From a virus, in the IMG/VR virus record IMGVR_UViG_3300022073_000015: a stretch of DNA of 49,077 bases. The stretch is one strand, 5' to 3'. The notes beneath the pieces are model-generated. The model made no database searches, was not told where the DNA came from, and worked only from the letters and a program-made list of their open reading frames with translations. Made by a program: the position numbers and the translations under genes. Shown here one piece after another: positions 1 through 49,077 of this stretch (within the stretch, counting starts at the first letter, position 1; every line of letters begins with the position of its first letter).

Positions 1-55
1 GCGCCGACAGGACGAGTCCGAAACAACCAGAAAACAAGTACAACAGAATTTACCG
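1..55. repeat. Terminal overlap: positions 1-55 are identical to 49023-49077. This reflects circular closure or terminal redundancy of the assembly; unit length 49,022 bp.
   Basis: First 55 nt (gcgccgacaggacgagtccg...aatttaccg) are identical to the last 55 nt. An ORF that runs off the 3' end continues in frame from position 2. Confidence 0.9.
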
Positions 56-400
56 ACGTGGAACGCTTATCAGAGTGGACAACCCTCTCGTTTACCTTAC
101 TGGCTTGAACCTTCTGAGCGCCATCAGGCTACACCGAAGCCCTCTGACACACCGAATCCCACACAGGGTGCAGACTACGCACCATCGGCATACGAGCGCA
201 GTGATTACAATGCGGCCGCTGTAGGTGATGCAACTGCCGGAGCTGTGTCAGCATTGCCACCTGTTCGCGTTGAGAACAAAGTCACAATGACCGGTACTGT
301 GGAGCTGGACGGCCGACAGGTTGGTGAGATTATCGATGTGAAAATTGATGAACACAACCAGCAGGCTGCCGCGCAATACAACACGGGAGTGAGCCGCTGA
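2..400 (+). CDS. Tape measure protein, C-terminal part (continuation of 47938..49077 across the linearisation point)
   Basis: Frame 2 is open from the window start to TGA at 398-400. It is in phase with the ORF leaving the 3' end once the 55-nt overlap is removed. ATGA overlap with the next gene. Confidence 0.6.
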   Translation, partial: RRQDESETTRKQVQQNLPTWNAYQSGQPSRLPYWLEPSERHQATPKPSDTPNPTQGADYAPSAYERSDYNAAAVGDATAGAVSALPPVRVENKVTMTGTVELDGRQVGEIIDVKIDEHNQQAAAQYNTGVSR

Positions 401-1956
401 TGACAACGCTGCGTAACTATGAGCTACAAATCAGGGGTAAGACGTTCGTTGAGCGAATGAAAACACCGTCACAACAGTTGCGGTGTGTGTTTGATGTTAT
501 CGCTCAACCGGGTGGTGCATTTGCCACAGCCGACCTGAGACTGTACAACTTTGCCACATCGTCATCACCGCGTCCCACCTCCCCTACATGGGTGGACATG
601 AATCAGCGTGACAGGTCAACAGCGTACAATCTCCCTGATAAAGCGGGGCTTGAGCCTAAGTCAGGTGATTCCATCATTCTTCTGGCTGGTTACAGCAGTT
701 TTGACACGTCTGTGAATAGTTCCACAGGTGTTGTGACCAACAGTGTCCGCGATGATATGGGAATTGTATTCACGGGTACTATCTCAAACGTGTTCCGCGA
801 GCGTGACGGTGCGAATATTGTGACGCGTTTGCTGTGTCGTGCCGGGGATAACAGTAACGACGTGGGAACAGTAACCGCTTCATATTCTTCGGGTGTGACG
901 CTTTATGACGTGCTCAAGTCTCTCGCTCAGCAGTGGGGTAAGCGTCTGTTCGTTGATGAGGAGCGTTGTCAGCAGATTGTGATGGTGAGCGGTTATGTAA
1001 CTAACGGTGATATCACACGGGAGCTTAAAACGCTCCAGATTGCTTATGGTTTCCAGTGGACAAATTATAACGGGCAATTGACGATTGCTTTTCCGGGTGA
1101 AAAGAGGAGTACGGCTAAGCACGTTGTGTCAGCGCTTACGGGAATGATTGGTATCCCGGAAATTGCCGGGGGTGGTATGGGTGATGATTCCGGCGTGTTC
1201 GTGGACGTGGGGGTGCGGTTAAACCCGTACATCACGTTAAGTGACCGTATCGATATCTCGGCGGAGTACCAGACCTTTAACACAGCTAACGCTTTCATCA
1301 GCGCCGTTGAAGCCCACGCTGCCGGGTTATGGAATGTAATGGCGTTGCGCCATCGCGGGGACAACTGGGGCAATATCTGGCGCACCGACATCAACGGTCA
1401 ACGCGCAAGTGATTCGCCGGATGTACAAATCAACACGGGTGGTAAACTGGTGTGGGGTGCTAAAATCCCGGCAGATTACCGTGTGGAGTTCCTCAATAAA
1501 GTTCGTGATATCTCCAAACGAATCGGAATGGACCCTAACTGGCTCATGGCTGTTATGGCATTTGAGACGGGCAACAGTTTTTTACCTTATGTTAAAAACC
1601 CCGGATCAAGTGCAACGGGGTTGATTCAGTTCACCAGTGGTACAGCTAAGAGTCTTGGTACATCCACAGTGAAACTTGCGCGTATGACAGCGGTTGAACA
1701 ACTTGACTGGGTAGAAAAATACTTTGAACAGTATAAGGGGCGCATTAAAAATCTGGGTGATGCGTACATGGCTGTCTTTGCACCGCGTGACGGACTCGGT
1801 AAACCTGACTCAACTGTGTTGTACACTGCACCGAGTGAGGAATATAATCGAAATGCTCCACTTGATACACAGTATAAAGGTTACATCACACGGGGTGACT
1901 GTCTGGTGTTTGTTAACGCAGCGTTTAAACAGGGTCAACAATATGCAGCTGGTTAA
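400..1956 (+). CDS. Tail hub/baseplate-associated protein with a C-terminal lysozyme/transglycosylase-like muralytic domain
   Basis: 518 aa, translationally coupled to the tape-measure ORF. The C-terminus carries AFETGNSF...SSATGLIQF, typical of tail-associated peptidoglycan hydrolase domains. Confidence 0.55.
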   Translation: MTTLRNYELQIRGKTFVERMKTPSQQLRCVFDVIAQPGGAFATADLRLYNFATSSSPRPTSPTWVDMNQRDRSTAYNLPDKAGLEPKSGDSIILLAGYSSFDTSVNSSTGVVTNSVRDDMGIVFTGTISNVFRERDGANIVTRLLCRAGDNSNDVGTVTASYSSGVTLYDVLKSLAQQWGKRLFVDEERCQQIVMVSGYVTNGDITRELKTLQIAYGFQWTNYNGQLTIAFPGEKRSTAKHVVSALTGMIGIPEIAGGGMGDDSGVFVDVGVRLNPYITLSDRIDISAEYQTFNTANAFISAVEAHAAGLWNVMALRHRGDNWGNIWRTDINGQRASDSPDVQINTGGKLVWGAKIPADYRVEFLNKVRDISKRIGMDPNWLMAVMAFETGNSFLPYVKNPGSSATGLIQFTSGTAKSLGTSTVKLARMTAVEQLDWVEKYFEQYKGRIKNLGDAYMAVFAPRDGLGKPDSTVLYTAPSEEYNRNAPLDTQYKGYITRGDCLVFVNAAFKQGQQYAAG

Positions 1957-2278
1957 ATTTCTTGTAACAGCATTGGTCACTGCCACATTCAGCGTCTCCG
2001 CCACACAGTATAAAATCATGGACAATGGTCCGGTGTACTGGCAACAACGTAACACACTCGCGGAGTACATGAGGAACAGTGGTAAATGTGTGGAGCTGGC
2101 ACGAATCGGTGACAGTCCGTCACAGTATGCTCATCAGGTGTCGGTGGTGTTGAATAAATTTGTCGATGACAAGGTACGGATGTACGTCCCGTACATGACG
2201 TACAGTTGCATGGTCAGTGGTGAACCAATATACGCACTGTATATTCCTGAGCATTATGTCAAAAAATTGCCCCAATAA
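1943..2278 (+). CDS. Small secreted protein (signal peptide), function unknown
   Basis: ATG at 1943 gives MQLVKFLVTALVTATFSVSA/TQY, a signal-peptide-like N-terminus. It overlaps the end of the upstream gene by 14 nt and is followed by a terminator hairpin. Confidence 0.5.
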   Translation: MQLVKFLVTALVTATFSVSATQYKIMDNGPVYWQQRNTLAEYMRNSGKCVELARIGDSPSQYAHQVSVVLNKFVDDKVRMYVPYMTYSCMVSGEPIYALYIPEHYVKKLPQ

Positions 2279-2293
2279 ATGGGGCTTTATTTT
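2269..2293. terminator. Bidirectional intrinsic terminator between convergent genes
   Basis: gcccc-aataaat-ggggc hairpin followed by tttatttt. Lies between the stop of 1943..2278 (+) and the stop of 2287..3333 (-). Confidence 0.6.
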
Positions 2294-3333
2294 GTCAACA
2301 TGCCCACAGTGAAATTAAATTTTTGCCAGTCTTCTATTCTGAGCCATTCCGTACAACCGTCAAAACCTGTCAACTCTGCTGACGGGAAAGTGTCGTGAAA
2401 CCATTTTTCCATTGAGCGAATAAACTCACCATCTTCGGATTCAACCTGTGCAATTATATTGAAGTAGAACGGGGTGGTACGTTTTAATTCGAGCAGTCTG
2501 CGAGTCGAATCGTTTGAAATACCCACTTTCACATAGTCGTGAGTTGTGGAACGCAAGAAATAAAGTGTGCCGGGTTTTGATGTATTGTAACCATACTTAG
2601 CACAATGAGGACATCCACGACCTTGCGTTACACTGCTGGTTTGGGTATCCCACAGATGACCTTCACTACATTGAAATGTTGATTTCTTCCTTACGTTACC
2701 ACCGTACTCCACTAATGTAATACCGCGCTTATCATCATCGAGACGTTGTTGTATGATTTCTGGTGTCAGGGGGAATCGTTCAGCACAATGAGGACATCCG
2801 CGACCTCGTATTACATTGCTGGTTTTCGCACTCCATTCATGACCTTCGCTACATTGGAATGTTGATTTATTATTAACTGTACTACCGTATTCCACCAAAA
2901 TAATACCTCTCCCATCATCGTCGAGACGTTGTTGTATGATTTCTGGTGTTAACGGTACTTGTCCCGCACAATGAGGACACCCGCAGCCTTGTAATACACT
3001 GCTGGTCTCCGCACTCCACTCATGACCTTCACTACATTGGAATGTTGACTTCTTATGAGTTCTACCACCATACTCCACTAATGTAATACCGCGCTCATCA
3101 TCGTTCAGACGTTGTCGTATGACTTCTGGTGTTAAAGGGATGTTTCCGGCACAATGAGGACACCCGCAGCCTTGTAGTACACTATGGGCTGCCGCATCCC
3201 ACTCATGACCTTCACTACATCGGAAGGTTGATTTTTCCCTAACCCCACCACCATACTCAACTAACGTAATATCACGCCCATCATCATTAAGACGTTGTTG
3301 TATGATTTTCGGTGTTAATTTTCTTCCGCCCAT
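2287..3333 (-). CDS. T5orf172 (GIY-YIG-related) domain protein with four tandem zinc-ribbon modules; homing-endonuclease-like
   Basis: 348 aa. Four 61-aa repeats each end in CSEGHEW...GCGCPHCAG. The C-terminus (GTLYFLRS..YVKVGIS...GCTEWL) resembles the T5orf172/MUG113 domain. Confidence 0.6.
   Translation of the reverse strand: MGGRKLTPKIIQQRLNDDGRDITLVEYGGGVREKSTFRCSEGHEWDAAAHSVLQGCGCPHCAGNIPLTPEVIRQRLNDDERGITLVEYGGRTHKKSTFQCSEGHEWSAETSSVLQGCGCPHCAGQVPLTPEIIQQRLDDDGRGIILVEYGSTVNNKSTFQCSEGHEWSAKTSNVIRGRGCPHCAERFPLTPEIIQQRLDDDKRGITLVEYGGNVRKKSTFQCSEGHLWDTQTSSVTQGRGCPHCAKYGYNTSKPGTLYFLRSTTHDYVKVGISNDSTRRLLELKRTTPFYFNIIAQVESEDGEFIRSMEKWFHDTFPSAELTGFDGCTEWLRIEDWQKFNFTVGMLTK
2587..3318. repeat. 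Four in-frame tandem copies of a 183-bp coding repeat
   Basis: The marker cacaatgaggaca recurs at 2601, 2784, 2967 and 3150, an exact 183-bp period. Confidence 0.85.
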
Positions 3334-3363
3334 CTCGCTCGTCCACTCATAACCAACTATTAA

Positions 3364-3392
3364 ACCCTATCATTACTTGACGCGCTCGTCAA
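3364..3392 (-). promoter_or_regulatory. Dyad-type promoter (site a): TTGACG-N17-TAGGGT, with the -35 inside the dyad TTGACGcgctCGTCAA (3377-3392)
   Basis: Read on the minus strand. Points into 2287..3333. Confidence 0.6.
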
Positions 3393-3401
3393 CGATAAGG
3401 C

Positions 3402-3427
3402 AAAAAAATCCCGCCACGGAGGGCGGG
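3402..3427 (-). terminator. Intrinsic terminator of the leftward non-coding unit
   Basis: Minus strand reads cccgcc-ctccgt-ggcggg followed by attttttt. Confidence 0.75.
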
Positions 3428-3572
3428 TAAAAGTGCAGAGCGAGAGATACAAGGCGATGGTGGATTAATTCATTTCGCCGCTATTGTCACGTTTCACAAC
3501 GTTACGTTAACGACTTCGGCTTACCCTGCCGCTGGGAGACGGAGAATCACCCCCTGCCCGGTTGGTATGGGG

Positions 3573-3699
3573 TTGTGATGGCATGAATCGAACATGCTTC
3601 CATCGGTGCGCTGCCGATTGGGTTACGCGCGACTCACGGATACTTAGCTAGCTTTTCACCGTGAACCTATTCCCTAGCTCGCCATTGAGCTTCACCACA
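3573..3699 (-). ncRNA. tRNA-like element with a non-canonical cloverleaf and an extra hairpin
   Basis: All read on the minus strand:
- Acceptor tgtggtg (3699-3693) pairs with catcaca (3580-3574).
- D-arm gctc-aatggc-gagc (3690-3677).
- Extra hairpin tcacgg/ccgtga (3664-3634).
- Anticodon-like arm atcgg-cagcgca-ccgat (3618-3602); no U33.
- T-arm gcatg-ttcgatt-catgc (3597-3581). Confidence 0.35.
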
Positions 3700-3736
3700 A
3701 CGGAAAGAGCACTTAAAACTCATATCGCACGTCGAA

Positions 3737-3809
3737 ACGCCCGGCAGAGAATCGAACTCTGCAAATGCTCTTACCTGTTGTGTGGTCGGACCGCCACGAT
3801 GACCAGTCG
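3737..3809 (-). ncRNA. Degenerate tRNA-like fragment (perfect T-arm only)
   Basis: T-arm cagag-ttcgatt-ctctg (3761-3745). The acceptor pairs 6 of 7. I could not fold a D-arm or an anticodon stem. Confidence 0.2.
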
Positions 3810-3911
3810 CTGTTGTTCATACCCGGCTACACATTCCGGCTACCCGCTGTTGGTAAGAAAAAGGACCACCCCGGACCGCTAAAGGCACATGTGCTATATA
3901 CCTGCGATTTA

Positions 3912-3940
3912 AATATTGCATTGTTTGACGTGACTGTCAA
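3912..3940 (-). promoter_or_regulatory. Dyad-type promoter (site o): TTGACA-N17-AATATT, with dyad TTGACGtgacTGTCAA at 3925-3940
   Basis: Minus-strand reading. The dyad also sits between candidate -35 (ttgcat/ttgttt) and -10 (aatagt/tatact) hexamers of a rightward promoter for 3974. Confidence 0.45.
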
Positions 3941-3973
3941 TAGTATACTTAGCATTATTTTACAGGAGGTCAC

Positions 3974-4699
3974 ATGGATAAACGAAAAGCGCCCCTGCAA
4001 CTCGTCATTGACGCAGCAATGCTGGGTGCTGTAAAAGACATCTACACGTGTGTCCCCGGTTACGTCATTGCGTTTAATCCCGCCACACAACGCGCACAGG
4101 TGCAGATTGGTATTCAGCGTGTGCAGCTTGACGGGACAACGTTCGACCCGCCGCCCATTGTGGATGTACCCGTGAGCTTTCCCGGTGATGATTACGTACT
4201 GGAGTTTCAGATTGACCCCGGTTGTGAAGGTTCAATCTATTTCAGCCAGCGCTGCATTGACGGATGGAAACAGACGGGTGGTATTGCTGACAACCCTGTT
4301 GCACGTTTTCACCATCCACAGGACGCACATTTCGTACCGGGTATTCGCTCTCTGGGTAATGTTATCCCTGCATTCAGTAACAATGGTGTGAGAATCCGCG
4401 ACAAATCCGGCAACCGTCACGTGTGGATTAAGAACGATGGTGCACTGGTTGTCAAAAATACAAACGCCACCACAACATACGGTGCAGATGGGTCAGTGAT
4501 GACCAATAATACCAGTGGTCACAATAACCTGCTCGCTAATGGCAATGTGGACATTAACGGGGTTATAATTACACCGACCGGGCAGATTACGTTACCGGGT
4601 GGTGGTGGCTTAACACTCGCTAACGGCGTTGCTGCCGAAACACACCGTCACACTGGTGTACAGACCGGTGGTGGAAATTCCGGGGGACCTGTAAATTGA
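3974..4699 (+). CDS. Baseplate central spike protein (Gp138_N / Mu gp45-like)
   Basis: AGGAGG RBS at 3964-3969. The N-terminal region resembles gp138-type spikes. Glycine-rich C-terminal tip with THRHTG. Confidence 0.6.
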   Translation: MDKRKAPLQLVIDAAMLGAVKDIYTCVPGYVIAFNPATQRAQVQIGIQRVQLDGTTFDPPPIVDVPVSFPGDDYVLEFQIDPGCEGSIYFSQRCIDGWKQTGGIADNPVARFHHPQDAHFVPGIRSLGNVIPAFSNNGVRIRDKSGNRHVWIKNDGALVVKNTNATTTYGADGSVMTNNTSGHNNLLANGNVDINGVIITPTGQITLPGGGGLTLANGVAAETHRHTGVQTGGGNSGGPVN

Positions 4700-5043
4700 C
4701 AGTACGTAAAATTGATGAAAATGGTGATATTGTCACACAAGGGTCGATGTTTCTGACCGGACGTGAAGAGATTGAGCAGACGATTAAAACACGTTTGCGT
4801 CTCTTCCTCGGCGAATACTTCCGTGACATTACGGATGGTACACCGTGGTTTGAGCAAATTTTAGGTAAAGGCACAACACTCTCCGCACGTGAAGCAGCAT
4901 TGCGCAACCGCATCGTGAGGACACCCGGCGTTGTACGCCTTACCAGCTTTAGTACAAATTTTGATTTGAACACTCGCACATATTCGGTCACTGCTGGCGC
5001 ACTGACTACTTACGGGCTAATTACGGTGACTGAAAATGGCTGA
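4696..5043 (+). CDS. Baseplate wedge protein (gp25/GPW-like)
   Basis: 115 aa, ATGA-type overlap with the spike gene, immediately upstream of the J-like gene. Confidence 0.5.
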   Translation: MTVRKIDENGDIVTQGSMFLTGREEIEQTIKTRLRLFLGEYFRDITDGTPWFEQILGKGTTLSAREAALRNRIVRTPGVVRLTSFSTNFDLNTRTYSVTAGALTTYGLITVTENG

Positions 5044-6247
5044 AGTTACAACCACCGGTTACAAACTTAAAACGCAAAACGAATGGTTCGATGAAGAGAA
5101 GCAACTGTATCTTGACATCGACCCCCTGTGGAATCTCGACCCATCCACTCCAGACGGTCTCAAAATTGCACATGATGCTGAGGTATTTGGTGCACTGGAT
5201 GAGACGCTACAGCAGGCGTACAACTCCAAAGACCCGAACAAGGCAACCGGCGTTGACCTCGATGTCATTGCGTCCCTGACCGGCACTACCAGAAGTGAAG
5301 GTACTGCGTCCACAGTGACGGGCTTTGTCCTGAGTGGTGTTCCTAACTCAACGGTCGTCCCCGCTGGTACGATGTTTGAGTCGACTGTAACAGGCTCACG
5401 CTGGACGCTTGACCAGACATGGACGCTTGACTCGTCCGGTATCGCCACAGTGGACATCACATCCACCACAACCGGACCGGTTGAAGCTGACGCGAACACA
5501 ATCACGCGCATTATCACCACTGTACCGGGTTTGACCAGTGTCACAAACCCTACACCCGCCACTCCCGGTACAAACGTTGAGTCTGACAGTTCACTACGTG
5601 TCAAACGTGCTACGGCTGTGGGTCGTCCGGGTAACAACCAGATTGATTCAATGCTGGGCGAACTGTTTGCGGTTAGCGGCACGCGCCGTGTGAAAATTTA
5701 CGAGAATGACACCAACGCCACGGATATTAATGGTTTACCAGCGCACAGCATTGCTCCCATTATTGATGGTGGTACTGACGCCGATGTGGCAATGGCTATC
5801 TATGTGAAGAAAAATCCCGGTGCAATGTTGTATCAGGCCGGGACACCTGTGTCAGTAGTGGTTACTTCCCCCACCTATCCGACGAACACGAAAGAGATTA
5901 AATTCAGCCGACCTGTTTATGTGGATATGGTCGTTGTTGTGAATATTAAGGACGACGGTACATTACCATCACAGGCGACGTTGCAACCACTCATTCAGGA
6001 AGCGATTCTCGAATACGCAGCAGGTGACCTCATTCCCACAGAGTACGGATTCAAGCCTGACGGGTTTGATATAGGTGAAACTGTGCCTTACAGTTCCATG
6101 TACACCCCGATTAACAAGGTTATCGGTTCATACGGTAACAGCTATGTTGACAGCATGACATTGAATAGTGGCACAACAAATGTCACAATAGATTTCAACG
6201 AATTGTCCCGCTGGACCACATCTAACATAACGGTGAACATTGTATGA
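5036..6247 (+). CDS. Baseplate J-like protein (Mu gp47 / P2 gpJ family)
   Basis: 403 aa. Synteny W-like, J-like, fiber. Overlapping start and stop codons. Confidence 0.6.
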   Translation: MAEVTTTGYKLKTQNEWFDEEKQLYLDIDPLWNLDPSTPDGLKIAHDAEVFGALDETLQQAYNSKDPNKATGVDLDVIASLTGTTRSEGTASTVTGFVLSGVPNSTVVPAGTMFESTVTGSRWTLDQTWTLDSSGIATVDITSTTTGPVEADANTITRIITTVPGLTSVTNPTPATPGTNVESDSSLRVKRATAVGRPGNNQIDSMLGELFAVSGTRRVKIYENDTNATDINGLPAHSIAPIIDGGTDADVAMAIYVKKNPGAMLYQAGTPVSVVVTSPTYPTNTKEIKFSRPVYVDMVVVVNIKDDGTLPSQATLQPLIQEAILEYAAGDLIPTEYGFKPDGFDIGETVPYSSMYTPINKVIGSYGNSYVDSMTLNSGTTNVTIDFNELSRWTTSNITVNIV

Positions 6248-8073
6248 CATTTATAAAACGTGCCGACCTCGGGCGTCCCTTAACATGGGATGAGTTAGAC
6301 AGCAATTTCGAGCAGGTTGACAGTTATGCTGCTGCTGCCGCCTCTTCTGCCACTGCAGCACAAACACAGGCGCAGAGTGCGTCACAGAGCGCCCAGCAGG
6401 CTTTACAGTCTCAGCAACGGGCTGAGACTGCTGCGGCGAGTGCAGAAGGTGCTGTTGATGTACTGAGGCAGGAATTGGAAAGGAGTGTCGTATATGACAA
6501 GGACTATTCCACCATAGCAGAGGCATTTAGCCGAGCGACCATCACTGGTGCCGCTCTGGTGTTGACAGCATCCAACACAATTCGCATCCCAACTGATGCA
6601 CCTAGCTTACAGGCTGTAATAAATACGTGCTCCAGATTAAAACCCAGCGTACAACTGACGGTCATGCTTGAATCAGGCTTTAAGTTCACTGGTGAGACAC
6701 TTGTTGAGAAACGTGACTGTTCATGGATCACAATTCAATCTGTTGATTCGGTGGTTACTGCTTCTCCGACATTCACCGGCGTCAACTTACTGCATGTGGT
6801 GAATTCGTTTGGCCCAATATGGGACATTCTCGTAGATGTGGCAGGTTCTACGGTAGGGAATGGCCTTTATGTACGTAGAAATTCTGATATAGAGGTAAGA
6901 CCAGGCAAAGGGGTTATCAACGCTAAAAATAGAGCAGTCACATCGTATCCTTGCGGGATAGTAATTGTCGAATCGTCAAGAGGGCATATCCCCTCCTCAA
7001 ATTTTTCAGGAAACTACCGAAACCTTTGGGTGTCAAACTCATCTGTGTGTAATGCTGCGGGAGGAAATTTCGATAATGCAACCGGGGATTTTGCAACCCA
7101 CATTGTGCGAAACTCGTTGTGCCACCTATCTTTGGCGACGGTAAATAACGCCGCACATAACGCCGTATATGCAAACAACAGTCGTATTACCTTCCTGGAA
7201 GGGGAGGCGATTAATGCTGATACTGCACTTTCTGCTGAATTTGCAGGTGTAATTTATACCAGGCCTCGCGGTGGGACGATAACAGACATTTCAGGCTCGA
7301 GAATAAATGCAATTCACGCCTCTAATGGCGGTGTTATTATTGCTGAGGGAATGACAATCTCTCCAGCCTCTGGGTTTGGAATTACTGCCCGCGACGGCGG
7401 GAAGGTCAGTGCGGTAGGGACGTCTGTTTTAGCTAACGGCACGGCGCTGAATGCTTATAACGAGGGGGAGATAAATATAGCGGGATCTGGTAACGTGATT
7501 TCCTCTTCTTCTGCCTCGGTTAATGTAGTCAAGGCTTACCAGGGAGGGAGAATTAACCTTGATGGGGCCGTAGTGACAGGTGGAACTACTGGCTTGCTCG
7601 CTGAATCTGGTGGAACAATCCACGCTAGGGGTGTGAATGTGTCTGGGCAGGCAGCAAATACAATACAGGCAACTGGTGGCGATGTTTACGCTGATAATTC
7701 CGTGCTTTCAAAGTCTTCAGTTAATGCCGATATTGTTTATGCTCGTCGCGGAGGCATTATTAATGCCAACTTTTCGACAATTACCGGAGGGAGGATCGGG
7801 GCGCATGCAGACGTTGGTGGAAGAGTGTGTGTAAATAATTCCACTATTAGTGGTGCATCGACCAATGGAGTACGGGCCGCCGGTGGTGAAGTCAATGCTC
7901 AATCTGCGACAGTGAAGAACAATACCGGAAAGGATTTGGCGGTTTATTCTGGTGGCATATTAAGGGCTGGGGGTTCAACAACCACTAACTCTTCAGTAGC
8001 TGGAACACCAAATGCATCAGATTCCAATGTGGAATTTAATACATTCGGCGCGCCTGGGTTTATTTTTGCATAA
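6244..8073 (+). CDS. Tail fiber/tailspike with a right-handed beta-helix (pectate-lyase-like) body
   Basis: 609 aa. The N-terminus has the ELDSNF motif and an Ala/Gln-rich coiled coil. It is followed by a long run of G-G-x-I/V-x-A type beta-helix rungs. Confidence 0.6.
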   Translation: MTFIKRADLGRPLTWDELDSNFEQVDSYAAAAASSATAAQTQAQSASQSAQQALQSQQRAETAAASAEGAVDVLRQELERSVVYDKDYSTIAEAFSRATITGAALVLTASNTIRIPTDAPSLQAVINTCSRLKPSVQLTVMLESGFKFTGETLVEKRDCSWITIQSVDSVVTASPTFTGVNLLHVVNSFGPIWDILVDVAGSTVGNGLYVRRNSDIEVRPGKGVINAKNRAVTSYPCGIVIVESSRGHIPSSNFSGNYRNLWVSNSSVCNAAGGNFDNATGDFATHIVRNSLCHLSLATVNNAAHNAVYANNSRITFLEGEAINADTALSAEFAGVIYTRPRGGTITDISGSRINAIHASNGGVIIAEGMTISPASGFGITARDGGKVSAVGTSVLANGTALNAYNEGEINIAGSGNVISSSSASVNVVKAYQGGRINLDGAVVTGGTTGLLAESGGTIHARGVNVSGQAANTIQATGGDVYADNSVLSKSSVNADIVYARRGGIINANFSTITGGRIGAHADVGGRVCVNNSTISGASTNGVRAAGGEVNAQSATVKNNTGKDLAVYSGGILRAGGSTTTNSSVAGTPNASDSNVEFNTFGAPGFIFA

Positions 8074-8114
8074 ATCGTCATTTTTACATTATTTTGACTA
8101 TTAAGAGGTAAATC

Positions 8115-8822
8115 ATGATATTTTTCCCTCAATCATATTTTGTACCTCTTACTGTGGTTGAGGGGTACGTGCTGGACCGGTCAGACGCGCCGTCACGCAT
8201 TTATGCTCAGTACCGTAACAAGCCTAAAGCTGTAGCGTGGTATAACATCACGCGCAGCCTTGCGACTAAACTGAACAGTGTGATGCAAGCTGTGCGGGTG
8301 ATGTACAACATTGACACCGCACAGGGCGCACAGCTTGATATCCTCGGTCGTATCGTTGTCGTACCCCGTGATTTTCTGGGATATGTGGCGTTAAATCCGG
8401 GAATGTTTGCGGACCCTGACGGTGCTGAGTTTGGTGATGAAAGCGCAATGTTCAGTGCACTCAGTATTGACCAGGATGCACAGATGTCGGACGACCTGTA
8501 TCGTCTGGTCATCAAGTCCAAAATCATCAAAAACAACTCAGATGCCACGCTTGAGTCTATTCTGTACGGTATTAACTTCCTGTTGCCAAACGCAAATATT
8601 CTCCGTGTGGTTGACGGGGAGGATATGTCATTCAGTGTGGAATTTTACGGTAACATCACCGACCTTGAACGTTGGGCATTACTGAATGGTTCTCTTGTGC
8701 CAAAACCACAGGGAGTTAAGTTTAATGGTTTCCTCGAAGGTTACGATTATGTACAATTCGGGGACAGTGAAACTCAGTTCGGCGATACATACGCCGAGTT
8801 CGTCGGATTTACGGGAGTCTGA
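8115..8822 (+). CDS. Baseplate/tail fiber-associated protein (DUF2612 / Mu gp48-like)
   Basis: 235 aa. Position next to the J-like and fiber genes. Family resemblance from memory only. Confidence 0.4.
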   Translation: MIFFPQSYFVPLTVVEGYVLDRSDAPSRIYAQYRNKPKAVAWYNITRSLATKLNSVMQAVRVMYNIDTAQGAQLDILGRIVVVPRDFLGYVALNPGMFADPDGAEFGDESAMFSALSIDQDAQMSDDLYRLVIKSKIIKNNSDATLESILYGINFLLPNANILRVVDGEDMSFSVEFYGNITDLERWALLNGSLVPKPQGVKFNGFLEGYDYVQFGDSETQFGDTYAEFVGFTGV

Positions 8823-8825
8823 TAA

Positions 8826-9461
8826 ATGGCTTTAAAACGTAACGAGCGTTACCCGGGGAGATTTGGCAACCCCAATGCAGCACACCCACAGGGGGCGTTT
8901 AAAAACCGGACTTCCCCAACATCTCAGGACGGTTCGTATCTTGAATCTGACTGGGCTAATGACTGGGATGGTTTCTTTGCACGACTTCTGACAGTTGCTG
9001 GTGTAACAGCAAACGGCAACGTGGATACTGGCACATCCAGTCAGTATTACGATGCCCTTGTTGCAGCAATTAAATCCACACTTGGCACCGCTGCGCAACG
9101 TGATGTTGGTGATAGAAATGACCGAATCCCGGATATGAGTTACTTTACAGGTATCAGGGAAGGGAAAGGTTATCAAAAAATTCCCGGTGGTATGATTATG
9201 CAGTGGGGTAGGGTAAATGTGGTCACAGCGAACACGTCTGCAGATGTGATTGTTGACCAGTTCAAAATACCTTTTCCGGGTGCTGCAATGCAGTGTTTTG
9301 CGACAGTTCGGCAATCACAGGTGAATTTTCCTAGCTTTGCGTGTGCCGACGCTATAAACCAGAATGAAATCAGAGTACAAGCTGTGGCCATCGACATCAC
9401 TAACAAAACCATTACACAAGGTCAAATTGTACCTGTGGCATGGTTTGCCATAGGGTATTGA
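8826..9461 (+). CDS. Tail fiber protein (short, gp53-like C-terminal domain)
   Basis: 211 aa. The N-terminus (RYPGRFGNPNAAHPQGAFKNRTSPTSQDGSYLESDWAND) is typical of fiber shafts. Followed by a Tfa-type chaperone gene. Confidence 0.55.
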   Translation: MALKRNERYPGRFGNPNAAHPQGAFKNRTSPTSQDGSYLESDWANDWDGFFARLLTVAGVTANGNVDTGTSSQYYDALVAAIKSTLGTAAQRDVGDRNDRIPDMSYFTGIREGKGYQKIPGGMIMQWGRVNVVTANTSADVIVDQFKIPFPGAAMQCFATVRQSQVNFPSFACADAINQNEIRVQAVAIDITNKTITQGQIVPVAWFAIGY

Positions 9462-9463
9462 TT

Positions 9464-9874
9464 ATGGGAAATTATATTTTCAGTAACAACGCATTCTATC
9501 CCGTTTCAATGAAAGATATTTATGTTGCTGCGGGTAGTTGGCCGGAGGAAGGTATTGAGGTTAGTGAAGAGGTTTTCAATACCTTTAGTGGTATCAGTCC
9601 AGATGGTAAAACGAGAGGTAAGGATGACGAAGGAATGCCGGCATGGGTTAATTTACCCGCACCAACCAAGGAAGAATTAACCTTACAAACCGAGTCAAAA
9701 CGGTTAGAGTTAAAACGTACTGCAGATTCAGAGATTGCATGGCGTCAGGATGCTGTTGATGCTGAAATGGCAACTGAGGATGAAGTAACAGCACTGATAG
9801 CATGGAAGAAATATCGTGTATTGCTGATGCGCGTGGATGTCAACTCTCCAAAATGGCCAAAGGTTCCATCATGA
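9464..9874 (+). CDS. Tail fiber assembly protein (Tfa / gpU-like chaperone)
   Basis: Begins MGNYIFSNNAFYP... and has a C-terminal ...ALIAWKKYRVLLMRVD motif characteristic of Tfa proteins. Confidence 0.7.
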   Translation: MGNYIFSNNAFYPVSMKDIYVAAGSWPEEGIEVSEEVFNTFSGISPDGKTRGKDDEGMPAWVNLPAPTKEELTLQTESKRLELKRTADSEIAWRQDAVDAEMATEDEVTALIAWKKYRVLLMRVDVNSPKWPKVPS

Positions 9875-10386
9875 CACTCGACCAGATTATTGACGCCACA
9901 ATCAAAGCGGAAGGGGGTTATGTAAATGACCCCGCTGACAGTGGTGGCGCAACTAAATACGGCATTACCGAGCGTGTAGCCCGTGCAAACGGCTACACCG
10001 GTTCAATGCGTGACTTACCACTACAGACTGCCCGTGATATTTACAAGCGCGAGTATGCTGAGAAACCCGGATTTATCGCATTCCCGTCAGAGATTGCTGC
10101 TGAACTCTTTGATACGGGTGTCAATATGGGCACATCTACTGCAACAAAATTCCTGCAACGTGCAGTCAATGCGCTGGCGGGAAGTGGTATTGCTGTTGAT
10201 GGTAAAATGGGTCCGGCGACACGCAATGCTGTCAACACGTATCTGGCATCACGCAGTAATGCGGTGAGTATTCTTGTAAAAGCACTCAATGGTTTGCAAT
10301 GTGTGAGATACATTGAGATTGTTGAGGGTAACGCCACGCAGCGTCGCTTTATCAACGGCTGGATTGGTCAGAGGGTGGAAATATGA
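9871..10386 (+). CDS. Endolysin, glycoside hydrolase family 108 with a PG_binding_3 domain
   Basis: EGGYVNDPADSGGATKYGIT motif at the N-terminus. VDGKMGPATRNAV peptidoglycan-binding motif. ATGA overlap upstream. Confidence 0.85.
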   Translation: MTLDQIIDATIKAEGGYVNDPADSGGATKYGITERVARANGYTGSMRDLPLQTARDIYKREYAEKPGFIAFPSEIAAELFDTGVNMGTSTATKFLQRAVNALAGSGIAVDGKMGPATRNAVNTYLASRSNAVSILVKALNGLQCVRYIEIVEGNATQRRFINGWIGQRVEI

Positions 10387-10718
10387 CATACATCCTTGTC
10401 TTTGCTGTTATTGCTTTGAGCGCGGTTATAGTGCTGCTTCTGTTGCAGCGCTTCACTACGCTTGAGTTTGTATCACATGCCAAGCTCCTGTGGAAAACGT
10501 GGTCAATCTGGCTCGGTTCTCTGGGTACTACTCTGACCGCTATTTTCTACGCTTTTCCTGACGCGGCTATCTCAGCGTGGTCATACCTGCCGGATGACAT
10601 CAAATCCAGTCTTCCACCCACCGTTGTGAGCTTCATCGGACCGTTCATGATGTTCATGGGCTTGCTGTCACAGTTTGTTAAGCAACGTAAACTTACGGAG
10701 CAACGTAACAATGGGTGA
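10383..10718 (+). CDS. Holin candidate (multi-TM membrane protein)
   Basis: 111 aa with several hydrophobic helices and a charged C-terminus. Sits between the endolysin and the spanins. Confidence 0.55.
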   Translation: MTYILVFAVIALSAVIVLLLLQRFTTLEFVSHAKLLWKTWSIWLGSLGTTLTAIFYAFPDAAISAWSYLPDDIKSSLPPTVVSFIGPFMMFMGLLSQFVKQRKLTEQRNNG

Positions 10719-10965
10719 AATTTACGGATGGGTAGCGGGTGCATTGGGTGTCATTGTCGCACTGGTGATGGCGTGGCTGAGTGGTCGTAGTACGGGCAAG
10801 CAAAAGCAGGCTGAACAGACTGTGGAAGCGACCAAAGTTGCAGCAGAACGTCAGGTTACGGCATCGCGGGAGGCCGCAAATGTTGACCAGAAAGTTAATA
10901 ATTCTACTGACGCTGATGTTGATAAGCAGTTGCTCGACAAATGGACCCGTCCCGGTAGTCGTTGA
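10711..10965 (+). CDS. i-spanin (Rz-like)
   Basis: ATG at 10711. N-terminal TM helix (WVAGALGVIVALVMAWL) followed by a charged periplasmic region. Confidence 0.6.
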   Translation: MGEIYGWVAGALGVIVALVMAWLSGRSTGKQKQAEQTVEATKVAAERQVTASREAANVDQKVNNSTDADVDKQLLDKWTRPGSR

Positions 10966-11107
10966 TACAGCGTGTAACTGGGTGCAACCCATATTGGTAA
11001 CACCACACGACGTGGAAGTGATGGACACGCAAACCAAGCGCGCCATTCTTGCACACAATGAGAAATGGGACGCTAATTGCGGTTCTGTTAAATCCACGGT
11101 AAACTAA
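10880..11107 (+). CDS. o-spanin (Rz1-like lipoprotein), overlapped architecture
   Basis: ATG at 10880 in the +1 frame inside the i-spanin gene, preceded by a gggagg RBS. Lipobox LMLISSC. Extends beyond the i-spanin stop. Confidence 0.65.
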   Translation: MLTRKLIILLTLMLISSCSTNGPVPVVVDTACNWVQPILVTPHDVEVMDTQTKRAILAHNEKWDANCGSVKSTVN

Positions 11108-11135
11108 GAGCAATCTTATACGTACCGGGTAACAG

Positions 11136-11558
11136 ATGATTTATACCGCGCTTATCTTCGCATTATTGCTGAGACCGCACCGGGCAAGCTTCATGTTTGT
11201 CATGGTTCCGACTCTCTTCAATCTCCTCTGCGGTAATCTCGACGGTTCCCTTTACTTTCCTCTCGCAGCCCTGTGTGACTTTGCCGTCACTGGCTTGCTT
11301 TTCAATTTCAGAATGGACCGAAAAGTATTTGAAATGATGGTCTTGTGTGCGGTTTCGATTACACTTAACCTGCTGGGTTGGCTAATGTGGTTCACATACC
11401 AGTCACCGGACCTCTACGTAAATCTTTTCGGTATCTTCTACATCGTGGCGATAGCGCTGATACTGAGAAAGGATGATAAGAATGCGGGAGGTATTGGACT
11501 TCATATCGACTACGCTGTTCATCATCCTGATGTTAATACAAGCGGTCGACTGGGTTAA
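11136..11558 (+). CDS. Integral membrane protein
   Basis: 140 aa with about four hydrophobic helices. Confidence 0.45.
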   Translation: MIYTALIFALLLRPHRASFMFVMVPTLFNLLCGNLDGSLYFPLAALCDFAVTGLLFNFRMDRKVFEMMVLCAVSITLNLLGWLMWFTYQSPDLYVNLFGIFYIVAIALILRKDDKNAGGIGLHIDYAVHHPDVNTSGRLG

Positions 11559-11566
11559 GAGGGCTT

Positions 11567-11857
11567 ATGAACAACTTCGTAGCGGACCCACGAGTGGGCG
11601 CGGGCGTGGCGGGCGGAACGGGGCTGATGGGATTCCTGACGCGGATAGGCGTGACCCCTGAGTTACTGGGTATGATTGCCACACTTGTTGGTATCGTACT
11701 TTCTCTCGTCATTATCACGGTGCATGTTAAGAAGATGATTTCCGATGGTCGTGAAGCACGTTACCGTAATGAGAAAAACCGTTTAGAGATTCAGCAATTG
11801 AAGTGGAAGATGGAAATGGACAGGAAGTTAGCCGAGTCAAAGAATGACCCGGCTTGA
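11567..11857 (+). CDS. Small membrane protein (holin/antiholin-like)
   Basis: 96 aa. Gly-rich N-terminus, TM helix (IATLVGIVLSLVIITV), highly charged C-terminal tail. Confidence 0.4.
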   Translation: MNNFVADPRVGAGVAGGTGLMGFLTRIGVTPELLGMIATLVGIVLSLVIITVHVKKMISDGREARYRNEKNRLEIQQLKWKMEMDRKLAESKNDPA

Positions 11858-11862
11858 TGGGC

Positions 11863-14001
11863 TTACTTACTCGTCAACAATGGTAACACAAGTTTTTCAG
11901 CTTCCTTCACATAATACTCGTAGTCCAGACTCCCCCAGTCAAAGTCGTTAGCGTCAGCACACTCCGTTACACGCCATCCAGCACATAACCCACTCTCACG
12001 CACTGCATCGTGCTTGCTGCGGCTCTTTGTGTGAATACGCTCGTCCCACGGTATACCAGTGCTGTCCAGTTCTCCCGGTTGACCGGTAATCTCACGCACT
12101 ACCGCATGGTAGACTTCATCTGTCAGACCGTTCTTCCGCTTCCACGCTCCCGGTGTGCCCGTTGGCGGCATGAGTTTAACCAGTGACCCACCGTTGCGGC
12201 TGATAAACACACGGGTGGTGTTCTGCAACTCCTGCTCTGCGCCCCACTCCGGCCAGCGCATGACCAGACGTGCATTCCTGGGAACTTTGGCGCGCAGCAT
12301 GAAATCAAACTTGTCACGGTGGCTGGTGATGAAGGTGCGGATGTCCTCACCGCGTACCAGTGCGGCTTCTGCTGCTTTGGGTATGACGAGTGTGGATGGG
12401 TCTTTGTGATAAGGGACCTCTCGCGTTGCCGGGTTGTCATCGGCTGTCACGTATGCGTATGCACCAATACGTTTCACCTTCCCGTCTTTCTTAACAGCCA
12501 GATAAGAGTTAACGTCACGGATGCACATTTTTGCATACTCTACGTCTTCAAGCTCCAGCTTCGTCACACCTTCCCACCACCGGAAAAGAGATTTTGCATA
12601 TTCAACATGCTGATGCGGGCATTTAAACGTGATGCCGTCGGTGTTGGCCTGAATTAACAGTAAACCCGGAATTTTCACCAGTTGCTCAGCAAGCATACAC
12701 AGTAACAATTGCCCGTTTATAGTTGTGGACATAGTGTATTGTGGGTCAAGAAACGGTGAGTGTTCGTTATTAGAACCACCATACGCACCATTCAGTGCCA
12801 GTTTAAACGCACCGTTTTCCGGCTTGTCTTTACTGTATGTCTTTCGCGTTTCGTAAATACTGAGATAAGCATCACAATAAGCTTCACCCAAATGAGCCGG
12901 GTAGATTCTGTTAGCGACGGCGTAGTTTGGATAAAAACTTGCCACGTCCGCATCAATTATCACCCCCTCATCATCAGTTACAACGATGGAACGTTCAAGT
13001 GACGCATGCATCCCACCCTTACCAAAAGCAAATTCAAGACCACCTACCACCGGTAAAGTCAGCCCTTTAAACTCACCTTTCGTTTCATAGATGGTCTGAG
13101 TTTTCAGGAATTCCAGCACACGTGAAAATTCCGGATTTTCATACCTGACGTAAGGTAAAATCACTTCGGAAAGTTTAATCCCGTTTCTGTTGGTTTGCTT
13201 TTTTGCTCCTGATTCGTCGTAACAACTTACACCACGCTTTTGCATTTCCGTGACGAGAATTGTTTCTCCCATCTTCACATCGTTCATGTTGACAAAGTTC
13301 TTTTTGAACGTCTCAGACAATTGCTCACGAAGATGAATGGCGGTCAATGAACGGACATAAAACTTCAGCGTCTCGCGCACGTCGTGTTTGTTATACGCAA
13401 TAAGGGCGTCTTTCTGCTCGTCATTCAGCATCATGCCGACAGCAAACGGCAAATCTTTAACATTAGGGGAACGCATGGCAACTTCCAGCGCTTTCAGACT
13501 GGTACGTTTCGACTTGTTATCAAAGTGCCAAATTTTATAAAGGTCAATTTGTTTAAAAATCTGGTCGCGGTCCCAGATAGTTTCAGCCCATTGTCCAACC
13601 GGCTTGATTTGTGACTGCGCCTTTGCGTAAATCTGTTCCAGCGTACATCCCGGATTGTGCGCGACAAAGTGTAACACCGGGTAGTCAAACGACAGGTTGT
13701 TGAAGCCCACGCCACGGGCTTTGCTGCGCCCTAGATTGAACATGAATTCGATAAGCTGTTGCTGCTGGTTCACCCTGTCACTGATTTCGTACATCAGTTC
13801 CATACCTGTGGCGGCGTGGATAAAGCACGCTGTAAAGCAATTCCTGTACGTTTCAATGTCATAGCCCCAGTCACGCGGGTCAAGCGGTGCAGGACTGCTA
13901 AATGCGGCATCAGCGCCACAGTGCGGGCATTTGTGTAAGTCAGCAGGGTAAGTCTTGCCACACCCCGCCATCTCGTCGCAGCGCGATAAATAATGTGTCA
14001 T
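11863..14001 (-). CDS. DNA polymerase, family B, with a 3'-5' exonuclease domain and an N-terminal zinc ribbon
   Basis: Exo motifs DIETY, NLSFDYPVL and YNKHDV. Pol motifs A (DVASFYPNY), B (KLALNGAYGG) and C (ANTDGI). N-terminal CGKT...CPHCG. Confidence 0.85.
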   Translation of the reverse strand: MTHYLSRCDEMAGCGKTYPADLHKCPHCGADAAFSSPAPLDPRDWGYDIETYRNCFTACFIHAATGMELMYEISDRVNQQQQLIEFMFNLGRSKARGVGFNNLSFDYPVLHFVAHNPGCTLEQIYAKAQSQIKPVGQWAETIWDRDQIFKQIDLYKIWHFDNKSKRTSLKALEVAMRSPNVKDLPFAVGMMLNDEQKDALIAYNKHDVRETLKFYVRSLTAIHLREQLSETFKKNFVNMNDVKMGETILVTEMQKRGVSCYDESGAKKQTNRNGIKLSEVILPYVRYENPEFSRVLEFLKTQTIYETKGEFKGLTLPVVGGLEFAFGKGGMHASLERSIVVTDDEGVIIDADVASFYPNYAVANRIYPAHLGEAYCDAYLSIYETRKTYSKDKPENGAFKLALNGAYGGSNNEHSPFLDPQYTMSTTINGQLLLCMLAEQLVKIPGLLLIQANTDGITFKCPHQHVEYAKSLFRWWEGVTKLELEDVEYAKMCIRDVNSYLAVKKDGKVKRIGAYAYVTADDNPATREVPYHKDPSTLVIPKAAEAALVRGEDIRTFITSHRDKFDFMLRAKVPRNARLVMRWPEWGAEQELQNTTRVFISRNGGSLVKLMPPTGTPGAWKRKNGLTDEVYHAVVREITGQPGELDSTGIPWDERIHTKSRSKHDAVRESGLCAGWRVTECADANDFDWGSLDYEYYVKEAEKLVLPLLTSK

Positions 14002-14011
14002 ATTTTATCTC

Positions 14012-14038
14012 TCTGAAAGAAAAGCCCCGTGAGGGGCT
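14012..14038 (-). terminator. Intrinsic terminator upstream of the polymerase gene
   Basis: Minus strand reads agcccc-tcac-ggggct followed by tttctttc. Confidence 0.55.
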
Positions 14039-14046
14039 TAAAGGTG

Positions 14047-14262
14047 TTACGAGTGGACCGTATAAATCACATCAGGATTACTTTTCAGTTCATGTACCAC
14101 ACCATCGGGTACGTCTTCCCATGTGACTTTACCGGCGTTGAATACAAATTTTTTAAGTTTACCGTCCTGCCAGCCATACGTGTCGGCGATTAACGTGTCG
14201 TTTTCGTTACGGTATCGAGCTAAAAATGCTCCATTTTTCGGCATGATTTTAACATCTGACAT
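14047..14262 (-). CDS. Hypothetical protein
   Basis: 71-aa ORF in the leftward operon. Confidence 0.45.
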   Translation of the reverse strand: MSDVKIMPKNGAFLARYRNENDTLIADTYGWQDGKLKKFVFNAGKVTWEDVPDGVVHELKSNPDVIYTVHS

Positions 14263-14266
14263 CCTC

Positions 14267-14422
14267 TCACCCCTTTGTATAACCGTCGTATGTTTTGTTC
14301 AGGTTGTTGCGGTTGACATATTCCCGGCGTTGTTCCTGAACCTCTTTTGTGGCCTTGTCGAGTTCGGCTAACTTCTGGTCAAACTCAGACAGGCGTTTCG
14401 TATGTTGGTTAAATTCGACCAT
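14267..14422 (-). CDS. Small coiled-coil protein
   Basis: An internal ATG at 14422 overlaps the upstream stop (TGATG) and gives 51 aa (MVEFNQHTKRLSEFDQKLAELDK...). Confidence 0.4.
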   Translation of the reverse strand: MVEFNQHTKRLSEFDQKLAELDKATKEVQEQRREYVNRNNLNKTYDGYTKG

Positions 14423-14802
14423 CAGCGAATCTCCAAATCCGGAATGATGACAGAAGGTTTGAATGTCACGCGGTAATGATTGACGCTGGCGTTGGTACCA
14501 CTCAAATCTTCCATAAACCATGTGACATTATCAGAAAGACCCAACATGTGTTTTTTATAAATACCCGGACCAGTTTTGCAAATTACACCTAATGTGCGGT
14601 CTGTGCTGCTGTTATCTTTAGAGCAAAGCCCCGTGATTTCCAGCATGAATTCACCGGTGATACCGTTGTAAAATACAAAACGGCGATTTGCTTCAAAATT
14701 ATCAGCCGCTTTGCTGACATTCCGACTAGCCACATCAGCATCGTTTACATCGCAACCTGCTAATGAAAACAAACTGAGCACAACCAGTAATGCTTTTTTC
14801 AT
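14422..14802 (-). CDS. Lipoprotein (candidate superinfection-exclusion factor)
   Basis: MKKALLVVLSLFSLAGC is a signal peptide with a lipobox. 126 aa. Confidence 0.6.
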   Translation of the reverse strand: MKKALLVVLSLFSLAGCDVNDADVASRNVSKAADNFEANRRFVFYNGITGEFMLEITGLCSKDNSSTDRTLGVICKTGPGIYKKHMLGLSDNVTWFMEDLSGTNASVNHYRVTFKPSVIIPDLEIR

Positions 14803-14820
14803 CTCTTTACTCTCCGTAAA

Positions 14821-14843
14821 TTAAACCCCGGCTCACACCGGGG
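14821..14843 (-). terminator. Hairpin/terminator after the SSB-like gene
   Basis: Minus strand reads ccccgg-tgtgag-ccgggg followed by tttaattta. Confidence 0.45.
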
Positions 14844-14851
14844 CATTGTGG

Positions 14852-15658
14852 TTATACGCGTGGCAGGTTAGCCAGATGTTCAACTGACCAGCCCGGCATG
14901 TCTAAGAGTTGTGAGCGGGTATATACCGCACCGTTCACGTTATACTTCTCCTCAACCGGAGCAACAGGCGGAGGTGTTACCAGCAGGTCAGTTGCCGGAG
15001 GTGGTGTTGCAGGTGCTGGAGCGGCTGGCGTGGATACGAGAGCAGGTGATGCGCCACCGCCGAATACCGAAGCAGCATCCGGACCGCTACCCTCACGTAC
15101 AATCAGTTCACCCGGACGGTTCAGTTCCAGCAGGTTAGGGTTGAGATACACACCCGGTGTTTTGGATGGTTTGTTACCCTTCGCCACGATGTTCACACGT
15201 ACATAGTCACCCAGCTTGATAGCATTAGCGTCCTGAATCGCATCAAGCGGTGAGTATTTGCCGACGTGATAACAGTTGTACGGAATGCGTGTGGTCAGGT
15301 TGACAATCCAGTGGCCGCGTTTGTGCGGGTCGCTGTTCGGTGCGTGACCGGCTTTATTTGGAATGTCGCTGTCACCGTCTACCACCTTCCATGAGAAGTC
15401 TGGCCGACGTGTGGTTGCAGCGTCATAACCGTTCTCAGCGTCCATTGCCGCCATAACGATTTGTTTACCCCACTCGGCATCTTTCCAGTCAGATTCACCA
15501 GTTTTGGGAATTGCGATGCCGATATACACTTCTTTGACCGGCTGACCATCTTTACCAATCAGCGGTTGTTTGGTGACTTCATCAGTACGGGTGTTTTGTT
15601 TCAGCGGATGACCGTGAATCAGGCGTGCAACAGGGGTAACAAAAGTAAATTGAGCCAT
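14852..15658 (-). CDS. ssDNA-binding protein candidate (T7 gp2.5-like / DUF2815-like)
   Basis: 268 aa. Sits between the Cas4-like nuclease and polymerase genes, as in DUF2800-DUF2815-polymerase clusters. Pro/Ala-rich linker near the C-terminus. Family call from memory. Confidence 0.4.
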   Translation of the reverse strand: MAQFTFVTPVARLIHGHPLKQNTRTDEVTKQPLIGKDGQPVKEVYIGIAIPKTGESDWKDAEWGKQIVMAAMDAENGYDAATTRRPDFSWKVVDGDSDIPNKAGHAPNSDPHKRGHWIVNLTTRIPYNCYHVGKYSPLDAIQDANAIKLGDYVRVNIVAKGNKPSKTPGVYLNPNLLELNRPGELIVREGSGPDAASVFGGGASPALVSTPAAPAPATPPPATDLLVTPPPVAPVEEKYNVNGAVYTRSQLLDMPGWSVEHLANLPRV

Positions 15659-15744
15659 TCTATAAATCCTCTCTGCTAAATGTGGGACACCCTCTGTGTC
15701 CCGGTGTTGATAAATCTACATCACTCTGACGAATGCGTCAACAA

Positions 15745-16872
15745 CTATTTGCGTTCAAATACGCTACGAATAGCGCGTTCATTAACCTGTTCCAGCTTGA
15801 CACCGGTGACAGGTGTTTCGGCGTACTGCTCAATAACGGACGGGTCGATACCTTTTTTGATACACTGTGCGGGCGTGTCCAGTTCCTGCGGTTTGCGCAA
15901 GTTCTGCCCCATCAGGTCGCCCATCATAAGCACCTGTTCAACCGGGACATCTTTCTTCCAGCGCTTACGCCCATATGTGGTTTTAGCGCCGTAGAATGTC
16001 ACGTGTTGTCCCTGCTTAATCTCATGTAGTGCCTGTTCCTCCAGACCACTGAGACGCATTTTAATCATCTCCTGTGCACGCTGCAGGAGTCGCAGTTCAA
16101 CACCCAGGGCATGACCAGACAAGTTGTGCGTCTGCAGCGACATTACGTAGTCCACACCTGCGTAACTTTGTTGCTTCAGTGTGTCGCAGTGCGCACGGGC
16201 GCTACAGTCCAGACAGTGTGGACCAGGTGTGCAGAGGGGCGTGGTGTCCAGCACACGTAACATCGTGTCATTCACCTGCTGACGGTATACACGCAGCTCA
16301 TCGTATGTGATGGCCCATTTACGCACTGTACCTTCGCTGGTAAAGCCACGGGGCTGGACCACCACCAGTTCGATAATGTCCGGTTTGGTCTGGTGTAACT
16401 CGCAGATACTGAACGCGTAAATAATCATCGGCCAGTGTTCAAACGGGTCAACAATTCTGTGACCAAACTTCGCGTCCCAGATTCGCAACACCTTCCCCTG
16501 CTCCGCAGTTACCCACGCATCCGGCACCCCGTACCAGTCAGCGTAACCCGGCACCGGACACGGCTCCTCAACGTGCAGGTCATACAGTCGCCCATGTGTA
16601 TTACAGAATCCCCACACCTCGTTAAAATACTCACGGGCGGCGTCAAACAGTTCATCCGTGATGACAATTCCATCCTTTGACAGACTGCCCACCATGTCAC
16701 CGAACGGCTCATTGCGGAACAGGCGCTGAGCAATCTCGTGGCACGCCCGGCCCTCCAGCCGGGATTGTGACGGTTCGACGTCCAGTGGTGGATGGAGTTG
16801 CTGCGCACGGAAAGACCCGTTACAGGCCATCCATTGATTCGCGTCGGATACTTTGGGTAGTTGTGTGGTCAT
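15745..16872 (-). CDS. PD-(D/E)XK nuclease with a Cas4-like Cys cluster (DUF2800-like)
   Basis: IWDAKFG (D-x-K) core. One N-terminal Cys plus CTPGPHCLDCSARAHC, consistent with a 4Fe-4S cluster. Confidence 0.6.
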   Translation of the reverse strand: MTTQLPKVSDANQWMACNGSFRAQQLHPPLDVEPSQSRLEGRACHEIAQRLFRNEPFGDMVGSLSKDGIVITDELFDAAREYFNEVWGFCNTHGRLYDLHVEEPCPVPGYADWYGVPDAWVTAEQGKVLRIWDAKFGHRIVDPFEHWPMIIYAFSICELHQTKPDIIELVVVQPRGFTSEGTVRKWAITYDELRVYRQQVNDTMLRVLDTTPLCTPGPHCLDCSARAHCDTLKQQSYAGVDYVMSLQTHNLSGHALGVELRLLQRAQEMIKMRLSGLEEQALHEIKQGQHVTFYGAKTTYGRKRWKKDVPVEQVLMMGDLMGQNLRKPQELDTPAQCIKKGIDPSVIEQYAETPVTGVKLEQVNERAIRSVFERK

Positions 16873-17150
16873 TTAAATTCCCTCACAGCGCCTGTCAGAT
16901 AACAGACTGCACCGCTGGCTTTCATTCTATACTGTCGTAAAATTGGTTCCAGTTCGCACAGGGACTTCTGGTGTCCCAATCGTAGGGGCATCTCCGAACC
17001 ATCTCCCGCACCAAACTCATTGTGTACAGGTCTCTTAATCCACGCGTATATGAATCCATATTTGTCGCGCGAGATATATTTGTAACCAGGAGGGATTTCG
17101 ATTTTCTCCCCCTCCCAATCCACCGTTGTTGTGTATTTAGTGAAACTCAT
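16869..17150 (-). CDS. Hypothetical protein
   Basis: ATG at 17150 with AGGAG 9 nt upstream (the ORF track used TTG at 17156). 4-nt overlap with the downstream gene. Confidence 0.45.
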   Translation of the reverse strand: MSFTKYTTTVDWEGEKIEIPPGYKYISRDKYGFIYAWIKRPVHNEFGAGDGSEMPLRLGHQKSLCELEPILRQYRMKASGAVCYLTGAVREFK

Positions 17151-17289
17151 ATTCAATTACTCCTTCTTCACTGATGATTTGAGCCTTATAGAATCCACCG
17201 CGGGATGCCAGTTTGTAGGCTTGTTCCATAGTCATTTCGCGGTATTCTGCGGTGCTTGTTTCAGTTTCCAGAGTCATCAGAGTGTACAT
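17137..17289 (-). CDS. Small hypothetical protein (50 aa)
   Basis: ATG at 17289 (MYTLMTLETETSTAEYREMT...). First gene after promoter site b. Below the ORF-track size cut-off. Confidence 0.35.
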   Translation of the reverse strand: MYTLMTLETETSTAEYREMTMEQAYKLASRGGFYKAQIISEEGVIEYEFH

Positions 17290-17323
17290 TTTCGTATTTC
17301 CTCAGTTCGTTATCTATGAACTA

Positions 17324-17352
17324 ACTATACTCCCCATTGACGGACTCGTCAA
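17324..17352 (-). promoter_or_regulatory. Dyad-type promoter (site b): TTGACG-N17-TATAGT, dyad 17337-17352
   Basis: Minus-strand reading. Sits directly downstream of the terminator at 17362-17386. Confidence 0.65.
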
Positions 17353-17361
17353 CATTAAATT

Positions 17362-17386
17362 AAAAAAATCCCGACTTGCGCCGGGA
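17362..17386 (-). terminator. Intrinsic terminator after 17394..18317
   Basis: Minus strand reads tcccg-gcgcaagt-cggga followed by ttttttt. Confidence 0.65.
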
Positions 17387-17393
17387 CATGTAA

Positions 17394-18317
17394 TCACTCC
17401 CCCAAATGCGCTTTAACACGTGCCACGAACGGACCGATTTTATCCGGGTGGGCGTTCAGGTCAGTCAGTGCAGCCAGACCATCAACGGCGAGCAGTGCGT
17501 TAACCTGTTCCACAGTAATACGCCCATGTCTTTCCGTGAGGAATTTCATCAGACCGGGGAAGTCGTACACCGGTACAGGTGGTGCAACAACTACCGGCGG
17601 TGGTACAGGGATGGGTGGAATACCCGCAACAGTCTGCTCAGTCACCACGCCAGCGTCAGTGTGGAAATCATCGCCCGGCGGTGTTACAGGTGGTTCAGGG
17701 ATGTCATTCATAGACACATGGTCGAGGTTCACCGGTTGCTGCTCGATGTCAAAAGACTGTTCAGTCTCCTCTTTCATCTGCTCACGGTAAGTCAACTCAG
17801 CCTTAACCGACTCAACCAATGCCAACCACTCTGCCTCATCCATGTCCTTCGGCTTACGACGCAGACGCCACGTACCGTCGGAGTTGAGTGCTTTACTGGC
17901 AGAGTGGATACGCTCGTCCCACGGTGTGCCGGTTGAGTCAACAGGGTCAGCAATTTCCTCGACCGTGGCAATGTATCCTTGTGAGAAATTACCGTCACCC
18001 AGTGGGATAGGGTCGCCGACTAATTTCCGTTCGGTAATGATGTGCGTTGCGCCAAGCGATTCAACCTGTAGCGTGGTCGTGTCAACTTCCGGCTCTTTGC
18101 GCTTACCCTGCAACTCTTCACCCTCGCAGCGCAATTCTTCCATCATACGCGGCGCGGCTTGTTGCAATTCATCCAGCGCTTTACTCAATGCCTCTTCGTT
18201 GATTTTAAGCTGGAGCGGTACACCGTGCGCCAGTGCCATTTCTTCCAGTGCTTTACCAAACGCACGCAGCGCAATGTGGTCGTCGTTCGGGATGGTTAAG
18301 GTGATAAGGTTGGTCAT
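17394..18317 (-). CDS. Acidic, Pro-rich hypothetical protein carrying the DSTGTPWDERIH motif
   Basis: ATG at 18317 with a GGAGAG RBS (the ORF track extends to 18440). 307 aa. Confidence 0.5.
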   Translation of the reverse strand: MTNLITLTIPNDDHIALRAFGKALEEMALAHGVPLQLKINEEALSKALDELQQAAPRMMEELRCEGEELQGKRKEPEVDTTTLQVESLGATHIITERKLVGDPIPLGDGNFSQGYIATVEEIADPVDSTGTPWDERIHSASKALNSDGTWRLRRKPKDMDEAEWLALVESVKAELTYREQMKEETEQSFDIEQQPVNLDHVSMNDIPEPPVTPPGDDFHTDAGVVTEQTVAGIPPIPVPPPVVVAPPVPVYDFPGLMKFLTERHGRITVEQVNALLAVDGLAALTDLNAHPDKIGPFVARVKAHLGE

Positions 18318-18348
18318 TACATACTCTCCGTTGTTGTCGATGTGGTGA

Positions 18349-18377
18349 ACTCTATACCAATCTGACGCACTCGTCAA
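18349..18377 (-). promoter_or_regulatory. Dyad-type promoter (site c): TTGACG-N17-TAGAGT, dyad 18362-18377
   Basis: Minus-strand reading. Drives 17394..18317. Confidence 0.65.
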
Positions 18378-18391
18378 CACTAATTTTAAAT

Positions 18392-18434
18392 TTGACACGG
18401 GGTGGGTGGTGATGCACAATGACGGGAGCGTCAA
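18392..18434 (+). promoter_or_regulatory. Rightward promoter TTGACA-N17-CACAAT with dyad site d (aTGACGggagCGTCAA, 18419-18434) over the start-site region
   Basis: -35 at 18392-18397 and -10 at 18415-18420. The dyad starts inside the -10. Confidence 0.5.
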
Positions 18435-18454
18435 CAACAATGGAGAGTAGAGAG

Positions 18455-18628
18455 ATGAATAAGAAACGTAAAATCCGTATGATTGAGTGCCCGCTCTGTG
18501 AGCGCCCCATCCCCATGAGTCGTAAATTCAAAGAGGACGGTCGAGAATACAATATTACCATTTGCCCACATTGTTCACTTTGTATAGATAACGATTACGT
18601 CAAGAGCTGGCTGGAGAAACCCTTATGA
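18455..18628 (+). CDS. Small zinc-ribbon protein
   Basis: ATG at 18455 after ggagag. Contains CPLC...CPHC. Confidence 0.5.
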   Translation: MNKKRKIRMIECPLCERPIPMSRKFKEDGREYNITICPHCSLCIDNDYVKSWLEKPL

Positions 18629-18795
18629 AAATTAAACAACTGCTCCGGCCCTCTTACGGCTGGTACAACTCGGTCAGTAAGAAGGACAAATGGTTCCTCG
18701 ACGATGTGCAGATACCAATGTATGTGGCACGTAAATTAATCAGAAAAGCACGCATGGTCGAGTCGAACAACGTGCGCAAAGTGTGGGAGTTGTGA
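18625..18795 (+). CDS. Small hypothetical protein (56 aa)
   Basis: ATGA overlaps at both ends. Not in the ORF track because it is under 60 aa. Confidence 0.4.
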   Translation: MKIKQLLRPSYGWYNSVSKKDKWFLDDVQIPMYVARKLIRKARMVESNNVRKVWEL

Positions 18796-20531
18796 TGACA
18801 CCTGTACTATCACCCGTTGCTGATGCGGTCAGTGATGCAACACGTCCAAAGTTACGACCGTATCAGCAGGAACTTAAAAATAATATTTACAACCACTGGA
18901 ATGACCACCCGCACAGTAATGCGCTGGCGGTGTTGCCGACTGGTGCAGGTAAGACAGTTTTCTTCTCGTCGGTGATTGCGGACGTCGCCGGGGCAACCTG
19001 TGCTGTTGCACACCGTCAGGAACTGGTCAGTCAGATTAGTCTTGCACTGGCGCGTAATAAAGTGCGTCACCGTATCATTGGTCCGACAAATGTTGTGAAG
19101 ATGATTGTCCGGCTGCACATGGAAGAAGTGGGTCACAGTTATTATGACCCGAACAGTCGTCATGCTGTCGCCGGTGTTGACACCCTTGTGCGTCGCGGCG
19201 ACCAGCTTGCTAACTGGCTACCTACTGTAAAATTATGGGTCATGGACGAAGCGCACCATGTGCTGCAAGATAATAAATGGGGCAAAGCAGTCAATATGTT
19301 CCGTAATGCGCGTGGGCTGGGTGTGACTGCCACGCCATCACGTGCGGACGGTTGCGGGCTGGGTTCACACGCTGACGGCGTGTTTGACAAAATGTTTGTC
19401 GGCCCATCCATGCGTGACCTGATTAATATGGGCTACCTGACCGATTATAAGCTTTATGCGCCGCCCAGTTCTTTCCGTCGTGACGCTATTAAAAAGGTCA
19501 GTCAGACGACTGGTGATTTCGTTGCATCAGAGGTAAGTAAAGCGGTCAATGAGTCCAGTCTTGTCGCACATGATGAAAAACAAATTGTGGGTGACGTGGT
19601 GCGCACATACCAGAAACTGCTTAACGGTATGCTGACGGTCGTATTTGCACCCGATGTGGCGACCGCCACAGAGCTGGAAAAGCAGTACAACGATGCGGAC
19701 ATCCCAGCAAAGTGTGTACACGGTGCAATGCCGGATGCTGAACGTATCAATGCCGTGCGTAAATTTAAAAACCGTGAATACCTCGTACTGACATCAGTGG
19801 CCATTTTCGATGAAGGCTTTGACTGCCCCGCGATTGAGGCGGTACAGGATGTATCAGCCACGGAATCTTTCGGACGGTTTGTGCAGCGTGCAGGACGCAT
19901 GTTGCGTCTGAAAGGCGGTAAGGATTTTGGGCGTTATGTTGACCACGTGGGCAATATTGAACGTCACGCTGTGATTGTTGACCACCCGGAAGGAACAAAA
20001 ATTGAACTGTGTCACCGGGAGTGGACACTTGACCGGCGTGAGAAGTCAGGTGGTAAAAGTGAGAAGTCAGCAGTACGTTCCTGTGTTGCCTGTACCAGCA
20101 CGTATGAACGTTACCTCAAAGCGTGCCCTTACTGTGGTGAACCAATACCGCAACCAGCAGCAGGACAGCGCAGCAATGTAGAATGGGTGGACGGGGATTT
20201 AAACGAGCTTGACCCCGCTGTACTGGCGCAGCTACAGGGTGAAGTTATTGGCGCACGTGAGGACGTCAATCAGTACCGAGATAAAATGATTGGTCACGGT
20301 TTACCACCTCACGCTGTGAAGAGAAACGTTAAATTACATGAAAACCGCCTTGACGCGCTCGTCAAACTTGACCTATCATTAGCCACATGGGCCGGGTATC
20401 GCCGTGCGGAAGGTCTGAGCGACAGTGAAATATTTCGCAAATTTTATCTTTCGTTTGGAATTAGTTGGATCGAGGCACAGGCGCTCAAAGCGGCTGATGC
20501 GGATAAATTAAGAGAGAGGATTGGGTTATAA
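18795..20531 (+). CDS. Superfamily 2 DEAD/DEAH-box helicase with a C-terminal zinc ribbon
   Basis: Walker A LPTGAGKT and motif II MDEAHH. CVAC...CPYCG. ATG at 18795. Confidence 0.8.
   Translation: MTPVLSPVADAVSDATRPKLRPYQQELKNNIYNHWNDHPHSNALAVLPTGAGKTVFFSSVIADVAGATCAVAHRQELVSQISLALARNKVRHRIIGPTNVVKMIVRLHMEEVGHSYYDPNSRHAVAGVDTLVRRGDQLANWLPTVKLWVMDEAHHVLQDNKWGKAVNMFRNARGLGVTATPSRADGCGLGSHADGVFDKMFVGPSMRDLINMGYLTDYKLYAPPSSFRRDAIKKVSQTTGDFVASEVSKAVNESSLVAHDEKQIVGDVVRTYQKLLNGMLTVVFAPDVATATELEKQYNDADIPAKCVHGAMPDAERINAVRKFKNREYLVLTSVAIFDEGFDCPAIEAVQDVSATESFGRFVQRAGRMLRLKGGKDFGRYVDHVGNIERHAVIVDHPEGTKIELCHREWTLDRREKSGGKSEKSAVRSCVACTSTYERYLKACPYCGEPIPQPAAGQRSNVEWVDGDLNELDPAVLAQLQGEVIGAREDVNQYRDKMIGHGLPPHAVKRNVKLHENRLDALVKLDLSLATWAGYRRAEGLSDSEIFRKFYLSFGISWIEAQALKAADADKLRERIGL
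20349..20378 (+). promoter_or_regulatory. Intragenic dyad-type promoter (site e): TTGACG-N18-TATCAT
   Basis: The 16-mer TTGACGcgctCGTCAA is identical to site a. Lies inside the helicase 3' end, about 150 nt upstream of the first methyltransferase gene. Confidence 0.4.
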
Positions 20532-21241
20532 TGGATATTAAAACAGAGAACACATGGTTAATGTTTGGTGATTGTCTGGAGCGCATGAAAGAAATACCGG
20601 ATGGTAGTGTAGATTTGATTTTGTGTGATTTACCGTATGGTACTACACGGAATAAGTGGGATAGTGTCATAGAACTGCCATCGATATGGGCCGAGTACAA
20701 GCGCATTTCCCGTGGCGCTATCGTGCTCACTGCGCAGTCACCATTCGACAAGGTTCTTGGCGCATCAAATATCGACATGCTTCGATATGAGTGGATCTGG
20801 CAAAAGACGAAAGCAACAGGCCACTTGAACGCAAAGGTTCAGCCGATGAAAAATCATGAAAATATCCTCGTTTTTTACAAGTCACTACCAGTGTACAACC
20901 CACAGGGACTGGTAAGGAAAGCAGTTCCAACCATCAGAAAGGGTAGAAGCAACGGTACGAACTACGGCAAATCAGACAAGGATGCGATTCAGGAATTTGA
21001 GAACTACCCGCGCTCAATCATTGCGATACCAAGCGAAGGCAAAACCGTTCACCCCACGCAAAAACCCGTAGAACTTATGGAATACTTAGTTAAAACTTAC
21101 ACTAATGAAGGTGACACGGTGCTCGACAATACTATGGGTAGCGGCACCACCGGTGTAGCGTGTAAGAACACAAATCGCAAATTCATCGGCATTGAAATGG
21201 ACCCAACTTATTACGGTATCGCATGTGGGAGAATTTTATGA
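20531..21241 (+). CDS. DNA methyltransferase (N6A/N4C, beta class), paralog 1
   Basis: CDLPYG (DPPY-type motif IV), HPTQKP, and TVLDNTMGSGTTGVA (motif I). Confidence 0.85.
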   Translation: MDIKTENTWLMFGDCLERMKEIPDGSVDLILCDLPYGTTRNKWDSVIELPSIWAEYKRISRGAIVLTAQSPFDKVLGASNIDMLRYEWIWQKTKATGHLNAKVQPMKNHENILVFYKSLPVYNPQGLVRKAVPTIRKGRSNGTNYGKSDKDAIQEFENYPRSIIAIPSEGKTVHPTQKPVELMEYLVKTYTNEGDTVLDNTMGSGTTGVACKNTNRKFIGIEMDPTYYGIACGRIL

Positions 21242-21714
21242 CAACCCCAACACTTCTCGAATGGCAACGTAAGCACGGTATCACGGCTGAGGCGCTGGCT
21301 GACCTTGTGGACATTGTGGGGCTGGATGTCCCACGCTCAACCAAAGATACACCCGAGGCGCGTGTACAGGATGAGGCGCGACTGCTGGCAAGTAAGATGG
21401 GCTGGCGACTTTTTCGCAATAATGTGGGTGTCCTGAAAGATGAGCGCGGTGTACCGGTACGTTACGGTATCTGCAACGACTCCCCGGCGATGAACAAACG
21501 TATCAAGTCGAGCGACCTCATCGGCATCCGCCCCGTGGTTATCACGCCCGATATGGTTGGGTCAACCATTGGTCAGTTTGTGGCGCGTGAGATTAAAAAA
21601 GCAGGGTGGAAGTACAAAGGGACGGAACACGAAGAGGCGCAGCTTGCATTTGGTACACTGGTTATCGGGCTGGGTGGTGATTTTAAATTCTGGAATGGTG
21701 AGGGAGATTTGTGA
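21238..21714 (+). CDS. VRR-NUC domain nuclease
   Basis: PD-(D/E)XK signature SSDLIG...AREIKK. ATGA overlaps on both sides. Confidence 0.6.
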   Translation: MTTPTLLEWQRKHGITAEALADLVDIVGLDVPRSTKDTPEARVQDEARLLASKMGWRLFRNNVGVLKDERGVPVRYGICNDSPAMNKRIKSSDLIGIRPVVITPDMVGSTIGQFVAREIKKAGWKYKGTEHEEAQLAFGTLVIGLGGDFKFWNGEGDL

Positions 21715-22370
21715 TGGATATTAAAACAGAGAATACGTGGCTAATGTTTGGCGATTGTCTGGAACGTATGAGGGAGATTCCAGACGGTGGTATTGATATG
21801 GTTTTGTGTGACATTCCTTATGGTGAAGTTTCTCAAAAAAGTTCGGGTTTGAGACTGCTTGACAGAGGGAATGCCGACACATGTAACATTGACCTGATTG
21901 AAATGACAAACGAACTGAACAGAGTTTGCAGTGGTTCTTTTTATATTTTCTGTGGAACTATGCAAATCAGCACGCTGGTAGAAAATTTTAAAAACATTGG
22001 TTTAACTACCCGCGTCGGGGTATGGGAAAAGACTAACCCCAGTCCAATGAATGGTACAAAACTTTGGGTAAGTGGACTTGAATTTTGTGTGTTTGCTCGA
22101 AAACCAAAATCCACTTTCAACGAACATTGTCAAAAGGCGTTATGGCAAGCACCATCCGGAAGAGCGAAAATACATCCCACAGAGAAACCTGTCAAACTAA
22201 TTGAGCGGTTGATTATTGCATCGAGTAACGAAGGCGACACTGTACTGGATAATACGATGGGCAGCGGTACTACCGGTGTTGCGTGTCGCAATACAAACCG
22301 CAAATTTATAGGTATTGAAATGGACCCCACATACTATGGTATTGCTTGTGGTCGCATACTGAGTAGTTGA
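21714..22370 (+). CDS. DNA methyltransferase (N6A/N4C, beta class), paralog 2
   Basis: CDIPYG and HPTEKP. Its C-terminal 45 aa differ from paralog 1 at a single residue. Confidence 0.85.
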   Translation: MDIKTENTWLMFGDCLERMREIPDGGIDMVLCDIPYGEVSQKSSGLRLLDRGNADTCNIDLIEMTNELNRVCSGSFYIFCGTMQISTLVENFKNIGLTTRVGVWEKTNPSPMNGTKLWVSGLEFCVFARKPKSTFNEHCQKALWQAPSGRAKIHPTEKPVKLIERLIIASSNEGDTVLDNTMGSGTTGVACRNTNRKFIGIEMDPTYYGIACGRILSS

Positions 22371-22395
22371 CCATCCCGTCAACGCGTGTCATACT
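22367..22395 (+). promoter_or_regulatory. Dyad-type promoter (site f): TTGACC-N17-CATACT, dyad TTGACCatccCGTCAA
   Basis: Overlaps the stop codon of methyltransferase 2. Points into the TetR-like gene. Confidence 0.5.
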
Positions 22396-22426
22396 GGCTG
22401 CAATACTAACAGATACGGACTTAATC

Positions 22427-22708
22427 ATGAGCAAAGATACTATTTTAGAAGTAGCTTACACAATGGCACAACGTGACGGTTTCGGTACTCTTACACGCGA
22501 CGGTGTTGCGGCGGAAGCTGGTGTAGCCATGGGTAGTATAAATCATCACTGGGTGGTCATGTCTGCATTGCGTGATGCCGTAATGCAACGGGCTGTAGAA
22601 GAAGAAAATCTTGAAATAATCGCACAAGGGATTGCATTGGGTGACAAAATCGCAAATGCGGCACCACGTGCGATTCGAGTCAAGGCCGTGAATGAGTATC
22701 TTTTGTAA
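22427..22708 (+). CDS. Truncated TetR-family-like HTH DNA-binding protein (93 aa)
   Basis: ILEVAYTMAQRDGFGTLTRDGVAAEAGVAMGSINHHW matches the TetR_N helix-turn-helix pattern. No room for a ligand-binding domain. Confidence 0.5.
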   Translation: MSKDTILEVAYTMAQRDGFGTLTRDGVAAEAGVAMGSINHHWVVMSALRDAVMQRAVEEENLEIIAQGIALGDKIANAAPRAIRVKAVNEYLL

Positions 22709-22723
22709 AGGATCGTCTTGACG

Positions 22724-23407
22724 ATGGCTGGAAAAGCTTTAACAACGGAGGAATTTGTCAGCAGGGCTACAAAAGTACATGATGGAAAATACCGATATGA
22801 CAAATCGGTGTATACAGTTGGTACGATTCAATTGATTATCACTTGTCCTGAACACGGGGATTTTAAACAAATCCCCAGTAGTCACTTACGGGGGTGGGGT
22901 TGTCAGCATTGCGGAGGAAAATTAAAAAGCAATACGAATCTATTCATCAAAAAGGCACGTGAAATTTATGACGATAAGTATTCTTATGAAAAAGTAAAAT
23001 ATGTTCGCAATAAAATAAAAGTCACAATTACTTGTGCCAAACATGGAGATTTTACACAGACTCCAAATCATCATCTCAGAGGTGTAGGTTGCCCGAGGTG
23101 TGCAAAACATGGTTTCAACCCCTCAAAAAATGGAACGCTTTACGCACTTCGTTCTACCTGCGGTCAGTATGTCAAGATAGGCATAACAAATAATTTCGAG
23201 CAACGTTTTCACGCTTTAAAGCGCGTAACACCATTTGACGTATCCGTCATTGAGCGTATAGAATGTGACGGACAAACCGCCTCACAGTTAGAGAAGATGT
23301 TTCACAGAGAGTTTGAATCGGCTGGTTTTATGGGATTTGATGGTGCAACCGAGTGGTTGCGATGGTCAGCAGAGATACAACACTGGTTAAGGTTATTAAA
23401 ATGTTAA
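22724..23407 (+). CDS. T5orf172-domain protein with two Zn-ribbon modules (homing-endonuclease-like)
   Basis: Two VH(D/-)GKY.Y...CP/CAxHG...GCxxCG modules. The C-terminus (GTLYALRS..YVKIGIT...GATEWL) is homologous to that of 2287..3333. Confidence 0.6.
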   Translation: MAGKALTTEEFVSRATKVHDGKYRYDKSVYTVGTIQLIITCPEHGDFKQIPSSHLRGWGCQHCGGKLKSNTNLFIKKAREIYDDKYSYEKVKYVRNKIKVTITCAKHGDFTQTPNHHLRGVGCPRCAKHGFNPSKNGTLYALRSTCGQYVKIGITNNFEQRFHALKRVTPFDVSVIERIECDGQTASQLEKMFHREFESAGFMGFDGATEWLRWSAEIQHWLRLLKC

Positions 23408-25656
23408 AACAATATATTCCTTATTCTTTGGTAAAAGTCGGAGATAAGACGGTGAAACGTCCTCACGGTTCCACTACCAATCCGAATGACTGGATGACAC
23501 GTGAGGAAGCAGCTGCGAAGGGTGGGGATGGTGTAGGCTTTGTGTTCACGAATGATGACCCATACTTCTTTATTGATATTGACCACTGTCTTGTTGATGG
23601 GCAATGGTCACCGCTAGCGATGGAACTGTGTCGGGCATTCGCCGGGTGCTATGTCGAGATTTCACAAAGTGGAACAGGTCTTCACATCATCGGTAGCTAC
23701 TCTTCCATACCGGAACACTCCTGCAAAAATATAGCGCTTGGTCTTGAACTCTATCACACTGAAAGATTTGTTGCTTTGACTGGCTCAAGTGCGCAAGGGT
23801 CATGGGAACACGATGCTACCGGGGCGCTAAATACAGTAATTGCGCGCTATTTTCCGAAAGAAGAATCCACGGTGTCAGTGAAATGGACAAACTCACCACA
23901 GGTGGGTAGTAACCCGATTGAGGATGATACGAAACTCATTGAAAAAGCGTGTGCGGCTAAGGAGGGGGTTTCGGTTGTTTTTGGCGGTAAGGCCACTTTC
24001 AAAGACCTATGGAATGGCGTGGTATCGGAAGACGACGACCGTTCATCGCTTGACTCATCTCTCGCCACCCGGCTTTTATGGTGGACAGGTGGGAACTGCG
24101 AAAGAACTAAATCGCTGATGCTACAGAGTGGTCTTAAAAGAGATAAGTGGTTCACCAATAAGTCGTATCTGGAGCGCACCATCCTCAACGCCGCCGGACT
24201 TCTTACAACCTATTACAGTGTCGGTGCACCGATTGAACTCGTGACCCCTGCTCAGGTTGTGGAATCTAATACACCAATTATCCGCAGTGGTTATCAGTTT
24301 ATTGGTGGATCTCAATTATTAGACCATTTCAAAGGCTGCGTGTATGTGGCAGACAGTCATCGCGTACTAACCCCAAATGGTCAAATGCTGAAATCGGAAC
24401 AATTCGATGTTATGTACGGTGGTTACGCCTTCGCGTTAGACGACAGTAACGAAAAAACAACAAAGTCTGCCTTTGAAGCCTTCACACGGAGTCAGTGCAT
24501 CATGTTCCCGAAGGTTGACCGCTCGACATTCCGTCCGGATTTACCGCAAGGTGCGATTATTGAAGAGGACGGATTACGCCACGTTAACGCATATGTACCG
24601 GTAACTGTAGCGAGCACGCCAGGTGATGTGACACCTTTCCTCACCCATCTGGCTAAACTGTTACCGGTGGAGCATGACCGTGCTATTTTACTGGCGTACA
24701 TGGCAGCATGTGTACAACACAAAGGCACTAAATTTAAATGGGCACCTCTTTTGCAGGGTGTTGAGGGTAATGGTAAAACATTATTCACACTGTGTGTTAT
24801 GGAAGCGGTCGGGTCGCGCTACAGCCACATGCCACCAGCGCAGGAAATTGGCGAAAAATTCAACGCATGGTTGTTCGATAAAATATTTATCGGCGTGGAA
24901 GATATCTACGTTCCTGAGCAAAAACTTGAAGTGATTGAAATACTCAAACCGATGATTACCGGTGAATACCTGGCTAAACGTGCAATGCAGCAGGACCAGG
25001 TGATGCACCGGCTGTGCGCTAACTTCATGTTCAACAGTAATCACAAGAACGCCGTGCGCAAGACCGCTAATGACCGACGTTTTGCCATTTTCTACACTGC
25101 ACAGCAGGAGCATGCTGATATTGTGCGCAGTGGGATGGACGGCGATTATTTCCCCAACCTGTACGAATGGCTCAAGCGTGGCGGCGGTTTTGCCGCAGTA
25201 ACTCACTATCTGGAGAATTACGCCATCCCTGACGCGCTCAACCCGGCAACACATTGCCAACGTGCACCGGAGACAAGCAGCACTCACGAGGCAGTTACTG
25301 CGTCACTGGGTGGTGTGGAGCAGGAGATTATGGAAGCGATTGATGAAGGTCGTCAGGGCTTTGCAGGTGGATGGGTGAGCAGTAAGGCACTGGACAACCT
25401 GTTGCGCTCAATGCGTGCGGAACGTCAGATACCACCGGGTAAACGCCGTGACCTCATGATGAGTCTGGGATACGACTGGCACCCGGCGCTCAAGGATGGA
25501 CGTGTGAACAATGTGATAATGATTGATGGCGGTAAGCCACGCCTTTACATCAAAGTGGGTCACATCCACGCCAACCTTGAACGTGCGGCGGATGTGGAGC
25601 GCTATTATGCAGCGGCGCAGGGTGATACAACCGCACTTGCAATGACAGCCCCGTGA
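23401..25656 (+). CDS. Bifunctional primase-polymerase (AEP) / D5-like SF3 helicase
   Basis: AEP motifs FFIDIDH and SQSGTGLH. Walker A GVEGNGKT. ATG at 23401. Confidence 0.85.
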   Translation: MLKQYIPYSLVKVGDKTVKRPHGSTTNPNDWMTREEAAAKGGDGVGFVFTNDDPYFFIDIDHCLVDGQWSPLAMELCRAFAGCYVEISQSGTGLHIIGSYSSIPEHSCKNIALGLELYHTERFVALTGSSAQGSWEHDATGALNTVIARYFPKEESTVSVKWTNSPQVGSNPIEDDTKLIEKACAAKEGVSVVFGGKATFKDLWNGVVSEDDDRSSLDSSLATRLLWWTGGNCERTKSLMLQSGLKRDKWFTNKSYLERTILNAAGLLTTYYSVGAPIELVTPAQVVESNTPIIRSGYQFIGGSQLLDHFKGCVYVADSHRVLTPNGQMLKSEQFDVMYGGYAFALDDSNEKTTKSAFEAFTRSQCIMFPKVDRSTFRPDLPQGAIIEEDGLRHVNAYVPVTVASTPGDVTPFLTHLAKLLPVEHDRAILLAYMAACVQHKGTKFKWAPLLQGVEGNGKTLFTLCVMEAVGSRYSHMPPAQEIGEKFNAWLFDKIFIGVEDIYVPEQKLEVIEILKPMITGEYLAKRAMQQDQVMHRLCANFMFNSNHKNAVRKTANDRRFAIFYTAQQEHADIVRSGMDGDYFPNLYEWLKRGGGFAAVTHYLENYAIPDALNPATHCQRAPETSSTHEAVTASLGGVEQEIMEAIDEGRQGFAGGWVSSKALDNLLRSMRAERQIPPGKRRDLMMSLGYDWHPALKDGRVNNVIMIDGGKPRLYIKVGHIHANLERAADVERYYAAAQGDTTALAMTAP

Positions 25657-25671
25657 CAGGGGCTTTTTTTT
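25647..25671 (+). terminator. Intrinsic terminator after the primase-helicase gene
   Basis: agcccc-gtgaca-ggggct followed by a T8 run. Confidence 0.8.
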
Positions 25672-25681
25672 GTAATTAGTA

Positions 25682-25710
25682 TTGACGGACTCGTCAAGGT
25701 GAGATAGATT
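25682..25710 (+). promoter_or_regulatory. Dyad-type promoter (site g): TTGACG-N17-TAGATT
   Basis: Dyad TTGACGgactCGTCAA at 25682-25697. Points into 25743. Confidence 0.65.
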
Positions 25711-25742
25711 TAACTCATCGAAACGAACTGAGGGTTAATAAA

Positions 25743-26129
25743 ATGAAAGCTGGTGATAAATTTACTTTCGAAGGTGTTGAATATTTTTTCTGTATGGAGT
25801 CAAAAAGAAACGGTGGTGGTACTCATTTCTTTGCACAACAAATGAATTGTGCAAACACCAAAATGCGTCAAATTGCGTATGCAGACCTGATTGTCGATAC
25901 CGCTGAGATTGAAAAATTGAACCCACGTTTTGTTGCTTTCACTGTTCTTACTGGCTGTGAGGAAAAAGGAATTGTGCGTAATTCCAAATTCATGTCATTC
26001 ATCGGCGAAATGCTCACCAAATATGCCAAATCGAAAGGCTACACTCATACACCACACTCACCCTTTCATATTCAAAATCACGATGATTTTACAAGTTTTA
26101 TCATCAGTCAACCAAAGTCGGGGCTTTAA
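25743..26129 (+). CDS. Hypothetical protein
   Basis: 128-aa ORF downstream of promoter g. Confidence 0.5.
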   Translation: MKAGDKFTFEGVEYFFCMESKRNGGGTHFFAQQMNCANTKMRQIAYADLIVDTAEIEKLNPRFVAFTVLTGCEEKGIVRNSKFMSFIGEMLTKYAKSKGYTHTPHSPFHIQNHDDFTSFIISQPKSGL

Positions 26130-26130
26130 C

Positions 26131-26304
26131 ATGAAAACTATTATCAGTCGTCACACCCTGTCAGAGATGACAGCAACCATGACAGAAGTACAGGCTTTGA
26201 CCACGCTGTCACGTATGCGTACTCAGGCTGACCGGGACGGACTTTGTGTCACCCGTGTCATTGTGGACGGTAAAGTACAGGAGCAGGTTGTATGGAAGCG
26301 TTAA
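26131..26304 (+). CDS. Small hypothetical protein (57 aa)
   Basis: ATG at 26131, two nt after the upstream stop. Confidence 0.4.
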   Translation: MKTIISRHTLSEMTATMTEVQALTTLSRMRTQADRDGLCVTRVIVDGKVQEQVVWKR

Positions 26305-26558
26305 GTTATTGTCAGTTGATGGAGCGGTGCATTGCGCTTGAGGCGGAGGTTGCGGAATTGAAAGGGCAACAAAAAATAATAATTATCGGAAATAGCGATT
26401 ATTGTTCAAAACACACAGGTGTAAGGCTAATGAAACACCCTTACAACATACTGGCATCTGAACCTCCAGAGACCGCGATGTATTGTCCAGAATGTGAGCC
26501 CAATGTTAAAGAATGGGCCGAACAACAAAGCAAAAGATGGATGAGTAAAGCCCCGTGA
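26292..26558 (+). CDS. Hypothetical protein (coiled coil plus a Cys pair)
   Basis: 88 aa. gagcagg RBS. Confidence 0.45.
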   Translation: MEALSYCQLMERCIALEAEVAELKGQQKIIIIGNSDYCSKHTGVRLMKHPYNILASEPPETAMYCPECEPNVKEWAEQQSKRWMSKAP

Positions 26559-26570
26559 GGGGCTTTTTTT
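26549..26570. terminator. Intrinsic terminator between convergent genes
   Basis: agcccc-gtga-ggggct followed by a T7 run. Confidence 0.8.
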
Positions 26571-26571
26571 A

Positions 26572-26790
26572 TTAAATCATGTGTTTCAATTCGTGTAACA
26601 GTAAGGTGTATTCCAGATACTTAACACTCGCTTTTCTTTCGTCACTTTCCACCAGAATAAAAAGACCTTCATCACCCTTGTACAAACTCAACATGTCGCG
26701 ACCATCCATTCTGACATTCAAATCTTCAAGTTTCATGTGGTGAACACCGATGAACATGATGATTAACTTTAAAAACCTTTCTTTACCCAT
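26572..26790 (-). CDS. Hypothetical protein (72 aa)
   Basis: ATG at 26790 preceded by GGAGAG, directly after the stop of the upstream gene. Confidence 0.4.
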   Translation of the reverse strand: MGKERFLKLIIMFIGVHHMKLEDLNVRMDGRDMLSLYKGDEGLFILVESDERKASVKYLEYTLLLHELKHMI

Positions 26791-26794
26791 CTCA

Positions 26795-27334
26795 CTACTC
26801 TCCGCACTGTTTACATTTACCGTTTGCCACGTAGCGTTCACCGATACCCCCGCAGTGCTTGCAACGTGTATCTGGTGTGTACCATTTGTCACCATCCCGC
26901 AACGCTTCCTGTCGTGTTTTGCCGCGTTTTGGTATCTCTTGTGGTACATCCACACCGAGTGCGACAGCGGTCTCCAGAAGCGCTCTATATTGCATTAAAA
27001 GCGCTAACTCTTCATCGAGGTTTGCAAGGCGCTGCTCGTTGATGTTAGTGCTGGTGACACTGATGGTGGGTTTGTCAGAGAGCGCGCAAAATACACACTT
27101 GCCGTTGGTCATTTGCACGCCGGGATGCCAGCACAGTTTGTTACGACTCTTAAGCACTCGCCACTTTTTACCGCTGCGTAAGAGCGACAAAACTTCGTCG
27201 ATGTGTTCATAACCGGTTGTTGTACCATCTTTCAAAGCTCTCACAAGGTCGTTATGACGATGAAGAGAGCACGCGGAACATTCTCCGCTAATTTTATTAA
27301 AAACTGTACTTTCGCATTTTGGACACTGATTCAT
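26795..27334 (-). CDS. Multi-zinc-finger protein (candidate DNA-binding or regulatory protein)
   Basis: 179 aa with CPKC..CSAC, a C..C pair, and CKHCGG...CKQCG. Confidence 0.45.
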   Translation of the reverse strand: MNQCPKCESTVFNKISGECSACSLHRHNDLVRALKDGTTTGYEHIDEVLSLLRSGKKWRVLKSRNKLCWHPGVQMTNGKCVFCALSDKPTISVTSTNINEQRLANLDEELALLMQYRALLETAVALGVDVPQEIPKRGKTRQEALRDGDKWYTPDTRCKHCGGIGERYVANGKCKQCGE

Positions 27335-27402
27335 GATAATCCTCCGGTTAGAATATATTTAAAGATATCATATAGCCGCAAAGTATACCAACGGTTTCCC
27401 GT

Positions 27403-27655
27403 TTACCCCAGTGGGGTATTTTGTAAGTTATTGAATCAGATGACGTTTAAAAGTTTTACCCAAAACCCCGGTGCCGCTTCACTCCGTACTAATATTTATT
27501 CTATTTTATATTATATAGATATACTTATAGTATATCTATATGCGTATAATTATAGTATTTACTTACTACTAATATAAGACTTTTAACGGGGTATTAGGGT
27601 AAAGTAGTAGTAATATATAAGTAATACAGTAACTTACAAAATACCCCGGTATACC
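27403..27655. repeat. Nested-dyad AT-rich element A
   Basis: Nested inverted repeats with a common dyad axis at about 27527-27530:
- Outer perfect 18-bp inverted repeat, 27413-27430 / 27630-27647.
- Inner inverted repeat, 27455-27470 / 27587-27603.
- Central AT palindrome, 27513-27541.
Homologous to element B. Confidence 0.8.
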
Positions 27656-27682
27656 TGAAAATGGTTTTTTATCGGGGTGTGG

Positions 27683-27743
27683 TGGGGTATTGGCTCATTG
27701 TGTGGAATTGGTGTTGCAACTGTGGTATTGTCTGTGGTATTGG
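27683..27743 (+). repeat. Four direct iteron-like repeats, TGTGG(T/A)ATTGG
   Basis: Copies start at 27683, 27701, 27721 and 27733, about 50-110 nt upstream of the terS start. Confidence 0.6.
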
Positions 27744-27793
27744 CGCGTAAACGGGAGACGTAACATGACTGGATTTGGTGAGGGTTAAACACA

Positions 27794-28237
27794 ATGGCAA
27801 GAGCGAAACTCAACGAGCATGGTGTGACTGAACAGCAGGAAAAGTTCTGTCAGGCATTCGTGGAGACCGGGAACGCTTCTGAGTCATATCGCCGTGCTTA
27901 CAAGATTGTGAAGATGGCACCAAACACCATTGCGGTGCGTGCATCTGAATTGTTGGATAAAGGTAACATACAGGTAAGACTCGAACAGTTACGGTCTGTG
28001 CATCGCAAACGACACAACGTTACAGTTGATTCACTGGTTGCCGAACTGGAAGAAATTAAGCGCATTGCACTGAGTGCCGAAACGCCTCAGTCGTCAGCTG
28101 CTGTGGCTGCGGTGATGGGTAAGGCGAAATTGGCCGGTCTGGGCAAACAACTTATCGAAATGTCGGGGAGTCTGTCCGTAACCCTGTCAAATTCGCAACG
28201 TGCGGCCCTTGACAAGGCTTTAGACGATGAGTACTAG
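27794..28237 (+). CDS. Terminase small subunit
   Basis: The N-terminus (TEQQEKFCQAFVETGNASESYRRAY...AVRASELL) fits the Terminase_2 pattern. Precedes the large subunit. Confidence 0.7.
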   Translation: MARAKLNEHGVTEQQEKFCQAFVETGNASESYRRAYKIVKMAPNTIAVRASELLDKGNIQVRLEQLRSVHRKRHNVTVDSLVAELEEIKRIALSAETPQSSAAVAAVMGKAKLAGLGKQLIEMSGSLSVTLSNSQRAALDKALDDEY

Positions 28238-29681
28238 GCTTACCCCTGCTCACCTCGTTGAACGCATCAGAGAGCGTTGTGAAGAGGATTTTGAATTCTT
28301 CACGCGTTACTTCTTCAAAGCGCTCAAGGGGACCAAATTTGTATTCAGTGAACACCACCATCAAATCTGTGACGCACTGATGGGTGTGTTTCATGGTCGT
28401 ACCACTCATCTGATGATTAACATCCCGCCCCGCTATTCCAAAACGGAACTGGCGGTAAAGATGTTCCCGGCGTGGTGCTTTGTTAAAAATCCGAAGTGTG
28501 AATTTATACATCTGTCGTATGCGGATATTCTCGCACTGGATAACTCCGATACGGTGAAACAAATTCTCAAGTCGTCAGAGTTTTTACAGCTCTGGCCCGA
28601 ATTTGCCATTAAGCAGAACAAGGACAGTAAGAAAGCGTGGGCCACAACGGAAGGTGGTGTATTTTATGCCACGGCTGCGGGTGGTCCAATTACCGGTTTT
28701 GGTGCGGGTAAGATTGATGACTTCAAGGACGGTAACGGCTTCGGCGGTGCAATCATCATCGATGACCCGTTAAAACCTGATGACGCATACTCTGACCCGA
28801 AACGTAAAGCTGTTAACCGTCGCTGGGATGAGACGATTAAATCACGTTTCAACTCCACGAAGACACCGTGTATCGTGATTATGCAGCGTATCCACGAAGA
28901 AGACTTCTGCGGCATGTTGCTCAAGGACGGTGAGTACGATTTTAAGCAACTGGTACTTCCTGCCATCGTTGACGAAGGTTTACCGACTGAACGTGCACTG
29001 TGGCCTCAGAAGCACTCTCTCGACGTGCTCAAGGCGATGCAGAAGAAAAACACGTACATGTTTGCCAGTCAGATGCAACAGCGTCCTGCCCCGCTCGGCG
29101 GCGGAATTCTGAAAGGTTCGTGGTTCGGTCGTTACAGCGTTGTCCCACCCCTCAAGTATCGTGCAATCTTCATCGATACCGCTCAGAAAGCCAAAGAGCA
29201 TAACGATTATCAGGTTGCTGAGGAATGGGGTCTGGGCGAGGACGGTTATCTGTACCTGCTGGACGTGCTGCGCGACAAGTTTGAAGCCTATGAGCTTGAG
29301 TCACGCATTCCTGACTTCTGGAATGCGAAACGCGCTAACAAGAATGGTCGTCTGCGTTACATGGCTGTGGAAGATAAATCATCCGGCACAGAACTTATCC
29401 AGAAAATCCGGCGCAAGATTAAACCGGTCATTCCGGTACGGGAAATACCACGTGGACCGGCTGCGAATAAACTGACGCGTGTTATGGACGTACAGGGTTA
29501 CATTGAGTCGGGTTATGTTAAGATACCGGCAGAAGCACCGTGGGTGCATGATTTTGTGAAAGAGTGTGAGTCGTTTACCGCTGATGACACTCACGCTCAC
29601 GATGACCAGATTGACCCAATGTGTGACGCCATCAGTCAGATGCTTCACAACGGTAAAGCAAGTATTTCGGAGATATTATAA
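28227..29681 (+). CDS. Terminase large subunit
   Basis: 484 aa. ATPase region (IIIDDPLKPDDA) and C-terminal nuclease region (HAHDDQIDPMCDA). Confidence 0.8.
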   Translation: MSTRLTPAHLVERIRERCEEDFEFFTRYFFKALKGTKFVFSEHHHQICDALMGVFHGRTTHLMINIPPRYSKTELAVKMFPAWCFVKNPKCEFIHLSYADILALDNSDTVKQILKSSEFLQLWPEFAIKQNKDSKKAWATTEGGVFYATAAGGPITGFGAGKIDDFKDGNGFGGAIIIDDPLKPDDAYSDPKRKAVNRRWDETIKSRFNSTKTPCIVIMQRIHEEDFCGMLLKDGEYDFKQLVLPAIVDEGLPTERALWPQKHSLDVLKAMQKKNTYMFASQMQQRPAPLGGGILKGSWFGRYSVVPPLKYRAIFIDTAQKAKEHNDYQVAEEWGLGEDGYLYLLDVLRDKFEAYELESRIPDFWNAKRANKNGRLRYMAVEDKSSGTELIQKIRRKIKPVIPVREIPRGPAANKLTRVMDVQGYIESGYVKIPAEAPWVHDFVKECESFTADDTHAHDDQIDPMCDAISQMLHNGKASISEIL

Positions 29682-31094
29682 TTGGCTAAGAAACCAAACT
29701 TACACGCCGTTACCGTACCAAAGCATGTCACGGCTGATGGACTGGTCAACGTTGCATCTGGTCTGGGTACGGCAAAGGCTAAACGCACACACAACTTCTT
29801 CTCATACGCCACGCTGCAGGACTGGCAACAGCTTGACGCAGCGTATCAGACAAACTGGTTAGCACGCGCCATTGTGGACATCCCCGCTGAGGATATGTGC
29901 CGTGAGTGGCGCATCATCAAGTCCAAAGACGCTGACATCATCCGTATCGAAGAAGACCGTCTCATGCTGCCTATGGCTGTACAGGAGGCTGCAACGTGGG
30001 GCAACCTGTACGGTGGTGGCGGCATTCTGATGCTCACCGGACAGGACCTCACAAAGCCGCTCAACATTAACCGCATCCGTAAAGGTGATTTGCAGCGCCT
30101 GGTCGTGTTTGACCGTTACGACATGTCTGCGATGACGCTCAATACATGGGATGTGTTACAGCCTAACTATCTTGCACCAGAGTTCTACACCATCACAGGT
30201 GGTGGACAACAGATTCACTGGTCACACTTTGCACGCTTTAACGGAACCCGCCTACCACGTCGCCAGATGTTACAGACTCAGGGGTGGGGTGACTCAGAGT
30301 TACGCAAGTGCCTCGATGACATCATGGACATGGTTGCATCGAAGGACGGTATTGCTGAGCTGATGCAGGAGGCCAACGTTGATGTGGTCAAGCGTGAAGG
30401 CCTGAGTGATGAGCTTGCGTCTGACCAGGACAAAGCTATCATCGACCGCTACACCCTGTTCAGCCAGATGAAATCTGTGGTGCAGATGGCCCTGCTGGAC
30501 GGTGATGAATCGTATGAGCGCAAGACGCTCGATTTGGGCGGTGTTGCACCGGTGCTTGAAGTATTTCTCACATGGATTACCGGCGCATCCGGTATCCCAA
30601 TGACACGTTTGTTTGGCGTGCAGTCCAAAGGTCTGGGCGACTCCGGCAAAGGTGACATGAACAACTACAACAATAGCATCCGGTCCAAACAGCTTACACG
30701 TCTTGACCCCGGTCTGCGCACACTGGACGAGGTGCTGGTACGTAGCGCACTGGGATACTGGCCGGACGATTACAACTATGTGTGGGCACCACTGGCGCAG
30801 CCGAATGAGCTGGAGATTGCCAACGCCGCTAAAACCCGTGCGGACACTGATATGTTGTATCTTGCTGAGGGTATCGTGAGACCGTCACAGATTATGCGTA
30901 ACCTGCAGTCGTCCGAACAGTATCAGTTTGAGGATGAAGACATTGAAGCACAATCTGCTGCTGAGGTTGATGCGGTGGTGCGTCCGGGTGATACGACTGA
31001 GCAGGTTGAGCAGACTGACGCGTTCTGGACTCGGTACAGTAAGTTAACGGCTGATGGATTGTCACACGATGAAGTGATGGCTAAATTAAGCTAA
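29682..31094 (+). CDS. Portal protein (DUF1073-like)
   Basis: 470 aa, directly after terL. Apparent TTG start abutting the terL stop. Acidic C-terminus. Confidence 0.65.
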   Translation: MAKKPNLHAVTVPKHVTADGLVNVASGLGTAKAKRTHNFFSYATLQDWQQLDAAYQTNWLARAIVDIPAEDMCREWRIIKSKDADIIRIEEDRLMLPMAVQEAATWGNLYGGGGILMLTGQDLTKPLNINRIRKGDLQRLVVFDRYDMSAMTLNTWDVLQPNYLAPEFYTITGGGQQIHWSHFARFNGTRLPRRQMLQTQGWGDSELRKCLDDIMDMVASKDGIAELMQEANVDVVKREGLSDELASDQDKAIIDRYTLFSQMKSVVQMALLDGDESYERKTLDLGGVAPVLEVFLTWITGASGIPMTRLFGVQSKGLGDSGKGDMNNYNNSIRSKQLTRLDPGLRTLDEVLVRSALGYWPDDYNYVWAPLAQPNELEIANAAKTRADTDMLYLAEGIVRPSQIMRNLQSSEQYQFEDEDIEAQSAAEVDAVVRPGDTTEQVEQTDAFWTRYSKLTADGLSHDEVMAKLS

Positions 31095-31284
31095 TTGTGA
31101 CCATAGCGTGCGCAAGCCCTCGATAAATCCGAGTACCCATGCACGCTTTTCCCTCATTTCGGTATATGGACAGTCATCAATTGTGACACACCCTGTCAAT
31201 GCGGCATCCCTGCCAAACCGGTAAATCTGATTAAGATTTTGCATTCCTGTACATTAGTTGACCATTGTCACATGTGCGACAGGA

Positions 31285-31844
31285 TTAGTCTGAGAGTTTA
31301 CGGTATCCGGCGTCGTAAATACGTGTTGCATGCATGGTAGCGTTCGACAAACCATTATCTGGTTCATTTTTATAGATGAGTTCCGCTAATTTATCAATCG
31401 CTTCATCACGCTCTGAACGGATTGGACGGAATTCTGGTACTTTATCCATCACAAGGTCTTTTGCTATTTCCACGCCTTTACCTAACCCTTCTTTGACACC
31501 TCTCATAACAATCACCCATTCAGACAAATAGACAATCTTCACAGCAGTCCATTGACCATTGGATTCACACCACTCACACTCAATACCAACCGGCGGCAAA
31601 CCAGTACCATCCCACACCGGTTGTTTCAGTGCTGCTTCATATTGTTCGCGAGTGACTTCGTTTGTATAATTTGGAGTGTGTTTATTCCTATCCCACCCAT
31701 CAGTACATTGTGGTAAGGGCAAATCGAATGTTTTTTTTTGTTAATGTAAACCACACCATCTGCGTGCATTGAAATTATTTCCGCACCCTCCGGCCAACCA
31801 CCACGCTTTGGTAATTCCTGCACCAGAATATCAATCAGTTTCAT
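31285..31844 (-). CDS. Hypothetical protein split by an A9 run. A 72-aa product is made in frame; a -1 shift or one extra A fuses it to the 145-aa ORF.
   Basis: ORFs 31626..31844 and 31285..31722 overlap. The minus strand reads aac-aaaaaaaaa-cat at 31731-31739. The downstream ORF is open in the -1 frame from just 5' of the run. Confidence 0.5.
31731..31739 (-). other. A9 homopolymer (slippery A_AAA_AAA)
   Basis: Nine T on the plus strand. Confidence 0.9.
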
Positions 31845-31848
31845 CTCT

Positions 31849-32094
31849 CTACTCTCCTAATGATTCATCAAGTTGCCGACGCAACATACACAGTGCGCCA
31901 TGTGGCATAAATTGTGTCGCCATACCGTCAAAGATGCGGCGGTTCAGTTCATTTGTTACACGTGGCCTTATAGCGCTCCAGCATGAGCGAATTGAACCAT
32001 TAATGGGTCTGCGCTCACGTTGTGCAAATTTTGCCGCCAGTTCCAGTGTGACAAGTGTGTCCAGATACTGTGACTCGTCGTAACGACTGGTCAT
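31849..32094 (-). CDS. Hypothetical protein
   Basis: 81 aa, tightly packed in the leftward cassette. Confidence 0.45.
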   Translation of the reverse strand: MTSRYDESQYLDTLVTLELAAKFAQRERRPINGSIRSCWSAIRPRVTNELNRRIFDGMATQFMPHGALCMLRRQLDESLGE

Positions 32095-32408
32095 TTTGTC
32101 TCTCCCAGTGCTTTGTTGATGGCTGCTTTGTTTTTTTCATAACGAAGAGAGCCGATGTAATCAGGCGTAAAGCAGAGCGCTGAGTGGGTCTCGATTAACT
32201 CTTTCAGCAATTCGTCGATAGTCATGTCCCGATGACCAAGTTCAGCTGCAATATCACTTTTAGAATGTAACTTTTCTCGTGTCATTGCCTGAACGTGCCG
32301 ACCATAGTAACCACCGGCGATGTCAAGTTTAAATGCGTCACGTTCGTCATATTGCTTTTCTTTCATCTCTCTGTTCTCCGTCAAATTGTGATAATATCTG
32401 TCTAACAC
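32091..32408 (-). CDS. Hypothetical protein
   Basis: 105 aa. First gene after promoter h. Confidence 0.45.
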   Translation of the reverse strand: MLDRYYHNLTENREMKEKQYDERDAFKLDIAGGYYGRHVQAMTREKLHSKSDIAAELGHRDMTIDELLKELIETHSALCFTPDYIGSLRYEKNKAAINKALGETK

Positions 32409-32412
32409 AGTA

Positions 32413-32441
32413 ACTCTACACCACTATGACGAGGCCGTCAA
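32413..32441 (-). promoter_or_regulatory. Dyad-type promoter (site h): TTGACG-N17-TAGAGT, dyad 32426-32441
   Basis: Minus-strand reading. The dyad overlaps the 5' leader of the rightward Mu-F-like gene. Confidence 0.6.
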
Positions 32442-32446
32442 CAATT

Positions 32447-33220
32447 ATGGCGACACAAACGCAAATTGCCTATAACCGCAAACTGCAACAGATTGTCAAG
32501 CTGGTACGCGCTGATGTGGATGCTGAACTTGTGCCGGTGATTAAGCAGCAAGTGACGGAATATGTTGCTGACGGATGGCCTGATGTGATTGCTGCGGTAC
32601 TGCGTCGCATTCTGGCACGCTGGACAAGCCCGTTCGCACAGAAGCAGGCTAATGATATTGCGTCCAGCTTTGTACGCTCTGCTGCGGAAGATAACGTGCG
32701 TCGTCAGAAGTCATTCGGTATCGACCTGTACGGCGGTAATCAGCAGTTGCAGGACTATCTCGAAGCCGCTGCATTCCAGAATGCCAATCTGATTAAGTCC
32801 ATCCCGGCGCAATATCTGGAGCAGGTGCAGAATATTGTCGTTGGTAACATGCGTCAGGGTATGCGCCCCAGTTATATTGAGGATGAGTTAGTCAAACAGT
32901 TTGGTATAACGTCACGCCGTGCAAAATTAATTGCCGTCGACCAACACGCGAAAATACAAGGAGAAATGAACAAGATTCGCCAAGTAAATTCGGGAATAGA
33001 GTTCTTTACGTGGGTAACCGCGCATGATGAGCGTGTACGGCATAGTCACAATGAGGTATCAAAACGAGATGTAGGTTATGGTCCGGGTGTCTTTCGTTGG
33101 GATAACCTACCTGTTGTAGACGGTGTACCAACTTTTCCAGGACAACCAATTCGGTGCCGATGTATAGCCCGCGCAACCCCACGGGCTAAAGTGGAGCGAT
33201 ATCTTAAAACTAAGAAATAA
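32447..33220 (+). CDS. Head morphogenesis protein (Mu gpF / SPP1 gp7 family)
   Basis: HDERVRHSH ... PGQPIRCRCIA C-terminal motif. ATG at 32447 has gagg upstream; the ORF track start is 32426. Confidence 0.7.
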   Translation: MATQTQIAYNRKLQQIVKLVRADVDAELVPVIKQQVTEYVADGWPDVIAAVLRRILARWTSPFAQKQANDIASSFVRSAAEDNVRRQKSFGIDLYGGNQQLQDYLEAAAFQNANLIKSIPAQYLEQVQNIVVGNMRQGMRPSYIEDELVKQFGITSRRAKLIAVDQHAKIQGEMNKIRQVNSGIEFFTWVTAHDERVRHSHNEVSKRDVGYGPGVFRWDNLPVVDGVPTFPGQPIRCRCIARATPRAKVERYLKTKK

Positions 33221-33773
33221 AACGGTCACTTCCGTGATTTTCGCTAAATCCGTAACAATTCTCGGCTGATTTACGTAAACAACATGCTTCGAAGAAATCG
33301 GGCGTTATACCCAAATGTTTAGTTTTACCATTTAAACCAATTTGAGCAACATAACGACCGTTTTGACAGTGAATCACAACACCTGAAATTCCTGTTTTGT
33401 TGTGTCTATGTCGTCGCATGTTACGACTGTTTTCCAAAGGTGTTGTATTTCGTAAGTTGCAAAGACGGTTATCCGTTGGGTCGCCGTTAATGTGGTCAAT
33501 AACATCAGGTAATACACCGTGAACATATAACCACACAATGCGGTGATACATGAAATCCTTGTCTAACAGCCTGATGTATTTATAGTACTTTTTGTTCCAA
33601 TGATTTAGCTTGGTACTTCCGGCTAACTTACCCGCCCAACGAGTGTTCCATTTCTTCCAGTTCCGGTCCGTTGTGAACATACTACGTGGGCGGATGTTGT
33701 GAATAAACAAACCTGTTTCTGGATTATACGTTAGCGTCAATTTTACAAGGTCGTAAAGCTCACTATCTTTCAT
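33210..33773 (-). CDS. HNH homing endonuclease with an AP2 DNA-binding domain
   Basis: HRIVW...IDHINGDPTDNRLCNLR...N (HNH), followed by GISGV...GRYVAQI (AP2-like). Its 3' end overlaps the convergent Mu-F-like gene by 11 nt. Confidence 0.8.
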   Translation of the reverse strand: MKDSELYDLVKLTLTYNPETGLFIHNIRPRSMFTTDRNWKKWNTRWAGKLAGSTKLNHWNKKYYKYIRLLDKDFMYHRIVWLYVHGVLPDVIDHINGDPTDNRLCNLRNTTPLENSRNMRRHRHNKTGISGVVIHCQNGRYVAQIGLNGKTKHLGITPDFFEACCLRKSAENCYGFSENHGSDRFIS

Positions 33774-33964
33774 TTCATCCCCCGCACAATGCGACACATA
33801 TCGTTATAGATGACCGGGTGTTTGCGGCAACCGGCAAGGTTATTATTGTGCATGGCGTGAAGAGTGTTTATTTCTCTCCCCGGTTGATATCCCCGTGACA
33901 ATAACTCATTCATGTAAATCATGAACTGCCACCGACGCCACAGAAACCACGCTAAGACTGTCAT
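33770..33964 (-). CDS. Hypothetical protein
   Basis: 64 aa. ATGA and TAATG couplings. Confidence 0.4.
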   Translation of the reverse strand: MTVLAWFLWRRWQFMIYMNELLSRGYQPGREINTLHAMHNNNLAGCRKHPVIYNDMCRIVRGMK

Positions 33965-34155
33965 TACCCTCTCCCCTTAAAGAAAATACGTTCAATCACT
34001 TCCAGCAGACCCACGACGACAATGACTGGTCCAAACGCAACCATTGTCCACGCTGTCCATTTGTATTCCAGTTGCAGCGGCCATGTGGCGATAGTGGTCA
34101 TGATAATCCACACGCACGTAGCGACCAGTACGATACCCCAGATGTATTTAGGCAT
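33964..34155 (-). CDS. Small membrane protein
   Basis: Two hydrophobic helices. ATG at 34155 overlaps the upstream stop. Confidence 0.45.
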   Translation of the reverse strand: MPKYIWGIVLVATCVWIIMTTIATWPLQLEYKWTAWTMVAFGPVIVVVGLLEVIERIFFKGRG

Positions 34156-34508
34156 CACAGCACCACCTTCTCAACGTAAGTATCCACGCCCATCCAGCGT
34201 TGTGACACTGAACCATCTGGCTTGGTTGCTGTGAAAGTGACCACACTCTCCAGCATGTTCATTTTAAAATTTGTCACAGTGAGCAGGCCATCAACGTCCA
34301 TAATCTGGTCATTGTTGCGCAGCAGTGCTGCTTTGATTCGTTGTGTTTTCATTCTCTGTTCACACCCATAAGCCATACGTAAAAGCCCGTTCGCGCAGTC
34401 CCAGTTACGGCGACGACGCGCGGATTGCTGTGCCACCTGTAACAGTTCTCTGTCAACGACCTGCACGTGTGATGCGGGACGGTTGTAGCCGGGAAGTAGT
34501 GTGTTCAT
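34155..34508 (-). CDS. Hypothetical protein
   Basis: ATG at 34508 in an ATGA overlap with the upstream gene. Confidence 0.45.
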   Translation of the reverse strand: MNTLLPGYNRPASHVQVVDRELLQVAQQSARRRRNWDCANGLLRMAYGCEQRMKTQRIKAALLRNNDQIMDVDGLLTVTNFKMNMLESVVTFTATKPDGSVSQRWMGVDTYVEKVVL

Positions 34509-34738
34509 ACAGTTTCCCATTTACCATATACGCAAGATGGGTGCAGGCAATATGAAACACCTCCTCTGTCATTTCTCAGACACATACCCGCACTACCGAC
34601 ACGGGTACCATGTATACTCAAGTTGTCATCGCCTTCACCCGCTAAAACTTCATAACTTTTTCCAACAGTAAATTCACCGCCTGGACATTCAATGCACTTT
34701 ACTAATTGACCACGTTTCATCTCTCTAACCCTCACCAT
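34505..34738 (-). CDS. Hypothetical Cys-rich protein
   Basis: 77 aa. First gene after promoter i. Confidence 0.45.
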   Translation of the reverse strand: MVRVREMKRGQLVKCIECPGGEFTVGKSYEVLAGEGDDNLSIHGTRVGSAGMCLRNDRGGVSYCLHPSCVYGKWETV

Positions 34739-34755
34739 GTTGTCTCGATGGGGTA

Positions 34756-34785
34756 AGTCTACCCCACCTTTGACGGACTCGTCAA
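34756..34785 (-). promoter_or_regulatory. Dyad-type promoter (site i): TTGACG-N18-TAGACT, dyad 34770-34785
   Basis: Minus-strand reading. Confidence 0.6.
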
Positions 34786-34825
34786 CATAAATATATGACC
34801 CAAATCACACAATCGATAATTAACA

Positions 34826-34936
34826 TTAATGTGTCCATAGGCTAATCACCGTGTAAATTGTGTAAATCGCAACACCTGCGGACCATGCGATGAGTAGTCG
34901 CACGATGAAGTAGTCAGTCCAACGTTTCTTATTCAT
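34826..34936 (-). CDS. Possible 36-aa membrane peptide
   Basis: The internal ATG overlaps the stop of the DUF551-like gene. Single TM helix. Confidence 0.25.
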   Translation of the reverse strand: MNKKRWTDYFIVRLLIAWSAGVAIYTIYTVISLWTH

Positions 34937-35129
34937 TGGGTGGCTCCGGTAGTGGTTGCCAGTGGGTGACTCGCCCACCATTTTCACTTTCAACCCACCA
35001 CCTGCCACCATTCCATGAACAGTTCCACTGATAGTGGGATTTCCCTAAATCATTCTGTTCCTCAACGTAACACCAGTAGCGTCCTATCTCTTCCGGCATC
35101 CGCTCACTACATTTAATCCAGTTTTGCAT
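34929..35129 (-). CDS. DUF551-like protein
   Basis: WIKCSERMPEE...THWQPLPEPP pattern. Confidence 0.55.
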   Translation of the reverse strand: MQNWIKCSERMPEEIGRYWCYVEEQNDLGKSHYQWNCSWNGGRWWVESENGGRVTHWQPLPEPPNE

Positions 35130-35310
35130 ACAATTGCCCCACTCGTTTCAAATCGCGCTGCGCGTGACAGCTGTAATTACCATCGTCCCATTTGACCCAG
35201 TACTGCGGCGGCTCATTCGCCACCACATTCTCAACTGTTCCGGTAACGACACCATCGGGGAACAGGCGTACCAGTGTCCCGGTTGGATAGCGTGGTATGA
35301 GAGTGGTCAT
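35113..35310 (-). CDS. Hypothetical protein
   Basis: 65 aa. Confidence 0.4.
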   Translation of the reverse strand: MTTLIPRYPTGTLVRLFPDGVVTGTVENVVANEPPQYWVKWDDGNYSCHAQRDLKRVGQLYAKLD

Positions 35311-35489
35311 GCTTTTTGTATCCTCAGTGCTTCAGACAGTTCATTTTGTGTCAGTCGGTTAAACATGTTGCACTCTGCTTCACTTAAACGTGACAGACCA
35401 TACGCAACAATGCCGCCGGGTGTTTTAACAACCGCCACGCCTTTGGAGCGCAGCATGTTGAGCGTGACTAACGTGTTGTGGAGCGTCAT
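35307..35489 (-). CDS. Hypothetical protein
   Basis: 60 aa. ATGA couplings. Confidence 0.4.
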   Translation of the reverse strand: MTLHNTLVTLNMLRSKGVAVVKTPGGIVAYGLSRLSEAECNMFNRLTQNELSEALRIQKA

Positions 35490-35971
35490 TCACCACGCTC
35501 CAGTTCACTAATCAGACGCTCCAGATACCAGCGTGCCTTTTTCACATCCTCAACGCCGTTCTTCTCTTCATAACGCCACAGGTATTTGACAACATTTGCC
35601 ACGCATACAGCTTCGATACCGGACTTACCCACCGTGGCCGCTTTGATAGCGTCGATACACTCGATACCGCCCTGTGTGTAGTGTTTCGGATGGTTCACGT
35701 TGTCAATGCATTGCGCCAGACGGTCATCATTGATACTGGTGACGCGCTCACGTTGGGCGATAGGGTGCCATTGGTCCGGGTATGACATATTTCCATTCAA
35801 TTCCCTACCTGTCACATCGCACCATTTAGCGCCTTTAAAGAGTCCTTCACACCAAGCTAAATCATCATTAACTTCCGCCTTACTGTGAGAACAGTAACAT
35901 TTGCATGTCGCCCACTCCGGTGCACCCAAAAAGTCCTTCTCACTACCTTTAATGTACTTCCACGCAGCCAT
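35486..35971 (-). CDS. DUF3310-like protein
   Basis: HPKHYTQGGIECIDAI...VKYLWRY...KARWYLERL pattern. Confidence 0.55.
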   Translation of the reverse strand: MAAWKYIKGSEKDFLGAPEWATCKCYCSHSKAEVNDDLAWCEGLFKGAKWCDVTGRELNGNMSYPDQWHPIAQRERVTSINDDRLAQCIDNVNHPKHYTQGGIECIDAIKAATVGKSGIEAVCVANVVKYLWRYEEKNGVEDVKKARWYLERLISELERGE

Positions 35972-35973
35972 TG

Positions 35974-36002
35974 TTGTATCTCCTTTAAAAGATATGTATT
36001 AT
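35974..36002 (+). promoter_or_regulatory. Candidate rightward promoter TTGTAT-N17-TATTAT for the scaffold/capsid genes
   Basis: Hexamers at 35974-35979 and 35997-36002. Dyad site j lies about 30 nt downstream. Confidence 0.3.
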
Positions 36003-36018
36003 GCTATTAACGATTACC

Positions 36019-36047
36019 AATATGGCACACTCTGACGGGTTCGTCAA
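36019..36047 (-). promoter_or_regulatory. Dyad-type promoter (site j): TTGACG-N17-CATATT, dyad 36032-36047
   Basis: Minus-strand reading. Drives the 35971-34826 cassette. Confidence 0.55.
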
Positions 36048-36048
36048 G

Positions 36049-37179
36049 ATGCAAATTACGATTAATGACCGCCGCAGTTACCAGCTTGACTCTCAACGTG
36101 TATACACGGATGAGGGTTTCCTGCGTGTACCGGGTAAAGCAGCGCGTACCGGTATTCAGGACTATCTGGCGTGTGAATTGGGTCTTAAAGACCGTGACCC
36201 GAACAGCATCGTAAAAGTTTATCGTCCCGCTGATGAAGTGTTCAAAGATGAATCACTTGCTACCTATCTCGGCGCAGATGTAACCAATGACCACCCTTCC
36301 TCACTTGTTAATGCCGACACTTACCGTAATACCAGTGTTGGCGTGGTCACAAGTGTGGGTCGTCAGGAAAATGATTTTGTGGTTGTCGATATGGTCATCA
36401 AACATAAAGACGCCATCAAAGCTGTTGAGTCCGGCAAGTGTGAACTCTCAGCGGGTTATACGGCAATTTATGACGACACACCGGGTACAACTCCGGATGG
36501 TGAATCATACGATTTCCGTCAGACCAGTATCAAAATTAACCACGTTGCAATTGTTGACCGTGCTCGTGCGGGAATGATGGCGCGTATCTTTGATGAAAAA
36601 ACCGGAGGCAATATGCCCGTTAATATCACGCTCGACAGTGGACGCGTCATTGATGTCGCTGACGCTGCTAATGCTCAACTGGTAGCTGATGCTTTTGACC
36701 GTTCTGAAAAGCGTGTCAAAGATGCGGAAGCGGCCCGTGACACTGCACAGGCTCTGTACGACTCGGCGCAGGAGCAGGTTAAGGAGCTGCAACAGAAATG
36801 CAGCGATGAAGCAATTAAAGCACGTGTTGAACAACTCGCCCGTGTGACCACCCTCGCCCGTAAAGTTGCCGGTGACGCATTCACCTGTGACAGCATGGAC
36901 CACGTTGAAATCATGCGTTCCGCGCTGACTGCTAAACGTCCGACCATTGACTGGGCTTCCAAATCTGCGGCATACGTTGAAGCAGCATTCGACCAGGCTT
37001 CTGAGAAAGAAGACGAGGAAGAAGAGTCCGAAGATGCTGGCGGTAACGGTAAGAAGCGTAAAATGGGTGACCAGTATGCACAATTGTCAGAAGACGCCTC
37101 GCAGGTTACTCAGGTTGTAGGGGACGCCATGACCACGCACAAAAACAACATCTCAGCACGCTGGAAAGGAGCGAAATAA
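36049..37179 (+). CDS. Scaffold / prohead protease-like protein (DUF2213-like)
   Basis: Position upstream of the capsid gene. Coiled-coil, acidic C-terminal half. The start is uncertain (ATGs at 36001, 36022 and 36049). Confidence 0.45.
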   Translation: MQITINDRRSYQLDSQRVYTDEGFLRVPGKAARTGIQDYLACELGLKDRDPNSIVKVYRPADEVFKDESLATYLGADVTNDHPSSLVNADTYRNTSVGVVTSVGRQENDFVVVDMVIKHKDAIKAVESGKCELSAGYTAIYDDTPGTTPDGESYDFRQTSIKINHVAIVDRARAGMMARIFDEKTGGNMPVNITLDSGRVIDVADAANAQLVADAFDRSEKRVKDAEAARDTAQALYDSAQEQVKELQQKCSDEAIKARVEQLARVTTLARKVAGDAFTCDSMDHVEIMRSALTAKRPTIDWASKSAAYVEAAFDQASEKEDEEEESEDAGGNGKKRKMGDQYAQLSEDASQVTQVVGDAMTTHKNNISARWKGAK

Positions 37180-37180
37180 G

Positions 37181-37657
37181 ATGCCTGTACAAACTACTTA
37201 CGCGAAGTACATGGATTCGGCTCTTGACGGCATGAAAGCCGACATGGAAGCCTACAATACCGTGTCGAAACTGAACAAAGGTACTGCGGTCATTCCGTTT
37301 GGTCGCGCTGTGTTCACAGATGGTGACGACGGGATGAAACTACCAGCTGCCGGTTCAACCGCTGCACAGTTTATCGGTGTGACCTTCCGTGAACTGACCC
37401 GCGCATACACCACCACTGAAATCGCTGGCGGTATCGGTGCAATTCCTAAGTATGATAACACCGTGATGACGATGGGTGTTATCTGGGTGTCCCCGGCTGT
37501 TGCAGTCGCCAAAGATGACCCGGTATACGTGTTGAAAGCTGATGGTCGTTTCACCAACGTTGCGGGCACCGGCAACATTCTTATTCCAAACGCTAAGTTC
37601 GTGTCCACTGCTGCGGCTGGCGCGCGTGCGAAAGTTTCACTGGTTATCGGGGGTTAA
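37181..37657 (+). CDS. Head decoration / cement-like structural protein
   Basis: 158 aa, between the scaffold and major capsid genes. Confidence 0.35.
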   Translation: MPVQTTYAKYMDSALDGMKADMEAYNTVSKLNKGTAVIPFGRAVFTDGDDGMKLPAAGSTAAQFIGVTFRELTRAYTTTEIAGGIGAIPKYDNTVMTMGVIWVSPAVAVAKDDPVYVLKADGRFTNVAGTGNILIPNAKFVSTAAAGARAKVSLVIGG

Positions 37658-38646
37658 TGATGAAATTAGTTACGGCTACTGACAGCCAGACCGGGTTTAA
37701 GTACAGCTATGATGCGGATTTACAATACGCAAAATCATTCGATGCTGCGGGTATTGCATTTTATATCAGCCAGCTGACCAACCTCGAAGCGAAAGTGTAT
37801 GAAACCCTGTACCCGGATATCATCTTTGATGAGCTGGTCCCGGTGAACACATCCGACCCTGAGTGGGTGGATAACGTTGCGTATATGTCTTTCAACGCGG
37901 TCACAATGGCGAAATTTATCGCTGCAAACGGTCGTGACCTGCCACAGTCTGACATTGACGCGAACATTTCCTATATCCCTGTAGGTTATGCGGGTAACAG
38001 CTACGGCTATTCCATTGAAGAGCTGCGTAAAGCTGCTGCAATGCGCATCCCGCTGGACGCAACCAAAGCGCGTATCGCATACCGTGGCGCTCGCCAGTTC
38101 CAGCAACAGATTGCGTTCTTCGGCGATGCTGACCGTAATATGCAGGGATTGTTTAATAACAGTAACGTGCCGCTGGACAACTCCACCATCAACTGGAACA
38201 CCGCGACCGGCGCTGAAATGGTTGCTGCGCTGAACAGCCTGTTAATCAAAGTGTGGAATCAGTCGAACACTCGTCACGTTGCTAACACACTGCTGCTGCC
38301 GACTACTATCTGGAGCATCATTTCCAGTAAGAGAATGGACACTGGTACTGATACTACAGTGCTTGAGTTCTTCCGTCAGAATAACAACTCAACAGGTGTA
38401 ACCGGTCAACCGCTGACCATCCGTGCTGTTCTGTGGTTGAACGATGCTGGTGTGGGTGGTGCGCCTCGCATGATGGCGTATGAGCGTAACGAAGATAATC
38501 TCACGATGCGCATGCCTATTCCGTGGCGCTCACTCCCGCCGCAACCAACCGCTTTACGTCTTGATATTCCTTGTGAATTTAAGATTTCAGGCGTTGAGTT
38601 CCGTTACCCTCTGTCTGCCGCTTACCGTGATGTAATCGCACCGTAA
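37657..38646 (+). CDS. Major capsid protein (DUF2184 / encapsulin-like HK97 fold family)
   Basis: 329 aa. Pattern LTNLEAKVYETLYPD...PV...W...Y..F...AKFIA. Followed by a strong terminator. Confidence 0.7.
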   Translation: MMKLVTATDSQTGFKYSYDADLQYAKSFDAAGIAFYISQLTNLEAKVYETLYPDIIFDELVPVNTSDPEWVDNVAYMSFNAVTMAKFIAANGRDLPQSDIDANISYIPVGYAGNSYGYSIEELRKAAAMRIPLDATKARIAYRGARQFQQQIAFFGDADRNMQGLFNNSNVPLDNSTINWNTATGAEMVAALNSLLIKVWNQSNTRHVANTLLLPTTIWSIISSKRMDTGTDTTVLEFFRQNNNSTGVTGQPLTIRAVLWLNDAGVGGAPRMMAYERNEDNLTMRMPIPWRSLPPQPTALRLDIPCEFKISGVEFRYPLSAAYRDVIAP

Positions 38647-38652
38647 GTTTAC

Positions 38653-38676
38653 AACCCCTCTTCGGAGGGGTTTTTT
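38653..38676 (+). terminator. Intrinsic terminator after the capsid gene
   Basis: aacccctc-ttcg-gaggggtt followed by tttt. Confidence 0.8.
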
Positions 38677-38748
38677 ATCATCTTGACTGGTACAGACACG
38701 TCCGTTAAACTGTTTTCAGTGTTTCAACGGGTCGAGGAGATGACAAGA

Positions 38749-40368
38749 ATGAGTACCAGATTAACAACAACTGACTTCATCAAATGTGCCAGGCAGGTAC
38801 ATGGTGATAAATATGATTATTCTCACACTGTGTATACAGGACGTCACAGTAAGCTTAGTGTGGTCTGCCCCATTCATGGGTGTTTCGAACAAACTGCGGG
38901 TAGTCACCTTATCGGTCGCGGTTGCCCGGCGTGCGGCAAAATAACAAAAGCCGATAAACGTCGTTTCACAGTGTGCGATTTCATAAAAAATGCCCGAACT
39001 GTACACGGTGATAAATACGATTATTCAAAGTCTGTTTACGTCAATTCCCGTACCAGACTCATCATCACATGTCGGGAGCATGGTGATTTCGAACAAAGTC
39101 CTGATATGCACTACAACCTGAAACAAGGGTGCCCCACTTGTGGAATTATCAGACGTTCTCAAACGCAAAACAAAGGGTTGTCGAAATTCATCACGGAAGC
39201 AAACAGTGTACACGGTGGTAAATATGACTATTCGAAAACTGATTACGTTAATGCGCGACATAAACTGGTCATTACATGTCCTGAACACGGTGACTTCGAA
39301 CAGGTTGCTGCGAATCACGTCAATTTAATGCAGGGTTGCCCAAAATGCGCAAACAGAACACGACCAGAATCACTGAGATATTCACTTGAAAAATTCATTG
39401 AACTGGCGAACCTGAAACATTCGGGCAAATATGATTATTCTAAATCGATATACATTGATAGTCAGACACCTTTAACCGTTACATGTCAGGAACATGGTGA
39501 TTTCGAACAACGCCCTTACAGTCACCTGGCTGGTTTCGGTTGTGCTAAATGCAGCGGGTGGGGGTCATCAAAAGGCGAACAAGCTATTTTCGATTACATC
39601 AAAAGTGTTCACCCCGACGCCATCCAGTCCGACCGCAATGTGATAGCGCCTTTCGAGCTTGATGTAGTTGTCCCGTCGCTGAAACTGGCAGTAGAGTTCA
39701 ACGGTATATACTGGCACAGTGAGAAATACCGCGACGAAACGTATCACATTAACAAGCGTGAAATGACGGAACAGGCTGGTTACAGACTTATCAGCATTCG
39801 TGAAGACCTGTGGAACGAGCGTCGCCCGCAGATTGAAGCAATTATTAACAATGCTCTCGGTGTGAACACACGTCGCGTCTACGCTCGTAAGTGCACTATT
39901 GTTGCCGCCGACAAAGACACCGCTGCAACCTTCTTCGACGCTAACCACGTTCAGGGTAACAGAGCAGCGTCACAATACTGGTCACTCGTCCATAATGGCG
40001 AAACTGTGGCGGTAATGAGCGCGACGCACTGGCGTAAAAAGGATGAGTGGGAGCTGGTCCGATACGCAACATCCTGTAACGTCGTTGGCGGTCTTAGTAA
40101 ACTGTGGAAACACATTGTCAAAGTGAATAACATTACCCGCGCTTACTCATACGTTGACCGCGATTTGTTCACTGGTAAAAGCTATGGTCACGCTGGCTTT
40201 AAATATGACTCCGCAACGGTGGGATTCAGAATCGTAACAGGTGAAACAACTGAATCACGACAGAAGTGGAACAACGCACCGGACGGTCTGACACAAAACG
40301 AGTGGTACGAGCGCGAAGGCGTGTGCAGGATATACGACGCCGGGCAGGACAAACTCATATTTGGCTGA
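38749..40368 (+). CDS. Hef-like homing endonuclease: four Zn-ribbon modules, a Vsr/PD-(D/E)XK-like nuclease region, and a C-terminal domain
   Basis: Four VHG(D/G)KYDYS...C..HG.FEQ...GCP.CG modules with a period of about 204-207 nt. These are followed by ELDVVVPSLKLAVEFNGIYWHSE. Confidence 0.55.
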   Translation: MSTRLTTTDFIKCARQVHGDKYDYSHTVYTGRHSKLSVVCPIHGCFEQTAGSHLIGRGCPACGKITKADKRRFTVCDFIKNARTVHGDKYDYSKSVYVNSRTRLIITCREHGDFEQSPDMHYNLKQGCPTCGIIRRSQTQNKGLSKFITEANSVHGGKYDYSKTDYVNARHKLVITCPEHGDFEQVAANHVNLMQGCPKCANRTRPESLRYSLEKFIELANLKHSGKYDYSKSIYIDSQTPLTVTCQEHGDFEQRPYSHLAGFGCAKCSGWGSSKGEQAIFDYIKSVHPDAIQSDRNVIAPFELDVVVPSLKLAVEFNGIYWHSEKYRDETYHINKREMTEQAGYRLISIREDLWNERRPQIEAIINNALGVNTRRVYARKCTIVAADKDTAATFFDANHVQGNRAASQYWSLVHNGETVAVMSATHWRKKDEWELVRYATSCNVVGGLSKLWKHIVKVNNITRAYSYVDRDLFTGKSYGHAGFKYDSATVGFRIVTGETTESRQKWNNAPDGLTQNEWYEREGVCRIYDAGQDKLIFG

Positions 40369-40383
40369 TATACTGTCTCAATC

Positions 40384-40446
40384 TGTGCGGCTAGGGTCGC
40401 AACCGAAAGCACGTAACCCGGCGTGTTGCCGCACAGACCTTTTTCG
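40384..40446 (+). terminator. Long stem-loop with a U-tract after the Hef-like gene
   Basis: ctgtgcggc (40384-40392) pairs with gccgcacag (40429-40437), followed by accttttt. Confidence 0.5.
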
Positions 40447-40467
40447 GGATAAATCGAGGTTGTGAAA

Positions 40468-40776
40468 ATGGCTAAAGTTAAAGCAGGACCACAGACGGCG
40501 CGACTGATTACCCTGAACGACACGGATGGTAAAGCGTATGACATCGTGCCGACCGCCGAAGAGATTGAAATTCCTAATCGTCTTGCTCATTCTGCGTTCG
40601 CTCAGGCGCTGGCGAAGGATGGTCACATTGTTCTGACTGACGTTGGTGAAGATGAGTCCGATGAAGAAGACCTGCGTGCCGAAGCCGAAGAACTCGGTGT
40701 GAAGGTGGACAAACGCTGGAAGGCTGACCGTCTGCAACAGGAAATTGACGCAGCACGCGCCAAAAACGAAAAATAA
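40468..40776 (+). CDS. Acidic small protein with a Rho_N/HeH-like motif
   Basis: gaggt RBS 7 nt upstream of the ATG. Contains AEELGVKVDKRWKADRLQQEI. Confidence 0.4.
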   Translation: MAKVKAGPQTARLITLNDTDGKAYDIVPTAEEIEIPNRLAHSAFAQALAKDGHIVLTDVGEDESDEEDLRAEAEELGVKVDKRWKADRLQQEIDAARAKNEK

Positions 40777-40791
40777 TACCGGAGGCCGGAT

Positions 40792-41211
40792 ATGATTATT
40801 GACATCGATGTGATTACAGATTTTCGTATCTGGCCGCTCGGGATGCAGGCTTTTGCCGACACGACAAAGTTCCCTGACAGCCTCATCCAGTACGCACTGT
40901 GTGAAGCTGATTCTGAGACGGGTTCCTCACGCTGGGGTATTTATCAGGCTGAATGTCACAATTTAAAGCAGCGTGGTTTATTCTATTATGCTGCACACTG
41001 GCTCAGTGTTTACTACCCTAATGGTGTGGACAGTGATGTCAATCAGGAAGCGCGTCTGAACGTGGCGAGCAAGACTGTCGGTGATGAGTCAATTGCGTAT
41101 CGTGTTCCCGCGATGTTAGAGGTCAGCAATGACTGGTTAACCTGGTCAGTTTACGGACAACAATATTATCGTCTTCGTAAGCGCGTGGGAATGGGTGCAT
41201 TAGCTGTTTAA
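40792..41211 (+). CDS. Head-tail connector/adaptor candidate (DUF4054-like)
   Basis: 139 aa. Position only. Confidence 0.3.
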
Positions 41212-41234
41212 GCCCCGCAAGGGGCTTTTGTTTG
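41211..41234. terminator. Bidirectional intrinsic terminator
   Basis: agcccc-gcaa-ggggct followed by tttgtttg. Confidence 0.7.
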
Positions 41235-41828
41235 TCAGTTGTCGAAGAAGAACACGATACGAATATTATCCGGTTCTACGTGGTCTTTATGCCACCAGTG
41301 TTCCAGCGCTCTATTTTCGAGCGCTTCTTCAATGGGTTTCAATGCATCAATTAAATCTTCCCACTCACGATGAACCCATGAATCATTACTTGTCCATCCA
41401 CACCATGACTGAGGTTTCTCCCCTTCTTCATCCAGTTTTTTAGCTTGTTCTGGGCTAACCATCCCTTTTAGTTGAGTCGGCTTGAGAGACTCACGGAATT
41501 TTCTAATTTCTGACAATGTAGCAAAAGAATGCGAATGACCATCACAACCCCAACTTTCAACTTCATCCTTAATATATTGACAGCAATCTTCCGGTATTCC
41601 ACGTGGTTCGGAAATGCGTGGTGAACTATCAGTGTAAGAACGGACACCGCAAAGTTGGGAAAAAGCGACATAACTTCTGTCACGATTCAAATCGATTCTT
41701 TGTAATTCTTCTTCATCTTCATAAACCCCAAAATAAGGATTTTTACGAAAATGGTCATAATTGACCCATTTCGTTTCGTTATTTATTGAACGTTTAATTT
41801 CAACCATCATATGAATATCGCAACCCAT
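41235..41828 (-). CDS. Hypothetical protein (MGCDIH N-terminus)
   Basis: ATG at 41828. The ORF track extends into the promoter dyad. Confidence 0.45.
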   Translation of the reverse strand: MGCDIHMMVEIKRSINNETKWVNYDHFRKNPYFGVYEDEEELQRIDLNRDRSYVAFSQLCGVRSYTDSSPRISEPRGIPEDCCQYIKDEVESWGCDGHSHSFATLSEIRKFRESLKPTQLKGMVSPEQAKKLDEEGEKPQSWCGWTSNDSWVHREWEDLIDALKPIEEALENRALEHWWHKDHVEPDNIRIVFFFDN

Positions 41829-41859
41829 CTTCTTATCCTCTATGTTGTAAGTGACACTA

Positions 41860-41888
41860 ACTCTATACTCTCTTGACGCACTCGTCAA
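41860..41888 (-). promoter_or_regulatory. Dyad-type promoter (site k): TTGACG-N17-TAGAGT, dyad 41873-41888
   Basis: Minus-strand reading, 4 nt after the dUTPase stop. Confidence 0.6.
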
Positions 41889-41891
41889 CTA

Positions 41892-42359
41892 TTAACTTCC
41901 CGTACTCCCGAAACCACCCTTGCGTTCCCCTTTGCGCCGGGGTGGTTCACTCAGTTCCACAAATTGTGTGCGCTGAACCGGAATGAGCATACCCTGCGCA
42001 ATTCTGTCACCGGGCTGCACACAAAACATCTCGTGTAATCCCTCGTGCGGTTCATACTGGTCAACATCCTGACTCAGTTTCACCATCACTTCATCCACAT
42101 AATCGCTGTCGATGACGCCGACACAATTTGATAACCGGACATCACTTTTAAACCCGTGACCGCTCCGGGAATAAATCATCAGTACGCAACCTTCCGGTAT
42201 GTCAAATTTAAGCCCCGTAGGAATCGTTACAGGCTCACCAACGCAACAGTAATAGGGTTTATCAATAGCAGCGTATAAATCGAAGCAGGCGCTTCCCTGC
42301 GTTGCGTATGTTGGCATCTTTGCAGTAGTGCGACACAAATGTACTTTCAACTCATTCAT
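41892..42359 (-). CDS. dut: dUTP diphosphatase (trimeric dUTPase)
   Basis: Motifs GSACFDLYA, SRSGHG, GVIDSDY and RKGGFGSTG. Confidence 0.9.
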   Translation of the reverse strand: MNELKVHLCRTTAKMPTYATQGSACFDLYAAIDKPYYCCVGEPVTIPTGLKFDIPEGCVLMIYSRSGHGFKSDVRLSNCVGVIDSDYVDEVMVKLSQDVDQYEPHEGLHEMFCVQPGDRIAQGMLIPVQRTQFVELSEPPRRKGERKGGFGSTGS

Positions 42360-42385
42360 CTCTGTAATTCTCCGTTCATGTTAAA

Positions 42386-42751
42386 TTAAGACCTTCTCTT
42401 ACCGTACTGACGATACTTATCTGACAGAATCCGTGGAATCTCGTCTACGGTGAATCCCACGGAAAACCAGTATTCATATAGCTTTTGAGCAATCCGCGCT
42501 CTGGCAAATGAATCGTAATGACTTCCTAGTCTGTACGTTTTTCGATTAATGGTTTTTGATACCATCCATCCAAATTCTGTCTGCTGCACGCCGGGACATA
42601 GTGCCGAGTGCTTGTGACGCAATGATACAAAACGTTCACGCTTAACTTTTTTCTTCTTCTCGTGAACAACTTTTGACGGTTTGTTTTCAGTTTTCACGGG
42701 TGCAGATGTGTCACCAAAATGTTTATCGAGAATAAACTGAGCGAAACTCAT
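42386..42751 (-). CDS. Basic protein with a possible AP2-like DNA-binding fold
   Basis: FGWMVSKTINRKTYRLGSHYDSFARA resembles AP2/integrase-type DNA-binding domains. Weak call. Confidence 0.3.
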   Translation of the reverse strand: MSFAQFILDKHFGDTSAPVKTENKPSKVVHEKKKKVKRERFVSLRHKHSALCPGVQQTEFGWMVSKTINRKTYRLGSHYDSFARARIAQKLYEYWFSVGFTVDEIPRILSDKYRQYGKRRS

Positions 42752-42782
42752 TTTTAAAATCCTCTCTGAAAATTATAGAACG

Positions 42783-42811
42783 AGTCTAACACCTCCTGAC
42801 GGACTCGTCAA
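42783..42811 (-). promoter_or_regulatory. Dyad-type promoter (site l): TTGACG-N17-TAGACT, dyad 42796-42811
   Basis: Minus-strand reading. Confidence 0.6.
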
Positions 42812-42820
42812 TGCCCTGCA

Positions 42821-43060
42821 CTGGGGTAAAATGTGTATCCACAAATCAATGACTTAGATTAGTTTACCCAAAACCCCGATGGTGCTTCACTCCGTACTAA
42901 TAAATATTCTACTTGTATGTATACAATATACATATACCTATATTCTTTTCTCCCTACAGTTAATTTTAACGGGGTATTTGGGTAAAGTAGTAGTATTACT
43001 ATATAAATTAATAACTTACAAAATACCCCGAATCAGGACAAAATCATTCATCGGGGTACA
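42821..43060. repeat. Nested-dyad AT-rich element B (homolog of element A)
   Basis: Inner inverted repeat at 42863-42878 / 42970-42986 and central palindrome at 42916-42934 share an axis at about 42925. The right outer arm (43012-43029) is identical to that of element A. The left outer arm is degenerate: GGGGTA is retained at 42823. Confidence 0.75.
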
Positions 43061-43097
43061 GTAGCGTCCGGCGACAGCTTGTGTGATAATCCTTGAC

Positions 43098-43565
43098 ATG
43101 AGCGTAAAAATTATTGACTTCCAACTGGCACAAGCCGAAATCAAACGTGAACTGGATAAGTTGCGCGGGAACAAATACGTCACTGTAGGTATCCACGAAG
43201 ATGCGGGTAACGTGGAGGACGGCTCGATGACGCAGGCACAGAACGGTGCGTTACAGAATTACGGCAACGATAAAATACCCGCTCGCCCGTGGCTCCTTCC
43301 CGGCGTACAGTCTGCCACTCAGGACATTGTGGATACCATTGCTTCCGGTATCGAGCACGGTTTACCTAATGACCAGATTATGGAACAGGTTGGTGCGTTT
43401 GCAGCAGGCGCAACTCAGCAGTACATCACTGACCTGAGAGACCCACCTAACGCACCGTACACCATCGAGAAAAAGGGTTCAGACAATCCTCTTATCGATA
43501 CAGGTTCAATGCGTGCGGCAGTAACATACAAAGTAACCGACCAGAAACCAGACGAGGGTATTTAA
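43098..43565 (+). CDS. Tail completion / HK97 gp10-like protein
   Basis: First gene of the tail block. The start is uncertain (GTG at 43083 or ATG at 43098). Confidence 0.35.
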   Translation: MSVKIIDFQLAQAEIKRELDKLRGNKYVTVGIHEDAGNVEDGSMTQAQNGALQNYGNDKIPARPWLLPGVQSATQDIVDTIASGIEHGLPNDQIMEQVGAFAAGATQQYITDLRDPPNAPYTIEKKGSDNPLIDTGSMRAAVTYKVTDQKPDEGI

Positions 43566-43922
43566 ATGAGTTTGGACATGAAGGGACACATCGACAATGT
43601 GTTTAAGTCTGTACCGGCTACACACATTGGTAAATCTTTCGCATATGTCGATGGTCTGCCGGTTGAAACAGTTTCACCCCCTGTTGCATTTCAGGTAAAT
43701 ATCCAGCCACTGAACGACAAGGAAATTGACTTCCTGCGTCAGGGTGGCGAACGTGTGATTGACCCGCGTAAAATTTATGTGAACTCAGGTGACCTGAACG
43801 CTATTCAGCTTGCGGGCGAATGGGTGTTTCTGGGACAGCGATGGAAGATTATCCGCACCGATAACAGACCGTGGCGCAATTACTGCCGTGTGACCGTTGA
43901 CAGACTGGATGTGCAATCATGA
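43566..43922 (+). CDS. Head-tail joining structural protein
   Basis: 118 aa. Coupled starts and stops. Confidence 0.3.
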   Translation: MSLDMKGHIDNVFKSVPATHIGKSFAYVDGLPVETVSPPVAFQVNIQPLNDKEIDFLRQGGERVIDPRKIYVNSGDLNAIQLAGEWVFLGQRWKIIRTDNRPWRNYCRVTVDRLDVQS

Positions 43923-44503
43923 CCGATATCGAAATCTTTCAAATTCTGCGACCACACATTATGCGTGTGACAGGTGTACCAGAGTGTGTCATTGCTGACC
44001 CTAACGCACCTGCTCCGGCGAACATTGAGTATTGCACCGTCAGACCGCGTCAGAGCGTTTCTGAGAGGGGTCAGGCGAACATCTATACCTCTGACCTCCC
44101 TAACGACCAGATACGCACAGAAGTGCGCTCACAGATTGTGGCGAGTTGTCAGATTAACTTCTATCGCGGTGAAGCACTGAGACGTGCGGAACTCCTGAAA
44201 GAATGCCACAAGCTCCCCTCCGTTACGTGGGATTTATTCAAACACGGTATCGGCTGGGGTGGTACTCAACCTGTGAATAATCTGACCGCTTTACAGGCGA
44301 GTAAATTTGAACAACGTGCAGAAATTACCATTCGACTGATGTATGAAACGGTAAATATCGACGATGTGAATAATATTTTGCACGTTCCTTTCACCATTGG
44401 TGAGGGTATGGACCAGATATATTTCGAAAACGGCACGCTTCAGTTAAGATATGTTGACACCGAACCTGGTGTGAACTATCAATCCGGTGAAATTTCGATA
44501 TAA
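43919..44503 (+). CDS. Tail terminator / neck protein candidate
   Basis: 194 aa, upstream of the sheath-like gene. Confidence 0.3.
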   Translation: MTDIEIFQILRPHIMRVTGVPECVIADPNAPAPANIEYCTVRPRQSVSERGQANIYTSDLPNDQIRTEVRSQIVASCQINFYRGEALRRAELLKECHKLPSVTWDLFKHGIGWGGTQPVNNLTALQASKFEQRAEITIRLMYETVNIDDVNNILHVPFTIGEGMDQIYFENGTLQLRYVDTEPGVNYQSGEISI

Positions 44504-44539
44504 TGGTCAACGTGTACACACGCTAACGAGGCCTCGTAA

Positions 44540-45676
44540 ATGAGTTATCCTGTTGAAAATATCATCCCAATTACAACCCGGATTTCTCCGGCGGGACTGA
44601 ATACGGCAAACTTTGCATCTGCGATGCTTTTTGCCAAACCGACGGATTTACCTGTCGGGTTTGCTAAAAATACCACGCGTACTTATTTCAACCTCAAAAG
44701 TATGGCAACGGATTTTGCAACCACCAGTGAAACTTACAAGGCGGCTGCAAAATGGCTCGGCTCCACTCCGGCAGTATCTTCCGTCACCGTGTGGGCAACC
44801 GATGGCACTGATGCGAACGTCACTGCAACACTGGTGAAAGCATTCGATGCTAACTGGTGGTACTGGACGCTGTTTACTGCTGATGTCCTTGCTGTTGCAC
44901 AAAAGGTGTTGGATATCGCATCTTTCTGCGACACCAACAATATCATGTTCCCGAACAGTCAGACCGGTACGGCGGCGACAGCCATTCGTAACCCGGCCAC
45001 CACAAACGATATTGCCTCACAGCTTAACACGCTGGGTTATCGTCACGCGTTTACGGTTGCCCACGCAACAGACCCGTACGCGGCTTACGCGCTGATTAAA
45101 CACTTTGCTGTGGTGAACTACAGTGCGGATAACTCAACCATTACGGGCGAGTTTAAAAAATCTCCTGGCGTGGCTGCGGAAGACCTGACTGACACCGCGT
45201 ATGCAGCTATGATTGCGAAGAAAGTCGCATTTTACAGTGTGCTGGATTTGCAGGGTTCAAAAGATGTAGGACGCTGGCTAAACACGTGGACACATTCCAC
45301 TTATGGCGAGTTCATTGATGATGTGGTTAACCTTGACGCGTTTGTTAACTCCCTGCGTGTGGGCCTGTATAATGCACTTGCTAACCAGACGACCAAACTT
45401 GCACAGACTCCAGTTGGTCAGGCGGTTCTTATTGGTGCGGCTAAACGTGTGTGTGAACAGTACGTGCGTAACAACTATCTGGGACCACGTAACTATATTG
45501 ACCCGGACACCGGTCTGGATGCGTACACGGAAGGTTATGAAATTCTGACCCAGCCAGAAGATATTCTGGACCTGTCAGACGCTGACCGTGCTGCACGTAA
45601 ATCTGCACCGATTCGCATCCGCGTGTTCAAAGCTGGTGCGATTCATATTGCTGACGTCACTGTTGACGTTTATTAA
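44540..45676 (+). CDS. Tail sheath-like major tail protein (DUF3383-like)
   Basis: 378 aa. N-terminal pattern ...IPITTRISPAGLNTANFASAMLF. Followed by a tube-sized gene. Baseplate genes of contractile-tail type are present elsewhere in the genome. Confidence 0.5.
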   Translation: MSYPVENIIPITTRISPAGLNTANFASAMLFAKPTDLPVGFAKNTTRTYFNLKSMATDFATTSETYKAAAKWLGSTPAVSSVTVWATDGTDANVTATLVKAFDANWWYWTLFTADVLAVAQKVLDIASFCDTNNIMFPNSQTGTAATAIRNPATTNDIASQLNTLGYRHAFTVAHATDPYAAYALIKHFAVVNYSADNSTITGEFKKSPGVAAEDLTDTAYAAMIAKKVAFYSVLDLQGSKDVGRWLNTWTHSTYGEFIDDVVNLDAFVNSLRVGLYNALANQTTKLAQTPVGQAVLIGAAKRVCEQYVRNNYLGPRNYIDPDTGLDAYTEGYEILTQPEDILDLSDADRAARKSAPIRIRVFKAGAIHIADVTVDVY

Positions 45677-45691
45677 TCGGAGGACTAAAAG

Positions 45692-46105
45692 TTGAGTATC
45701 AATAATTTTTCCACAGCTGGTTCAGTCCTCACGGTAAATGGGCGTGTTATCAGTGACTGGGGTGATACCGCCACACCTTACACTGACGAACCGATTGACC
45801 AGACTACACAGATTCGTCGTGGTCAGGGTGGTAATGCTACACGTCTGGACCGTATCAATCCGGGTCGCCGTGTAACCATTTACCTCAACCCCGGCTCACC
45901 AGACAGTGCGTACATGCAGGGTCTGTATAACAGTCGTGCGAACATTGAATTGACGTGGACGCAGATTGGCACACTGGATACCGCTGTTGGTGCTGAGGGT
46001 GCAATTGTGAACGATGGTACACGTGGTCGCGCTGGTACAACCATCAGTGATGACCAGTTCATTATGGAATTCAACAGTTGGACGGCCACTCGCGGTGGTA
46101 AGTAA
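45692..46105 (+). CDS. Tail tube-like protein (DUF3277-like)
   Basis: 137 aa. TTG start with a GGAGG RBS. Confidence 0.45.
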   Translation: MSINNFSTAGSVLTVNGRVISDWGDTATPYTDEPIDQTTQIRRGQGGNATRLDRINPGRRVTIYLNPGSPDSAYMQGLYNSRANIELTWTQIGTLDTAVGAEGAIVNDGTRGRAGTTISDDQFIMEFNSWTATRGGK

Positions 46106-46111
46106 AACAGA

Positions 46112-46133
46112 GGCCCCTTACGGGGCCTTTTTT
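46112..46133 (+). terminator. Intrinsic terminator after the tube gene
   Basis: ggcccc-ttac-ggggcc followed by tttttt. Confidence 0.8.
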
Positions 46134-46360
46134 AATCCGGTAAGAACCCGTAGTCCATAATTCTCCGGTCTGTATCGATGATTTCAAAACAATGTATACA
46201 TATTAATCTTGACCGCATTCCCTGACGATACCCATCTTCATACCATCTTATTCTTCTCACGTATCTGTACTTGTGTTTTTTTACACCCATGTAAAATCTG
46301 TCTGAATGATCGCATCTCTCACACTCATCTCTGTTATTGATGACCTAACTTTAACCCACT

Positions 46361-46390
46361 TTGACGCACTCGTCAACAATTGATTATAAT
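46361..46390 (+). promoter_or_regulatory. Dyad-type promoter (site m): TTGACG-N18-TATAAT
   Basis: Dyad TTGACGcactCGTCAA at 46361-46376. Points into the chaperone and tape-measure genes. Confidence 0.7.
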
Positions 46391-46436
46391 CACCCCGCAC
46401 GGTACACTTTAACCACTAACATCCGGGGAGTAACAC

Positions 46437-46841
46437 ATGTCAACTATTCAGTCTTTTACAATCGGGTCAATGACTATCAACGCTTCAATGCCGTCAGCGC
46501 TGGAGCAGGATGAAGTGTTGTCACTCATCAGTTCAGAAGTGATTCAGCGTGCAACCGTTGCCGCCCGTACCAGCCTTGAAATGGGTGAAGAAATCCTGAC
46601 ACCTATGTTCATGTCCATGCCGACGAGCTATAAACGTCGCGTGTCTGACACACTGCTGAGTAAGGCGTTCATTGCGGGTACTCAGACGAAAGTTAACGTT
46701 GCAGATTTTCAGGGTAAGATGGTGCAGTACAACAAACTTCTTGCACAACTCACCCTGTGGAATTATGAGGATTTTTTTACCTACTTGAGCGACGCCCTAA
46801 AAGACGTAACCGTACCGCCGGTAACTCCACAACAGGAGTAA
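46437..46841 (+). CDS. Tail assembly chaperone (gpG/E-like), zero-frame product
   Basis: 134 aa, after the tube gene. Contains a T7 slippery run near its 3' end. Confidence 0.5.
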   Translation: MSTIQSFTIGSMTINASMPSALEQDEVLSLISSEVIQRATVAARTSLEMGEEILTPMFMSMPTSYKRRVSDTLLSKAFIAGTQTKVNVADFQGKMVQYNKLLAQLTLWNYEDFFTYLSDALKDVTVPPVTPQQE

Positions 46842-46999
46842 ACTGGTATTTCATGCGCCCATGTACGGGGGTTAATGGTATATGCCCACCCCTGTGTACA
46901 TGGGCGCAACTGAATGATGGCAGCGTGTCACTGGCTGACGTTGAGCGGTTTAATCAGGCAATGAATGAGATGGTGGATAACTGGAATGAGCATCATTAA
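46437..46999 (+). CDS. Predicted -1 frameshift extension product of the chaperone (gpGT/E'-like)
   Basis: The slip site T_TTT_TTT at 46772-46778 is in the correct phase. The -1 frame is open from 46778 to TAA at 46997-46999. Confidence 0.4.
46772..46778 (+). promoter_or_regulatory. Slippery heptamer T_TTT_TTT (candidate -1 programmed ribosomal frameshift site)
   Basis: The zero frame reads GA[T TTT TTT] ACC. Confidence 0.45.
46855..46907 (+). repeat. Perfect 12-bp inverted repeat (gcgcccatgtac / gtacatgggcgc) with a 29-nt loop
   Basis: Arms at 46855-46866 and 46896-46907. Confidence 0.85.
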
Positions 47000-47645
47000 T
47001 ATCTTTACAAGACAGGCTCCCACAATCGCCGGTTACTCGTTTGACGCGATACTGGAGGACAGTCTCGACGCATCGGTCGAATGGACAAGCTACCCCGTGG
47101 AAACGGGCGTCAATGTCAATGACCACCGCATCATTCAACCTGTTAAGTGGACAATGACCGGAGCAATCAGTAACAATCCGCTAAAGGTGCAACTCACCGA
47201 CTTCTTTGCTGGTGGGTTATCCAATCTCACGAACAATCCTTACGTTGCAACTGTAGCAGGTCTGGCTGCGGGCTTTCTTGCGGGAAGTAATGAAACACGC
47301 GCCAGCACCACGCTTGAATTTCTTATCAATCTGATGGTTGCGGGAGACCCGTTTGATATCGATGCGGGTGATGTTCAGCTTAGAAACATGGTCATAGCAC
47401 GTATCGGTCGAACGAAAAACCCGGAAAATGAGCAGGGTTTAATTTTCGTCGCTGAATTGCAGGAACTTATCACGCTTGACCGTATCCCTGTGTCCGGGCA
47501 ACCCTCTCAGGCTATGCTACGTGATGGTGACCCTGCTAAATCCGGTATCGCTGCGACAATTAACAAAGGTCGCCAGGCTGTCAAGGATGCGTCGGCGAAG
47601 GTTAATGAAGCAGCAACTAACGTTCTGGATGGTATCTTCTCATGA
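46965..47645 (+). CDS. Tail/baseplate-associated hypothetical protein
   Basis: About 220 aa. The start is at 46965 or 46986. Confidence 0.35.
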   Translation: MRWWITGMSIINIFTRQAPTIAGYSFDAILEDSLDASVEWTSYPVETGVNVNDHRIIQPVKWTMTGAISNNPLKVQLTDFFAGGLSNLTNNPYVATVAGLAAGFLAGSNETRASTTLEFLINLMVAGDPFDIDAGDVQLRNMVIARIGRTKNPENEQGLIFVAELQELITLDRIPVSGQPSQAMLRDGDPAKSGIAATINKGRQAVKDASAKVNEAATNVLDGIFS

Positions 47646-47938
47646 CTGAAATTCCTCTTTCCTGCGGTTCAGCAAATGCACACCAGCGTTTCGGCGTAAC
47701 ACTCGGTGATAACTATCTGGATTTTGAAATTGATTACCTGTCGTATCTGGACAAGCCCGCATGGACGGTAAACATTTTGCGCAATGGTGCGTATCTTGTC
47801 ACAGGTGCAATGCTTGTACCGGGTGCGGATATCGCGGCTAATTACCGCGCAGGAGTGGGTCGCTTTGTGTTTGTAGGTGACGAGGTGACGCTTGATAATC
47901 TGGGCGTCGATAATCATCTGGTGTGGGTAACTGAATAA
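47642..47938 (+). CDS. Small tail-module protein
   Basis: 98 aa. ATGA and TAATG couplings. Confidence 0.35.
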   Translation: MTEIPLSCGSANAHQRFGVTLGDNYLDFEIDYLSYLDKPAWTVNILRNGAYLVTGAMLVPGADIAANYRAGVGRFVFVGDEVTLDNLGVDNHLVWVTE

Positions 47939-49077
47939 TGGCGAACGTTATAACATCTTTTCTCGTGGGTATCGGCCTCGACGTTAGTGATTTTGAATCT
48001 GGCGAGAAAAAGGTCACTCAGTCGATGGACCGCATCAAATCTTCCACACTGGGTATCGGTGCAGCGATGGCATCCGCTGTTGTGGGTGCGGGTGTCAAAG
48101 TTGACCAGATGGCTGAGAAGAGTCGTAAATTACAGGACCAGCTCTATCGCACGAACACATCACCTGTATGGGTGCAGGGTTACGGTGTTGCACTTACTGA
48201 GCTGGGTGGAAATGCTGATGACGCATCCGGTCGCATTGTTGACCTTGAGAATAAGCTATCGTCCATAAAAATGGGTCAGGGTGGCGACTGGTTACGTTCA
48301 CTCGGTGCTGCCGGATTTGACGCATCTGCATTGTCCAGAGCAAAAAACGCTTATGAATTTATTGCTCTGGCGGCGGACCAGTTCTCGAAGGTACAGGGTG
48401 ATTCACTCGCTACTGTTGAAGAGCGACGCCGCAACATGGCGTCAGTGCTCGGACTTACCGACGCTGAATTTAAACTGTGGCAACAGGGTGGTAAATATGT
48501 CGATGAGCACAGTCGACAACTCGCCACACAACTCGGCTATACCGAAGAACTGAACGCTAAACAGTACGAGTATTCACAGGCGTGGAAAGAGGTGAATCTC
48601 GAGCTTGACAAAGCCAGTAATACGCTGGGTGTTATCATGCTGGATGATATGACCAGTCTGGTCAACAAGGCGAAAGAATACACATCGACATTCAACGATT
48701 TTACGCAGAAGAATCCTGAGGAGACCAAATCAGCTTTGGAAGGTGGTATGGTTGTCGCCGGTGGGCTTACATTATCATCAATCGGTGCGATGTTGAGCAA
48801 ATTCGGCATTCCGGGTGCGGCTATTTTACGTGGTGCTGGTCCGGTAGCTACTGCTGCTGGTATCTCGATAGCTACTGAACCATGGGTTGATAAGGGTTTA
48901 AACTCTGTATTTGGTGGTTCTGAGTATTACCAGAACTTACGTACCGCTCCGACATGGGACGAGTTTGGACAGGCTCTTATCGGTCAGCGTAAAACCACGC
49001 CGGAAGTTCAGAAGTATGTGGAGCGCCGACAGGACGAGTCCGAAACAACCAGAAAACAAGTACAACAGAATTTACCG
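47938..49077 (+). CDS. Tape measure protein, N-terminal part. It runs off the window and continues at 2..400, for about 494 aa in total.
   Basis: ATG at 47938 overlaps the upstream TAA. There is no stop codon to the end of the window. Helical and Ala/Gly-rich, with hydrophobic segments. Not in the ORF track because it is unterminated. Confidence 0.6.
   Translation, partial: MANVITSFLVGIGLDVSDFESGEKKVTQSMDRIKSSTLGIGAAMASAVVGAGVKVDQMAEKSRKLQDQLYRTNTSPVWVQGYGVALTELGGNADDASGRIVDLENKLSSIKMGQGGDWLRSLGAAGFDASALSRAKNAYEFIALAADQFSKVQGDSLATVEERRRNMASVLGLTDAEFKLWQQGGKYVDEHSRQLATQLGYTEELNAKQYEYSQAWKEVNLELDKASNTLGVIMLDDMTSLVNKAKEYTSTFNDFTQKNPEETKSALEGGMVVAGGLTLSSIGAMLSKFGIPGAAILRGAGPVATAAGISIATEPWVDKGLNSVFGGSEYYQNLRTAPTWDEFGQALIGQRKTTPEVQKYVERRQDESETTRKQVQQNLP
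49023..49077. repeat. Second copy of the 55-nt terminal overlap
   Basis: Identical to positions 1-55. Confidence 0.9.

Follow-up and report, generated by a model that had tools for sequence, protein, structure and literature searches.

A dyad fused to the -35 box of one promoter class in a 49-kb phage sequence, with a mini-TetR protein as its candidate regulator

Results

An inverted repeat, TGACG-N4-CGTCA, recurs in the 49,077-nt viral sequence analyzed here (the window), where it is a predicted protein-binding site, or operator, fused by evolution to the -35 box of one class of host-sigma70 promoters. Most likely, it is the docking site of a phage-encoded 93-aa protein, mini-TetR, which would jointly control early and middle genes. 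From the sequence we infer protein binding, mini-TetR as the binder, its action as a dimer, and repression rather than activation. The motif had been noticed in an earlier model reading of the letters alone (the sequence-only reading), and this observation is confirmed and stronger than originally described. A pattern scan of the 49-kb sequence, run with the shuffled controls that had been proposed, returned 14 exact copies versus 0.08 expected, a number reached in 0 of 100 shuffled sequences, while 19 copies were found with ≤1 mismatch versus 2.2 expected. The half-site spacing, previously described as an invariant 4 nt, was indeed N4 in all 14 exact copies and never any other spacing from 0 to 12. 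The 14 copies originally listed are all real, except that the one placed at 20349 begins at 20350, and the list was incomplete, as it lacked the exact copies at 15726 (cTGACGaatgCGTCAA) and 23235 (TTGACGtatcCGTCAt). Overall, 16 dyads appear functional, comprising the 14 exact copies and two with a single mismatch (3925 and 22367). Three additional one-mismatch matches, at 11276, 18589, and 44809, are at the level expected by chance; all three fall within coding sequence and lack promoter context.

In 15 of the 16 cases, the dyad makes up the -35 box and spacer of a sigma70-type promoter whose -10 hexamer lies at 17 to 18 nt, and each dyad promoter is followed by a Shine-Dalgarno-like sequence and then an ATG within about 25 to 50 nt. 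The sequence-only reading had claimed at least 13 such fusions, and all of the -10 hexamers it named (TAGAGT three times, TAGACT twice, TATAGT, TAGGGT, TAGATT, TATAAT, TATCAT, CATACT, CATATT, and AATATT) were found 17 to 18 nt from the -35 half-site. The promoter consensus reads TTGACG-N4-CGTCAr-N7-TAgAgT, which places the 14-bp operator core at -34 to -21. When the window was searched for promoter-like matches anchored solely on TTGACn-16..18-TAnnnT, 13 of the 18 matches had GTCA at spacer positions +11 to +14, for which the chance rate is 1/256 per match.

The dyad promoters feed the replication genes in both directions as well as all of the small reverse-strand cassettes lying within the late structural operons, and the late genes apparently use another conserved element. 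On the minus strand, TTGACGAGCGCGTCAA (3377-3392; -10 TAGGGT 3364-3369) drives a homing-endonuclease-like gene, 2287-3333(-), and lies just downstream of a terminator, 3427-3410(-). The one-mismatch copy TTGACAGTCACGTCAA (3925-3940, minus; -10 AATATT 3912-3917) faces ~500 nt without an ORF, up to that same terminator, and is located 33 nt upstream of the baseplate operon ATG at 3974; this site is kept in relatives. TTGACGCATTCGTCAG (15726-15741, minus; -10 TAGATT 15713-15718), which has syntenic copies in relatives L001 and L002, drives a Gp2.5-like ssDNA-binding/annealing gene, 14852-15658(-). TTGACGAGTCCGTCAA (17337-17352, minus; -10 TATAGT 17324-17329), just downstream of a terminator at 17387-17368(-), drives 16869-17156(-) and the exonuclease gene 15745-16872(-). 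The leftward early promoter contains TTGACGAGTGCGTCAG (18362-18377, minus; -10 TAGAGT 18349-18354) and drives 17394-18317(-), which encodes a conserved protein without a detectable family.

On the plus strand, TTGACGCGCTCGTCAA (20350-20365; -10 TATCAT 20374-20379) sits within the 3' end of the helicase gene, as does the same internal site in L001, L002, and L003, and feeds methyltransferase/nuclease genes from 20531 on. TTGACGTATCCGTCAT (23235-23250, plus; -10 TAGAAT 23259-23264), located inside a homing-endonuclease-like gene (22718-23407), feeds the primase gene (23353-25656), while TTGACGGACTCGTCAA (25682-25697, plus; -10 TAGATT 25705-25710) is directly past the primase terminator (25647-25664), drives 25743-26129 and the following genes, and has syntenic copies in L001 to L004.

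The reverse-strand cassettes are served by TTGACGGCCTCGTCAT (32426-32441, minus; -10 TAGAGT 32413-32418), which abuts the head-morphogenesis gene start and drives 31285-32408; by a second TTGACGAGTCCGTCAA (34770-34785, minus; -10 TAGACT 34756-34761, 18-nt spacer), which drives 33210-34738, a cassette containing an HNH endonuclease gene; and by TTGACGAACCCGTCAG (36032-36047, minus; -10 CATATT 36019-36024), which abuts the prohead-protease start and drives 34826-35971. TTGACGAGTGCGTCAA (41873-41888, minus; -10 TAGAGT 41860-41865) drives a gene at about 41235-41835(-), and TTGACGAGTCCGTCAG (42796-42811, minus; -10 TAGACT 42783-42788) drives 42386-42751(-) together with the dUTPase gene 41892-42359(-). 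The perfect dyad TTGACGCACTCGTCAA (46361-46376) provides a -35 in both directions, with a minus-strand -10 (TAAAGT 46348-46353, 17 nt) leading into 46132-46290(-) and a plus-strand -10 (TATAAT 46385-46390, 18 nt) leading into the tail chaperone/tape-measure operon from 46437. As this consensus TATAAT faces a late-looking operon, the controlled class would not be purely early. Thus, the original description of a switch on essentially every early or accessory unit is about right, except that at least this one copy also serves a late-looking operon.

One dyad has no -35 role. aTGACGGGAGCGTCAA (18419-18434) covers about -8 to +8 of the rightward early promoter (TTGACA-17-CACAAT, 18392-18420, plus), whose own -35 has no dyad and which drives 18461-18628, 18625-18795, and the helicase gene 18783-20531. 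Both this promoter and the dyad are conserved in about 30 related sequences, in most of which the dyad lies 57 bp from the first dyad and similarity ends right after it. Its half-sites are invariant in the relatives, while the N4 reads GGAG, CCAT, CTAT, or TCAT. Conservation of a copy that has no -35 role suggests that the dyad acts as an operator independently of any -35 function.

A search for the dyad in related phage genomes, also suggested in the sequence-only reading, was positive even in Edwardsiella and Vibrio phages. Among inverted repeats, the dyad ranked first in KsaM-C1, Geezett, and Pantoea AAM22, while in Edwardsiella PEi21 and Vibrio CP-T1 the first or second rank went to TTGAC-N6-GTCAA. 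In relatives from several genera the distal half-site is kept, whereas the flanks and the N4 core are variable. A set of 114 non-redundant related promoters gave 1.56 bits for the inner C at -25, compared with 1.10 bits for its -35-side counterpart, G at -30, and only 0.2 to 0.4 bits for the central N4. Conservation of the distal half, the operator-only copy, and a candidate helix-turn-helix (HTH) regulator together support the earlier argument that this half-site is more than RNA polymerase needs and points to a sequence-specific, probably dimeric, binder, as did all of the computational tests run here.

The candidate regulator is encoded by the mini-TetR gene (22427-22708, plus), whose product consists of a TetR_N HTH domain (Pfam, 26.5 bits versus a cut-off of 24) and a short helical tail. 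Mini-TetR lacks the C-terminal domain used by canonical TetR proteins for dimerization and ligand binding. No regulator had been named in the earlier reading. The gene's own promoter contains a weakened dyad with one mismatch, TTGACCATCCCGTCAA (22367-22382, plus; -10 CATACT 22390-22395), and in about 30 relatives conservation begins exactly at its TTGACC, with unrelated DNA upstream. Besides mini-TetR, no recognizable sequence-specific DNA-binding domain was found among 30 non-structural ORFs scanned against Pfam. The gene is present in 96 phage records, and its product and the 17394-18317 protein are the only two core gene products outside the structural and replication sets that are common from this phage to CP-T1. 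The structure model of mini-TetR mis-folded the HTH as one long helix and yielded no significant fold matches. In sequence, mini-TetR showed no particular closeness to RutR, which was absent from its 30 PDB matches. PY100 shares structural genes with this phage but has neither a mini-TetR homolog nor the dyad, although the co-occurrence of dyad and regulator is confounded by common ancestry and this negative control is a single genome. PhiPLPE encodes a 30%-identical homolog, and its three promoters read TTGACG-N4-CGGCAA, the distal half being altered and the -35 half kept. Alteromonas phage R9Y2 also encodes a 30%-identical homolog, yet has no enriched TGAC-N6-GTCA dyad.

Discussion

We consider the chances about even that the reading as a whole is right, i.e. 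that mini-TetR binds the dyads and turns down the promoter class together. Two HTH units of mini-TetR would occupy the two half-sites. Right after infection, host RNA polymerase would fire the near-consensus dyad promoters, and as mini-TetR accumulates it would fill the dyads and occlude the -35 box and spacer, or, at the rightward early promoter (18392), the -10 and start site instead, such that the entire class would be turned down together. Since the dyad at its own promoter is weaker, the mini-TetR gene would be shut off last, a form of negative autoregulation.

Several features of this putative circuit have precedents. The E. coli TetR-family regulator RutR binds a 16-bp box, TTGACCAnnTGGTCAA, and most of its sites lie inside genes (PMC2475637). 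The phage operator shares the 16-bp 6-4-6 palindromic layout of that box and its outer TTGAC/GTCAA, and the candidate regulator has a TetR_N HTH; as in TetR-family pairs, the regulator's promoter carries a site, which is typical of autoregulation. Unlike RutR, the phage protein is only 93 aa and has no ligand-binding/dimerization domain, the inner bases of the dyad are G/C rather than CA/TG, and its roughly 16 dispersed sites are each fused to a -35 box.

Among phages, lambda has Cro, a small HTH dimer that acts at two operator regions of three sites each to lower early promoter activity in lytic growth. Mini-TetR would likewise be a small HTH protein from an early operon, with dyad operators that overlap early promoters and a proposed role in early shut-off. 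However, it is of another fold family and is matched to about 16 single operators genome-wide, and, unlike lambda, no partner CI repressor or signs of lysogeny were found in this phage. Many dispersed sites are a feature of the immunity repressors of temperate phages, such as P1 C1, mycobacteriophage L5 gp71 with its stoperators, and the conserved inverted repeats of phiC31; the P1 and L5 sites are asymmetric, and those of L5 act within transcribed regions. Common to these systems and ours is one regulator paired with at least a dozen copies of a short site dispersed genome-wide, several overlapping promoters, whereas ours is a strict dyad that keeps register with the -35 and is found in phages reported as lytic. 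As in T4 middle promoters, where a MotA box at -30 acts with AsiA, promoters of one temporal class are distinguished by a phage-specific element in the -35 region. The MotA box is not a dyad and replaces the -35, whereas a near-consensus -35 (TTGACG) is kept here, so polymerase should need no activator. Finally, the promoter-early stem-loop (PeSL) cassettes of T4-type phages repeat a conserved early promoter, often beside a hairpin, and our promoters similarly flank small accessory-gene cassettes with mosaic boundaries at the promoter. We know of no operator dyad or dedicated regulator reported for PeSLs, and the half-sites here are conserved far past the needs of recombination alone.

An alternative that we regard as possible, though on the unlikely side, is that the dyad is an operator bound by some other protein, either a host factor (e.g. 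a RutR-like TetR-family protein) or another phage product, such as that of 17394-18317(-) or of the small early ORFs. The enrichment, the distal-half constraint, the operator-only copy, and the spacer GTCA would apply equally to such a binder, mini-TetR has no canonical dimerization domain, and the 17394-18317 protein is the other clade-wide core gene product and has no detectable family. In addition, 12 of 14 positions in TTGACCATCCCGTCAA at the mini-TetR promoter agree with the RutR consensus, a match as good as that of several genuine RutR sites. Typical dyads, however, depart from the RutR box in their inner bases, PY100 lacks the dyad even though its host is an enterobacterium, and none of the other ORFs tested had a detectable DNA-binding domain. 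Since the same dyad occurs in Klebsiella, Pantoea, Edwardsiella, and Vibrio phages, a host factor would need to be conserved in all of their hosts; to our knowledge, the dyad matches none of the CRP, FNR, or LexA consensus sites.

It is improbable that there is no dedicated binder and that the promoters are simply copies of one mobile or gene-converted cassette like the PeSLs, the palindrome being inherited or a recombination aid, even though in relatives gene content switches exactly at promoter boundaries, several copies directly follow a terminator hairpin, and copy-to-copy similarity reaches past the dyad in a 43-65 nt family (families D2 and D8). The half-sites have remained unchanged across large evolutionary distances, with the bases of the N4 and the spacer free to vary, which argues for selection on the half-sites rather than recent copying; moreover, in the operator-only copy the remainder of the cassette is missing, and the distal half in phiPLPE changed consistently in three copies. 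Site 46361, with a good -10 on both sides (TATAAT plus 18 nt, TAAAGT minus 17 nt), is what would be expected if the palindrome were a -35 common to two back-to-back divergent promoters, but it is the only convincing case among the 16, the other side of several sites being a convergent gene 3' end or a terminator, and the operator-only copy serves as a -35 in neither direction, making this explanation highly improbable. Hardly credible is an RNA or single-strand hairpin, such as a leader or terminator element, in place of duplex DNA. A 5 to 6 bp stem with a 4-nt loop could form, and late read-through transcripts would hold the dyad beside the head-morphogenesis and protease start codons, but no T-tract follows the dyad. 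Furthermore, being upstream of the start of its own promoter, the dyad is missing from the RNAs made from that promoter; a start within the dyad, as predicted at the operator-only site, would yield an RNA without the left arm; and there are no compensatory stem changes because the stem never varies.

Repression by mini-TetR itself faces the objection that late transcripts, which must read through the dyads, could be blocked as well by the bound repressor. Conservation of the predicted circuit extends from Klebsiella to Vibrio phages, and we found no description of it in the literature. If mini-TetR does act as proposed, a likely benefit would be the removal of head-on early transcription from the cassettes in antisense orientation inside the late operons.

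A single-spacing dyad recurs across the genome

The sequence-only reading had listed by eye 14 copies of the inverted repeat TGACG-N4-CGTCA (the dyad; TTGACGGACTCGTCAA as a 16-bp duplex), nearly all of them with one half-site serving as the -35 hexamer of a promoter. All 14 are present in the window, although one coordinate was off by a single base (20350 rather than 20349), a single mismatch is present in each of two copies (3925 and 22367), and two exact copies (15726 and 23235) had been overlooked. The comparison with shuffled controls that it had proposed bears out the excess: the 49,077-bp window contains 14 exact copies versus 0.08 expected from 100 dinucleotide-preserving shuffles, none of which reached 14, and 19 matches versus 2.2 expected when one mismatch is tolerated. 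The exact copies all have the N4 spacing, with none at any other spacing tested (0 to 12), and a de novo enumeration of the window's 5-mer dyads placed TGACG-N4-CGTCA well ahead of all others. Three one-mismatch matches (11276, 18589, and 44809) fall in coding sequence, lack promoter context, and were discarded as chance level. It should be added that the two ends of the window (1-55 and 49023-49077) consist of the same 55 bases, indicating a complete, circularly closed genome of 49,022 bp.

The dyad is in register with predicted sigma70 promoters

Once the sites were oriented by their best -10 box, 15 of them (the dyad promoters) fit the form TTGAC(G/A/C)-N4-(C/T)GTCA(A/G/T), followed by a -10 hexamer 17 or 18 nt past the -35 hexamer. 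Each -35 is of the sigma70 type, near TTGACA (TTGACG in 13, TTGACA and TTGACC in one each), and each -10 falls within 16-18 nt of it and has A as its second and T as its sixth base: TAGAGT three times, TAGACT and TAGATT twice each, and TATAGT, TAGGGT, TAGAAT, TATCAT, CATACT, CATATT, and AATATT once each. The spacer is 17 nt in 11 of the 15 promoter sites and 18 nt in three, while copy 46361 has TAAAGT (minus strand, 17 nt) and TATAAT (plus strand, 18 nt). Orientation is minus strand only at 11 sites and plus strand only at four, with a good -10 on both sides at 46361. From this orientation and spacing it follows that the dyad occupies -35 to -20, one half being the -35 hexamer and the other lying in the spacer. 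Downstream, a GGAG/GAGAG-type ribosome-binding site and an ATG are found within 25-50 nt, which is consistent with a predicted start ~7 nt past the -10. An independent consensus scanner recovered 14 of the 15 dyad promoters, including most of its best intergenic matches, and missed only copy 3377, whose -10 (TAGGGT) is too weak. Conversely, when TTGACn-16..18-TAnnnT was used as the sole anchor, 13 of its 18 matches in the window had GTCA at spacer positions +11 to +14, for which the chance rate is 1/256 per match.

One copy lies on a predicted start site rather than a -35

Neither orientation of the copy at 18419-18434 provides a -35. This copy overlaps the final two -10 bases of the promoter TTGACA-17-CACAAT (18392-18420) and covers approximately -8 to +8 (the operator-only copy). 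This placement of a dyad away from a -35 is found in ~30 distinct related sequences, all of which keep the half-sites TGACG and CGTCA, while the N4 between them takes four forms (GGAG, CCAT, CTAT, and TCAT). The distance between the two dyads at this locus is 57 bp in most of the ~30 relatives and 56 and 61 bp in two, and similarity stops directly past the operator-only dyad because the downstream genes differ. Sequence that is kept here without a -35 role points to an operator-like site.

The distal half-site is conserved beyond the needs of polymerase

At the nucleotide level, phage vB_KsaM-C1 and the Jedunavirus myophages of Klebsiella are ~75-85% identical to the window, over at most a third of the latter's length. 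When no more than one mismatch is allowed, dyads at syntenic places number 15 in vB_KsaM-C1 (2.2 expected) and 17 in Geezett (2.5 expected). In Pantoea phage AAM22 the dyad is top-ranked; in Edwardsiella phage PEi21 and Vibrio phage CP-T1 its outer form (TTGAC-N6-GTCAA) takes first or second place. The sequence-only reading had suggested looking for the dyad in related phages and would have given up its proposal had the distal half-site proved unconserved; in fact, six genomes from different genera retain CGTCA as the distal half within the spacer, a stricter constraint than polymerase would impose. Among 114 non-redundant related promoters, with bit scores read at positions that were not forced in selecting them, the distal half has 1.56 bits at its inner C (-25), versus 1.10 for the -35 partner of that base, G (-30), and the N4 has only 0.2-0.4 bits. 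The outermost T carries 1.71 bits at -35 versus 0.43 at its mirror position, -20; this one-sided retention fits a 14-bp operator core combined with the sigma70 requirement for the first T. Taken together, we consider it very probable from these sequence comparisons that a sequence-specific protein uses the dyad as its operator.

A 93-residue TetR-like protein is the likely ligand of the dyad

We searched 30 non-structural ORFs against Pfam, and some of them also against PHROGs and NCBIfam. Only one encodes a sequence-specific DNA-binding domain, namely the 93-aa product of 22427-22708(+), hereafter mini-TetR. It covers the full TetR_N helix-turn-helix model (PF00440; 26.5 bits versus a gathering cut-off of 24), and TetR proteins in the PDB align to its residues 4-82 (E = 6e-5). 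TetR proteins total ~190-220 aa, whereas mini-TetR ends without a C-terminal ligand-binding/dimerisation domain. This size is a property of the family, as the close homologues are 92-93 aa and on phage-sized contigs in all 120 listed of 134 found, and a full HMMER scan (E <= 1e-10) yielded 711 clusters, mostly of 90-115 aa. Approximately a quarter of the best 149 relatives are ~165 aa; in these (P0131, P0133, and ~38 others), an extra N-terminal helix-turn-helix module precedes the complete one, giving two reading heads per chain. An AlphaFold2 model of the mini-TetR monomer (22 close homologues, mean pLDDT 82) rendered the helix-turn-helix as one continuous helix and was not used as evidence; a Foldseek search of the PDB with this model returned nothing below E = 4.7.

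Escherichia coli RutR, a TetR-family protein, binds 5'-TTGACCAnnTGGTCAA-3', a 16-bp 6-4-6 palindrome, and the same table gives TAGACCGACTGGTCTA at the ydhM (nemR) promoter (PMC2475637). The RutR box and the phage dyad have the same outer TTGAC/GTCAA and the same 6-4-6 layout, and this shared geometry makes the layout of the dyad typical of TetR operators. TAGACCGACTGGTCTA is the box of NemR, another TetR-family protein. As a protein, mini-TetR shows no particular closeness to RutR, which does not appear among its 30 PDB matches.

The mini-TetR gene is present in 96 phage records, including those of AAM22 (50% identity), PEi21 (37%), and CP-T1 (36%). Outside the structural and replication sets, only two genes are common to this phage through CP-T1: mini-TetR and an unknown protein encoded at 17394-18317. 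The gene's own promoter has a weakened dyad, TTGACCAYNCCGTCAA, and in ~30 relatives conservation starts exactly at the TTGACC of this promoter, with unrelated DNA upstream. Iodobacter phage phiPLPE, whose replication module is a different one, retains a homologue at 30% identity (gp14). The sequence of the three cassette promoters in phiPLPE (6573, 11922, and 29768) is TTGACG-N4-CGGCAA; the -35 half required by sigma70 is unaltered, and all three copies have the same change in the distal half-site, beside this very divergent gp14. Yersinia phage PY100 has structural genes in common with this phage at 23-43% identity; in its genome we found no mini-TetR homologue at E < 1, no exact dyad, and a single copy of TGAC-N6-GTCA. 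Alteromonas phage R9Y2 encodes a 30%-identical homologue, lacks the TGAC-N6-GTCA class, and has a coding tandem repeat as its sole enriched dyad; it can be read as a mild counter-example, as uninformative, or as a case of changed specificity. Such co-occurrence of regulator and dyad comes from a small sample that is confounded by descent. On balance, mini-TetR is the likely dyad-binding protein, the rival being a different binder, either from the host or a phage protein of unknown function.

Alternative readings and a repression model

Several other accounts of the dyad do not involve a repressor. A promoter cassette copied by gene conversion, with no binding protein, is disfavoured both by the operator-only copy and by the N4, which varies freely beside fixed half-sites. 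The operator-only copy counts equally against a -35 box shared by two divergent promoters, for which a second -10 is moreover missing at all sites but one. Were the dyad to act as an RNA hairpin, it would have to be transcribed, and this is disfavoured by the operator-only copy, as the predicted start falls within that dyad. A GANTC methylation motif was rejected, as GANTC occurs in only ~4 of the 16 N4 spacers, and MerR-type activation was rejected since the spacer is the optimal 17 nt and not 19-20.

With the dyad read as a protein-binding operator, a consensus -35 with an optimal 17-nt spacer is already in place and the operator-only copy covers a start site, both of which favour repression over activation. 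Judged from this promoter layout, the dyad-binding protein probably represses, with good confidence. The full statement, that mini-TetR binds the dyad operators and represses, is about evenly balanced on the sequence data. Under this model, host sigma70 polymerase would fire the near-consensus dyad promoters directly upon infection, and mini-TetR, expressed from its own promoter as well as from the rightward operon, would build up before binding the dyads. Bound mini-TetR would occlude the spacer together with the -35 or, in the case of the rightward early promoter, the -10/+1, such that the whole promoter class would be turned down jointly and its own weaker site would be shut off last.

Genes predicted to be served by dyad promoters, and the late operons

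According to the annotation of relatives, the late structural genes are on the plus strand and are broken up by short cassettes in which small ORFs run on the minus strand. Each such cassette has a dyad promoter that would drive it (32426, 34770, 36032, 41873, 42796, and 46361). Others precede the leftward replication genes (15726, 17337, and 18362) or would act inside the rightward replication operon as internal/restart promoters (20350, 22367, 23235, and 25682), and copy 3377 would drive a homing-endonuclease-like gene, 2287-3333(-). This gene, with four 183-nt tandem repeats at 2514-3318, is one of two with T5orf172/MUG113 domains plus treble-clef zinc fingers. The second, 22718-23407(+), follows the mini-TetR gene and precedes that of the primase; from the dyad promoter it carries (23235), transcription would restart into the primase gene. 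A nuclease gene separates two paralogous genes for DNA methyltransferases (20531-21241 and 21711-22370), which have blocks at 74-80% nucleotide identity; a dyad promoter within the helicase gene would feed the first of them. Several first genes of early units have a near-identical translation start region, GGAGAGTAGAGAGATGAA(A), at 18442-18459, 14797-14815, 31839-31857, 32361-32379, and 34715-34733 (100% identical between 18442 and 31840), and the GGAGAGTAGAGAGATGAA string is also found downstream of the operator in many relatives.

The remaining dyad promoter, 3925(-), faces a ~500-nt stretch without a credible ORF (3405-3905). A strong terminator (3427-3410) ends this stretch, which is 71% identical to the matching gap in vB_KsaM-C1. 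The RNA fold of the transcript (z = -0.72) is no better than that of shuffles, and no structure is supported; Rfam and tRNA scans of the window also gave no matches. The stretch may give rise to a transcript that is non-coding, or may control the start of the baseplate operon in antisense.

A non-coding element of ~230 nt occurs twice (27402-27660 and 42834-43040), directly upstream of the two large late operons, those of terS (27794) and neck (43083). A 70-nt core in the element (TTTTAACGGGGTATTAGGGTAAAGTAGTAGTAATA...AACTTACAAAATACCCCG) is ~81-86% identical at both positions in vB_KsaM-C1, AAM22, and PEi21, more weakly so at the neck copy of vB_KsaM-C1. The element contains an invariant inverted repeat, GGGGTA/TACCCC, ~50 nt apart, and no dyad. 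As an RNA it was rejected, showing no covariation and only this invariant repeat; it may be a late promoter or late control region. Between it and the terS start, three to four direct repeats TGKGGTATTGG (27683-27745) may be a packaging or terminase recognition site. Further downstream, four tandem repeats of ~205 nt (38773-39525) lie within the large ORF 38683-40368, which in relatives encodes a protein of head-decoration or fibre-like type.

Lifestyle and implications

A prophage form had no matches in 5,426 complete E. coli genomes, the main hosts of these phages being Klebsiella; likewise, we found no close plasmid homologue in PLSDB, and none among the matches listed in a search of one genome per bacterial species. 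The prophage or plasmid existence that goes with a temperate immunity repressor of the P1 C1 or L5 gp71 type was thus not found in the genomes searched, and a lytic-cycle timer is the more likely role in this phage. It should be noted that the GenBank record of CP-T1 gives its source as 'induced lysogen'. More speculatively, mini-TetR, without a dimer/ligand-sensing domain, might be the master timer of a virulent myophage clade, silencing through ~15 operators in -35 boxes all early promoters at once, including those of head-on antisense cassettes in late operons, after which the two copies of the 70-nt late element would transcribe ~30 kb of late genes; its family of >700 clusters would then be widespread, unstudied minimal phage regulators. 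In its entirety this scenario is tentative, and we regard it as doubtful.

Systems in which one phage regulator is paired with many dispersed, promoter-overlapping operators are well known. As far as we have seen, the new combination is that of a strict dyad in register with the -35, a domain-minimal TetR, and virulent phages, conserved from Klebsiella to Vibrio phages. The 16-mer was not found in the literature searched, which also contained no study of transcription in Jedunavirus-like phages, and the Jedunavirus papers matching our searches do not discuss their promoters. Comeau et al. (2012) noted a tetR-like gene in phiPLPE, CP-T1, and 138, with promoters unmentioned. If correct, our reading would give the Jedunavirus-like phages, which are under development against Klebsiella pneumoniae, a simple regulatory map of one operator, one small regulator, and ~15 promoters. 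The candidate 93-residue protein would have to read the dyad without a canonical dimerisation domain, which makes it of interest for protein-DNA recognition, and it could supply synthetic biology with a compact repressor whose promoter set is already matched. The reading would also offer an explanation of how these phages tolerate antisense accessory cassettes within their late operons.

Follow-up and report, generated by a model that had tools for sequence, protein, structure and literature searches.

A tRNA-like RNA with a fifth arm as one module of a structured non-coding unit in a phage genome

The non-coding unit and its modules

The window analysed here is the whole 49,077-nt stretch of viral DNA IMGVR_UViG_3300022073_000015. 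Positions 3334-3973 form a 640-bp gap between an ORF on the minus strand (2287-3333), which matches the Pfam families DUF4379, CapR and MUG113, a PHROG endonuclease family and, weakly, T5orf172, and an ORF on the plus strand (3974-4699) with a phage N-terminal domain and a GpV apex motif, whose counterpart is labelled as baseplate spike in the annotation of relatives. An earlier note, written from the sequence of the window, had described this gap as free of credible ORFs. Its size was given correctly, but the ORF list contains small frames of 30–89 amino acids inside it, and the RefSeq record of phage KB2 has two small proteins called in the corresponding gap. Coding is made unlikely by RNA pairing that is conserved and by irregularly sized indels in the gap (alignments A3 and A4). 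Positions 3940-3402 on the minus strand make up a single non-coding RNA unit of modular build that extends from promoter to terminator (Table 1). A pseudoknotted 5' core is followed in it by a long hairpin (H), a payload, here the tRNA-like RNA R1, and a 3' tail that includes the terminator. The earlier note had missed that the tRNA-like fold belongs, as a module, to this larger conserved structured RNA.

Both ends of the unit had been recognized before. A promoter scan gives the identical TTGACA-17-AATATT, and a terminator scan recovers the same stem followed by its T-run. As shuffled sequences contain on average 1.0 promoter-like site, the same number as observed, the support for the promoter comes from its conservation in Jedunavirus relatives (alignment A3). 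The weak Rfam matches in the region (E<=10) are only to terminator hairpins of unrelated sRNAs. The conserved part of the 3' tail is 95% identical in KsaM-C1 and 81% identical in Geezett-type phages. For the 5' core, which has no Rfam family match, 97.7% of the cells in alignment A4 are paired, compared to 25–49% in slid controls, and compensatory changes occur in 10 of its 18 pairs. The strings GUCCGGG, GGUAAGAGC and ACGACAG had raised the idea of a reduced RNase P RNA in this domain, which was dropped because no Rfam RNase P model matched at E<=10.

Long hairpin H has a predicted duplex energy of -22.3 kcal/mol, and its helix is also found in the minimum free energy (MFE) fold of the whole transcript. 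Compensatory variants of H exist in loci L229 and L293, and its box lies 38–77 nt upstream of R1 in HK75, 611R6, PhiR5_2, Skate-type phages, Akira, PdC23 and ST1UNAM; R1 is located directly 3' of it. The two T-arms reported in the earlier note are indeed present on the minus strand, each with a perfect stem of 5–6 bp around the T-loop. Their shared string GTTCGATTC has no occurrence in the 49-kb window beyond these two minus-strand copies (3757-3749 and 3593-3585; chance mean 0.46; two or more matches in 8 of 100 shuffles). The two arms are not equivalent, and the conserved element surrounds the second one only. The first is not conserved and is missing in the closest relatives: the variable loop V1 in which it resides has unrelated sequences in Geezett, KB2 and KsaM-C1, a T-loop motif was found in only 3 of 38 distinct V1 sequences, and the R1 covariance model detected no second, degenerate copy of R1 at this arm, which may well be a tRNA fragment.

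Table 1. Features of the non-coding unit, listed in the direction of transcription
Feature	Positions	Strand	Basis or remark
Sigma-70-type promoter, TTGACA-N17-AATATT, extended -10 TG	3940-3912	-	Promoter scan; 10/12 matches
Dyad TTGACAGTCACGTCAA containing the promoter -35		-	One of 9 copies of the dyad TTGACNNNNNNGTCAA in the window
Conserved 5' core RNA domain	3784..3903	-	~85% identical in Jedunavirus relatives
5' core P1 hairpin, loop UAUAGCACAUG	3903-3899 with 3887-3883	-	
5' core invariant AGCGGUCCG	3880-3872	-	
5' core variable hairpin		-	
5' core invariant AGCGGGUAGCCGGAAUGUG, 19-nt motif	3848-3830	-	Matches >119 IMG/VR contigs
5' core H-type pseudoknot	GCGA 3810-3807/UCGU 3799-3796 and GGUC 3804-3801/GACC 3787-3784	-	
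Long hairpin H, 5' strand ACACAACAGGUAAGAGCA	3783-3766	-	Pairs with 3' strand
Variable loop V1	3765-3713	-	Enclosed by H (whole 3696..3783)
First T-arm, GCAGAG-UUCGAUU-CUCUGC	3744..3762	-	Read from sequence; inside V1
Long hairpin H, 3' strand GUGCUCUUUCCGUUGUG	3712-3696	-	Pairs with 5' strand
R1 tRNA-like RNA including leader	3565..3713	-	Covariance model, 157 bits, E=1e-36; sole match in window
R1 acceptor	3701-3693 with 3580-3572	-	
R1 D arm, GCTC-AATGGC-GAGC	3690-3677	-	
R1 extra-arm closing stem	GGG 3674-3672 with CCC 3622-3620	-	
R1 extra-arm hairpin	3667-3659 with 3639-3631	-	
Self-complementary hexamer GCUAGC at extra-arm apex	3647..3652	-	Alignment columns
R1 invariant linker GCGCGUAA	3630-3623	-	
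R1 anticodon-like arm, ATCGG-CAGCGCA-CCGAT	3618-3602; loop CAGCGCA 3613-3607	-	
R1 variable region GGAA, 4 nt	3601-3598	-	
R1 T arm	3597-3581	-	
3' tail, R1 module to terminator	3428..3571	-	Partly conserved
Intrinsic terminator, CCCGCC-CUCCGU-GGCGGG, then A + U7	3402..3427	-	Terminator scan; stem 3427-3410 and T-run

Fold and covariation of R1

The fold proposed in the earlier note around the second T-arm, consisting of an acceptor, a D arm, an anticodon-like arm and a 4-nt variable region, is borne out by comparative data. The acceptor comprises 7 bp with one G-U pair, can be extended to 9 bp, and is followed by AA at positions 8-9. For the covariation analysis that had been named as a check, 63 distinct R1 sequences from unrelated phages are available; 98.2% of their cells in the helices are paired, as opposed to 31–47% with slid partners, and all six helices are kept. 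Compensatory changes on both sides affect 15 of the 31 pairs, and none of 500 shuffles reached the observed values. G-U pairs are found on this strand only (pair 20:137, for instance, is UA in 29 and UG in 29 sequences), which points to a structure of RNA and not of duplex DNA. The insertion of about 57 nt with a hairpin of its own, remarked upon previously as non-canonical, is present in every R1 member as a fifth arm of 56–58 nt between the D and anticodon arms.

Those parts of a tRNA that processing and modification enzymes read are retained in R1, namely the acceptor helix, a D arm with GG and a T arm with UUCGAUU, together forming the elbow; the D-loop GG and the T-arm G-UUCGA-(U/C)-U-C are invariant in alignment A2. 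The anticodon-like loop CAGCGCA had been noted to lack U33. Position 33 is A and position 37 is C in all 63 distinct sequences, the loop reading YAGCGCA and rarely YAUCGCA or AAUCGCA, and with both nucleotides invariant R1 cannot decode. A 3' CCA, which E. coli tRNA genes as a rule encode behind the discriminator base, is present in members of the HK75 type and the GGGG-type and in the window if the acceptor is counted as 8 or 9 bp, and is absent in the Skate- and L019-types; since it is not conserved across the R1 classes, full tRNA-like maturation is uncertain. Folding-energy z-scores of -0.38 for R1 and -0.56 for the whole transcript are no better than those of shuffles, and thermodynamics was therefore not used as evidence. 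The 5' strand of the acceptor can instead pair with the upstream half of long hairpin H, and formation of the tRNA-like fold may therefore be conditional. A pseudoknot between the linker GCGCGUA and the loop YAGCGCA is possible on paper, but was discarded as unsupported, the variants L167, L170, L061 and L115 changing one side only.

The apex of the fifth arm carries a hexamer that, in the aligned columns, is self-complementary in all 63 distinct sequences and takes six forms (ACTAGT, TCGCGA, TCTAGA, GCTAGC, TCTGGA and ACCGGT). Its adjacent central bases covary (UA, GC, CG, UG), and these cannot pair with each other within one molecule. The existence of six hexamers that are all self-complementary suggests dimerization of R1 by loop-loop contact, as judged from sequence covariation. 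Alternatively, the palindrome could be a site at the DNA level. The test was made on alignment columns, since RNAfold places small stems within the loop and MFE-defined loops therefore carry no information on this point.

The searches with ARAGORN and Rfam named in the earlier note identified no tRNA, tmRNA or gathering-score family at R1. ARAGORN predicted no tRNA or tmRNA in the window and made no call at R1 in the ~80 related loci scanned. With Rfam at gathering score there was nothing in the window, and 18 related loci yielded only genuine neighbouring tRNAs; at E<=10 the window contained no match to tRNA, tmRNA or Y-RNA models. Searched as exact strings, the sequences of R1 and the 5' core occurred in no open-access paper, and keyword searches of the literature gave no description. 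The R1 family is unrecognized by Rfam and PGAP and absent from the databases and annotations that could be searched.

Distribution of R1 and turnover of payloads

Within the gap, only 3570-3716 matches other phages more widely, with ~93 phage records at 77–85% identity. These phages are otherwise unrelated and include Skatevirus and Akiravirus siphoviruses, the lambdoid HK75, the P22-like 611R6 and the Pantoea phage PdC23. R1 was also found in >119 IMG/VR contigs, in genomes of four enterobacterial species and in one contig of a metagenome-assembled genome labelled Cellvibrionaceae. Of 5,426 complete E. coli genomes, at least 146 contain the full element, which has no annotation beneath it, although the high redundancy of E. 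coli genomes and IMG/VR prophage contigs means that such counts overstate the number of independent events. Full-length family members score 155–175 bits with the R1 model. While R1 has its own promoter and terminator in the window, it follows pR'-tR' and precedes the holin gene in HK75 and 611R6, lies directly after a lambda-type nutL in locus L012, and is flanked in other carriers by Q and holin or by tail genes. It transfers between contexts as a unit, whatever its flanks.

Neither a tRNA-targeting defence system nor a partner protein was linked to R1, whose carriers have no obvious gene in common. In Akira, Seszw and gmqsjt-1 a true tRNA-Ile, tRNA-Met or tRNA-Arg is located ~100 nt downstream of R1, and no tRNA was detected by ARAGORN near R1 in the window or in lambdoid carriers. 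The T5orf172-like gene, to which the earlier note had tied the T-arms, is an incidental neighbour: it is missing from this position in Geezett, the only relative in which the region downstream of the unit was read, and most other R1 carriers have no endonuclease gene nearby.

In relatives, a genuine tRNA-Arg(UCU) or another tRNA-like RNA takes the place of R1 in the payload slot. The tRNA-Arg(UCU) is found directly behind the leader CCGTTGTG in six loci (L221, L256, L269, L255, L329 and L326), and one sister payload is labelled 'pseudogenic tRNA-Gly' by PGAP. On scaffolds that are 80–85% identical, the payload of the window differs from that of KsaM-C1 and KB2, and both differ from that of Geezett. 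Such payload turnover is typical of accessory loci under conflict. A homologous unit in EPEC E2348/69 carries the 113-nt 'ncR36', immediately downstream of which RIL-seq revealed an abundant Hfq-bound sRNA (PMC8550237). The EPEC PasD and PasA loci and CUS-3 are without R1. Several further candidates were rejected: PasB sits at another locus, svsR is unrelated and located at the 3' end of cI, and in the ileZ-argN-argO island of 933W the hairpin box is missing and the R1 model scores just 20 bits, on ileZ. Clustering of payload types by BLAST collapsed through the shared flanks and was left unused. By inspection, the KsaM-C1-type payload contains a hammerhead-like CUGAUGA..GAA string, without a complementary stem II.

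Possible functions and comparison with known RNAs

Our preferred reading, which we put forward tentatively and as somewhat short of probable, is that R1 is a functional tRNA mimic that is excised by tRNA-processing enzymes and acts in trans, its function being inferred. The unit would be transcribed as a precursor of ~500 nt, from which RNase P and the nucleases of 3' tRNA maturation would excise R1 as they do a tRNA, thereby also freeing the 5' core RNA and the 3' tail; long hairpin H may in addition be cut by RNase III. The freed R1 would be a stable tRNA-shaped RNA, probably a homodimer in which the fifth arms join through their self-complementary apical loops, and would occupy a tRNA-binding factor in trans, the most plausible target being a host enzyme of tRNA-directed defence or a toxin. 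A bolder version, which we regard as unlikely, sees the locus as one case of a hitherto unnoticed system of exchangeable non-coding RNA cassettes in enterobacterial phages. In it, the conserved pseudoknotted core and conserved boundary hairpins would frame the tRNA-shaped payloads, R1 would be an RNA-only effector of counter-defence that traps a host tRNA-targeting nuclease or toxin as a kissing-loop homodimer of two mimics, and the payloads would turn over in an arms race whose weapons are RNA decoys and not proteins.

The most serious competitor of the trans-acting mimic, possible though doubtful, is that R1 works purely in cis as 'tRNA punctuation', recruiting RNase P and 3' nucleases to define the ends of flanking RNAs, with the excised R1 being functionless. 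The flanking RNAs served in this manner might be the 5' core, the sRNA-like 3' tail, or the lysis-gene mRNA of lambdoid phages. Because a plain tRNA-Arg(UCU) can fill the slot of R1, processing alone could be the selected function; R1 is moreover always embedded in a longer transcript, the RNA directly 3' of the homologous EPEC payload is an abundant Hfq-bound sRNA, and RNase P uses a tRNA-like module within a longer transcript to define RNA ends in the case of the C4 RNA of P1/P7, the CI RNA of P4 and MALAT1-mascRNA. These precedents follow the same processing logic as proposed for R1, but have neither a fifth arm nor a palindromic loop, and the Rfam model of C4 antisense RNA did not match at R1. 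For processing, however, a minihelix of acceptor and T-arm would suffice, whereas in unrelated phages conservation or covariation extends to the fifth arm with its self-complementary apex, to the linker GCGCGUA and to the loop YAGCGCA, and R1 moves as a unit independently of the RNAs it would serve. Quite improbable is a purely DNA-level role, in which the boxes and the palindromic hexamer are recombination boundaries or protein-binding sites and the RNA structure is a by-product. The boxes that bracket the payload are common to very different phages, payloads differ between neighbouring relatives, the CUS-3 record labels the flanks of the slot, bsq4 and bsq3, as 'boundary sequence', and the apical hexamers are perfect palindromes as DNA. 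Yet recombination at the boxes accounts for payload exchange and not for the conservation of the R1 interior, where helices show compensatory changes and frequent strand-specific G-U pairs and the elbow nucleotides of tRNA are retained; promoters and terminators, too, are consistently oriented, and all of these are signatures of RNA. The GTTGTGG and CCACAAC strings do not fit the attC core consensus of integrons either (GTTRRRY/RYYYAAC, by inspection), having T and C, respectively, at an R position, and no integrase was found among the annotated flanking genes of the carriers examined.

The earlier note had offered decayed tRNAs and a tRNA mimic as alternatives. For R1, the inserted arm, A33 and C37 are invariant or compensated and not scattered as in decaying genes, and with 98% of the pairs kept and 15 compensated in 63 sequences, decay is rejected and mimicry is supported as a structural statement. 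That both T-arms are remnants of a tRNA island beside a homing-endonuclease-like gene is accordingly very improbable; this origin would suit the isolated, unconserved first T-arm in its variable loop, the T-arm fragments in other V1 variants, the true tRNAs of sister loci and the 'pseudogenic tRNA-Gly' payload, but Geezett has no endonuclease gene downstream of the unit. It is hardly credible that R1 is a working tRNA that decodes with the anticodon GCG or UCG (Arg) once an intron-like arm has been removed. Its anticodon-like arm is canonical in having a 5-bp stem, a 7-nt loop and a 4-nt variable region, and position 34 varies between G and U while 35-36 are constantly CG. The invariant A33 and C37 speak against decoding, structural selection acts on the inserted arm as well, and ARAGORN, with introns allowed, makes no call; furthermore, we know of no bacterial splicing system for an insertion between tRNA positions 26 and 27.

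Mimicry of tRNA by non-coding RNAs is already known, and it is for its frequency, its missed annotation and its fold that the R1 family is unusual. It is common: well-studied types of lambdoid and P22-like phages carry it between Q/tR' and the lysis genes, and a few percent of the complete E. coli genomes contain it. Standard annotation overlooks it or mislabels it as pseudo-tRNA; the R1 covariance model would improve the annotation of phages and prophages. Its five-helix architecture includes a loop apparently shaped for self-pairing. Should R1 be a decoy for tRNA-directed defences, it would represent an RNA-only class of phage counter-defence and account for some of the non-coding DNA of phages that lacks an explanation.

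Compared to a canonical tRNA, R1 shares the acceptor, D, anticodon-like and T arms and the elbow nucleotides (G18 G19; G53, T54, Psi55, C56, A58, C61). It differs in having the 56–58-nt fifth arm at the place where the D and anticodon stems of tRNAs are separated by position 26 alone, and A33 and C37 in place of U33 and a purine 37. A tmRNA, which combines a tRNA-like domain with a reading frame for a tag peptide, was found at R1 by neither ARAGORN nor Rfam. Similar in size are rnaC (species 1, 139 nt) and rnaD (species 2, 119 nt) of T4, stable phage RNAs of ~120–140 nt without assigned function, whose genes directly follow that of tRNA-Arg within a tRNA operon, in a cluster with the GIY-YIG homing endonuclease gene segB. 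The 3' end of rnaC forms a canonical T-arm (CCGGG-UUCGAAU-CCCGG) followed by an acceptor-like strand, so that, like R1, it combines a tRNA-like end with an expanded interior. Sequence and model comparison indicates no homology beyond the T-arm, which contributes essentially all of the 15.7 bits that rnaC scores with the R1 model, and R1 has a defined, covarying five-helix fold and a palindromic apical loop. The YrlA RNA, encoded next to rsr (Ro60-related) and rtcB, is reportedly an elbow-like tRNA mimic bound by Rsr/Ro and a substrate of tRNA-modifying and -processing enzymes. Like R1 it is a non-decoding mimic of the elbow (D and T arms) in enterobacteria and phages, but its RNA ends form the Ro-binding stem and its acceptor-like helix is capped, whereas the ends of R1 form the acceptor; Rfam models of Y-RNA did not match at E<=10.

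At module junctions of lambdoid phages, short conserved boundary sequences are thought to focus homologous recombination (PMC3233612). In CUS-3, bsq4 and bsq3 flank the payload slot, and the conserved hairpin starts where bsq4 ends. It is the flanking hairpin boxes, not R1, that resemble boundary sequences, as GCACAACAGGTAAGAGCATT and AGTGCTCTT..CGTTGTG are common to unrelated phages and bracket different payloads. While boundary sequences have been described as foci of DNA recombination, the boxes described here form an RNA hairpin with compensatory changes around structured payloads. Boxes of this kind around interchangeable RNAs, including real tRNAs, provide a testable handle on module exchange in lambdoid phages.

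With respect to the putative dimer, the DIS of HIV-1 forms a kissing-loop homodimer through a self-complementary 6-nt apical loop, and the large RNAs ROOL and GOLLD are phage-associated and often encoded near tRNA genes. ROOL, GOLLD and OLE are described as homo-oligomeric ornate RNAs (PMC12286853). R1 is far smaller than these RNAs, and a multimer is suggested for it by hexamer covariation only. It has in common with the DIS the self-complementary 6-nt apical loop, and its hexamer varies only in ways that keep the self-complementarity.

The tRNA-shaped element R1 and its conservation

In this Jedunavirus-like myovirus, a pattern scan returned both the promoter (10/12 matches) and the intrinsic terminator that an earlier note had placed on the minus strand of the gap before the spike gene. 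The two T-arms described there are likewise present: GTTCGATTC has just two copies in the 49-kb window, both in the gap on the minus strand and each within a perfect stem, and the tRNA-like fold around the second T-arm exists in the sequence as drawn. Two of the detectors proposed for the region did not recognize it: over the window, ARAGORN called neither tRNA nor tmRNA, and Rfam gave no match at gathering score and terminator-hairpin look-alikes alone at E ≤ 10. Since the sequence on its own has folding energies that do not surpass those of shuffles (z = -0.38 for the element, -0.56 for the transcript), the case for structure rests on comparison across sequences.

For this comparison, 63 distinct sequences of R1, the element around the second T-arm, were aligned and a consensus fold was computed with RNAalifold. 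It comprises six helices: a 9-bp acceptor, a D arm, two helices of an inserted domain (a 3-bp closing stem and the hairpin of this fifth arm), an anticodon-like arm (5-bp stem, 7-nt loop) and a T arm. In the alignment 98.2% of cells are paired, versus 31–47% with partners slid, and 15 of 31 pairs changed on both sides; none of 500 shuffles reached these values. Frequent G-U pairs are confined to the minus (transcript) strand, which points to a structure acting at the RNA level. The nucleotides of the tRNA elbow (D-loop GG, T-arm G-UUCGA-Y-U-C) are invariant, and so, equally, are features foreign to tRNAs, namely A33, C37, a GCGCGUA linker and the fifth arm. The alignment was turned into a covariance model, which gave the copy in the window 157 bits and no other match there. 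Judged from these comparisons, R1 is a conserved tRNA-shaped RNA incapable of decoding, and very probably a genuine structured RNA family. The earlier note had left open whether a decayed tRNA or a tRNA mimic was present; covariation and the invariance of the disqualifying features rule out the former for R1, and the latter gains support as far as structure is concerned. R1 also failed the tests for a tRNA, tRNA pseudogene, tmRNA or Y RNA.

The first T-arm lies at the 5' end of V1, the variable loop enclosed by a long helix (hairpin H) just upstream of the R1 body. V1 is unrelated in sequence between the window and its closest relatives, the T-loop motif occurs in 3 of 38 distinct V1 sequences, and the R1 model does not match at this arm. 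We take this arm to be specific to the lineage and possibly a fragment of a tRNA.

The apical hexamer of the fifth arm is self-complementary in all 63 aligned sequences, in six forms (ACTAGT, TCGCGA, TCTAGA, GCTAGC, TCTGGA, and ACCGGT). Its outer pair varies between A-U, U-A and G-C, and its two central bases between UA, GC, CG and UG; because the latter are adjacent, intramolecular pairing cannot explain their covariation. The simplest reading at the RNA level would be a homodimer formed by loop-loop (kissing) contacts; the alternative is a palindrome acting as DNA.

Features of the RNA unit and of related loci
Feature	Position or carrier	Strand	Remarks
Endonuclease-like gene	2287-3333	minus	DUF4379/CapR/MUG113/T5orf172-type
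Non-coding gap	3334-3973		640 bp, between endonuclease-like and spike genes
Intrinsic terminator	stem 3427-3410	minus	followed by T-run
R1	3713-3565	minus
First T-arm	3762-3744	minus	5' end of V1
V1	3765-3713	minus
Hairpin H	3783-3696	minus
5' core RNA	3784-3903	minus	also listed: L219-L330, L331, L332, L333
Promoter	3940-3912	minus	TTGACA-17-AATATT, TG before -10
Baseplate spike gene	3974-4699	plus	gpV-type
Dyad TTGACNNNNNNGTCAA	3377-3392, 3925-3940, 17337-17352, 20350-20365, 22367-22382, 25682-25697, 34770-34785, 41873-41888, 46361-46376
Slot after H: R1	window, L034, L038, others
Slot after H: genuine tRNA-Arg(UCU)	L221 (7107-7183), L256, L269, L255, L329, L326		begins right after CCGTT
Slot after H: longer tRNA-like RNA	KsaM-C1, KB2, CUS-3		9-nt T-like loop
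Slot after H: 113-nt tRNA-like RNA	EPEC E2348/69		ncR36 in original annotation; "pseudogenic tRNA-Gly" by PGAP
Slot after H: non-tRNA-like sequence	Geezett
R1 in Skatevirus and Akiravirus Salmonella siphoviruses	gap between tail genes	opposite
R1 in lambdoid HK75, P22-like 611R6, a Lambdavirus	between Q-pR'-tR' and holin	late
R1 in Pantoea phage PdC23			BLAST match

Distribution of R1

The R1 region (3570-3716) is the sole part of the gap matched by BLAST among about 50,000 phage records, with about 93 records at 77–85% identity, and the phages concerned are otherwise unrelated to the window. In the Skatevirus and Akiravirus siphoviruses, true genes for tRNA-Ile, tRNA-Met or tRNA-Arg follow about 100 nt downstream. 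Exact-pattern scans found R1 in more than 119 IMG/VR contigs, in genomes of four enterobacterial species and in one metagenome-assembled-genome contig labeled Cellvibrionaceae. The HK75-type element is complete in at least 146 of 5,426 complete E. coli genomes, and PGAP places no annotation beneath it there. Redundancy among the genomes inflates these prevalence counts. For R1, neither an Rfam family nor a PGAP annotation turned up, and a search of the open-access literature yielded no paper with the sequences.

In PhiR5_2 and an IMG/VR prophage (L006, 2791-2984 and 3260-3469; L019, 7060-7262), R1 is closely followed by copies of the Rfam sRNA STnc100, so that several non-coding RNAs stand one after another from Q to the lysis genes. 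In L012 (~7800-7885), R1 stands directly 3' of a lambda-type nutL (boxA GCTCTTA and boxB GCCCTGAAGAAGGGC); canonical boxA GCTCTTTAACAA occurs in several related loci (L022, L241, L275, L278, and L299 are listed with L012), and in hairpin H the 3' strand (UGCUCUUU...) resembles boxA. Antitermination by Nus factors may shield these long untranslated RNAs from Rho.

A conserved scaffold with interchangeable payloads

Outside R1, conservation of the gap is limited to relatives of the window and does not extend to the other R1 carriers. In Jedunavirus phages 3960-3762 is about 85% identical and part of 3564-3470 81–95% identical; four of them, when aligned, have promoter, 5' domain and 3' tail in common. 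Within this alignment AACAGGTAAGAGCATT and AGTGCTCTTTCCGTTGTG are invariant, and the sequence after each differs. Being complementary, these strings pair into a helix of about 17 bp, hairpin H, of which L229 and L293 carry compensatory versions. Every R1 copy with the H leader, including lambdoid, Skate-type and Pantoea ones, has the partner box 38–77 nt upstream; the predicted duplex energies range from -21 to -25 kcal/mol. GUUGUG, the final six bases of H, has two possible partners: an upstream CACAAC, in which case H is lengthened, and the CACAAC at the payload's 3' end, in which case the acceptor forms. The tRNA-like fold is thus in competition with the full hairpin.

The slot after H is filled differently from locus to locus (see table), and in the loci tabulated for it, a genuine tRNA-Arg(UCU) directly 3' of the leader AGTGCTCTTTCCGTT occupies exactly the place that R1 has in the window. 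Two hairpin-payload units stand in tandem in ST1UNAM. On this comparative basis, R1 is one payload of a larger RNA. In the E. coli E2348/69 prophage PP10 (L333, 3001-3560), the same 5' core and hairpin precede a 113-nt payload, immediately 3' of which, upstream of E2348C_2757, RIL-seq detected an abundant Hfq-bound sRNA (PMC8550237); this sister locus is therefore transcribed and yields discrete RNAs. The GenBank record of CUS-3 (L335) annotates the DNA on both sides of the slot as "boundary sequences" (bsq4 and bsq3; 1449-1512 and 1804-2044), a term from the literature on lambdoid mosaicism (PMC3233612) whose definition covers the boxes flanking the payload slot. At about 225 nt, the CUS-3 payload is itself a tRNA-like RNA; its T-like arm reads GUCGG-AGUUCAGCA-CCGAC, and its motifs GGUCCG and UAUGGCACA recur in the 5' core.

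The 5' core, for which Rfam has no matching family, is widespread: its 19-nt motif AGCGGGTAGCCGGAATGTG matches in more than 119 IMG/VR contigs, and several named phages carry it, among them mEp390, where it closely follows the repressor gene, and epsilon15-like phages and prophages, where it sits on the opposite strand in the interval from terminase to portal. An alignment of 29 diverse copies supports a hairpin on the 5' side, whose 11-nt loop (UAUGGCACAUG) is conserved, together with a pseudoknot of the H type; 97.7% of cells are paired (slid controls 25–49%) and 10 of 18 pairs compensated. The strings AGCGGUCCG and AGCGGGUAGCCGGAAUGUG are invariant in the core. Two small hypothetical proteins called over it in the KB2 RefSeq record (L217, 1506-1700 and 1729-1806) are probably spurious. 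Downstream of the unit in L221, an epsilon15-like prophage, the gene at 7389-7754 belongs to the N4 gp49/Sf6 gene 66 family (Pfam PF13876), and N4-like phages are matched by a 60-nt stretch from a related RNA module, which hints at an association of the RNA unit with this protein family.

Possible processing and function of R1

The architecture, conservation and non-decoding loop of R1 are established, as is its position in a tRNA slot of a longer non-coding transcript. We propose that the precursor would be cut at R1 by the tRNA-maturation machinery and perhaps also within hairpin H by RNase III, a site for which adjoins the 5' core match in the epsilon15 annotation. These cuts would release 5' core, R1 and 3' tail, and the freed R1 would then act in trans by mimicking a tRNA, probably in dimeric form. 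That payloads turn over between scaffolds that are nearly identical suggests an accessory role related to conflict, for which a decoy for a tRNA-directed host defense or toxin is the most economical guess. The chain as a whole, from processing through the trans-acting mimic or dimer to the decoy, is tentative and falls a little short of probable. R1 might instead serve purely as processing "punctuation". A minihelix or plain tRNA would suffice for that task, yet the fifth arm, palindromic apex, linker and anticodon-like loop are all under selection, and R1 moves as a unit between unrelated transcription contexts; we therefore favor a role in trans.

R1 appears to be a tRNA-mimic non-coding RNA, a known kind, in an unexpectedly rich context. 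The processing proposed here resembles that of the RNase-P-matured C4 and CI RNAs and of MALAT1/mascRNA. The nearest analogues are the stable "species 1 and 2" RNAs of T4, of which rnaC (139 nt) follows tRNA-Arg, shares its cluster with segB and has a T-arm at its end; by the R1 model, however, rnaC is not homologous (15.7 bits). Like R1, YrlA-type Y RNAs mimic the elbow of a tRNA, but their topology is opposite, and the window has no Rfam match to them. The palindromic loop has parallels in kissing-loop dimers and in ROOL and GOLLD, homo-oligomeric RNAs described recently (PMC12286853).

The endonuclease-like gene, which encodes DUF4379 zinc fingers, comes after the terminator of the RNA unit and has its own dyad-type promoter. 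It looks like a mobile insertion, because in the related phage Geezett an unrelated gene on the opposite strand follows the unit instead. The dyad TTGACNNNNNNGTCAA, mostly TTGACG(G/C)(A/G)CTCGTCAA, has nine copies in the window against a chance expectation of 0.09, two of which overlap the -35 regions of the promoters flanking the RNA unit, one on each side; it has the look of a promoter or operator motif specific to the phage.

Follow-up and report, generated by a model that had tools for sequence, protein, structure and literature searches.

Organization of the region upstream of terS

The window analyzed here is the whole stretch of 49,077 nt of the IMG/VR virus record IMGVR_UViG_3300022073_000015. 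Between a leftward Zn-ribbon gene and the terminase small subunit gene it contains a nested palindrome of about 235 bp (approximately positions 27403-27655), which we call Element A. The features of this region, together with the upstream primase-helicase gene, are the following:

23353-25656, plus strand: primase-helicase gene, candidate initiator for the repeats (Pfam DUF5906 and NrS-1 HBD; matches in the PDB)
26795-27334, minus strand: gene for a Zn-ribbon/coiled-coil protein of 179 aa, read leftward off the element (phrog_20468, unknown function)
27382-27390, minus strand: candidate leftward extended -10 for the Zn-ribbon gene, TGGTATACT on the minus strand, found by sequence inspection
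27404-27418, no strand: outer-left repeat pair TACCCC-AGT-GGGGTA, a small palindrome, kept as TACCCCGGTGGGGTA in close relatives
27413-27436, plus strand: outer-left arm of the long inverted repeat, GGGGTATTTTGTAAGTTATTGAAT, from the inverted-repeat search
27455-27470, minus strand: inner-left repeat pair, TTTACCCAAAACCCCG, pointing leftward from the core, kept from the window to KsaM-C1
27487-27586, no strand: AT-rich core, candidate DNA unwinding element, stability minimum
27513-27541, no strand: central palindrome within the core, from the inverted-repeat search
27587-27603, plus strand: inner-right repeat pair, CGGGGTATTAGGGTAAA, pointing rightward from the core, kept in all relatives examined
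27624-27647, minus strand: outer-right arm, ATACAGTAACTTACAAAATACCCC, holding TACCCC (27642-27647) and a conserved ACAGTAACTTACA block
27673-27689, plus strand: promoter-proximal repeats CGGGGTG (27673-27679) and GGGGTA (27684-27689)
27699-27747, plus strand: three TGTGG-(A/T)ATTG(G/T) units, a repeat family, candidate extended -10s for the terS operon
27794-28237, plus strand: terS, terminase small subunit, first gene of the rightward packaging operon (Pfam Terminase_2, phrog_51)

Element A starts 1.7 kb past the stop codon of the primase-helicase gene, and the interval holds ORFs 25743-26558 and the Zn-ribbon gene. The nested symmetry described in the original prediction was borne out, since three inverted-repeat layers are present around a common axis at 27527-27530 (outer layer 27530, inner 27529, central 27527). 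The outer pair, 27413-27430 with 27630-27647, is a perfect 18-bp repeat which stretches to 24 nt at 92%, and the 18-mer occurs three times in the window at up to three mismatches, against 0.03 expected. The inner pair (27455-27472 and 27586-27603) presented a complementarity of 78%, while the central palindrome (27513-27525 and 27529-27541, with a loop of 3 nt) has perfect arms of 13 bp. The core is indeed AT-rich, with 85% A+T. The ungapped self-complementarity of the 250-bp segment, 0.44, is the highest found (genome mean 0.25, sd 0.04). The single-stranded fold of the segment has an energy of -33.9 kcal/mol compared with -20.1 +/- 3.3 for shuffled sequences (z = -4.2), with all three layers present in the centroid structure, and the hairpin of the central palindrome reaches -8.4 kcal/mol (z = -5.4).

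The short motif GGGGTA/TACCCC, previously listed as recurring along the element, is exact at 27404, 27413, 27588, 27642 and 27684, whereas the copies given at 27465 and 27673 depart from it, being AACCCC (27464-27469) and the promoter-proximal CGGGGTG, respectively. GGGTA/TACCC copies are additionally present at 27457 and 27597, and the total for Element A is nine repeats, including variants. The inner ones, at 27457/27464 in reverse and 27588/27597 in forward orientation, bracket the core and point outward. In the terminator scan, the 27404-27418 palindrome and the T-run after it appeared as a weak terminator-like hairpin. The ACAGTAACTTACA block of the outer-right arm, whose conservation extends to Edwardsiella phage MSW-3, differs from the IHF consensus WATCARNNNNTTR at two positions, and its KsaM-C1 version is an exact match; we read it as a putative IHF-like site. 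Over the whole window no Rfam family reached the gathering score, the single match being to an sRNA, in the element and at chance level (E = 0.5), and the search for tRNA and tmRNA genes gave none.

A second copy of the module

Element A is not unique in the window: its inner-left block, its inner-right block and the 18-mer recur at 42863-43030, inside a paralogous module:

42823-43090, no strand: Element B, located before the neck/tail operon (ATG at 43098), with seven repeats and a core at 42925-43024

Positions 42863-42911 are 90% identical to the inner-left block of Element A and 42970-42986 present one mismatch to its inner-right pair; the left arm of the long inverted repeat is absent from Element B. 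In both elements, two or more repeats lie on either side of the core, directed outward. In Element B, an extended -10 (TGTGATAAT, 43082-43090) precedes the neck gene, and the GGGGTA at 43053-43058 sits 26 nt upstream of GATAAT. This copy is located 17 kb from the primase-helicase gene. In its entry on Element A, the original prediction mentioned neither the second copy nor the link with the primase-helicase. A DnaA box matching at 8 of 9 positions (GTATCCACA, 42833-42841) was observed in Element B only, with no counterpart in Element A.

Duplex stability of the cores

Of all 100-bp duplex windows of the genome, the core of Element A is the least stable, at -96.7 kcal/mol where the mean is -139.8 and the sd 7.1, and that of Element B comes second, with z-scores of +6.1 and +4.5, respectively. 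The corresponding cores come out first in the same ranking in AAM22 (both elements), MSW-3, Scuro, B2 and the fetched part of Mulvp2, so that in six genomes the global minimum of stability falls at the centre of the module (for Mulvp2, in the part fetched). The centre of Element B of MSW-3 is C/T-rich and not AT-rich. GC skew along the window tracked gene orientation and gave no origin signal.

Conservation among related phages

The same architecture is found in Jedunavirus, Kosakonia, Pantoea and Edwardsiella phages, and also in Acinetobacter phage Scuro, Stenotrophomonas phage B2 and Enterobacter phage Mulvp2, in each of which one copy was found. Jedunavirus-like, Pantoea and Edwardsiella phages have two copies per genome, both at late-operon starts, and these hold the same two positions across several phage genera. 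The repeat consensus is WWCGGGGTAT (78 instances from 13 loci), and an AT core with at least two outward repeats per side holds in at least ten related elements. Among relatives, the core varies strongly in sequence and length yet is AT-rich throughout, while the repeats are invariant, which is what would be expected of an unwinding element flanked by binding sites. The loss of symmetry in related phages was to count against the original prediction, and on this point the answer is divided: symmetry of repeat orientation is kept, base-for-base symmetry is not.

In Scuro, B2 and Mulvp2 terS is unrelated, yet the element is again located just upstream of the packaging genes. By tblastn, no homologues of the Zn-ribbon (Zn-finger) gene or of terS were found in Scuro and B2, and the neck homologue was absent from Scuro and gave a weak match of 28% in B2. 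The primase-helicases of Scuro and B2 are 46-57% identical to that of the window; Mulvp2 keeps, with the element, the helicase and C-terminal parts (46% identical) and has a different N-terminal domain. Of the proteins of the window, those matched in two or more of the three are the primase-helicase, a DUF2800 exonuclease, an SNF2-like helicase, an endonuclease and a 348-aa protein of unknown function; no recognisable transcription factor was observed among the proteins common to these phages and the window.

Promoters and genes flanking the elements

A TG-extended -10 with no usable -35 lies before the late operon at Element A, at Element B and at all 29 related loci. In 28 of these 29 loci, a GGGGT(A/G) or GGGTA is found 24-26 nt from the extended -10, where the shuffled control gives about 0.06 matches per spacing, summed over the 29 loci. 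Since the outermost repeat keeps this position upstream of the extended -10, the module is apparently also wired to the late promoters. The proposal of an activator-dependent late-promoter region is therefore sustained in part, by a conserved distance before terS and before the neck operon in relatives, but no cognate phage activator could be recognised among the proteins common to the element-bearing phages.

In the window, the candidate extended -10 TGGTATTGT at 27723-27731 precedes terS. The segment 27699-27747, whose units are kept in close relatives and in KsaM-C1, also carries an invariant block, TGTGGTATTGGCGCG. The spacing at Element A of the window departs from the common one, given that TATTGT lies 36 nt from GGGGTA, that is, 10 nt (one helical turn) more than in the relative L006; the sole repeat at the common spacing is the variant CGGGGTG, which lies 26 nt from a poor hexamer, AATTGG. 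Elsewhere, the distance is 15 nt in Mulvp2 and 12-14 nt in B2. On the opposite side, the candidate -10 at 27382-27390 has, upstream on the minus strand, GGGGTA at 16 nt and TACCCC at 25 nt. A generic sigma-70 -35/-10 scan gave promoter-like matches that were not above those of shuffled sequences. Another leftward promoter has its -10 overlapped by a GGGGTA-N4-TACCCC palindrome at 34750-34765.

The Zn-ribbon protein belongs to no Pfam family, has no sequence match in the PDB, and its AlphaFold model (pLDDT 82) gave no fold match. Its homologues flank Element A in relatives. It was considered as the protein that binds the repeats, and dropped: Scuro and B2 carry the element but yielded no Zn-ribbon homologue, so that this is probably not the repeat-binding protein.

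The primase-helicase as candidate initiator

The primase-helicase is composed of a primase-polymerase domain, a DUF5906 SF3 helicase and a conserved C-terminal domain; the NrS-1 HBD found by Pfam is the helical domain of the NrS-1 primase-polymerase, and the matches of the protein in the PDB were the NrS-1 primase and, through the primase domain, 7ola, which is PriRep5 of SaPI5. The C-terminal domain is near-invariant in all six GGGGTA-bearing phages. The C-terminal 168 aa of the protein were modelled at a pLDDT of 87 and include a beta-alpha-alpha-beta-beta segment. Foldseek with this model gave no significant PDB match (best E 0.46): winged-helix proteins appeared solely among the weak matches (E > 0.4), which included MexR, Cdt1, ORC, FOXN1 and TubR. 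A profile search of PDB sequences with the same domain returned nothing.

Agrobacterium phage Milano has a primase-helicase 34% identical to that of the window, with an altered helix-and-wing segment at the C-terminus from which five residues are deleted, and the least stable region of its genome is bracketed by a different repeat, AAGACTCAATGA. Any covariation between the repeat and the C-terminal domain is thus represented by a single contrasting case against the six GGGGTA phages. By analogy with known initiators, we infer that the primase-helicase may bind the repeats.

Comparison with known systems

The origins of SaPIs consist of 6-12 penta- or hexanucleotide iterons around an AT-rich centre, with at least two iterons per side in opposite directions; Rep binds these iterons with its C-terminal winged-helix domain (PMC9371898). 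Elements A and B, with nine and seven repeats, fit this published description, and the primase-helicase of the window has the same overall domain order as PriRep5. Some differences should be mentioned. The SaPI origin is single and immediately downstream of rep, while here there are two copies, at 1.7 and 17 kb from the gene, neither of which is immediately downstream of the candidate initiator; moreover, these are located between diverging promoters, at a precise spacing from extended -10s. The repeat sequence is unrelated, the host is Gram-negative, and the fold match of the C-terminal domain of the window protein to winged-helix domains is not significant.

The alpha protein of satellite phage P4 is primase, SF3 helicase and origin-binding protein in one, and binds octamer repeats (TGTTCACC) grouped in two separate clusters, ori and crr. 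This system was reportedly worked out by Flensburg and Calendar in 1987 and by Ziegelin et al. in 1993 and 1995. It resembles the present one in its multifunctional initiator (here a candidate), in the short repeats in both orientations and in the two clusters per genome; however, crr is an auxiliary site and not a second complete AT-core module as in our case, and we know of no link of P4 ori or crr to late promoters. The iteron/AT-core type of origin of SaPIs and P4 is matched by the window in the repeat arrays, in the AT centres and in the encoded primase and SF3 helicase.

Other phage origins combine promoters and melting regions. T4 oriF and oriG consist of a middle promoter and a downstream unwinding element, and the primary origin of T7 of promoters and an AT-rich region. 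The likeness is an easily melted segment adjoining promoters and, therefore, transcription and origin opening can be coupled. In T4 and T7, however, priming or activation of the origin is the work of the transcript, and arrays of initiator sites are lacking, whereas the module of the window is dominated by repeat arrays and no transcript through the core is evident.

From the transcriptional side, the promoters served by phi29 p4 (A2c/A2b/A3), Mu Mor/C and P2 Ogr, and those with class II CRP-type sites, also have an extended -10 without a good -35. The class II sites, at -41.5, resemble the putative protein site centred at about -41 in most relatives, and early/late switch regions likewise have their early and late promoters placed back to back, one protein binding at several sites. 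These systems have fewer sites than ours; here the centre is a global stability minimum, no cognate activator was found, and the distribution follows the replication module. Lastly, lambda cosB and P1 pac consist of repeated terminase sites and an IHF bend, adjoining the terminase genes. The position upstream of terS, the short sites flanking a centre and the possible IHF-like blocks are reminiscent of them, but here a second copy is located at the neck operon and the repeat is kept with an unrelated terS.

Possible functions of the element

Taking these observations together, our best explanation, to which we give about even chances, is that Element A is a replication origin with coupled divergent promoters, one of two copies of the module per genome. 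Among the three functions initially considered (origin, late-promoter region and cruciform), the origin is the best supported, by the architecture, the stability minima and the co-occurrence with the primase-helicase; the binding, melting and initiation steps we infer. The 7-9 copies of (C)GGGGTA would bracket a stretch of about 100 bp predicted to be the easiest DNA of the genome to melt. By analogy with SaPI Rep/PriRep and P4 alpha, the primase-helicase would bind them through its conserved C-terminal domain, open the AT core, load itself on both sides and prime DNA synthesis, so that replication would start within the core. The module would work between diverging promoters, leftward for the Zn-ribbon gene and rightward for terS-terL-portal, and the outermost repeat would take the place of the activator site or -35 of the extended -10 promoter. 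In this arrangement, the occupancy of the origin would probably be coupled to the expression of a late operon, the packaging operon at Element A and the tail operon at Element B. That the primase-helicase on the outermost repeat acts itself as a -35 substitute or class II-type activator of the packaging and tail promoters is a more doubtful proposal. There are also points against an origin. Most phage replicons have one origin, and here there are two copies per genome, both exactly at late-operon starts; furthermore, late-promoter control predicts the location by the packaging genes with an unrelated terS and the fixed spacing. The distance from the candidate initiator gene, the fold search with the C-terminal domain, the C/T-rich centre of Element B of MSW-3 and the GC skew also count against it.

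The main rival to the origin reading is a purely transcriptional early/late switch, comparable to the phi29 p4 region and the Mu Mor/C and P2 Ogr late promoters, which we regard as possible although tentative. A phage regulator other than the initiator would bind GGGGTA and activate the extended -10s of terS and neck from about -41.5, and the same regulator would control the opposing leftward promoters, the AT centre being mere spacer or bendable DNA. Both copies are indeed located in divergent intergenic regions immediately before late operons, the 24-26 nt spacing is maintained in 28 of 29 loci despite the unconserved intervening sequence, and where ORFs are inserted the promoter follows the element rather than terS. 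The palindrome at 34750-34765 overlaps a -10, which is a typical position for an operator, and Scuro, B2 and Mulvp2, with one element each, have according to their annotation a largely contiguous late block. However, no candidate regulator is common to all element-bearing phages: the Zn-ribbon protein escapes detection in Scuro and B2, and the common proteins are replication and recombination enzymes plus the 348-aa protein. A switch would account neither for the position of the centre as global minimum of stability in six genomes nor for the need of 7-9 sites with outward inner pairs; elsewhere in the window, the late gene blocks at 32426 and 36001 have no such element, and the spacing deviates in Element A of the window, Mulvp2 and B2.

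Far less probable is a pac site, in which TerS would bind the GGGGTA arrays, perhaps with an IHF bend, and the first headful cut would be made in or near the AT core. The location directly upstream of terS, the putative IHF-like blocks between the repeat groups and the many deposited or assembled genomes that begin within the core are consistent with it, although the repetition between A and B and the low complexity of the AT-rich core account for assembly breaks there. Likewise, Jedunavirus IME346 was reported to have no fixed termini, which fits headful packaging (PMC9007800). Yet the same module stands before the neck gene, 15 kb away, and the fixed distance to the -10 would have no packaging role. 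Also, terS-pac pairs normally co-vary, whereas Scuro and B2 have the repeat but no detectable homologue of terS; Element A is thus not a single site that co-varies with terS. The least probable alternative, to which we give very little credit, is a palindrome acting by its shape (cruciform or hairpin) or a MITE-like selfish insertion, with a role independent of the short repeats. The perfect 18-bp terminal inverted repeat, the size of about 235 bp with an AT-rich interior, the partial second copy and the marked folding of the single strand (z = -4.2) would speak for it. But the outer-left arm, present in L054 and L051, is lost in L053 and KsaM-C1, and the outer-arm matches drop from 22/24 in the window to 19, 21, 8 and 7 in relatives. 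In the closest relatives, the central perfect arms are 6-7 bp, compared with 13 bp in the window, and substitutions in one arm are uncompensated in the other. A cruciform role of Element A, as initially suggested, is therefore unlikely on comparative grounds, because both the long perfect arms and the palindrome at the centre are specific to the lineage. The terminal inverted repeat is also confined to the window lineage, and Element B has no left arm. The MITE-like insertion was rejected: the copies occupy the same two positions in several genera and, for this reason, the module is not mobile.

Implications for Jedunavirus and related phages

Jedunavirus and its relatives are common phages of Klebsiella, Enterobacter and Pantoea, and therapy work makes use of them. 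In the literature searched, including works on Jedunavirus, JD001, KpV52/79, AAM22 and KsaM-C1, we found no description of these repeats or of the origin, promoter set or regulatory circuit, and no replication, binding or transcript data for these phages. The present analysis provides two precise origin candidates, a candidate initiator domain with its expected repeat, and two promoters which probably drive most of the structural genes. If, as in the more doubtful proposal, the primase-helicase itself acts as the late-gene switch, assembly of the origin complex would directly license late transcription, with two origin modules, one per late transcription unit, which would be a replication-coupled late switch unlike the sliding-clamp mechanism of T4. 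If the initiator controls both promoters, this would be a simple new tie between replication and late gene expression. In addition, the module accounts for the two fixed points at which assemblies of these phages tend to break, and it indicates which sequences are best left intact in genome engineering.

Architecture of Element A and of its second copy

The ~49 kb of the window are the genome of a Jedunavirus-like myophage, with Klebsiella phages as its nearest records (~80% nucleotide identity across parts of the region) and Kosakonia phage vB_KsaM-C1 and Pantoea phage AAM22 as more distant relatives. Element A, a module of nested repeats at about 27403-27689, is located in the following setting:

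26795-27334, leftward, gene of a Zn-ribbon/coiled-coil protein (179 aa), left of Element A
27335-27793, divergent intergenic region with Element A (459 bp)
27794-28237, rightward, small terminase gene (terS), right of Element A, followed by terL and the portal gene

Just before terS, ATGACTGGATTTGGTGAGGGTTAA (27765-27788) retains 7 codons of a small ORF, which five relatives' sequences have at full length between promoter and terS (L006, L012, L014, L051 and L054); its GAGGG is the terS ribosome-binding site.

The original prediction described three inverted-repeat layers on one dyad axis, an AT-rich core and recurring GGGGTA motifs, and all of these were confirmed. The outer pair (27413-27430 / 27630-27647) consists of an 18-mer repeated without mismatch and can be extended to 24 nt at 92%; the inner pair (27455-27472 / 27586-27603) shows 78% complementarity, and the central pair (27513-27525 / 27529-27541) has perfect 13-bp arms. 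Their axes fall at 27530, 27529 and 27527, and 27487-27586 is 85% A+T. The repeat, (C)GGGGTA or TACCCC in reverse, occurs nine times including close variants, four to the left and five to the right of the core. The 18-mer has three matches in the window against 0.03 expected, far beyond chance; the ungapped self-complementarity of the segment (0.44 vs 0.25 +/- 0.04) is the highest sampled in the genome, and its folding as single-stranded DNA gives z = -4.2.

The inner-left block, the inner-right block and the 18-mer were found again at 42863-43030, within Element B (about 42823-43090). This second module also occupies a divergent intergenic region, with the neck/tail-completion gene downstream (ATG at 43098), and carries seven repeats in the order of Element A, without the long left arm. 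It also contains a perfect IHF-consensus match (AATCAATGACTTA, 42844-42856) and a DnaA-box-like GTATCCACA (8/9 match, 42833-42841).

For low duplex stability, the cores of Elements A and B rank first and second among the 100-bp windows of the 49 kb (z +6.1 and +4.5). Equivalent cores rank first in AAM22, Edwardsiella phage MSW-3, Acinetobacter phage Scuro and Stenotrophomonas phage B2, and that of Enterobacter phage Mulvp2 does so within the fetched 34.5 kb. Element B of MSW-3 has a C/T-rich centre. GC skew was uninformative as an origin signal in the window. Several GenBank records and IMG/VR contigs start or end inside the AT core of A or B (L004/L005, the KpV79 record ends, and L007, L010, L015, L028, L029 and L040); these are likely assembly breaks at the repeat or AT-rich core, and may instead be physical ends.

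Conservation in related phages

A shared layout stands upstream of both terS and the neck gene in Klebsiella, Kosakonia and Pantoea phages, uncultivated viral contigs and MSW-3. Read toward the late gene, it comprises 1-3 outer repeats and a left-pointing inner pair; a pyrimidine-rich stretch, the AT-rich centre and a right-pointing inner pair; a purine-rich stretch that includes a conserved ACAGTAACTTACA-like block; and, finally, 1-2 reversed repeats, a last forward repeat and the promoter. The repeat consensus is WWCGGGGTAT (n = 78 instances).

In the closest relatives, whose Zn-ribbon protein is 77-86% identical, neither the repeats nor the bases directly beside them vary, and the core differs in sequence and length. 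The perfect arms of the central palindrome shrink from 13 bp to only 6-7 bp, and the matches between the 24-nt outer arms drop from 22/24 in the window to 19, 21, 8 and 7, with no compensating changes in the outer arms among the relatives compared. Thus, the symmetry expected in relatives is kept as repeat architecture, not as an exact palindrome. Since the arms are lost uncompensated and the repeats are invariant, selection probably acts on separate protein sites and AT-richness rather than on base pairing between arms; the proposed cruciform-forming site is contradicted by this decay. Further to the right, the block TGTGGTATTGGCGCG (27733-27747) is invariant from the window to KsaM-C1; its hexamer TATTGG lacks the final T usual in a -10.

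Association with the primase-helicase

The product of ORF 23353-25656 (+) combines an NrS-1-like primase-polymerase domain, which matches PriRep5 of SaPI5 (PDB 7ola), a DUF5906 SF3 helicase and a conserved C-terminal domain. In Scuro and B2 no Zn-ribbon or terS homologue was detectable, and the neck protein is matched weakly (28%) in B2 and not at all in Scuro; both phages have a primase-helicase 46-57% identical to that of the window and a GGGGTA/AT-core element at their stability minimum. In Mulvp2 the N-terminal domain differs, the helicase and C-terminal domain are the same, and the element is kept. Homologues in two or more of these three phages were found for the following proteins of the window: a DUF2800 exonuclease, an SNF2-like helicase, an endonuclease, a 348-aa protein of unassigned function and the primase-helicase. 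By this comparison, the element travels with the primase-helicase rather than with its neighbour genes.

A C-terminal segment, P..KRR..M..LGYDWHP.LKDGRVNN, is nearly invariant in the six GGGGTA phages. In Agrobacterium phage Milano (primase-helicase 34% identical) it is altered, with a 5-residue deletion, and the stability minimum is flanked by another repeat, AAGACTCAATGA; this contrast, in one case only, goes the expected way. The Milano minimum (L050 40500-40800, record about 56900-57200), the 100 bp of lowest stability in the fetched 42 kb, is flanked by AAGACTCAATGA copies in both orientations, of which one inverted pair carries a terminator annotation; the region is a candidate origin whose repeats differ from GGGGTA. 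The C-terminal domain was modelled confidently (pLDDT 87); a structure search with it gave no significant match, winged-helix proteins appearing only among the weak ones.

An HNH/T5orf172-type endonuclease ORF (22718-23407) lies between a TetR gene and the primase-helicase, overlapping the listed GTG start of the latter, and two N6/N4 DNA methyltransferase genes (20531-21241, 21711-22370) are just upstream. Elsewhere, a leftward ORF (2287-3333, 348 aa) contains a 183-bp tandem repeat (2599-3318, 3.9 copies, 79% identity), so its protein would have repeated 61-residue units.

Probable coupling to late promoters

A TG-extended -10 (e.g. TGGTAAAAT, TGGTATCAT, TGGTATTAT, TGTGATAAT and TGTTATAAT) lies 24-26 nt beyond the last forward repeat in 28 of 29 loci, and the stretch between them lacks sequence conservation; shuffled sequences gave ~0.06 matches per spacing in total over the 29 loci. 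At this spacing the repeat covers about -44 to -38, where class II activator sites lie. The promoter remains with the element where extra small ORFs intervene before terS. Element B fits the rule (GGGGTA 26 nt before GATAAT). Element A departs from it somewhat: a 10-nt insertion common to its closest relatives lengthens the distance between GGGGTA and TATTGT by one helical turn, to 36 nt; at 26 nt it has only the variant CGGGGTG before a poor hexamer. On the leftward side, the TGGTATACT element, a candidate extended -10 of the Zn-ribbon gene, is 16 nt from a repeat, and the distances are 15 nt in Mulvp2 and 12-14 nt in B2. The element is always at the start of the packaging operon, even with unrelated terS, and in two-copy genomes the second is at the start of the neck/tail operon; nothing else argues as strongly for a transcriptional role as this position.

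Apart from Elements A and B, the repeat recurs in a regulatory-looking setting only at the palindrome GGGGTAAGTCTACCCC (34750-34765), which overlaps, in an operator-like position, the -10 (TAGACT) of a leftward TTGACG-type promoter at 34771-34784. The window has 14 exact copies of the palindrome TGACG-N4-CGTCA, and 19 when one mismatch is allowed, against 2.2 expected; exact sites include:

17338-17351
25683-25696
34771-34784
41874-41887
42797-42810
46362-46375

Usually TTGACG..CGTCAA, followed 17 nt on by TAGAGT, TAGACT or TATAGT, these sites look like a sigma-70-type promoter family with a palindromic -35 region. AAM22 has ten copies and MSW-3 has two, whereas Scuro, B2, Mulvp2 and Milano have none. 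The TetR-family gene (22367-22708) is a candidate for encoding their binder.

Function of the module

The replication origin, one of the options first put forward, is backed by the architecture, the stability minima and the co-occurrence with the primase-helicase. A pure origin accounts for these minima, the many outward-pointing sites and the absence of a shared regulator, but leaves the two copies at late operon starts and the promoter spacing unexplained. The late-promoter region, also proposed originally, holds in part: it accounts for position and repeat/-10 spacing, but not for the minima, for the number of outward-pointing sites or for the finding that no regulator is shared, and we regard a purely transcriptional switch as possible though rather unlikely. 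A pac site is very improbable, given the second copy and a repeat conserved across unrelated terS genes. Least probable of all is a structural palindrome or mobile element: uncompensated arm loss argues that the functional form is not a cruciform or hairpin, and selection on protein sites and AT-richness, not arm pairing, speaks against a mobile element. The literature searched contained no experiments on replication or transcription of these phages.

A combined reading covers all observations, and we favour, at about even chances, an origin with coupled promoters. The primase-helicase would bind the repeats, the core would melt and replication would initiate there, and the outermost repeats would double as promoter elements with a regulatory effect.

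Two repeat clusters for one primase-helicase are known from ori and crr of P4, which the window may resemble in this respect; T4 and T7 origins are likewise beside promoters, and class II activator-dependent late promoters and the phi29 p4 switch have similar promoter syntax. SaPI origins have 6-12 penta- or hexanucleotide iterons around an AT-rich centre, at least two on each side and in opposite directions; a self-loading Rep helicase binds them through its C-terminal winged-helix domain and melts the centre without needing ATP (PMC9371898). The layout of Elements A and B equals that description, and SaPI origins may be the nearest likeness in the working of the module. The architecture is thus that of the SaPI/P4 type, but the element is not immediately downstream of rep: the SaPI origin adjoins its initiator gene and that of the window does not. 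The module would be of a known kind, an iteron-flanked unwinding element for a self-loading primase-helicase, from which it would vary in its duplication and its fusion at a fixed distance to late promoters in a lytic enterobacterial myophage group.

What the first reader, a model, noticed from the sequence alone, without database searches (positions are those of the whole stretch)
42821..43060. Element B: a second, homologous copy of the nested-dyad element, immediately upstream of the tail gene block
Blocks of element A recur here almost verbatim:
- tttacccaaaaccccg.tg..gcttcactccgtactaata (42863 onward, versus 27455 onward).
- ttttaacggggtatt.gggtaaagtagtagta (42964 onward, versus 27581 onward).
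- taacttacaaaataccccg (43012 onward, versus 27630 onward).
- An atcggggt block (43050, versus 27671).

The inner inverted repeat and a central AT palindrome (42916-42934) again share one axis, at about 42925. The AT-rich core sequence itself is not conserved; only its composition and symmetry are.

Both copies sit at a switch from leftward accessory genes to a rightward late operon (terS at 27794 and the tail genes at 43098). Conservation of the flanks but not the core, in two copies, suggests a functional cis element such as a late promoter/enhancer or a pair of origins. A MITE-like mobile element is an alternative.
Basis: seen in the sequence. Interest (0 to 1): 0.7.

Follow-up and report, generated by a model that had tools for sequence, protein, structure and literature searches.

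The report
Iteron-studded late-operon control region, two copies
Element B and its twin A are non-coding control regions found throughout a family of Klebsiella-type myoviruses, in which 8-9 copies of the short motif CGGGGTA surround a very AT-rich stretch and end at a promoter for a late operon, so they look like late-gene switches that may also serve as replication origins.

Summary
B (about 42823-43097) and A (about 27404-27745) are the only two copies in this 49-kb Jedunavirus-like genome (blastn E 5e-26). Their nested dyads share one axis, at about 42925 in B and about 27530 in A.

The conserved blocks are not coding and not a known RNA. They are arrays of one heptamer, CGGGGTA, laid out as: reverse copies, an AT-rich core, a forward tandem, an IHF-like site, one or more reverse copies, then one forward copy.

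The last copy sits at a fixed distance from a -35-less extended -10 promoter. Across 20 unrelated spacer sequences that distance is about 11, 21-24 or 30-33 nt, and never in between. In B the ATG of the neck gene lies 7 nt after the -10 hexamer, which implies a leaderless mRNA.

The layout recurs, usually twice per genome, in more than 50 IMG/VR contigs, almost always before terS or the neck gene. It is absent from enterobacterial genomes.

Best reading: a protein-bound iteron array that controls late-operon promoters. The strong rival, which could also be true at the same time, is a SaPI/P4-type origin for the phage's PriRep-like primase-helicase. MITE, pac-site and RNA readings are rejected or weak. 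The element appears to be undescribed. Interest is moderate.

The parts
42783..42811 (-). Leftward sigma70-type promoter of the accessory-gene block. It has TTGACG, a 17-nt spacer and TAGACT, and is embedded in the palindrome TGACGGACTCGTCAA (42797-42811). It forms the left boundary of element B.
   Evidence: It belongs to the dispersed promoter/operator family with at least 13 copies (D2/D6).
42823..42828 (+). Outer-left GGGGTA iteron. It is the partner of TACCCC at 43024 in the outer dyad.
   Evidence: I3.
42844..42856 (+). Perfect IHF consensus AATCAATGACTTA (WATCARNNNNTTR) in the left arm.
   Evidence: It is one of only 4 perfect matches in the genome.
42863..42878 (-). L cluster, TTTACCCAAAACCCCG: two reverse-oriented iterons (TACCC and ACCCCG) bordering the core.
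   Evidence: I2/I6. The same cluster, with 1-3 copies, is present in every lineage.
42879..42969 (.). AT-rich core (71% A+T) with a C+T-rich left part on the + strand. It contains the palindrome 42902-42923/42927-42948, centred at 42925.
   Evidence: Its sequence and length vary between lineages (78-168 nt).
42970..42984 (+). M cluster, CGGGGTATTTGGGTA: a forward tandem of two iterons, inverted relative to the L cluster.
   Evidence: It is the best-conserved block of the family.
43006..43018 (+). IHF-like site AATTAATAACTTA (1 mismatch) inside the purine-rich M-R spacer 42985-43023.
   Evidence: A site at the same position and orientation occurs in 15 of 28 lineages, 7 of them perfect.
43024..43058 (.). 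R cluster: reverse iteron TACCCCG (43024-43030), a 21-nt variable loop, then the promoter-proximal forward iteron CGGGGTA (43052-43058).
   Evidence: I8. The stem sequence is invariant and the loop is free to vary, with no covariation.
43082..43090 (+). Extended -10 promoter TGT-GATAAT, 23 nt after the last iteron. The -35 position reads TAGCGT, which matches the consensus at 2 of 6 bases.
43098..43565 (+). Neck / tail-completion gene, the first gene of the neck, sheath and tube operon. Its ATG begins 7 nt after the -10 hexamer, which implies a leaderless or near-leaderless mRNA.
   Evidence: (phrog_222). The same 7-nt arrangement occurs in L008-group, L019 and L060.
27404..27745 (.). Element A, the paralogous copy upstream of terS. 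Its parts are: the outer dyad 27413-27436/27624-27647; L cluster 27455-27470; core 27471-27586 (palindrome centre 27530); M tandem 27587-27601; R iteron 27642-27648; CGGGGT 27673-27678; GGGGTA 27684-27689; extended -10 TGG-TATTGT at 27723-27731; and a second -10-like TGG-TATTGG at 27735-27743.
23353..25656 (+). Candidate trans factor 1: a fused primase-helicase with an NrS-1/PriRep5-like prim-pol domain, a DUF5906 helicase and a conserved C-terminal domain of about 190 aa.
26795..27334 (-). Candidate trans factor 2: a 179-aa protein with tandem Zn-ribbon domains (phrog_1081 type), encoded divergently next to element A.

Best explanation
Element B, like its paralogue A, is a cis-acting control region built from a short iteron, CGGGGTA, rather than from a folded RNA or a mobile element.

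Proposed mechanism:
1. A phage-encoded sequence-specific protein binds the 8-9 iterons. These are arranged as two reverse copies, the AT-rich core, two forward copies, an IHF-type bend site, one or more reverse copies, and one forward copy.
2. The resulting nucleoprotein complex places one protomer on the promoter-proximal iteron, centred near -42.
3. From there it recruits or activates host sigma70 RNA polymerase on a promoter that has an extended -10 (TGT-GATAAT, 43082-43090) but no -35.
4. Transcription starts at or next to the ATG at 43098 and gives a leaderless mRNA for the neck, tail-completion, sheath and tube operon.
5. Copy A does the same for terS, terL and portal.
6. The divergent sigma70 promoter on the left (42783-42811) belongs to the accessory block, so the element acts as the switch region between the two programmes.

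What is shown and what is inferred:
- Shown by sequence and comparison: the iteron array, its conservation, the phased promoter and the position of the start codon.
- Inferred: that a protein binds the iterons, that the binding activates transcription, and that the timing is late.
- Estimated probabilities: iterons are protein sites 0.85; a promoter lies at the right edge 0.8; the same array is also an origin 0.4 (see rival 1, which is not exclusive).
For: 1. Motif clustering. 9 of the genome's 24 GGGGTA/TACCCC hexamers lie within the two elements, which together span about 600 bp. Counting GGGGTA and CGGGGT on both strands gives 9 and 8 hits per 320-nt window in A and B, against at most 3 anywhere else.

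2. Conservation with turnover.
- The pattern TACCCCG-N5-9-TACCCCG-N8-22-CGGGGTA hits 54 IMG/VR stretches, mostly from 43-50 kb contigs and typically two per genome. 39 of them lie directly upstream of terS or neck homologues.
- The motif is invariant while loops, spacers and cores differ beyond recognition.
- No compensatory changes are seen, which argues for sequence-specific protein recognition.

3. Phased promoter.
- The distance from the last iteron to TGn-TAnnnT is 21-24 nt in 12 distinct spacer classes, 30-33 nt in 5 and 11-12 nt in 2. None falls at 13-20 or 25-29 nt.
- This periodicity of one helical turn is what a face-of-the-helix contact with RNA polymerase predicts.

4. Independent support for the start site. 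The ATG lies exactly 7 nt after the -10 hexamer in four separate lineages (window B/L005, L008 group, L019, L060 terS). The other lineages carry an AGGAGG leader instead.

5. Within the window, GGGGTA-N19-25-TGn-[T/G]AnnnT occurs on the + strand only at B.

6. Both copies precede operons of virion and packaging genes.

7. An IHF consensus lies between the M and R clusters in 15 of 28 lineages.

8. Rfam finds no family and ARAGORN no tRNA.
Against: - There are no expression data, so the start site, the timing and the dependence on an activator are all inferred.
- The binder is unidentified. Models of both candidates gave no significant PDB match.
- A single promoter-proximal site would be enough for activation. 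The opposed iteron pairs around the most AT-rich DNA of the genome are better explained by an origin.
- Edwardsiella phage PEi21 copy B keeps the iterons but has no proximal -10 before its neck gene.
- Some lineages place a full -35/-10 promoter after the array (L051 group, L088), so activation may not always be needed.
- Other late genes (46437 onward) use the ordinary TTGACG-N4-CGTCAA promoter class.
Confidence: 0.55

Rival explanations
1. SaPI/P4-type replication origin, present twice. In this reading the CGGGGTA repeats are iterons for the phage's self-loading primase-helicase (23353-25656). Hexamers load on the opposed iteron pairs either side of the AT-rich core and melt it. The attached promoter is secondary, or it couples late transcription to origin firing. 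This is not exclusive of the best explanation.
For: - The published SaPI ori has 6-12 penta- or hexanucleotide iterons, an AT-rich centre, and at least two iterons on each side pointing in opposite directions, and is bound by a winged-helix CTD of Rep (PMC9371898). Element B has exactly this layout (L cluster 42863-42878, core, M cluster 42970-42984).
- The 767-aa gene product matches NrS-1 prim-pol and SaPI5 PriRep5 (7OLA, E 3e-10) and carries a DUF5906 helicase.
- The cores are the 1st and 4th most AT-rich windows of the genome, and the 2nd and 3rd in Pantoea phage AAM22.
- No other iteron-like cluster exists in non-coding DNA of the genome.
- In lineages whose TerL is only about 25% identical and whose TerS is a different, longer type, the element persists together with a primase-helicase that is 42-49% identical.
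- Iteron clusters lie 0.7-5.9 kb downstream of the primase-helicase gene in 31 loci and essentially never upstream.
- The CTD model shows a winged-helix-like beta-alpha-alpha-beta-beta pattern at high pLDDT.
Against: - Neither copy is immediately downstream of the helicase gene. A is 1.7 kb away and B 17 kb away.
- Two copies, always at late-operon starts, fit promoters more naturally.
- The helical phasing to a -10 element is a transcription feature.
- PEi21 copy B has a core with only 55% A+T and no palindrome.
- The CTD fold search gave no significant hit (best E 0.58).
- The Rhizobium phage with a 37%-identical primase has no such cluster nearby.
- GC skew simply follows gene orientation.
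Confidence: 0.4
2. Packaging initiation (pac) site of the P1/SPP1 type. TerS-binding hexamers would flank the region where terminase cuts.
For: - Copy A lies directly upstream of terS.
- Hexamer clusters on both sides of a central region, together with an IHF site, resemble P1 pac (from own knowledge).
- Jedunavirus IME346 has no fixed termini, which implies headful packaging (PMC9007800).
- Many IMG/VR contigs end inside the element.
Against: - There are two copies, and B is 15 kb from terS, next to the neck gene.
- The contig ends are explained by assembly. Fragments of about 34-35 kb and 12-15 kb are exactly the two arcs between the repeated copies.
- The iteron is invariant although TerS DNA-binding domains are only 23% identical between lineages.
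Confidence: 0.05
3. Structural nucleic-acid element. The nested dyads would form an RNA (an attenuator or put-like antiterminator) or an extruded DNA cruciform or hairpin, and that structure is what matters.
For: - Folding of the L-core-M segment is much more stable than shuffled controls in the window (z -4.4 for A, -4.7 for B), in KsaM-C1, in PEi21 copy A and in L090.
- The flanks of the M tandem are complementary in about half of the lineages, with mean z of -1.7.
Against: - z is about 0 in Jedunavirus proper, L023, L081 and PEi21 copy B.
- An ungapped fold-back is not above chance.
- Stems are conserved in sequence without covariation, and loop lengths vary freely between lineages (21 nt in B).
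- Rfam finds no match at gathering score across the window; a permissive search (E up to 1) was run on element B only (42700-43200) and also found none.
- The mapped promoter lies downstream of the hairpins.
- The terminator-like hairpins with T-tracts are not conserved outside the window's lineage.
Confidence: 0.07
4. MITE-like mobile element that inserted twice.
For: There are two similar copies with terminal inverted repeats.
Against: - The same two syntenic positions are occupied across genera.
- No target-site duplication is visible at either copy.
- There is no third copy.
- A scan of 185,579 genomes gave 49 hits scattered over unrelated taxa, none in Enterobacterales. About 20 are expected by chance.
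Confidence: 0.02

Closest known systems
SaPI (staphylococcal pathogenicity island) replication origins with Rep/PriRep self-loading helicases
   Same: - Short (5-7 bp) iterons, 6-12 per element.
- An AT-rich centre with at least two iterons on each side in opposite orientation.
- A fused prim-pol/helicase related to PriRep5 is encoded in the same genome.
   Different: - This is a virulent Gram-negative myovirus, not a satellite.
- There are two copies per genome.
- Neither copy abuts the helicase gene.
- Each copy ends in a phased promoter for a late operon.
- Binding by the helicase CTD is unproven.
Phage P4 ori plus crr, and SPP1 oriL/oriR (from own knowledge)
   Same: Two separated cis elements carry the same initiator-binding repeats in one phage genome. 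The P4 alpha protein is likewise a primase-helicase with a C-terminal origin-binding domain.
   Different: - The P4 iterons are 8-mers.
- crr lacks the mirror-symmetric layout around an AT core.
- Neither P4 nor SPP1 elements are fused to late-operon promoters.
Activator-dependent phage promoters lacking a -35: T4 MotA-dependent middle promoters, P2/186 Ogr/B late promoters, Mu Mor/C promoters (from own knowledge)
   Same: - A good (extended) -10 and no -35.
- A phage-specific box at a fixed distance upstream.
- A candidate Zn-binding small protein is encoded nearby (Ogr is a Zn-finger protein).
   Different: - The box sequence and position differ: CGGGGTA centred near -42, also tolerated about one turn nearer or further.
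- There are 8-20 boxes per promoter region instead of one.
- The Zn-ribbon protein shows no detectable homology to Ogr, Mor or MotA.
phi29 A2c/A2b-A3 switch region (p4/p6) and the SV40 control region (from own knowledge)
   Same: A compact non-coding region between divergent early-type and late transcription units, with multiple sites for one viral protein. In SV40 these sites overlap the origin and a 17-bp AT tract.
   Different: The proteins and motifs are unrelated, and no evidence here shows repression of the leftward promoter.

Membership tests
SaPI/PICI-type iteron origin | 6-12 short (penta- or hexanucleotide) iterons | tested here: met
   8 iteron hits in B and 9 in A, and 5-20 in relatives. 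Definition taken from PMC9371898.
SaPI/PICI-type iteron origin | AT-rich region at the centre, with at least 2 iterons on each side in opposite orientation | tested here: met
   L cluster 42863-42878 (2 reverse copies), core with 71% A+T, M cluster 42970-42984 (2 forward copies). This holds in most lineages. Jedunavirus proper has only one iteron directly left of the core.
SaPI/PICI-type iteron origin | [quoted passage not shown] | tested here: not met
   A is 1.7 kb downstream with 4-5 genes in between, and B is 17 kb away. In relatives the distance is 0.7-5.9 kb.
SaPI/PICI-type iteron origin | Cognate helicase with a C-terminal winged-helix domain that binds the iterons | tested here: inconclusive
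   A PriRep5/NrS-1-like primase-helicase is present. The CTD model has a winged-helix-like secondary-structure pattern, but the best Foldseek hit has E 0.58 and the profile search finds nothing.
SaPI/PICI-type iteron origin | Supports initiator-dependent replication or melting | not testable with these tools
   Needs marker-frequency analysis, a plasmid replication assay or KMnO4 footprinting.
Activator-dependent extended -10 promoter | TGn plus a -10 hexamer with A at position 2 and T at position 6, and no -35 match | tested here: met
   TGT-GATAAT at 43082-43090. The -35 position 43062-43067 reads TAGCGT, a 2 of 6 match.
Activator-dependent extended -10 promoter | Activator site at a fixed, helically phased distance | tested here: met
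   Spacings fall at 11-12, 21-24 or 30-33 nt only, across 20 distinct spacer classes.
Activator-dependent extended -10 promoter | Mapped transcription start and dependence on the activator | not testable with these tools
   Only indirect support: the ATG lies 7 nt after the -10 in four lineages.
MITE / small mobile element | Terminal inverted repeats plus target-site duplication, with dispersed non-syntenic copies | tested here: not met
   No duplication is visible. There are only two copies, both syntenic. The genome scan is at chance level.
Structured RNA (any Rfam family) | Match to a covariance model, or covarying helices | tested here: not met
   No Rfam hit at gathering score across the window; a permissive search (E up to 1) was run on 42700-43200 (element B) only and also found none. 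Stems are invariant in sequence, and the fold is not conserved across the family.
P1/SPP1-type pac site | A single site at or in terS, bound by TerS, with packaging-series ends | tested here: not met
   There are two copies and one is not near terS. Contig ends are explained by repeat-induced assembly breaks.

The most novel reading that the evidence does not exclude
The same CGGGGTA array serves two purposes. It would be the loading site (origin) of the phage's self-loading primase-helicase and also the activator array of the two late-operon promoters. Under this reading, late transcription of the packaging and tail genes is physically coupled to origin occupancy or firing. That is an SV40-like origin/late-promoter module, present twice and kept alike by gene conversion, in a tailed phage.
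Probability: 0.25. Interest if true: 0.75.

Novelty: new variant of a known kind. Interest (0 to 1): 0.55.

Why it matters
Jedunavirus-type "dwarf" myoviruses are widely isolated as candidates for Klebsiella phage therapy. None of the papers found here on these phages mentions their promoters, their origin or these repeats.

This work supplies several testable items:
- a defined 7-bp motif;
- two mapped control regions per genome;
- a predicted leaderless late start site;
- two named candidate binding proteins.

That makes the late switch, and possibly the origin, of the whole family directly testable. The elements could also be useful for engineering, for example as late-expression cassettes or as sites to avoid when deleting DNA.

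There is a practical point as well. The two copies are the reason metagenomic assemblies of these phages break into pieces of about 34 kb and about 14 kb.

Tried and rejected
- **Megablast of the region against INPHARED phages.** No hit. Only blastn with 11-base words found relatives.
- **tRNA and Rfam searches.** Nothing found.
- **Coding potential.** The 61-codon ORF 42879-43064, and small ORFs across the R cluster (ATG after TACCCCG), are not conserved in frame or in start codon between lineages. Rejected.
- **Inward-facing terminators** (hairpin followed by ATTTTGTAAGTTA). These are present only in the window's lineage. Rejected.
- **A second upstream promoter using TAACTT as its -10.** That block fits an IHF consensus better. 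Dropped.
- **A whole-element fold-back or cruciform.** An ungapped axis scan is not above shuffled controls. MFE z-scores are strong in only some lineages.
- **Contig ends inside the element as evidence for pac or physical ends.** They are explained by assembly breaks at the two-copy repeat.
- **Identity of the binder.**
  - The AlphaFold model of the Zn-ribbon protein (pLDDT 82) has no PDB neighbour. A profile search against PDB sequences finds only chance hits.
  - The primase-helicase CTD model (pLDDT 79) gives no significant Foldseek or profile hit.
  - Synteny does not separate the two candidates, because both are present throughout the family.
- **Rhizobium phage RHph_Y52** (primase 37% identical). 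No GGGGTA cluster within 7 kb of the gene, so this is uninformative.
- **GC skew.** It follows gene orientation and gives no origin signal.
- **DnaA-box-like GTATCCACA at 42835-43.** An 8 of 9 match is expected about 10 times per genome by chance, so it was ignored.

Full report
**Context**

The window is a complete, circularly assembled phage genome of about 49 kb; bases 1-55 repeat at 49023-49077. It encodes a contractile-tail virion, with terS, terL, portal, major capsid protein, neck, sheath and baseplate genes. It also encodes a family-B-like DNA polymerase, a helicase and a fused primase-helicase. TerL is 86% identical to Klebsiella Jedunavirus phages such as JD001 and KpV79. At the nucleotide level the region has no megablast match among 50,697 phage records.

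**Observation**

- B matches only A in the genome. B 42863-43030 aligns to A 27455-27648 at 73% over 195 columns, E 5.5e-26 (D13/D18).
- In B, the core palindrome (42902-23/42927-48), the inner dyad (42860-77/42972-89) and an outer dyad (42812-28/43024-40) share an axis at 42925-42926.
- In A, three nested dyads share an axis at 27529-27530.
- The cores differ in sequence and length but are among the most AT-rich DNA of the genome, ranking 1st and 4th.

**What the conserved blocks are**

Read together, the blocks are copies of one short motif, (C)GGGGTA, with its reverse complement TACCCC(G).
- 9 of the genome's 24 hexamer copies fall in the two elements, which together span about 600 bp.
- Counting GGGGTA and CGGGGT on both strands gives 9 and 8 hits per 320 nt in A and B, and at most 3 elsewhere.
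- The order in B is as follows:
  1. an outer GGGGTA (42823);
  2. a perfect IHF consensus (42844-56);
  3. the L cluster, TTTACCCAAAACCCCG, two reverse copies (42863-78);
  4. the AT-rich core (42879-42969);
  5. the M tandem, CGGGGTATTTGGGTA, two forward copies (42970-84);
  6. a purine-rich spacer with an IHF-like site (43006-18);
  7. the reverse copy TACCCCG (43024-30);
  8. a 21-nt loop;
  9. the forward copy CGGGGTA (43052-58);
  10. a 23-nt spacer;
  11. TGT-GATAAT (43082-90);
  12. 7 nt, then the ATG of the neck gene (43098).

**Relatives**

A sensitive blastn found the right-hand block in unannotated intergenic DNA of several phages: KsaM-C1 (upstream of terS), Pantoea phage AAM22 (two places), Edwardsiella phages PEi21, PVN06 and MSW-3, and an Erwinia phage.

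Loci fetched through the neck and terS proteins show the same architecture in Jedunavirus and many metagenomic relatives.

The exact pattern TACCCCG-N5-9-TACCCCG-N8-22-CGGGGTA occurs in 54 IMG/VR stretches.
- They come mostly from 43-50 kb contigs, typically with two hits per contig.
- 39 lie directly upstream of terS or neck homologues.
- The same pattern in 596 Gb of bacterial and archaeal genomes gives 49 hits scattered over unrelated taxa, none in Enterobacterales. About 20 are expected by chance.

The element is therefore specific to this virulent phage family and sits at two fixed genomic positions. That rules out a MITE.

**RNA or protein sites?**

- The motif is invariant across lineages in which loops, spacers and cores have diverged beyond alignment. 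Stems never covary, and loop lengths vary freely between lineages (21 nt in B).
- The nested-dyad fold is strongly favoured in the window (z -4.4 and -4.7) and in a few other lineages. It is at chance in Jedunavirus proper, L023, L081 and PEi21 copy B. An ungapped fold-back is not above chance anywhere.
- Complementarity around the M tandem is only a tendency, with mean z of -1.7.
- Rfam finds no match at gathering score across the window; a permissive search (E up to 1) was run on 42700-43200 (element B) only and also found none.

I conclude that the repeats are recognition sites for a protein, and that the window's neat mirror symmetry is a lineage feature rather than the function.

**The promoter**

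Downstream of the last iteron every lineage has an extended -10 (TGnTAnnAT) and usually no -35.

Across 20 distinct, mutually unalignable spacer classes, the distance from the iteron to TGn is:

| Distance (nt) | Spacer classes |
|---|---|
| 11-12 | 2 |
| 13-20 | 0 |
| 21-24 | 12 |
| 25-29 | 0 |
| 30-33 | 5 |

(individual cases.)

- B has a spacing of 23 nt. A has 33 nt, one helical turn more.
- Spacing conserved modulo about 11 bp, with free spacer sequence, is what a protein contacting RNA polymerase from one face of the helix predicts. It also argues against a sigma-type -35 element.
- In four separate lineages the start codon lies exactly 7 nt after the -10 hexamer: window B/L005, the L008 group, L019 and L060 terS. 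Other lineages carry an AGGAGG leader. A leaderless gene requires the transcript to start at its AUG, so this independently supports the predicted start site.
- A-type copies additionally carry a second -10-like element 12 nt downstream (27738-43). That is the position of sigma-dependent pause elements in lambdoid late promoters. I note this but did not pursue it.

**The origin-like half**

The L cluster, AT core and M cluster match the published description of SaPI origins:
- 6-12 penta- or hexanucleotide iterons;
- an AT-rich centre;
- at least two iterons on each side in opposite orientation;
- recognition by a C-terminal winged-helix domain of a self-loading helicase (PMC9371898).

Evidence in favour of an origin:
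- The phage's 767-aa protein matches NrS-1 prim-pol and SaPI5 PriRep5 (7OLA, E 3e-10) and carries a DUF5906 helicase.
- No other iteron-like cluster exists in non-coding DNA of the genome.
- In distant lineages the element persists with a primase-helicase that is 42-49% identical, although TerL is only about 25% identical and TerS is a different, longer type (23% identity in the DNA-binding domain).
- Iteron clusters lie 0.7-5.9 kb downstream of that gene in 31 loci.

Evidence against:
- Neither copy abuts the gene.
- There are two copies, always at late-operon starts.
- PEi21 copy B has a core with only 55% A+T.
- The CTD model, although winged-helix-like in secondary structure, has no significant structural neighbour.

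**Second candidate binder**

A Zn-ribbon protein (26795-27334, minus strand) is encoded divergently next to A.
- Its domain, ..SR.DA...G.K.Y.TG.PC..GH...RYVS.G.C..C (phrog_1081 type), recurs once per genome across the family.
- It is adjacent to copy A in 14 of 31 loci and elsewhere in others.
- Neither its sequence nor its model resembles any solved structure.

**Other points**

- In JD001 the two copies are nearly identical over about 330 bp. In the window's close relative (neck protein 98% identical) the core of A is entirely different (L095). So the copies homogenise within genomes while the cores turn over quickly.
- Many IMG/VR contigs end inside the element. The fragment sizes, about 34-35 kb and 12-15 kb, are the two arcs between A and B. 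These are therefore assembly breaks at a repeat and not physical ends. The IME346 paper reports no fixed termini.

**Verdict**

B is one of two copies of an undescribed, family-wide iteron control region.
- Most likely (0.55): it is a protein-bound array that drives a -35-less, helically phased extended -10 promoter for the neck-tail operon, with copy A doing the same for the terminase-portal operon.
- A SaPI/P4-like origin function for the opposed iterons and AT core is a serious reading (0.4) and is compatible with the first.
- Both functions being true together, which would couple late transcription to the origin, is the most novel reading (0.25).
- MITE, pac-site and RNA readings are rejected or weak.
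- Nothing in the searchable literature on these phages mentions the element.

Noticed in passing
window 3376, 15727, 17337, 18363, 18420, 20350, 25682, 32427, 34770, 36033, 41873, 42797, 46361: A 16-bp palindrome, TTGACG-N4-CGTCAA, occurs at least 13 times. Each copy supplies a consensus -35, followed 17 nt later by TAnnnT on one or both strands. This is the phage's main sigma70 promoter class, with a built-in operator-like dyad. It is also present in AAM22 and JD001. The TetR_N protein at 22367-22708 is a candidate binder.
   Followed up: partly
window 27723-27743: Copy A has two extended -10-like elements exactly 12 nt apart (TGGTATTGT, then TGGTATTGG). The arrangement is conserved in KsaM-C1, L023 and, in weaker form, other A-type copies. 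This is the geometry of sigma-dependent promoter-proximal pause elements at lambdoid Q-dependent late promoters. No Q homologue was looked for.
   Followed up: no
window 27766-27789: The 7-codon ORF ATGACTGGATTTGGTGAGGGTTAA before terS is a remnant of a longer small gene ending in GFGEG*. That longer gene is present in relatives L023, L029 and L031.
   Followed up: partly
window 38683-40368 (+): A 561-aa ORF just after the major capsid gene contains four internal repeats of about 205 nt, with treble-clef/DUF723 Zn-finger hits. It looks like an inserted homing-endonuclease-like or DNA-binding gene.
   Followed up: no
window 2287-3333 (-): This ORF contains four tandem 183-nt repeats (63-82% identity).
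   Followed up: no
window 1-55 and 49023-49077: An identical 55-nt terminal overlap, which is a circular-assembly artefact (k=55). The window is therefore one full genome, and its start point is arbitrary.
   Followed up: yes
window 34750-34765: An isolated GGGGTA-AGTC-TACCCC dyad lies immediately next to the palindromic promoter at 34770. It is the only iteron pair outside A and B that lies in an intergenic region.
   Followed up: no
L044 (JD001) 4902-5431 versus L025: In JD001, copies A and B are nearly identical over about 330 bp, including the AT core. This indicates concerted evolution or gene conversion. In the window only the iteron blocks are shared. In the window's close relative (L095), the core of copy A has been replaced.
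   Followed up: partly
IMG/VR contigs behind L007, L027, L052, L054, L055, L056, L069, L098: Metagenomic assemblies of these phages often break into contigs of about 34-35 kb and about 12-15 kb that end inside the elements. These are the two unique arcs between the repeated copies.
   Followed up: partly
L008-L014, 250-500 nt upstream of their copy B: This lineage carries an extra array of GGTCACGAAATGTC-like repeats (GTCAC/GTGAC) left of element B. It is a different repeat family of unknown role.
   Followed up: no
window 36001 and 32426: The head-gene block (36001-40368) and the gene at 32426 have no recognisable promoter of their own. They lie downstream of leftward gene blocks. Late transcripts from element A may therefore have to read through the antisense of those blocks.
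   Followed up: no
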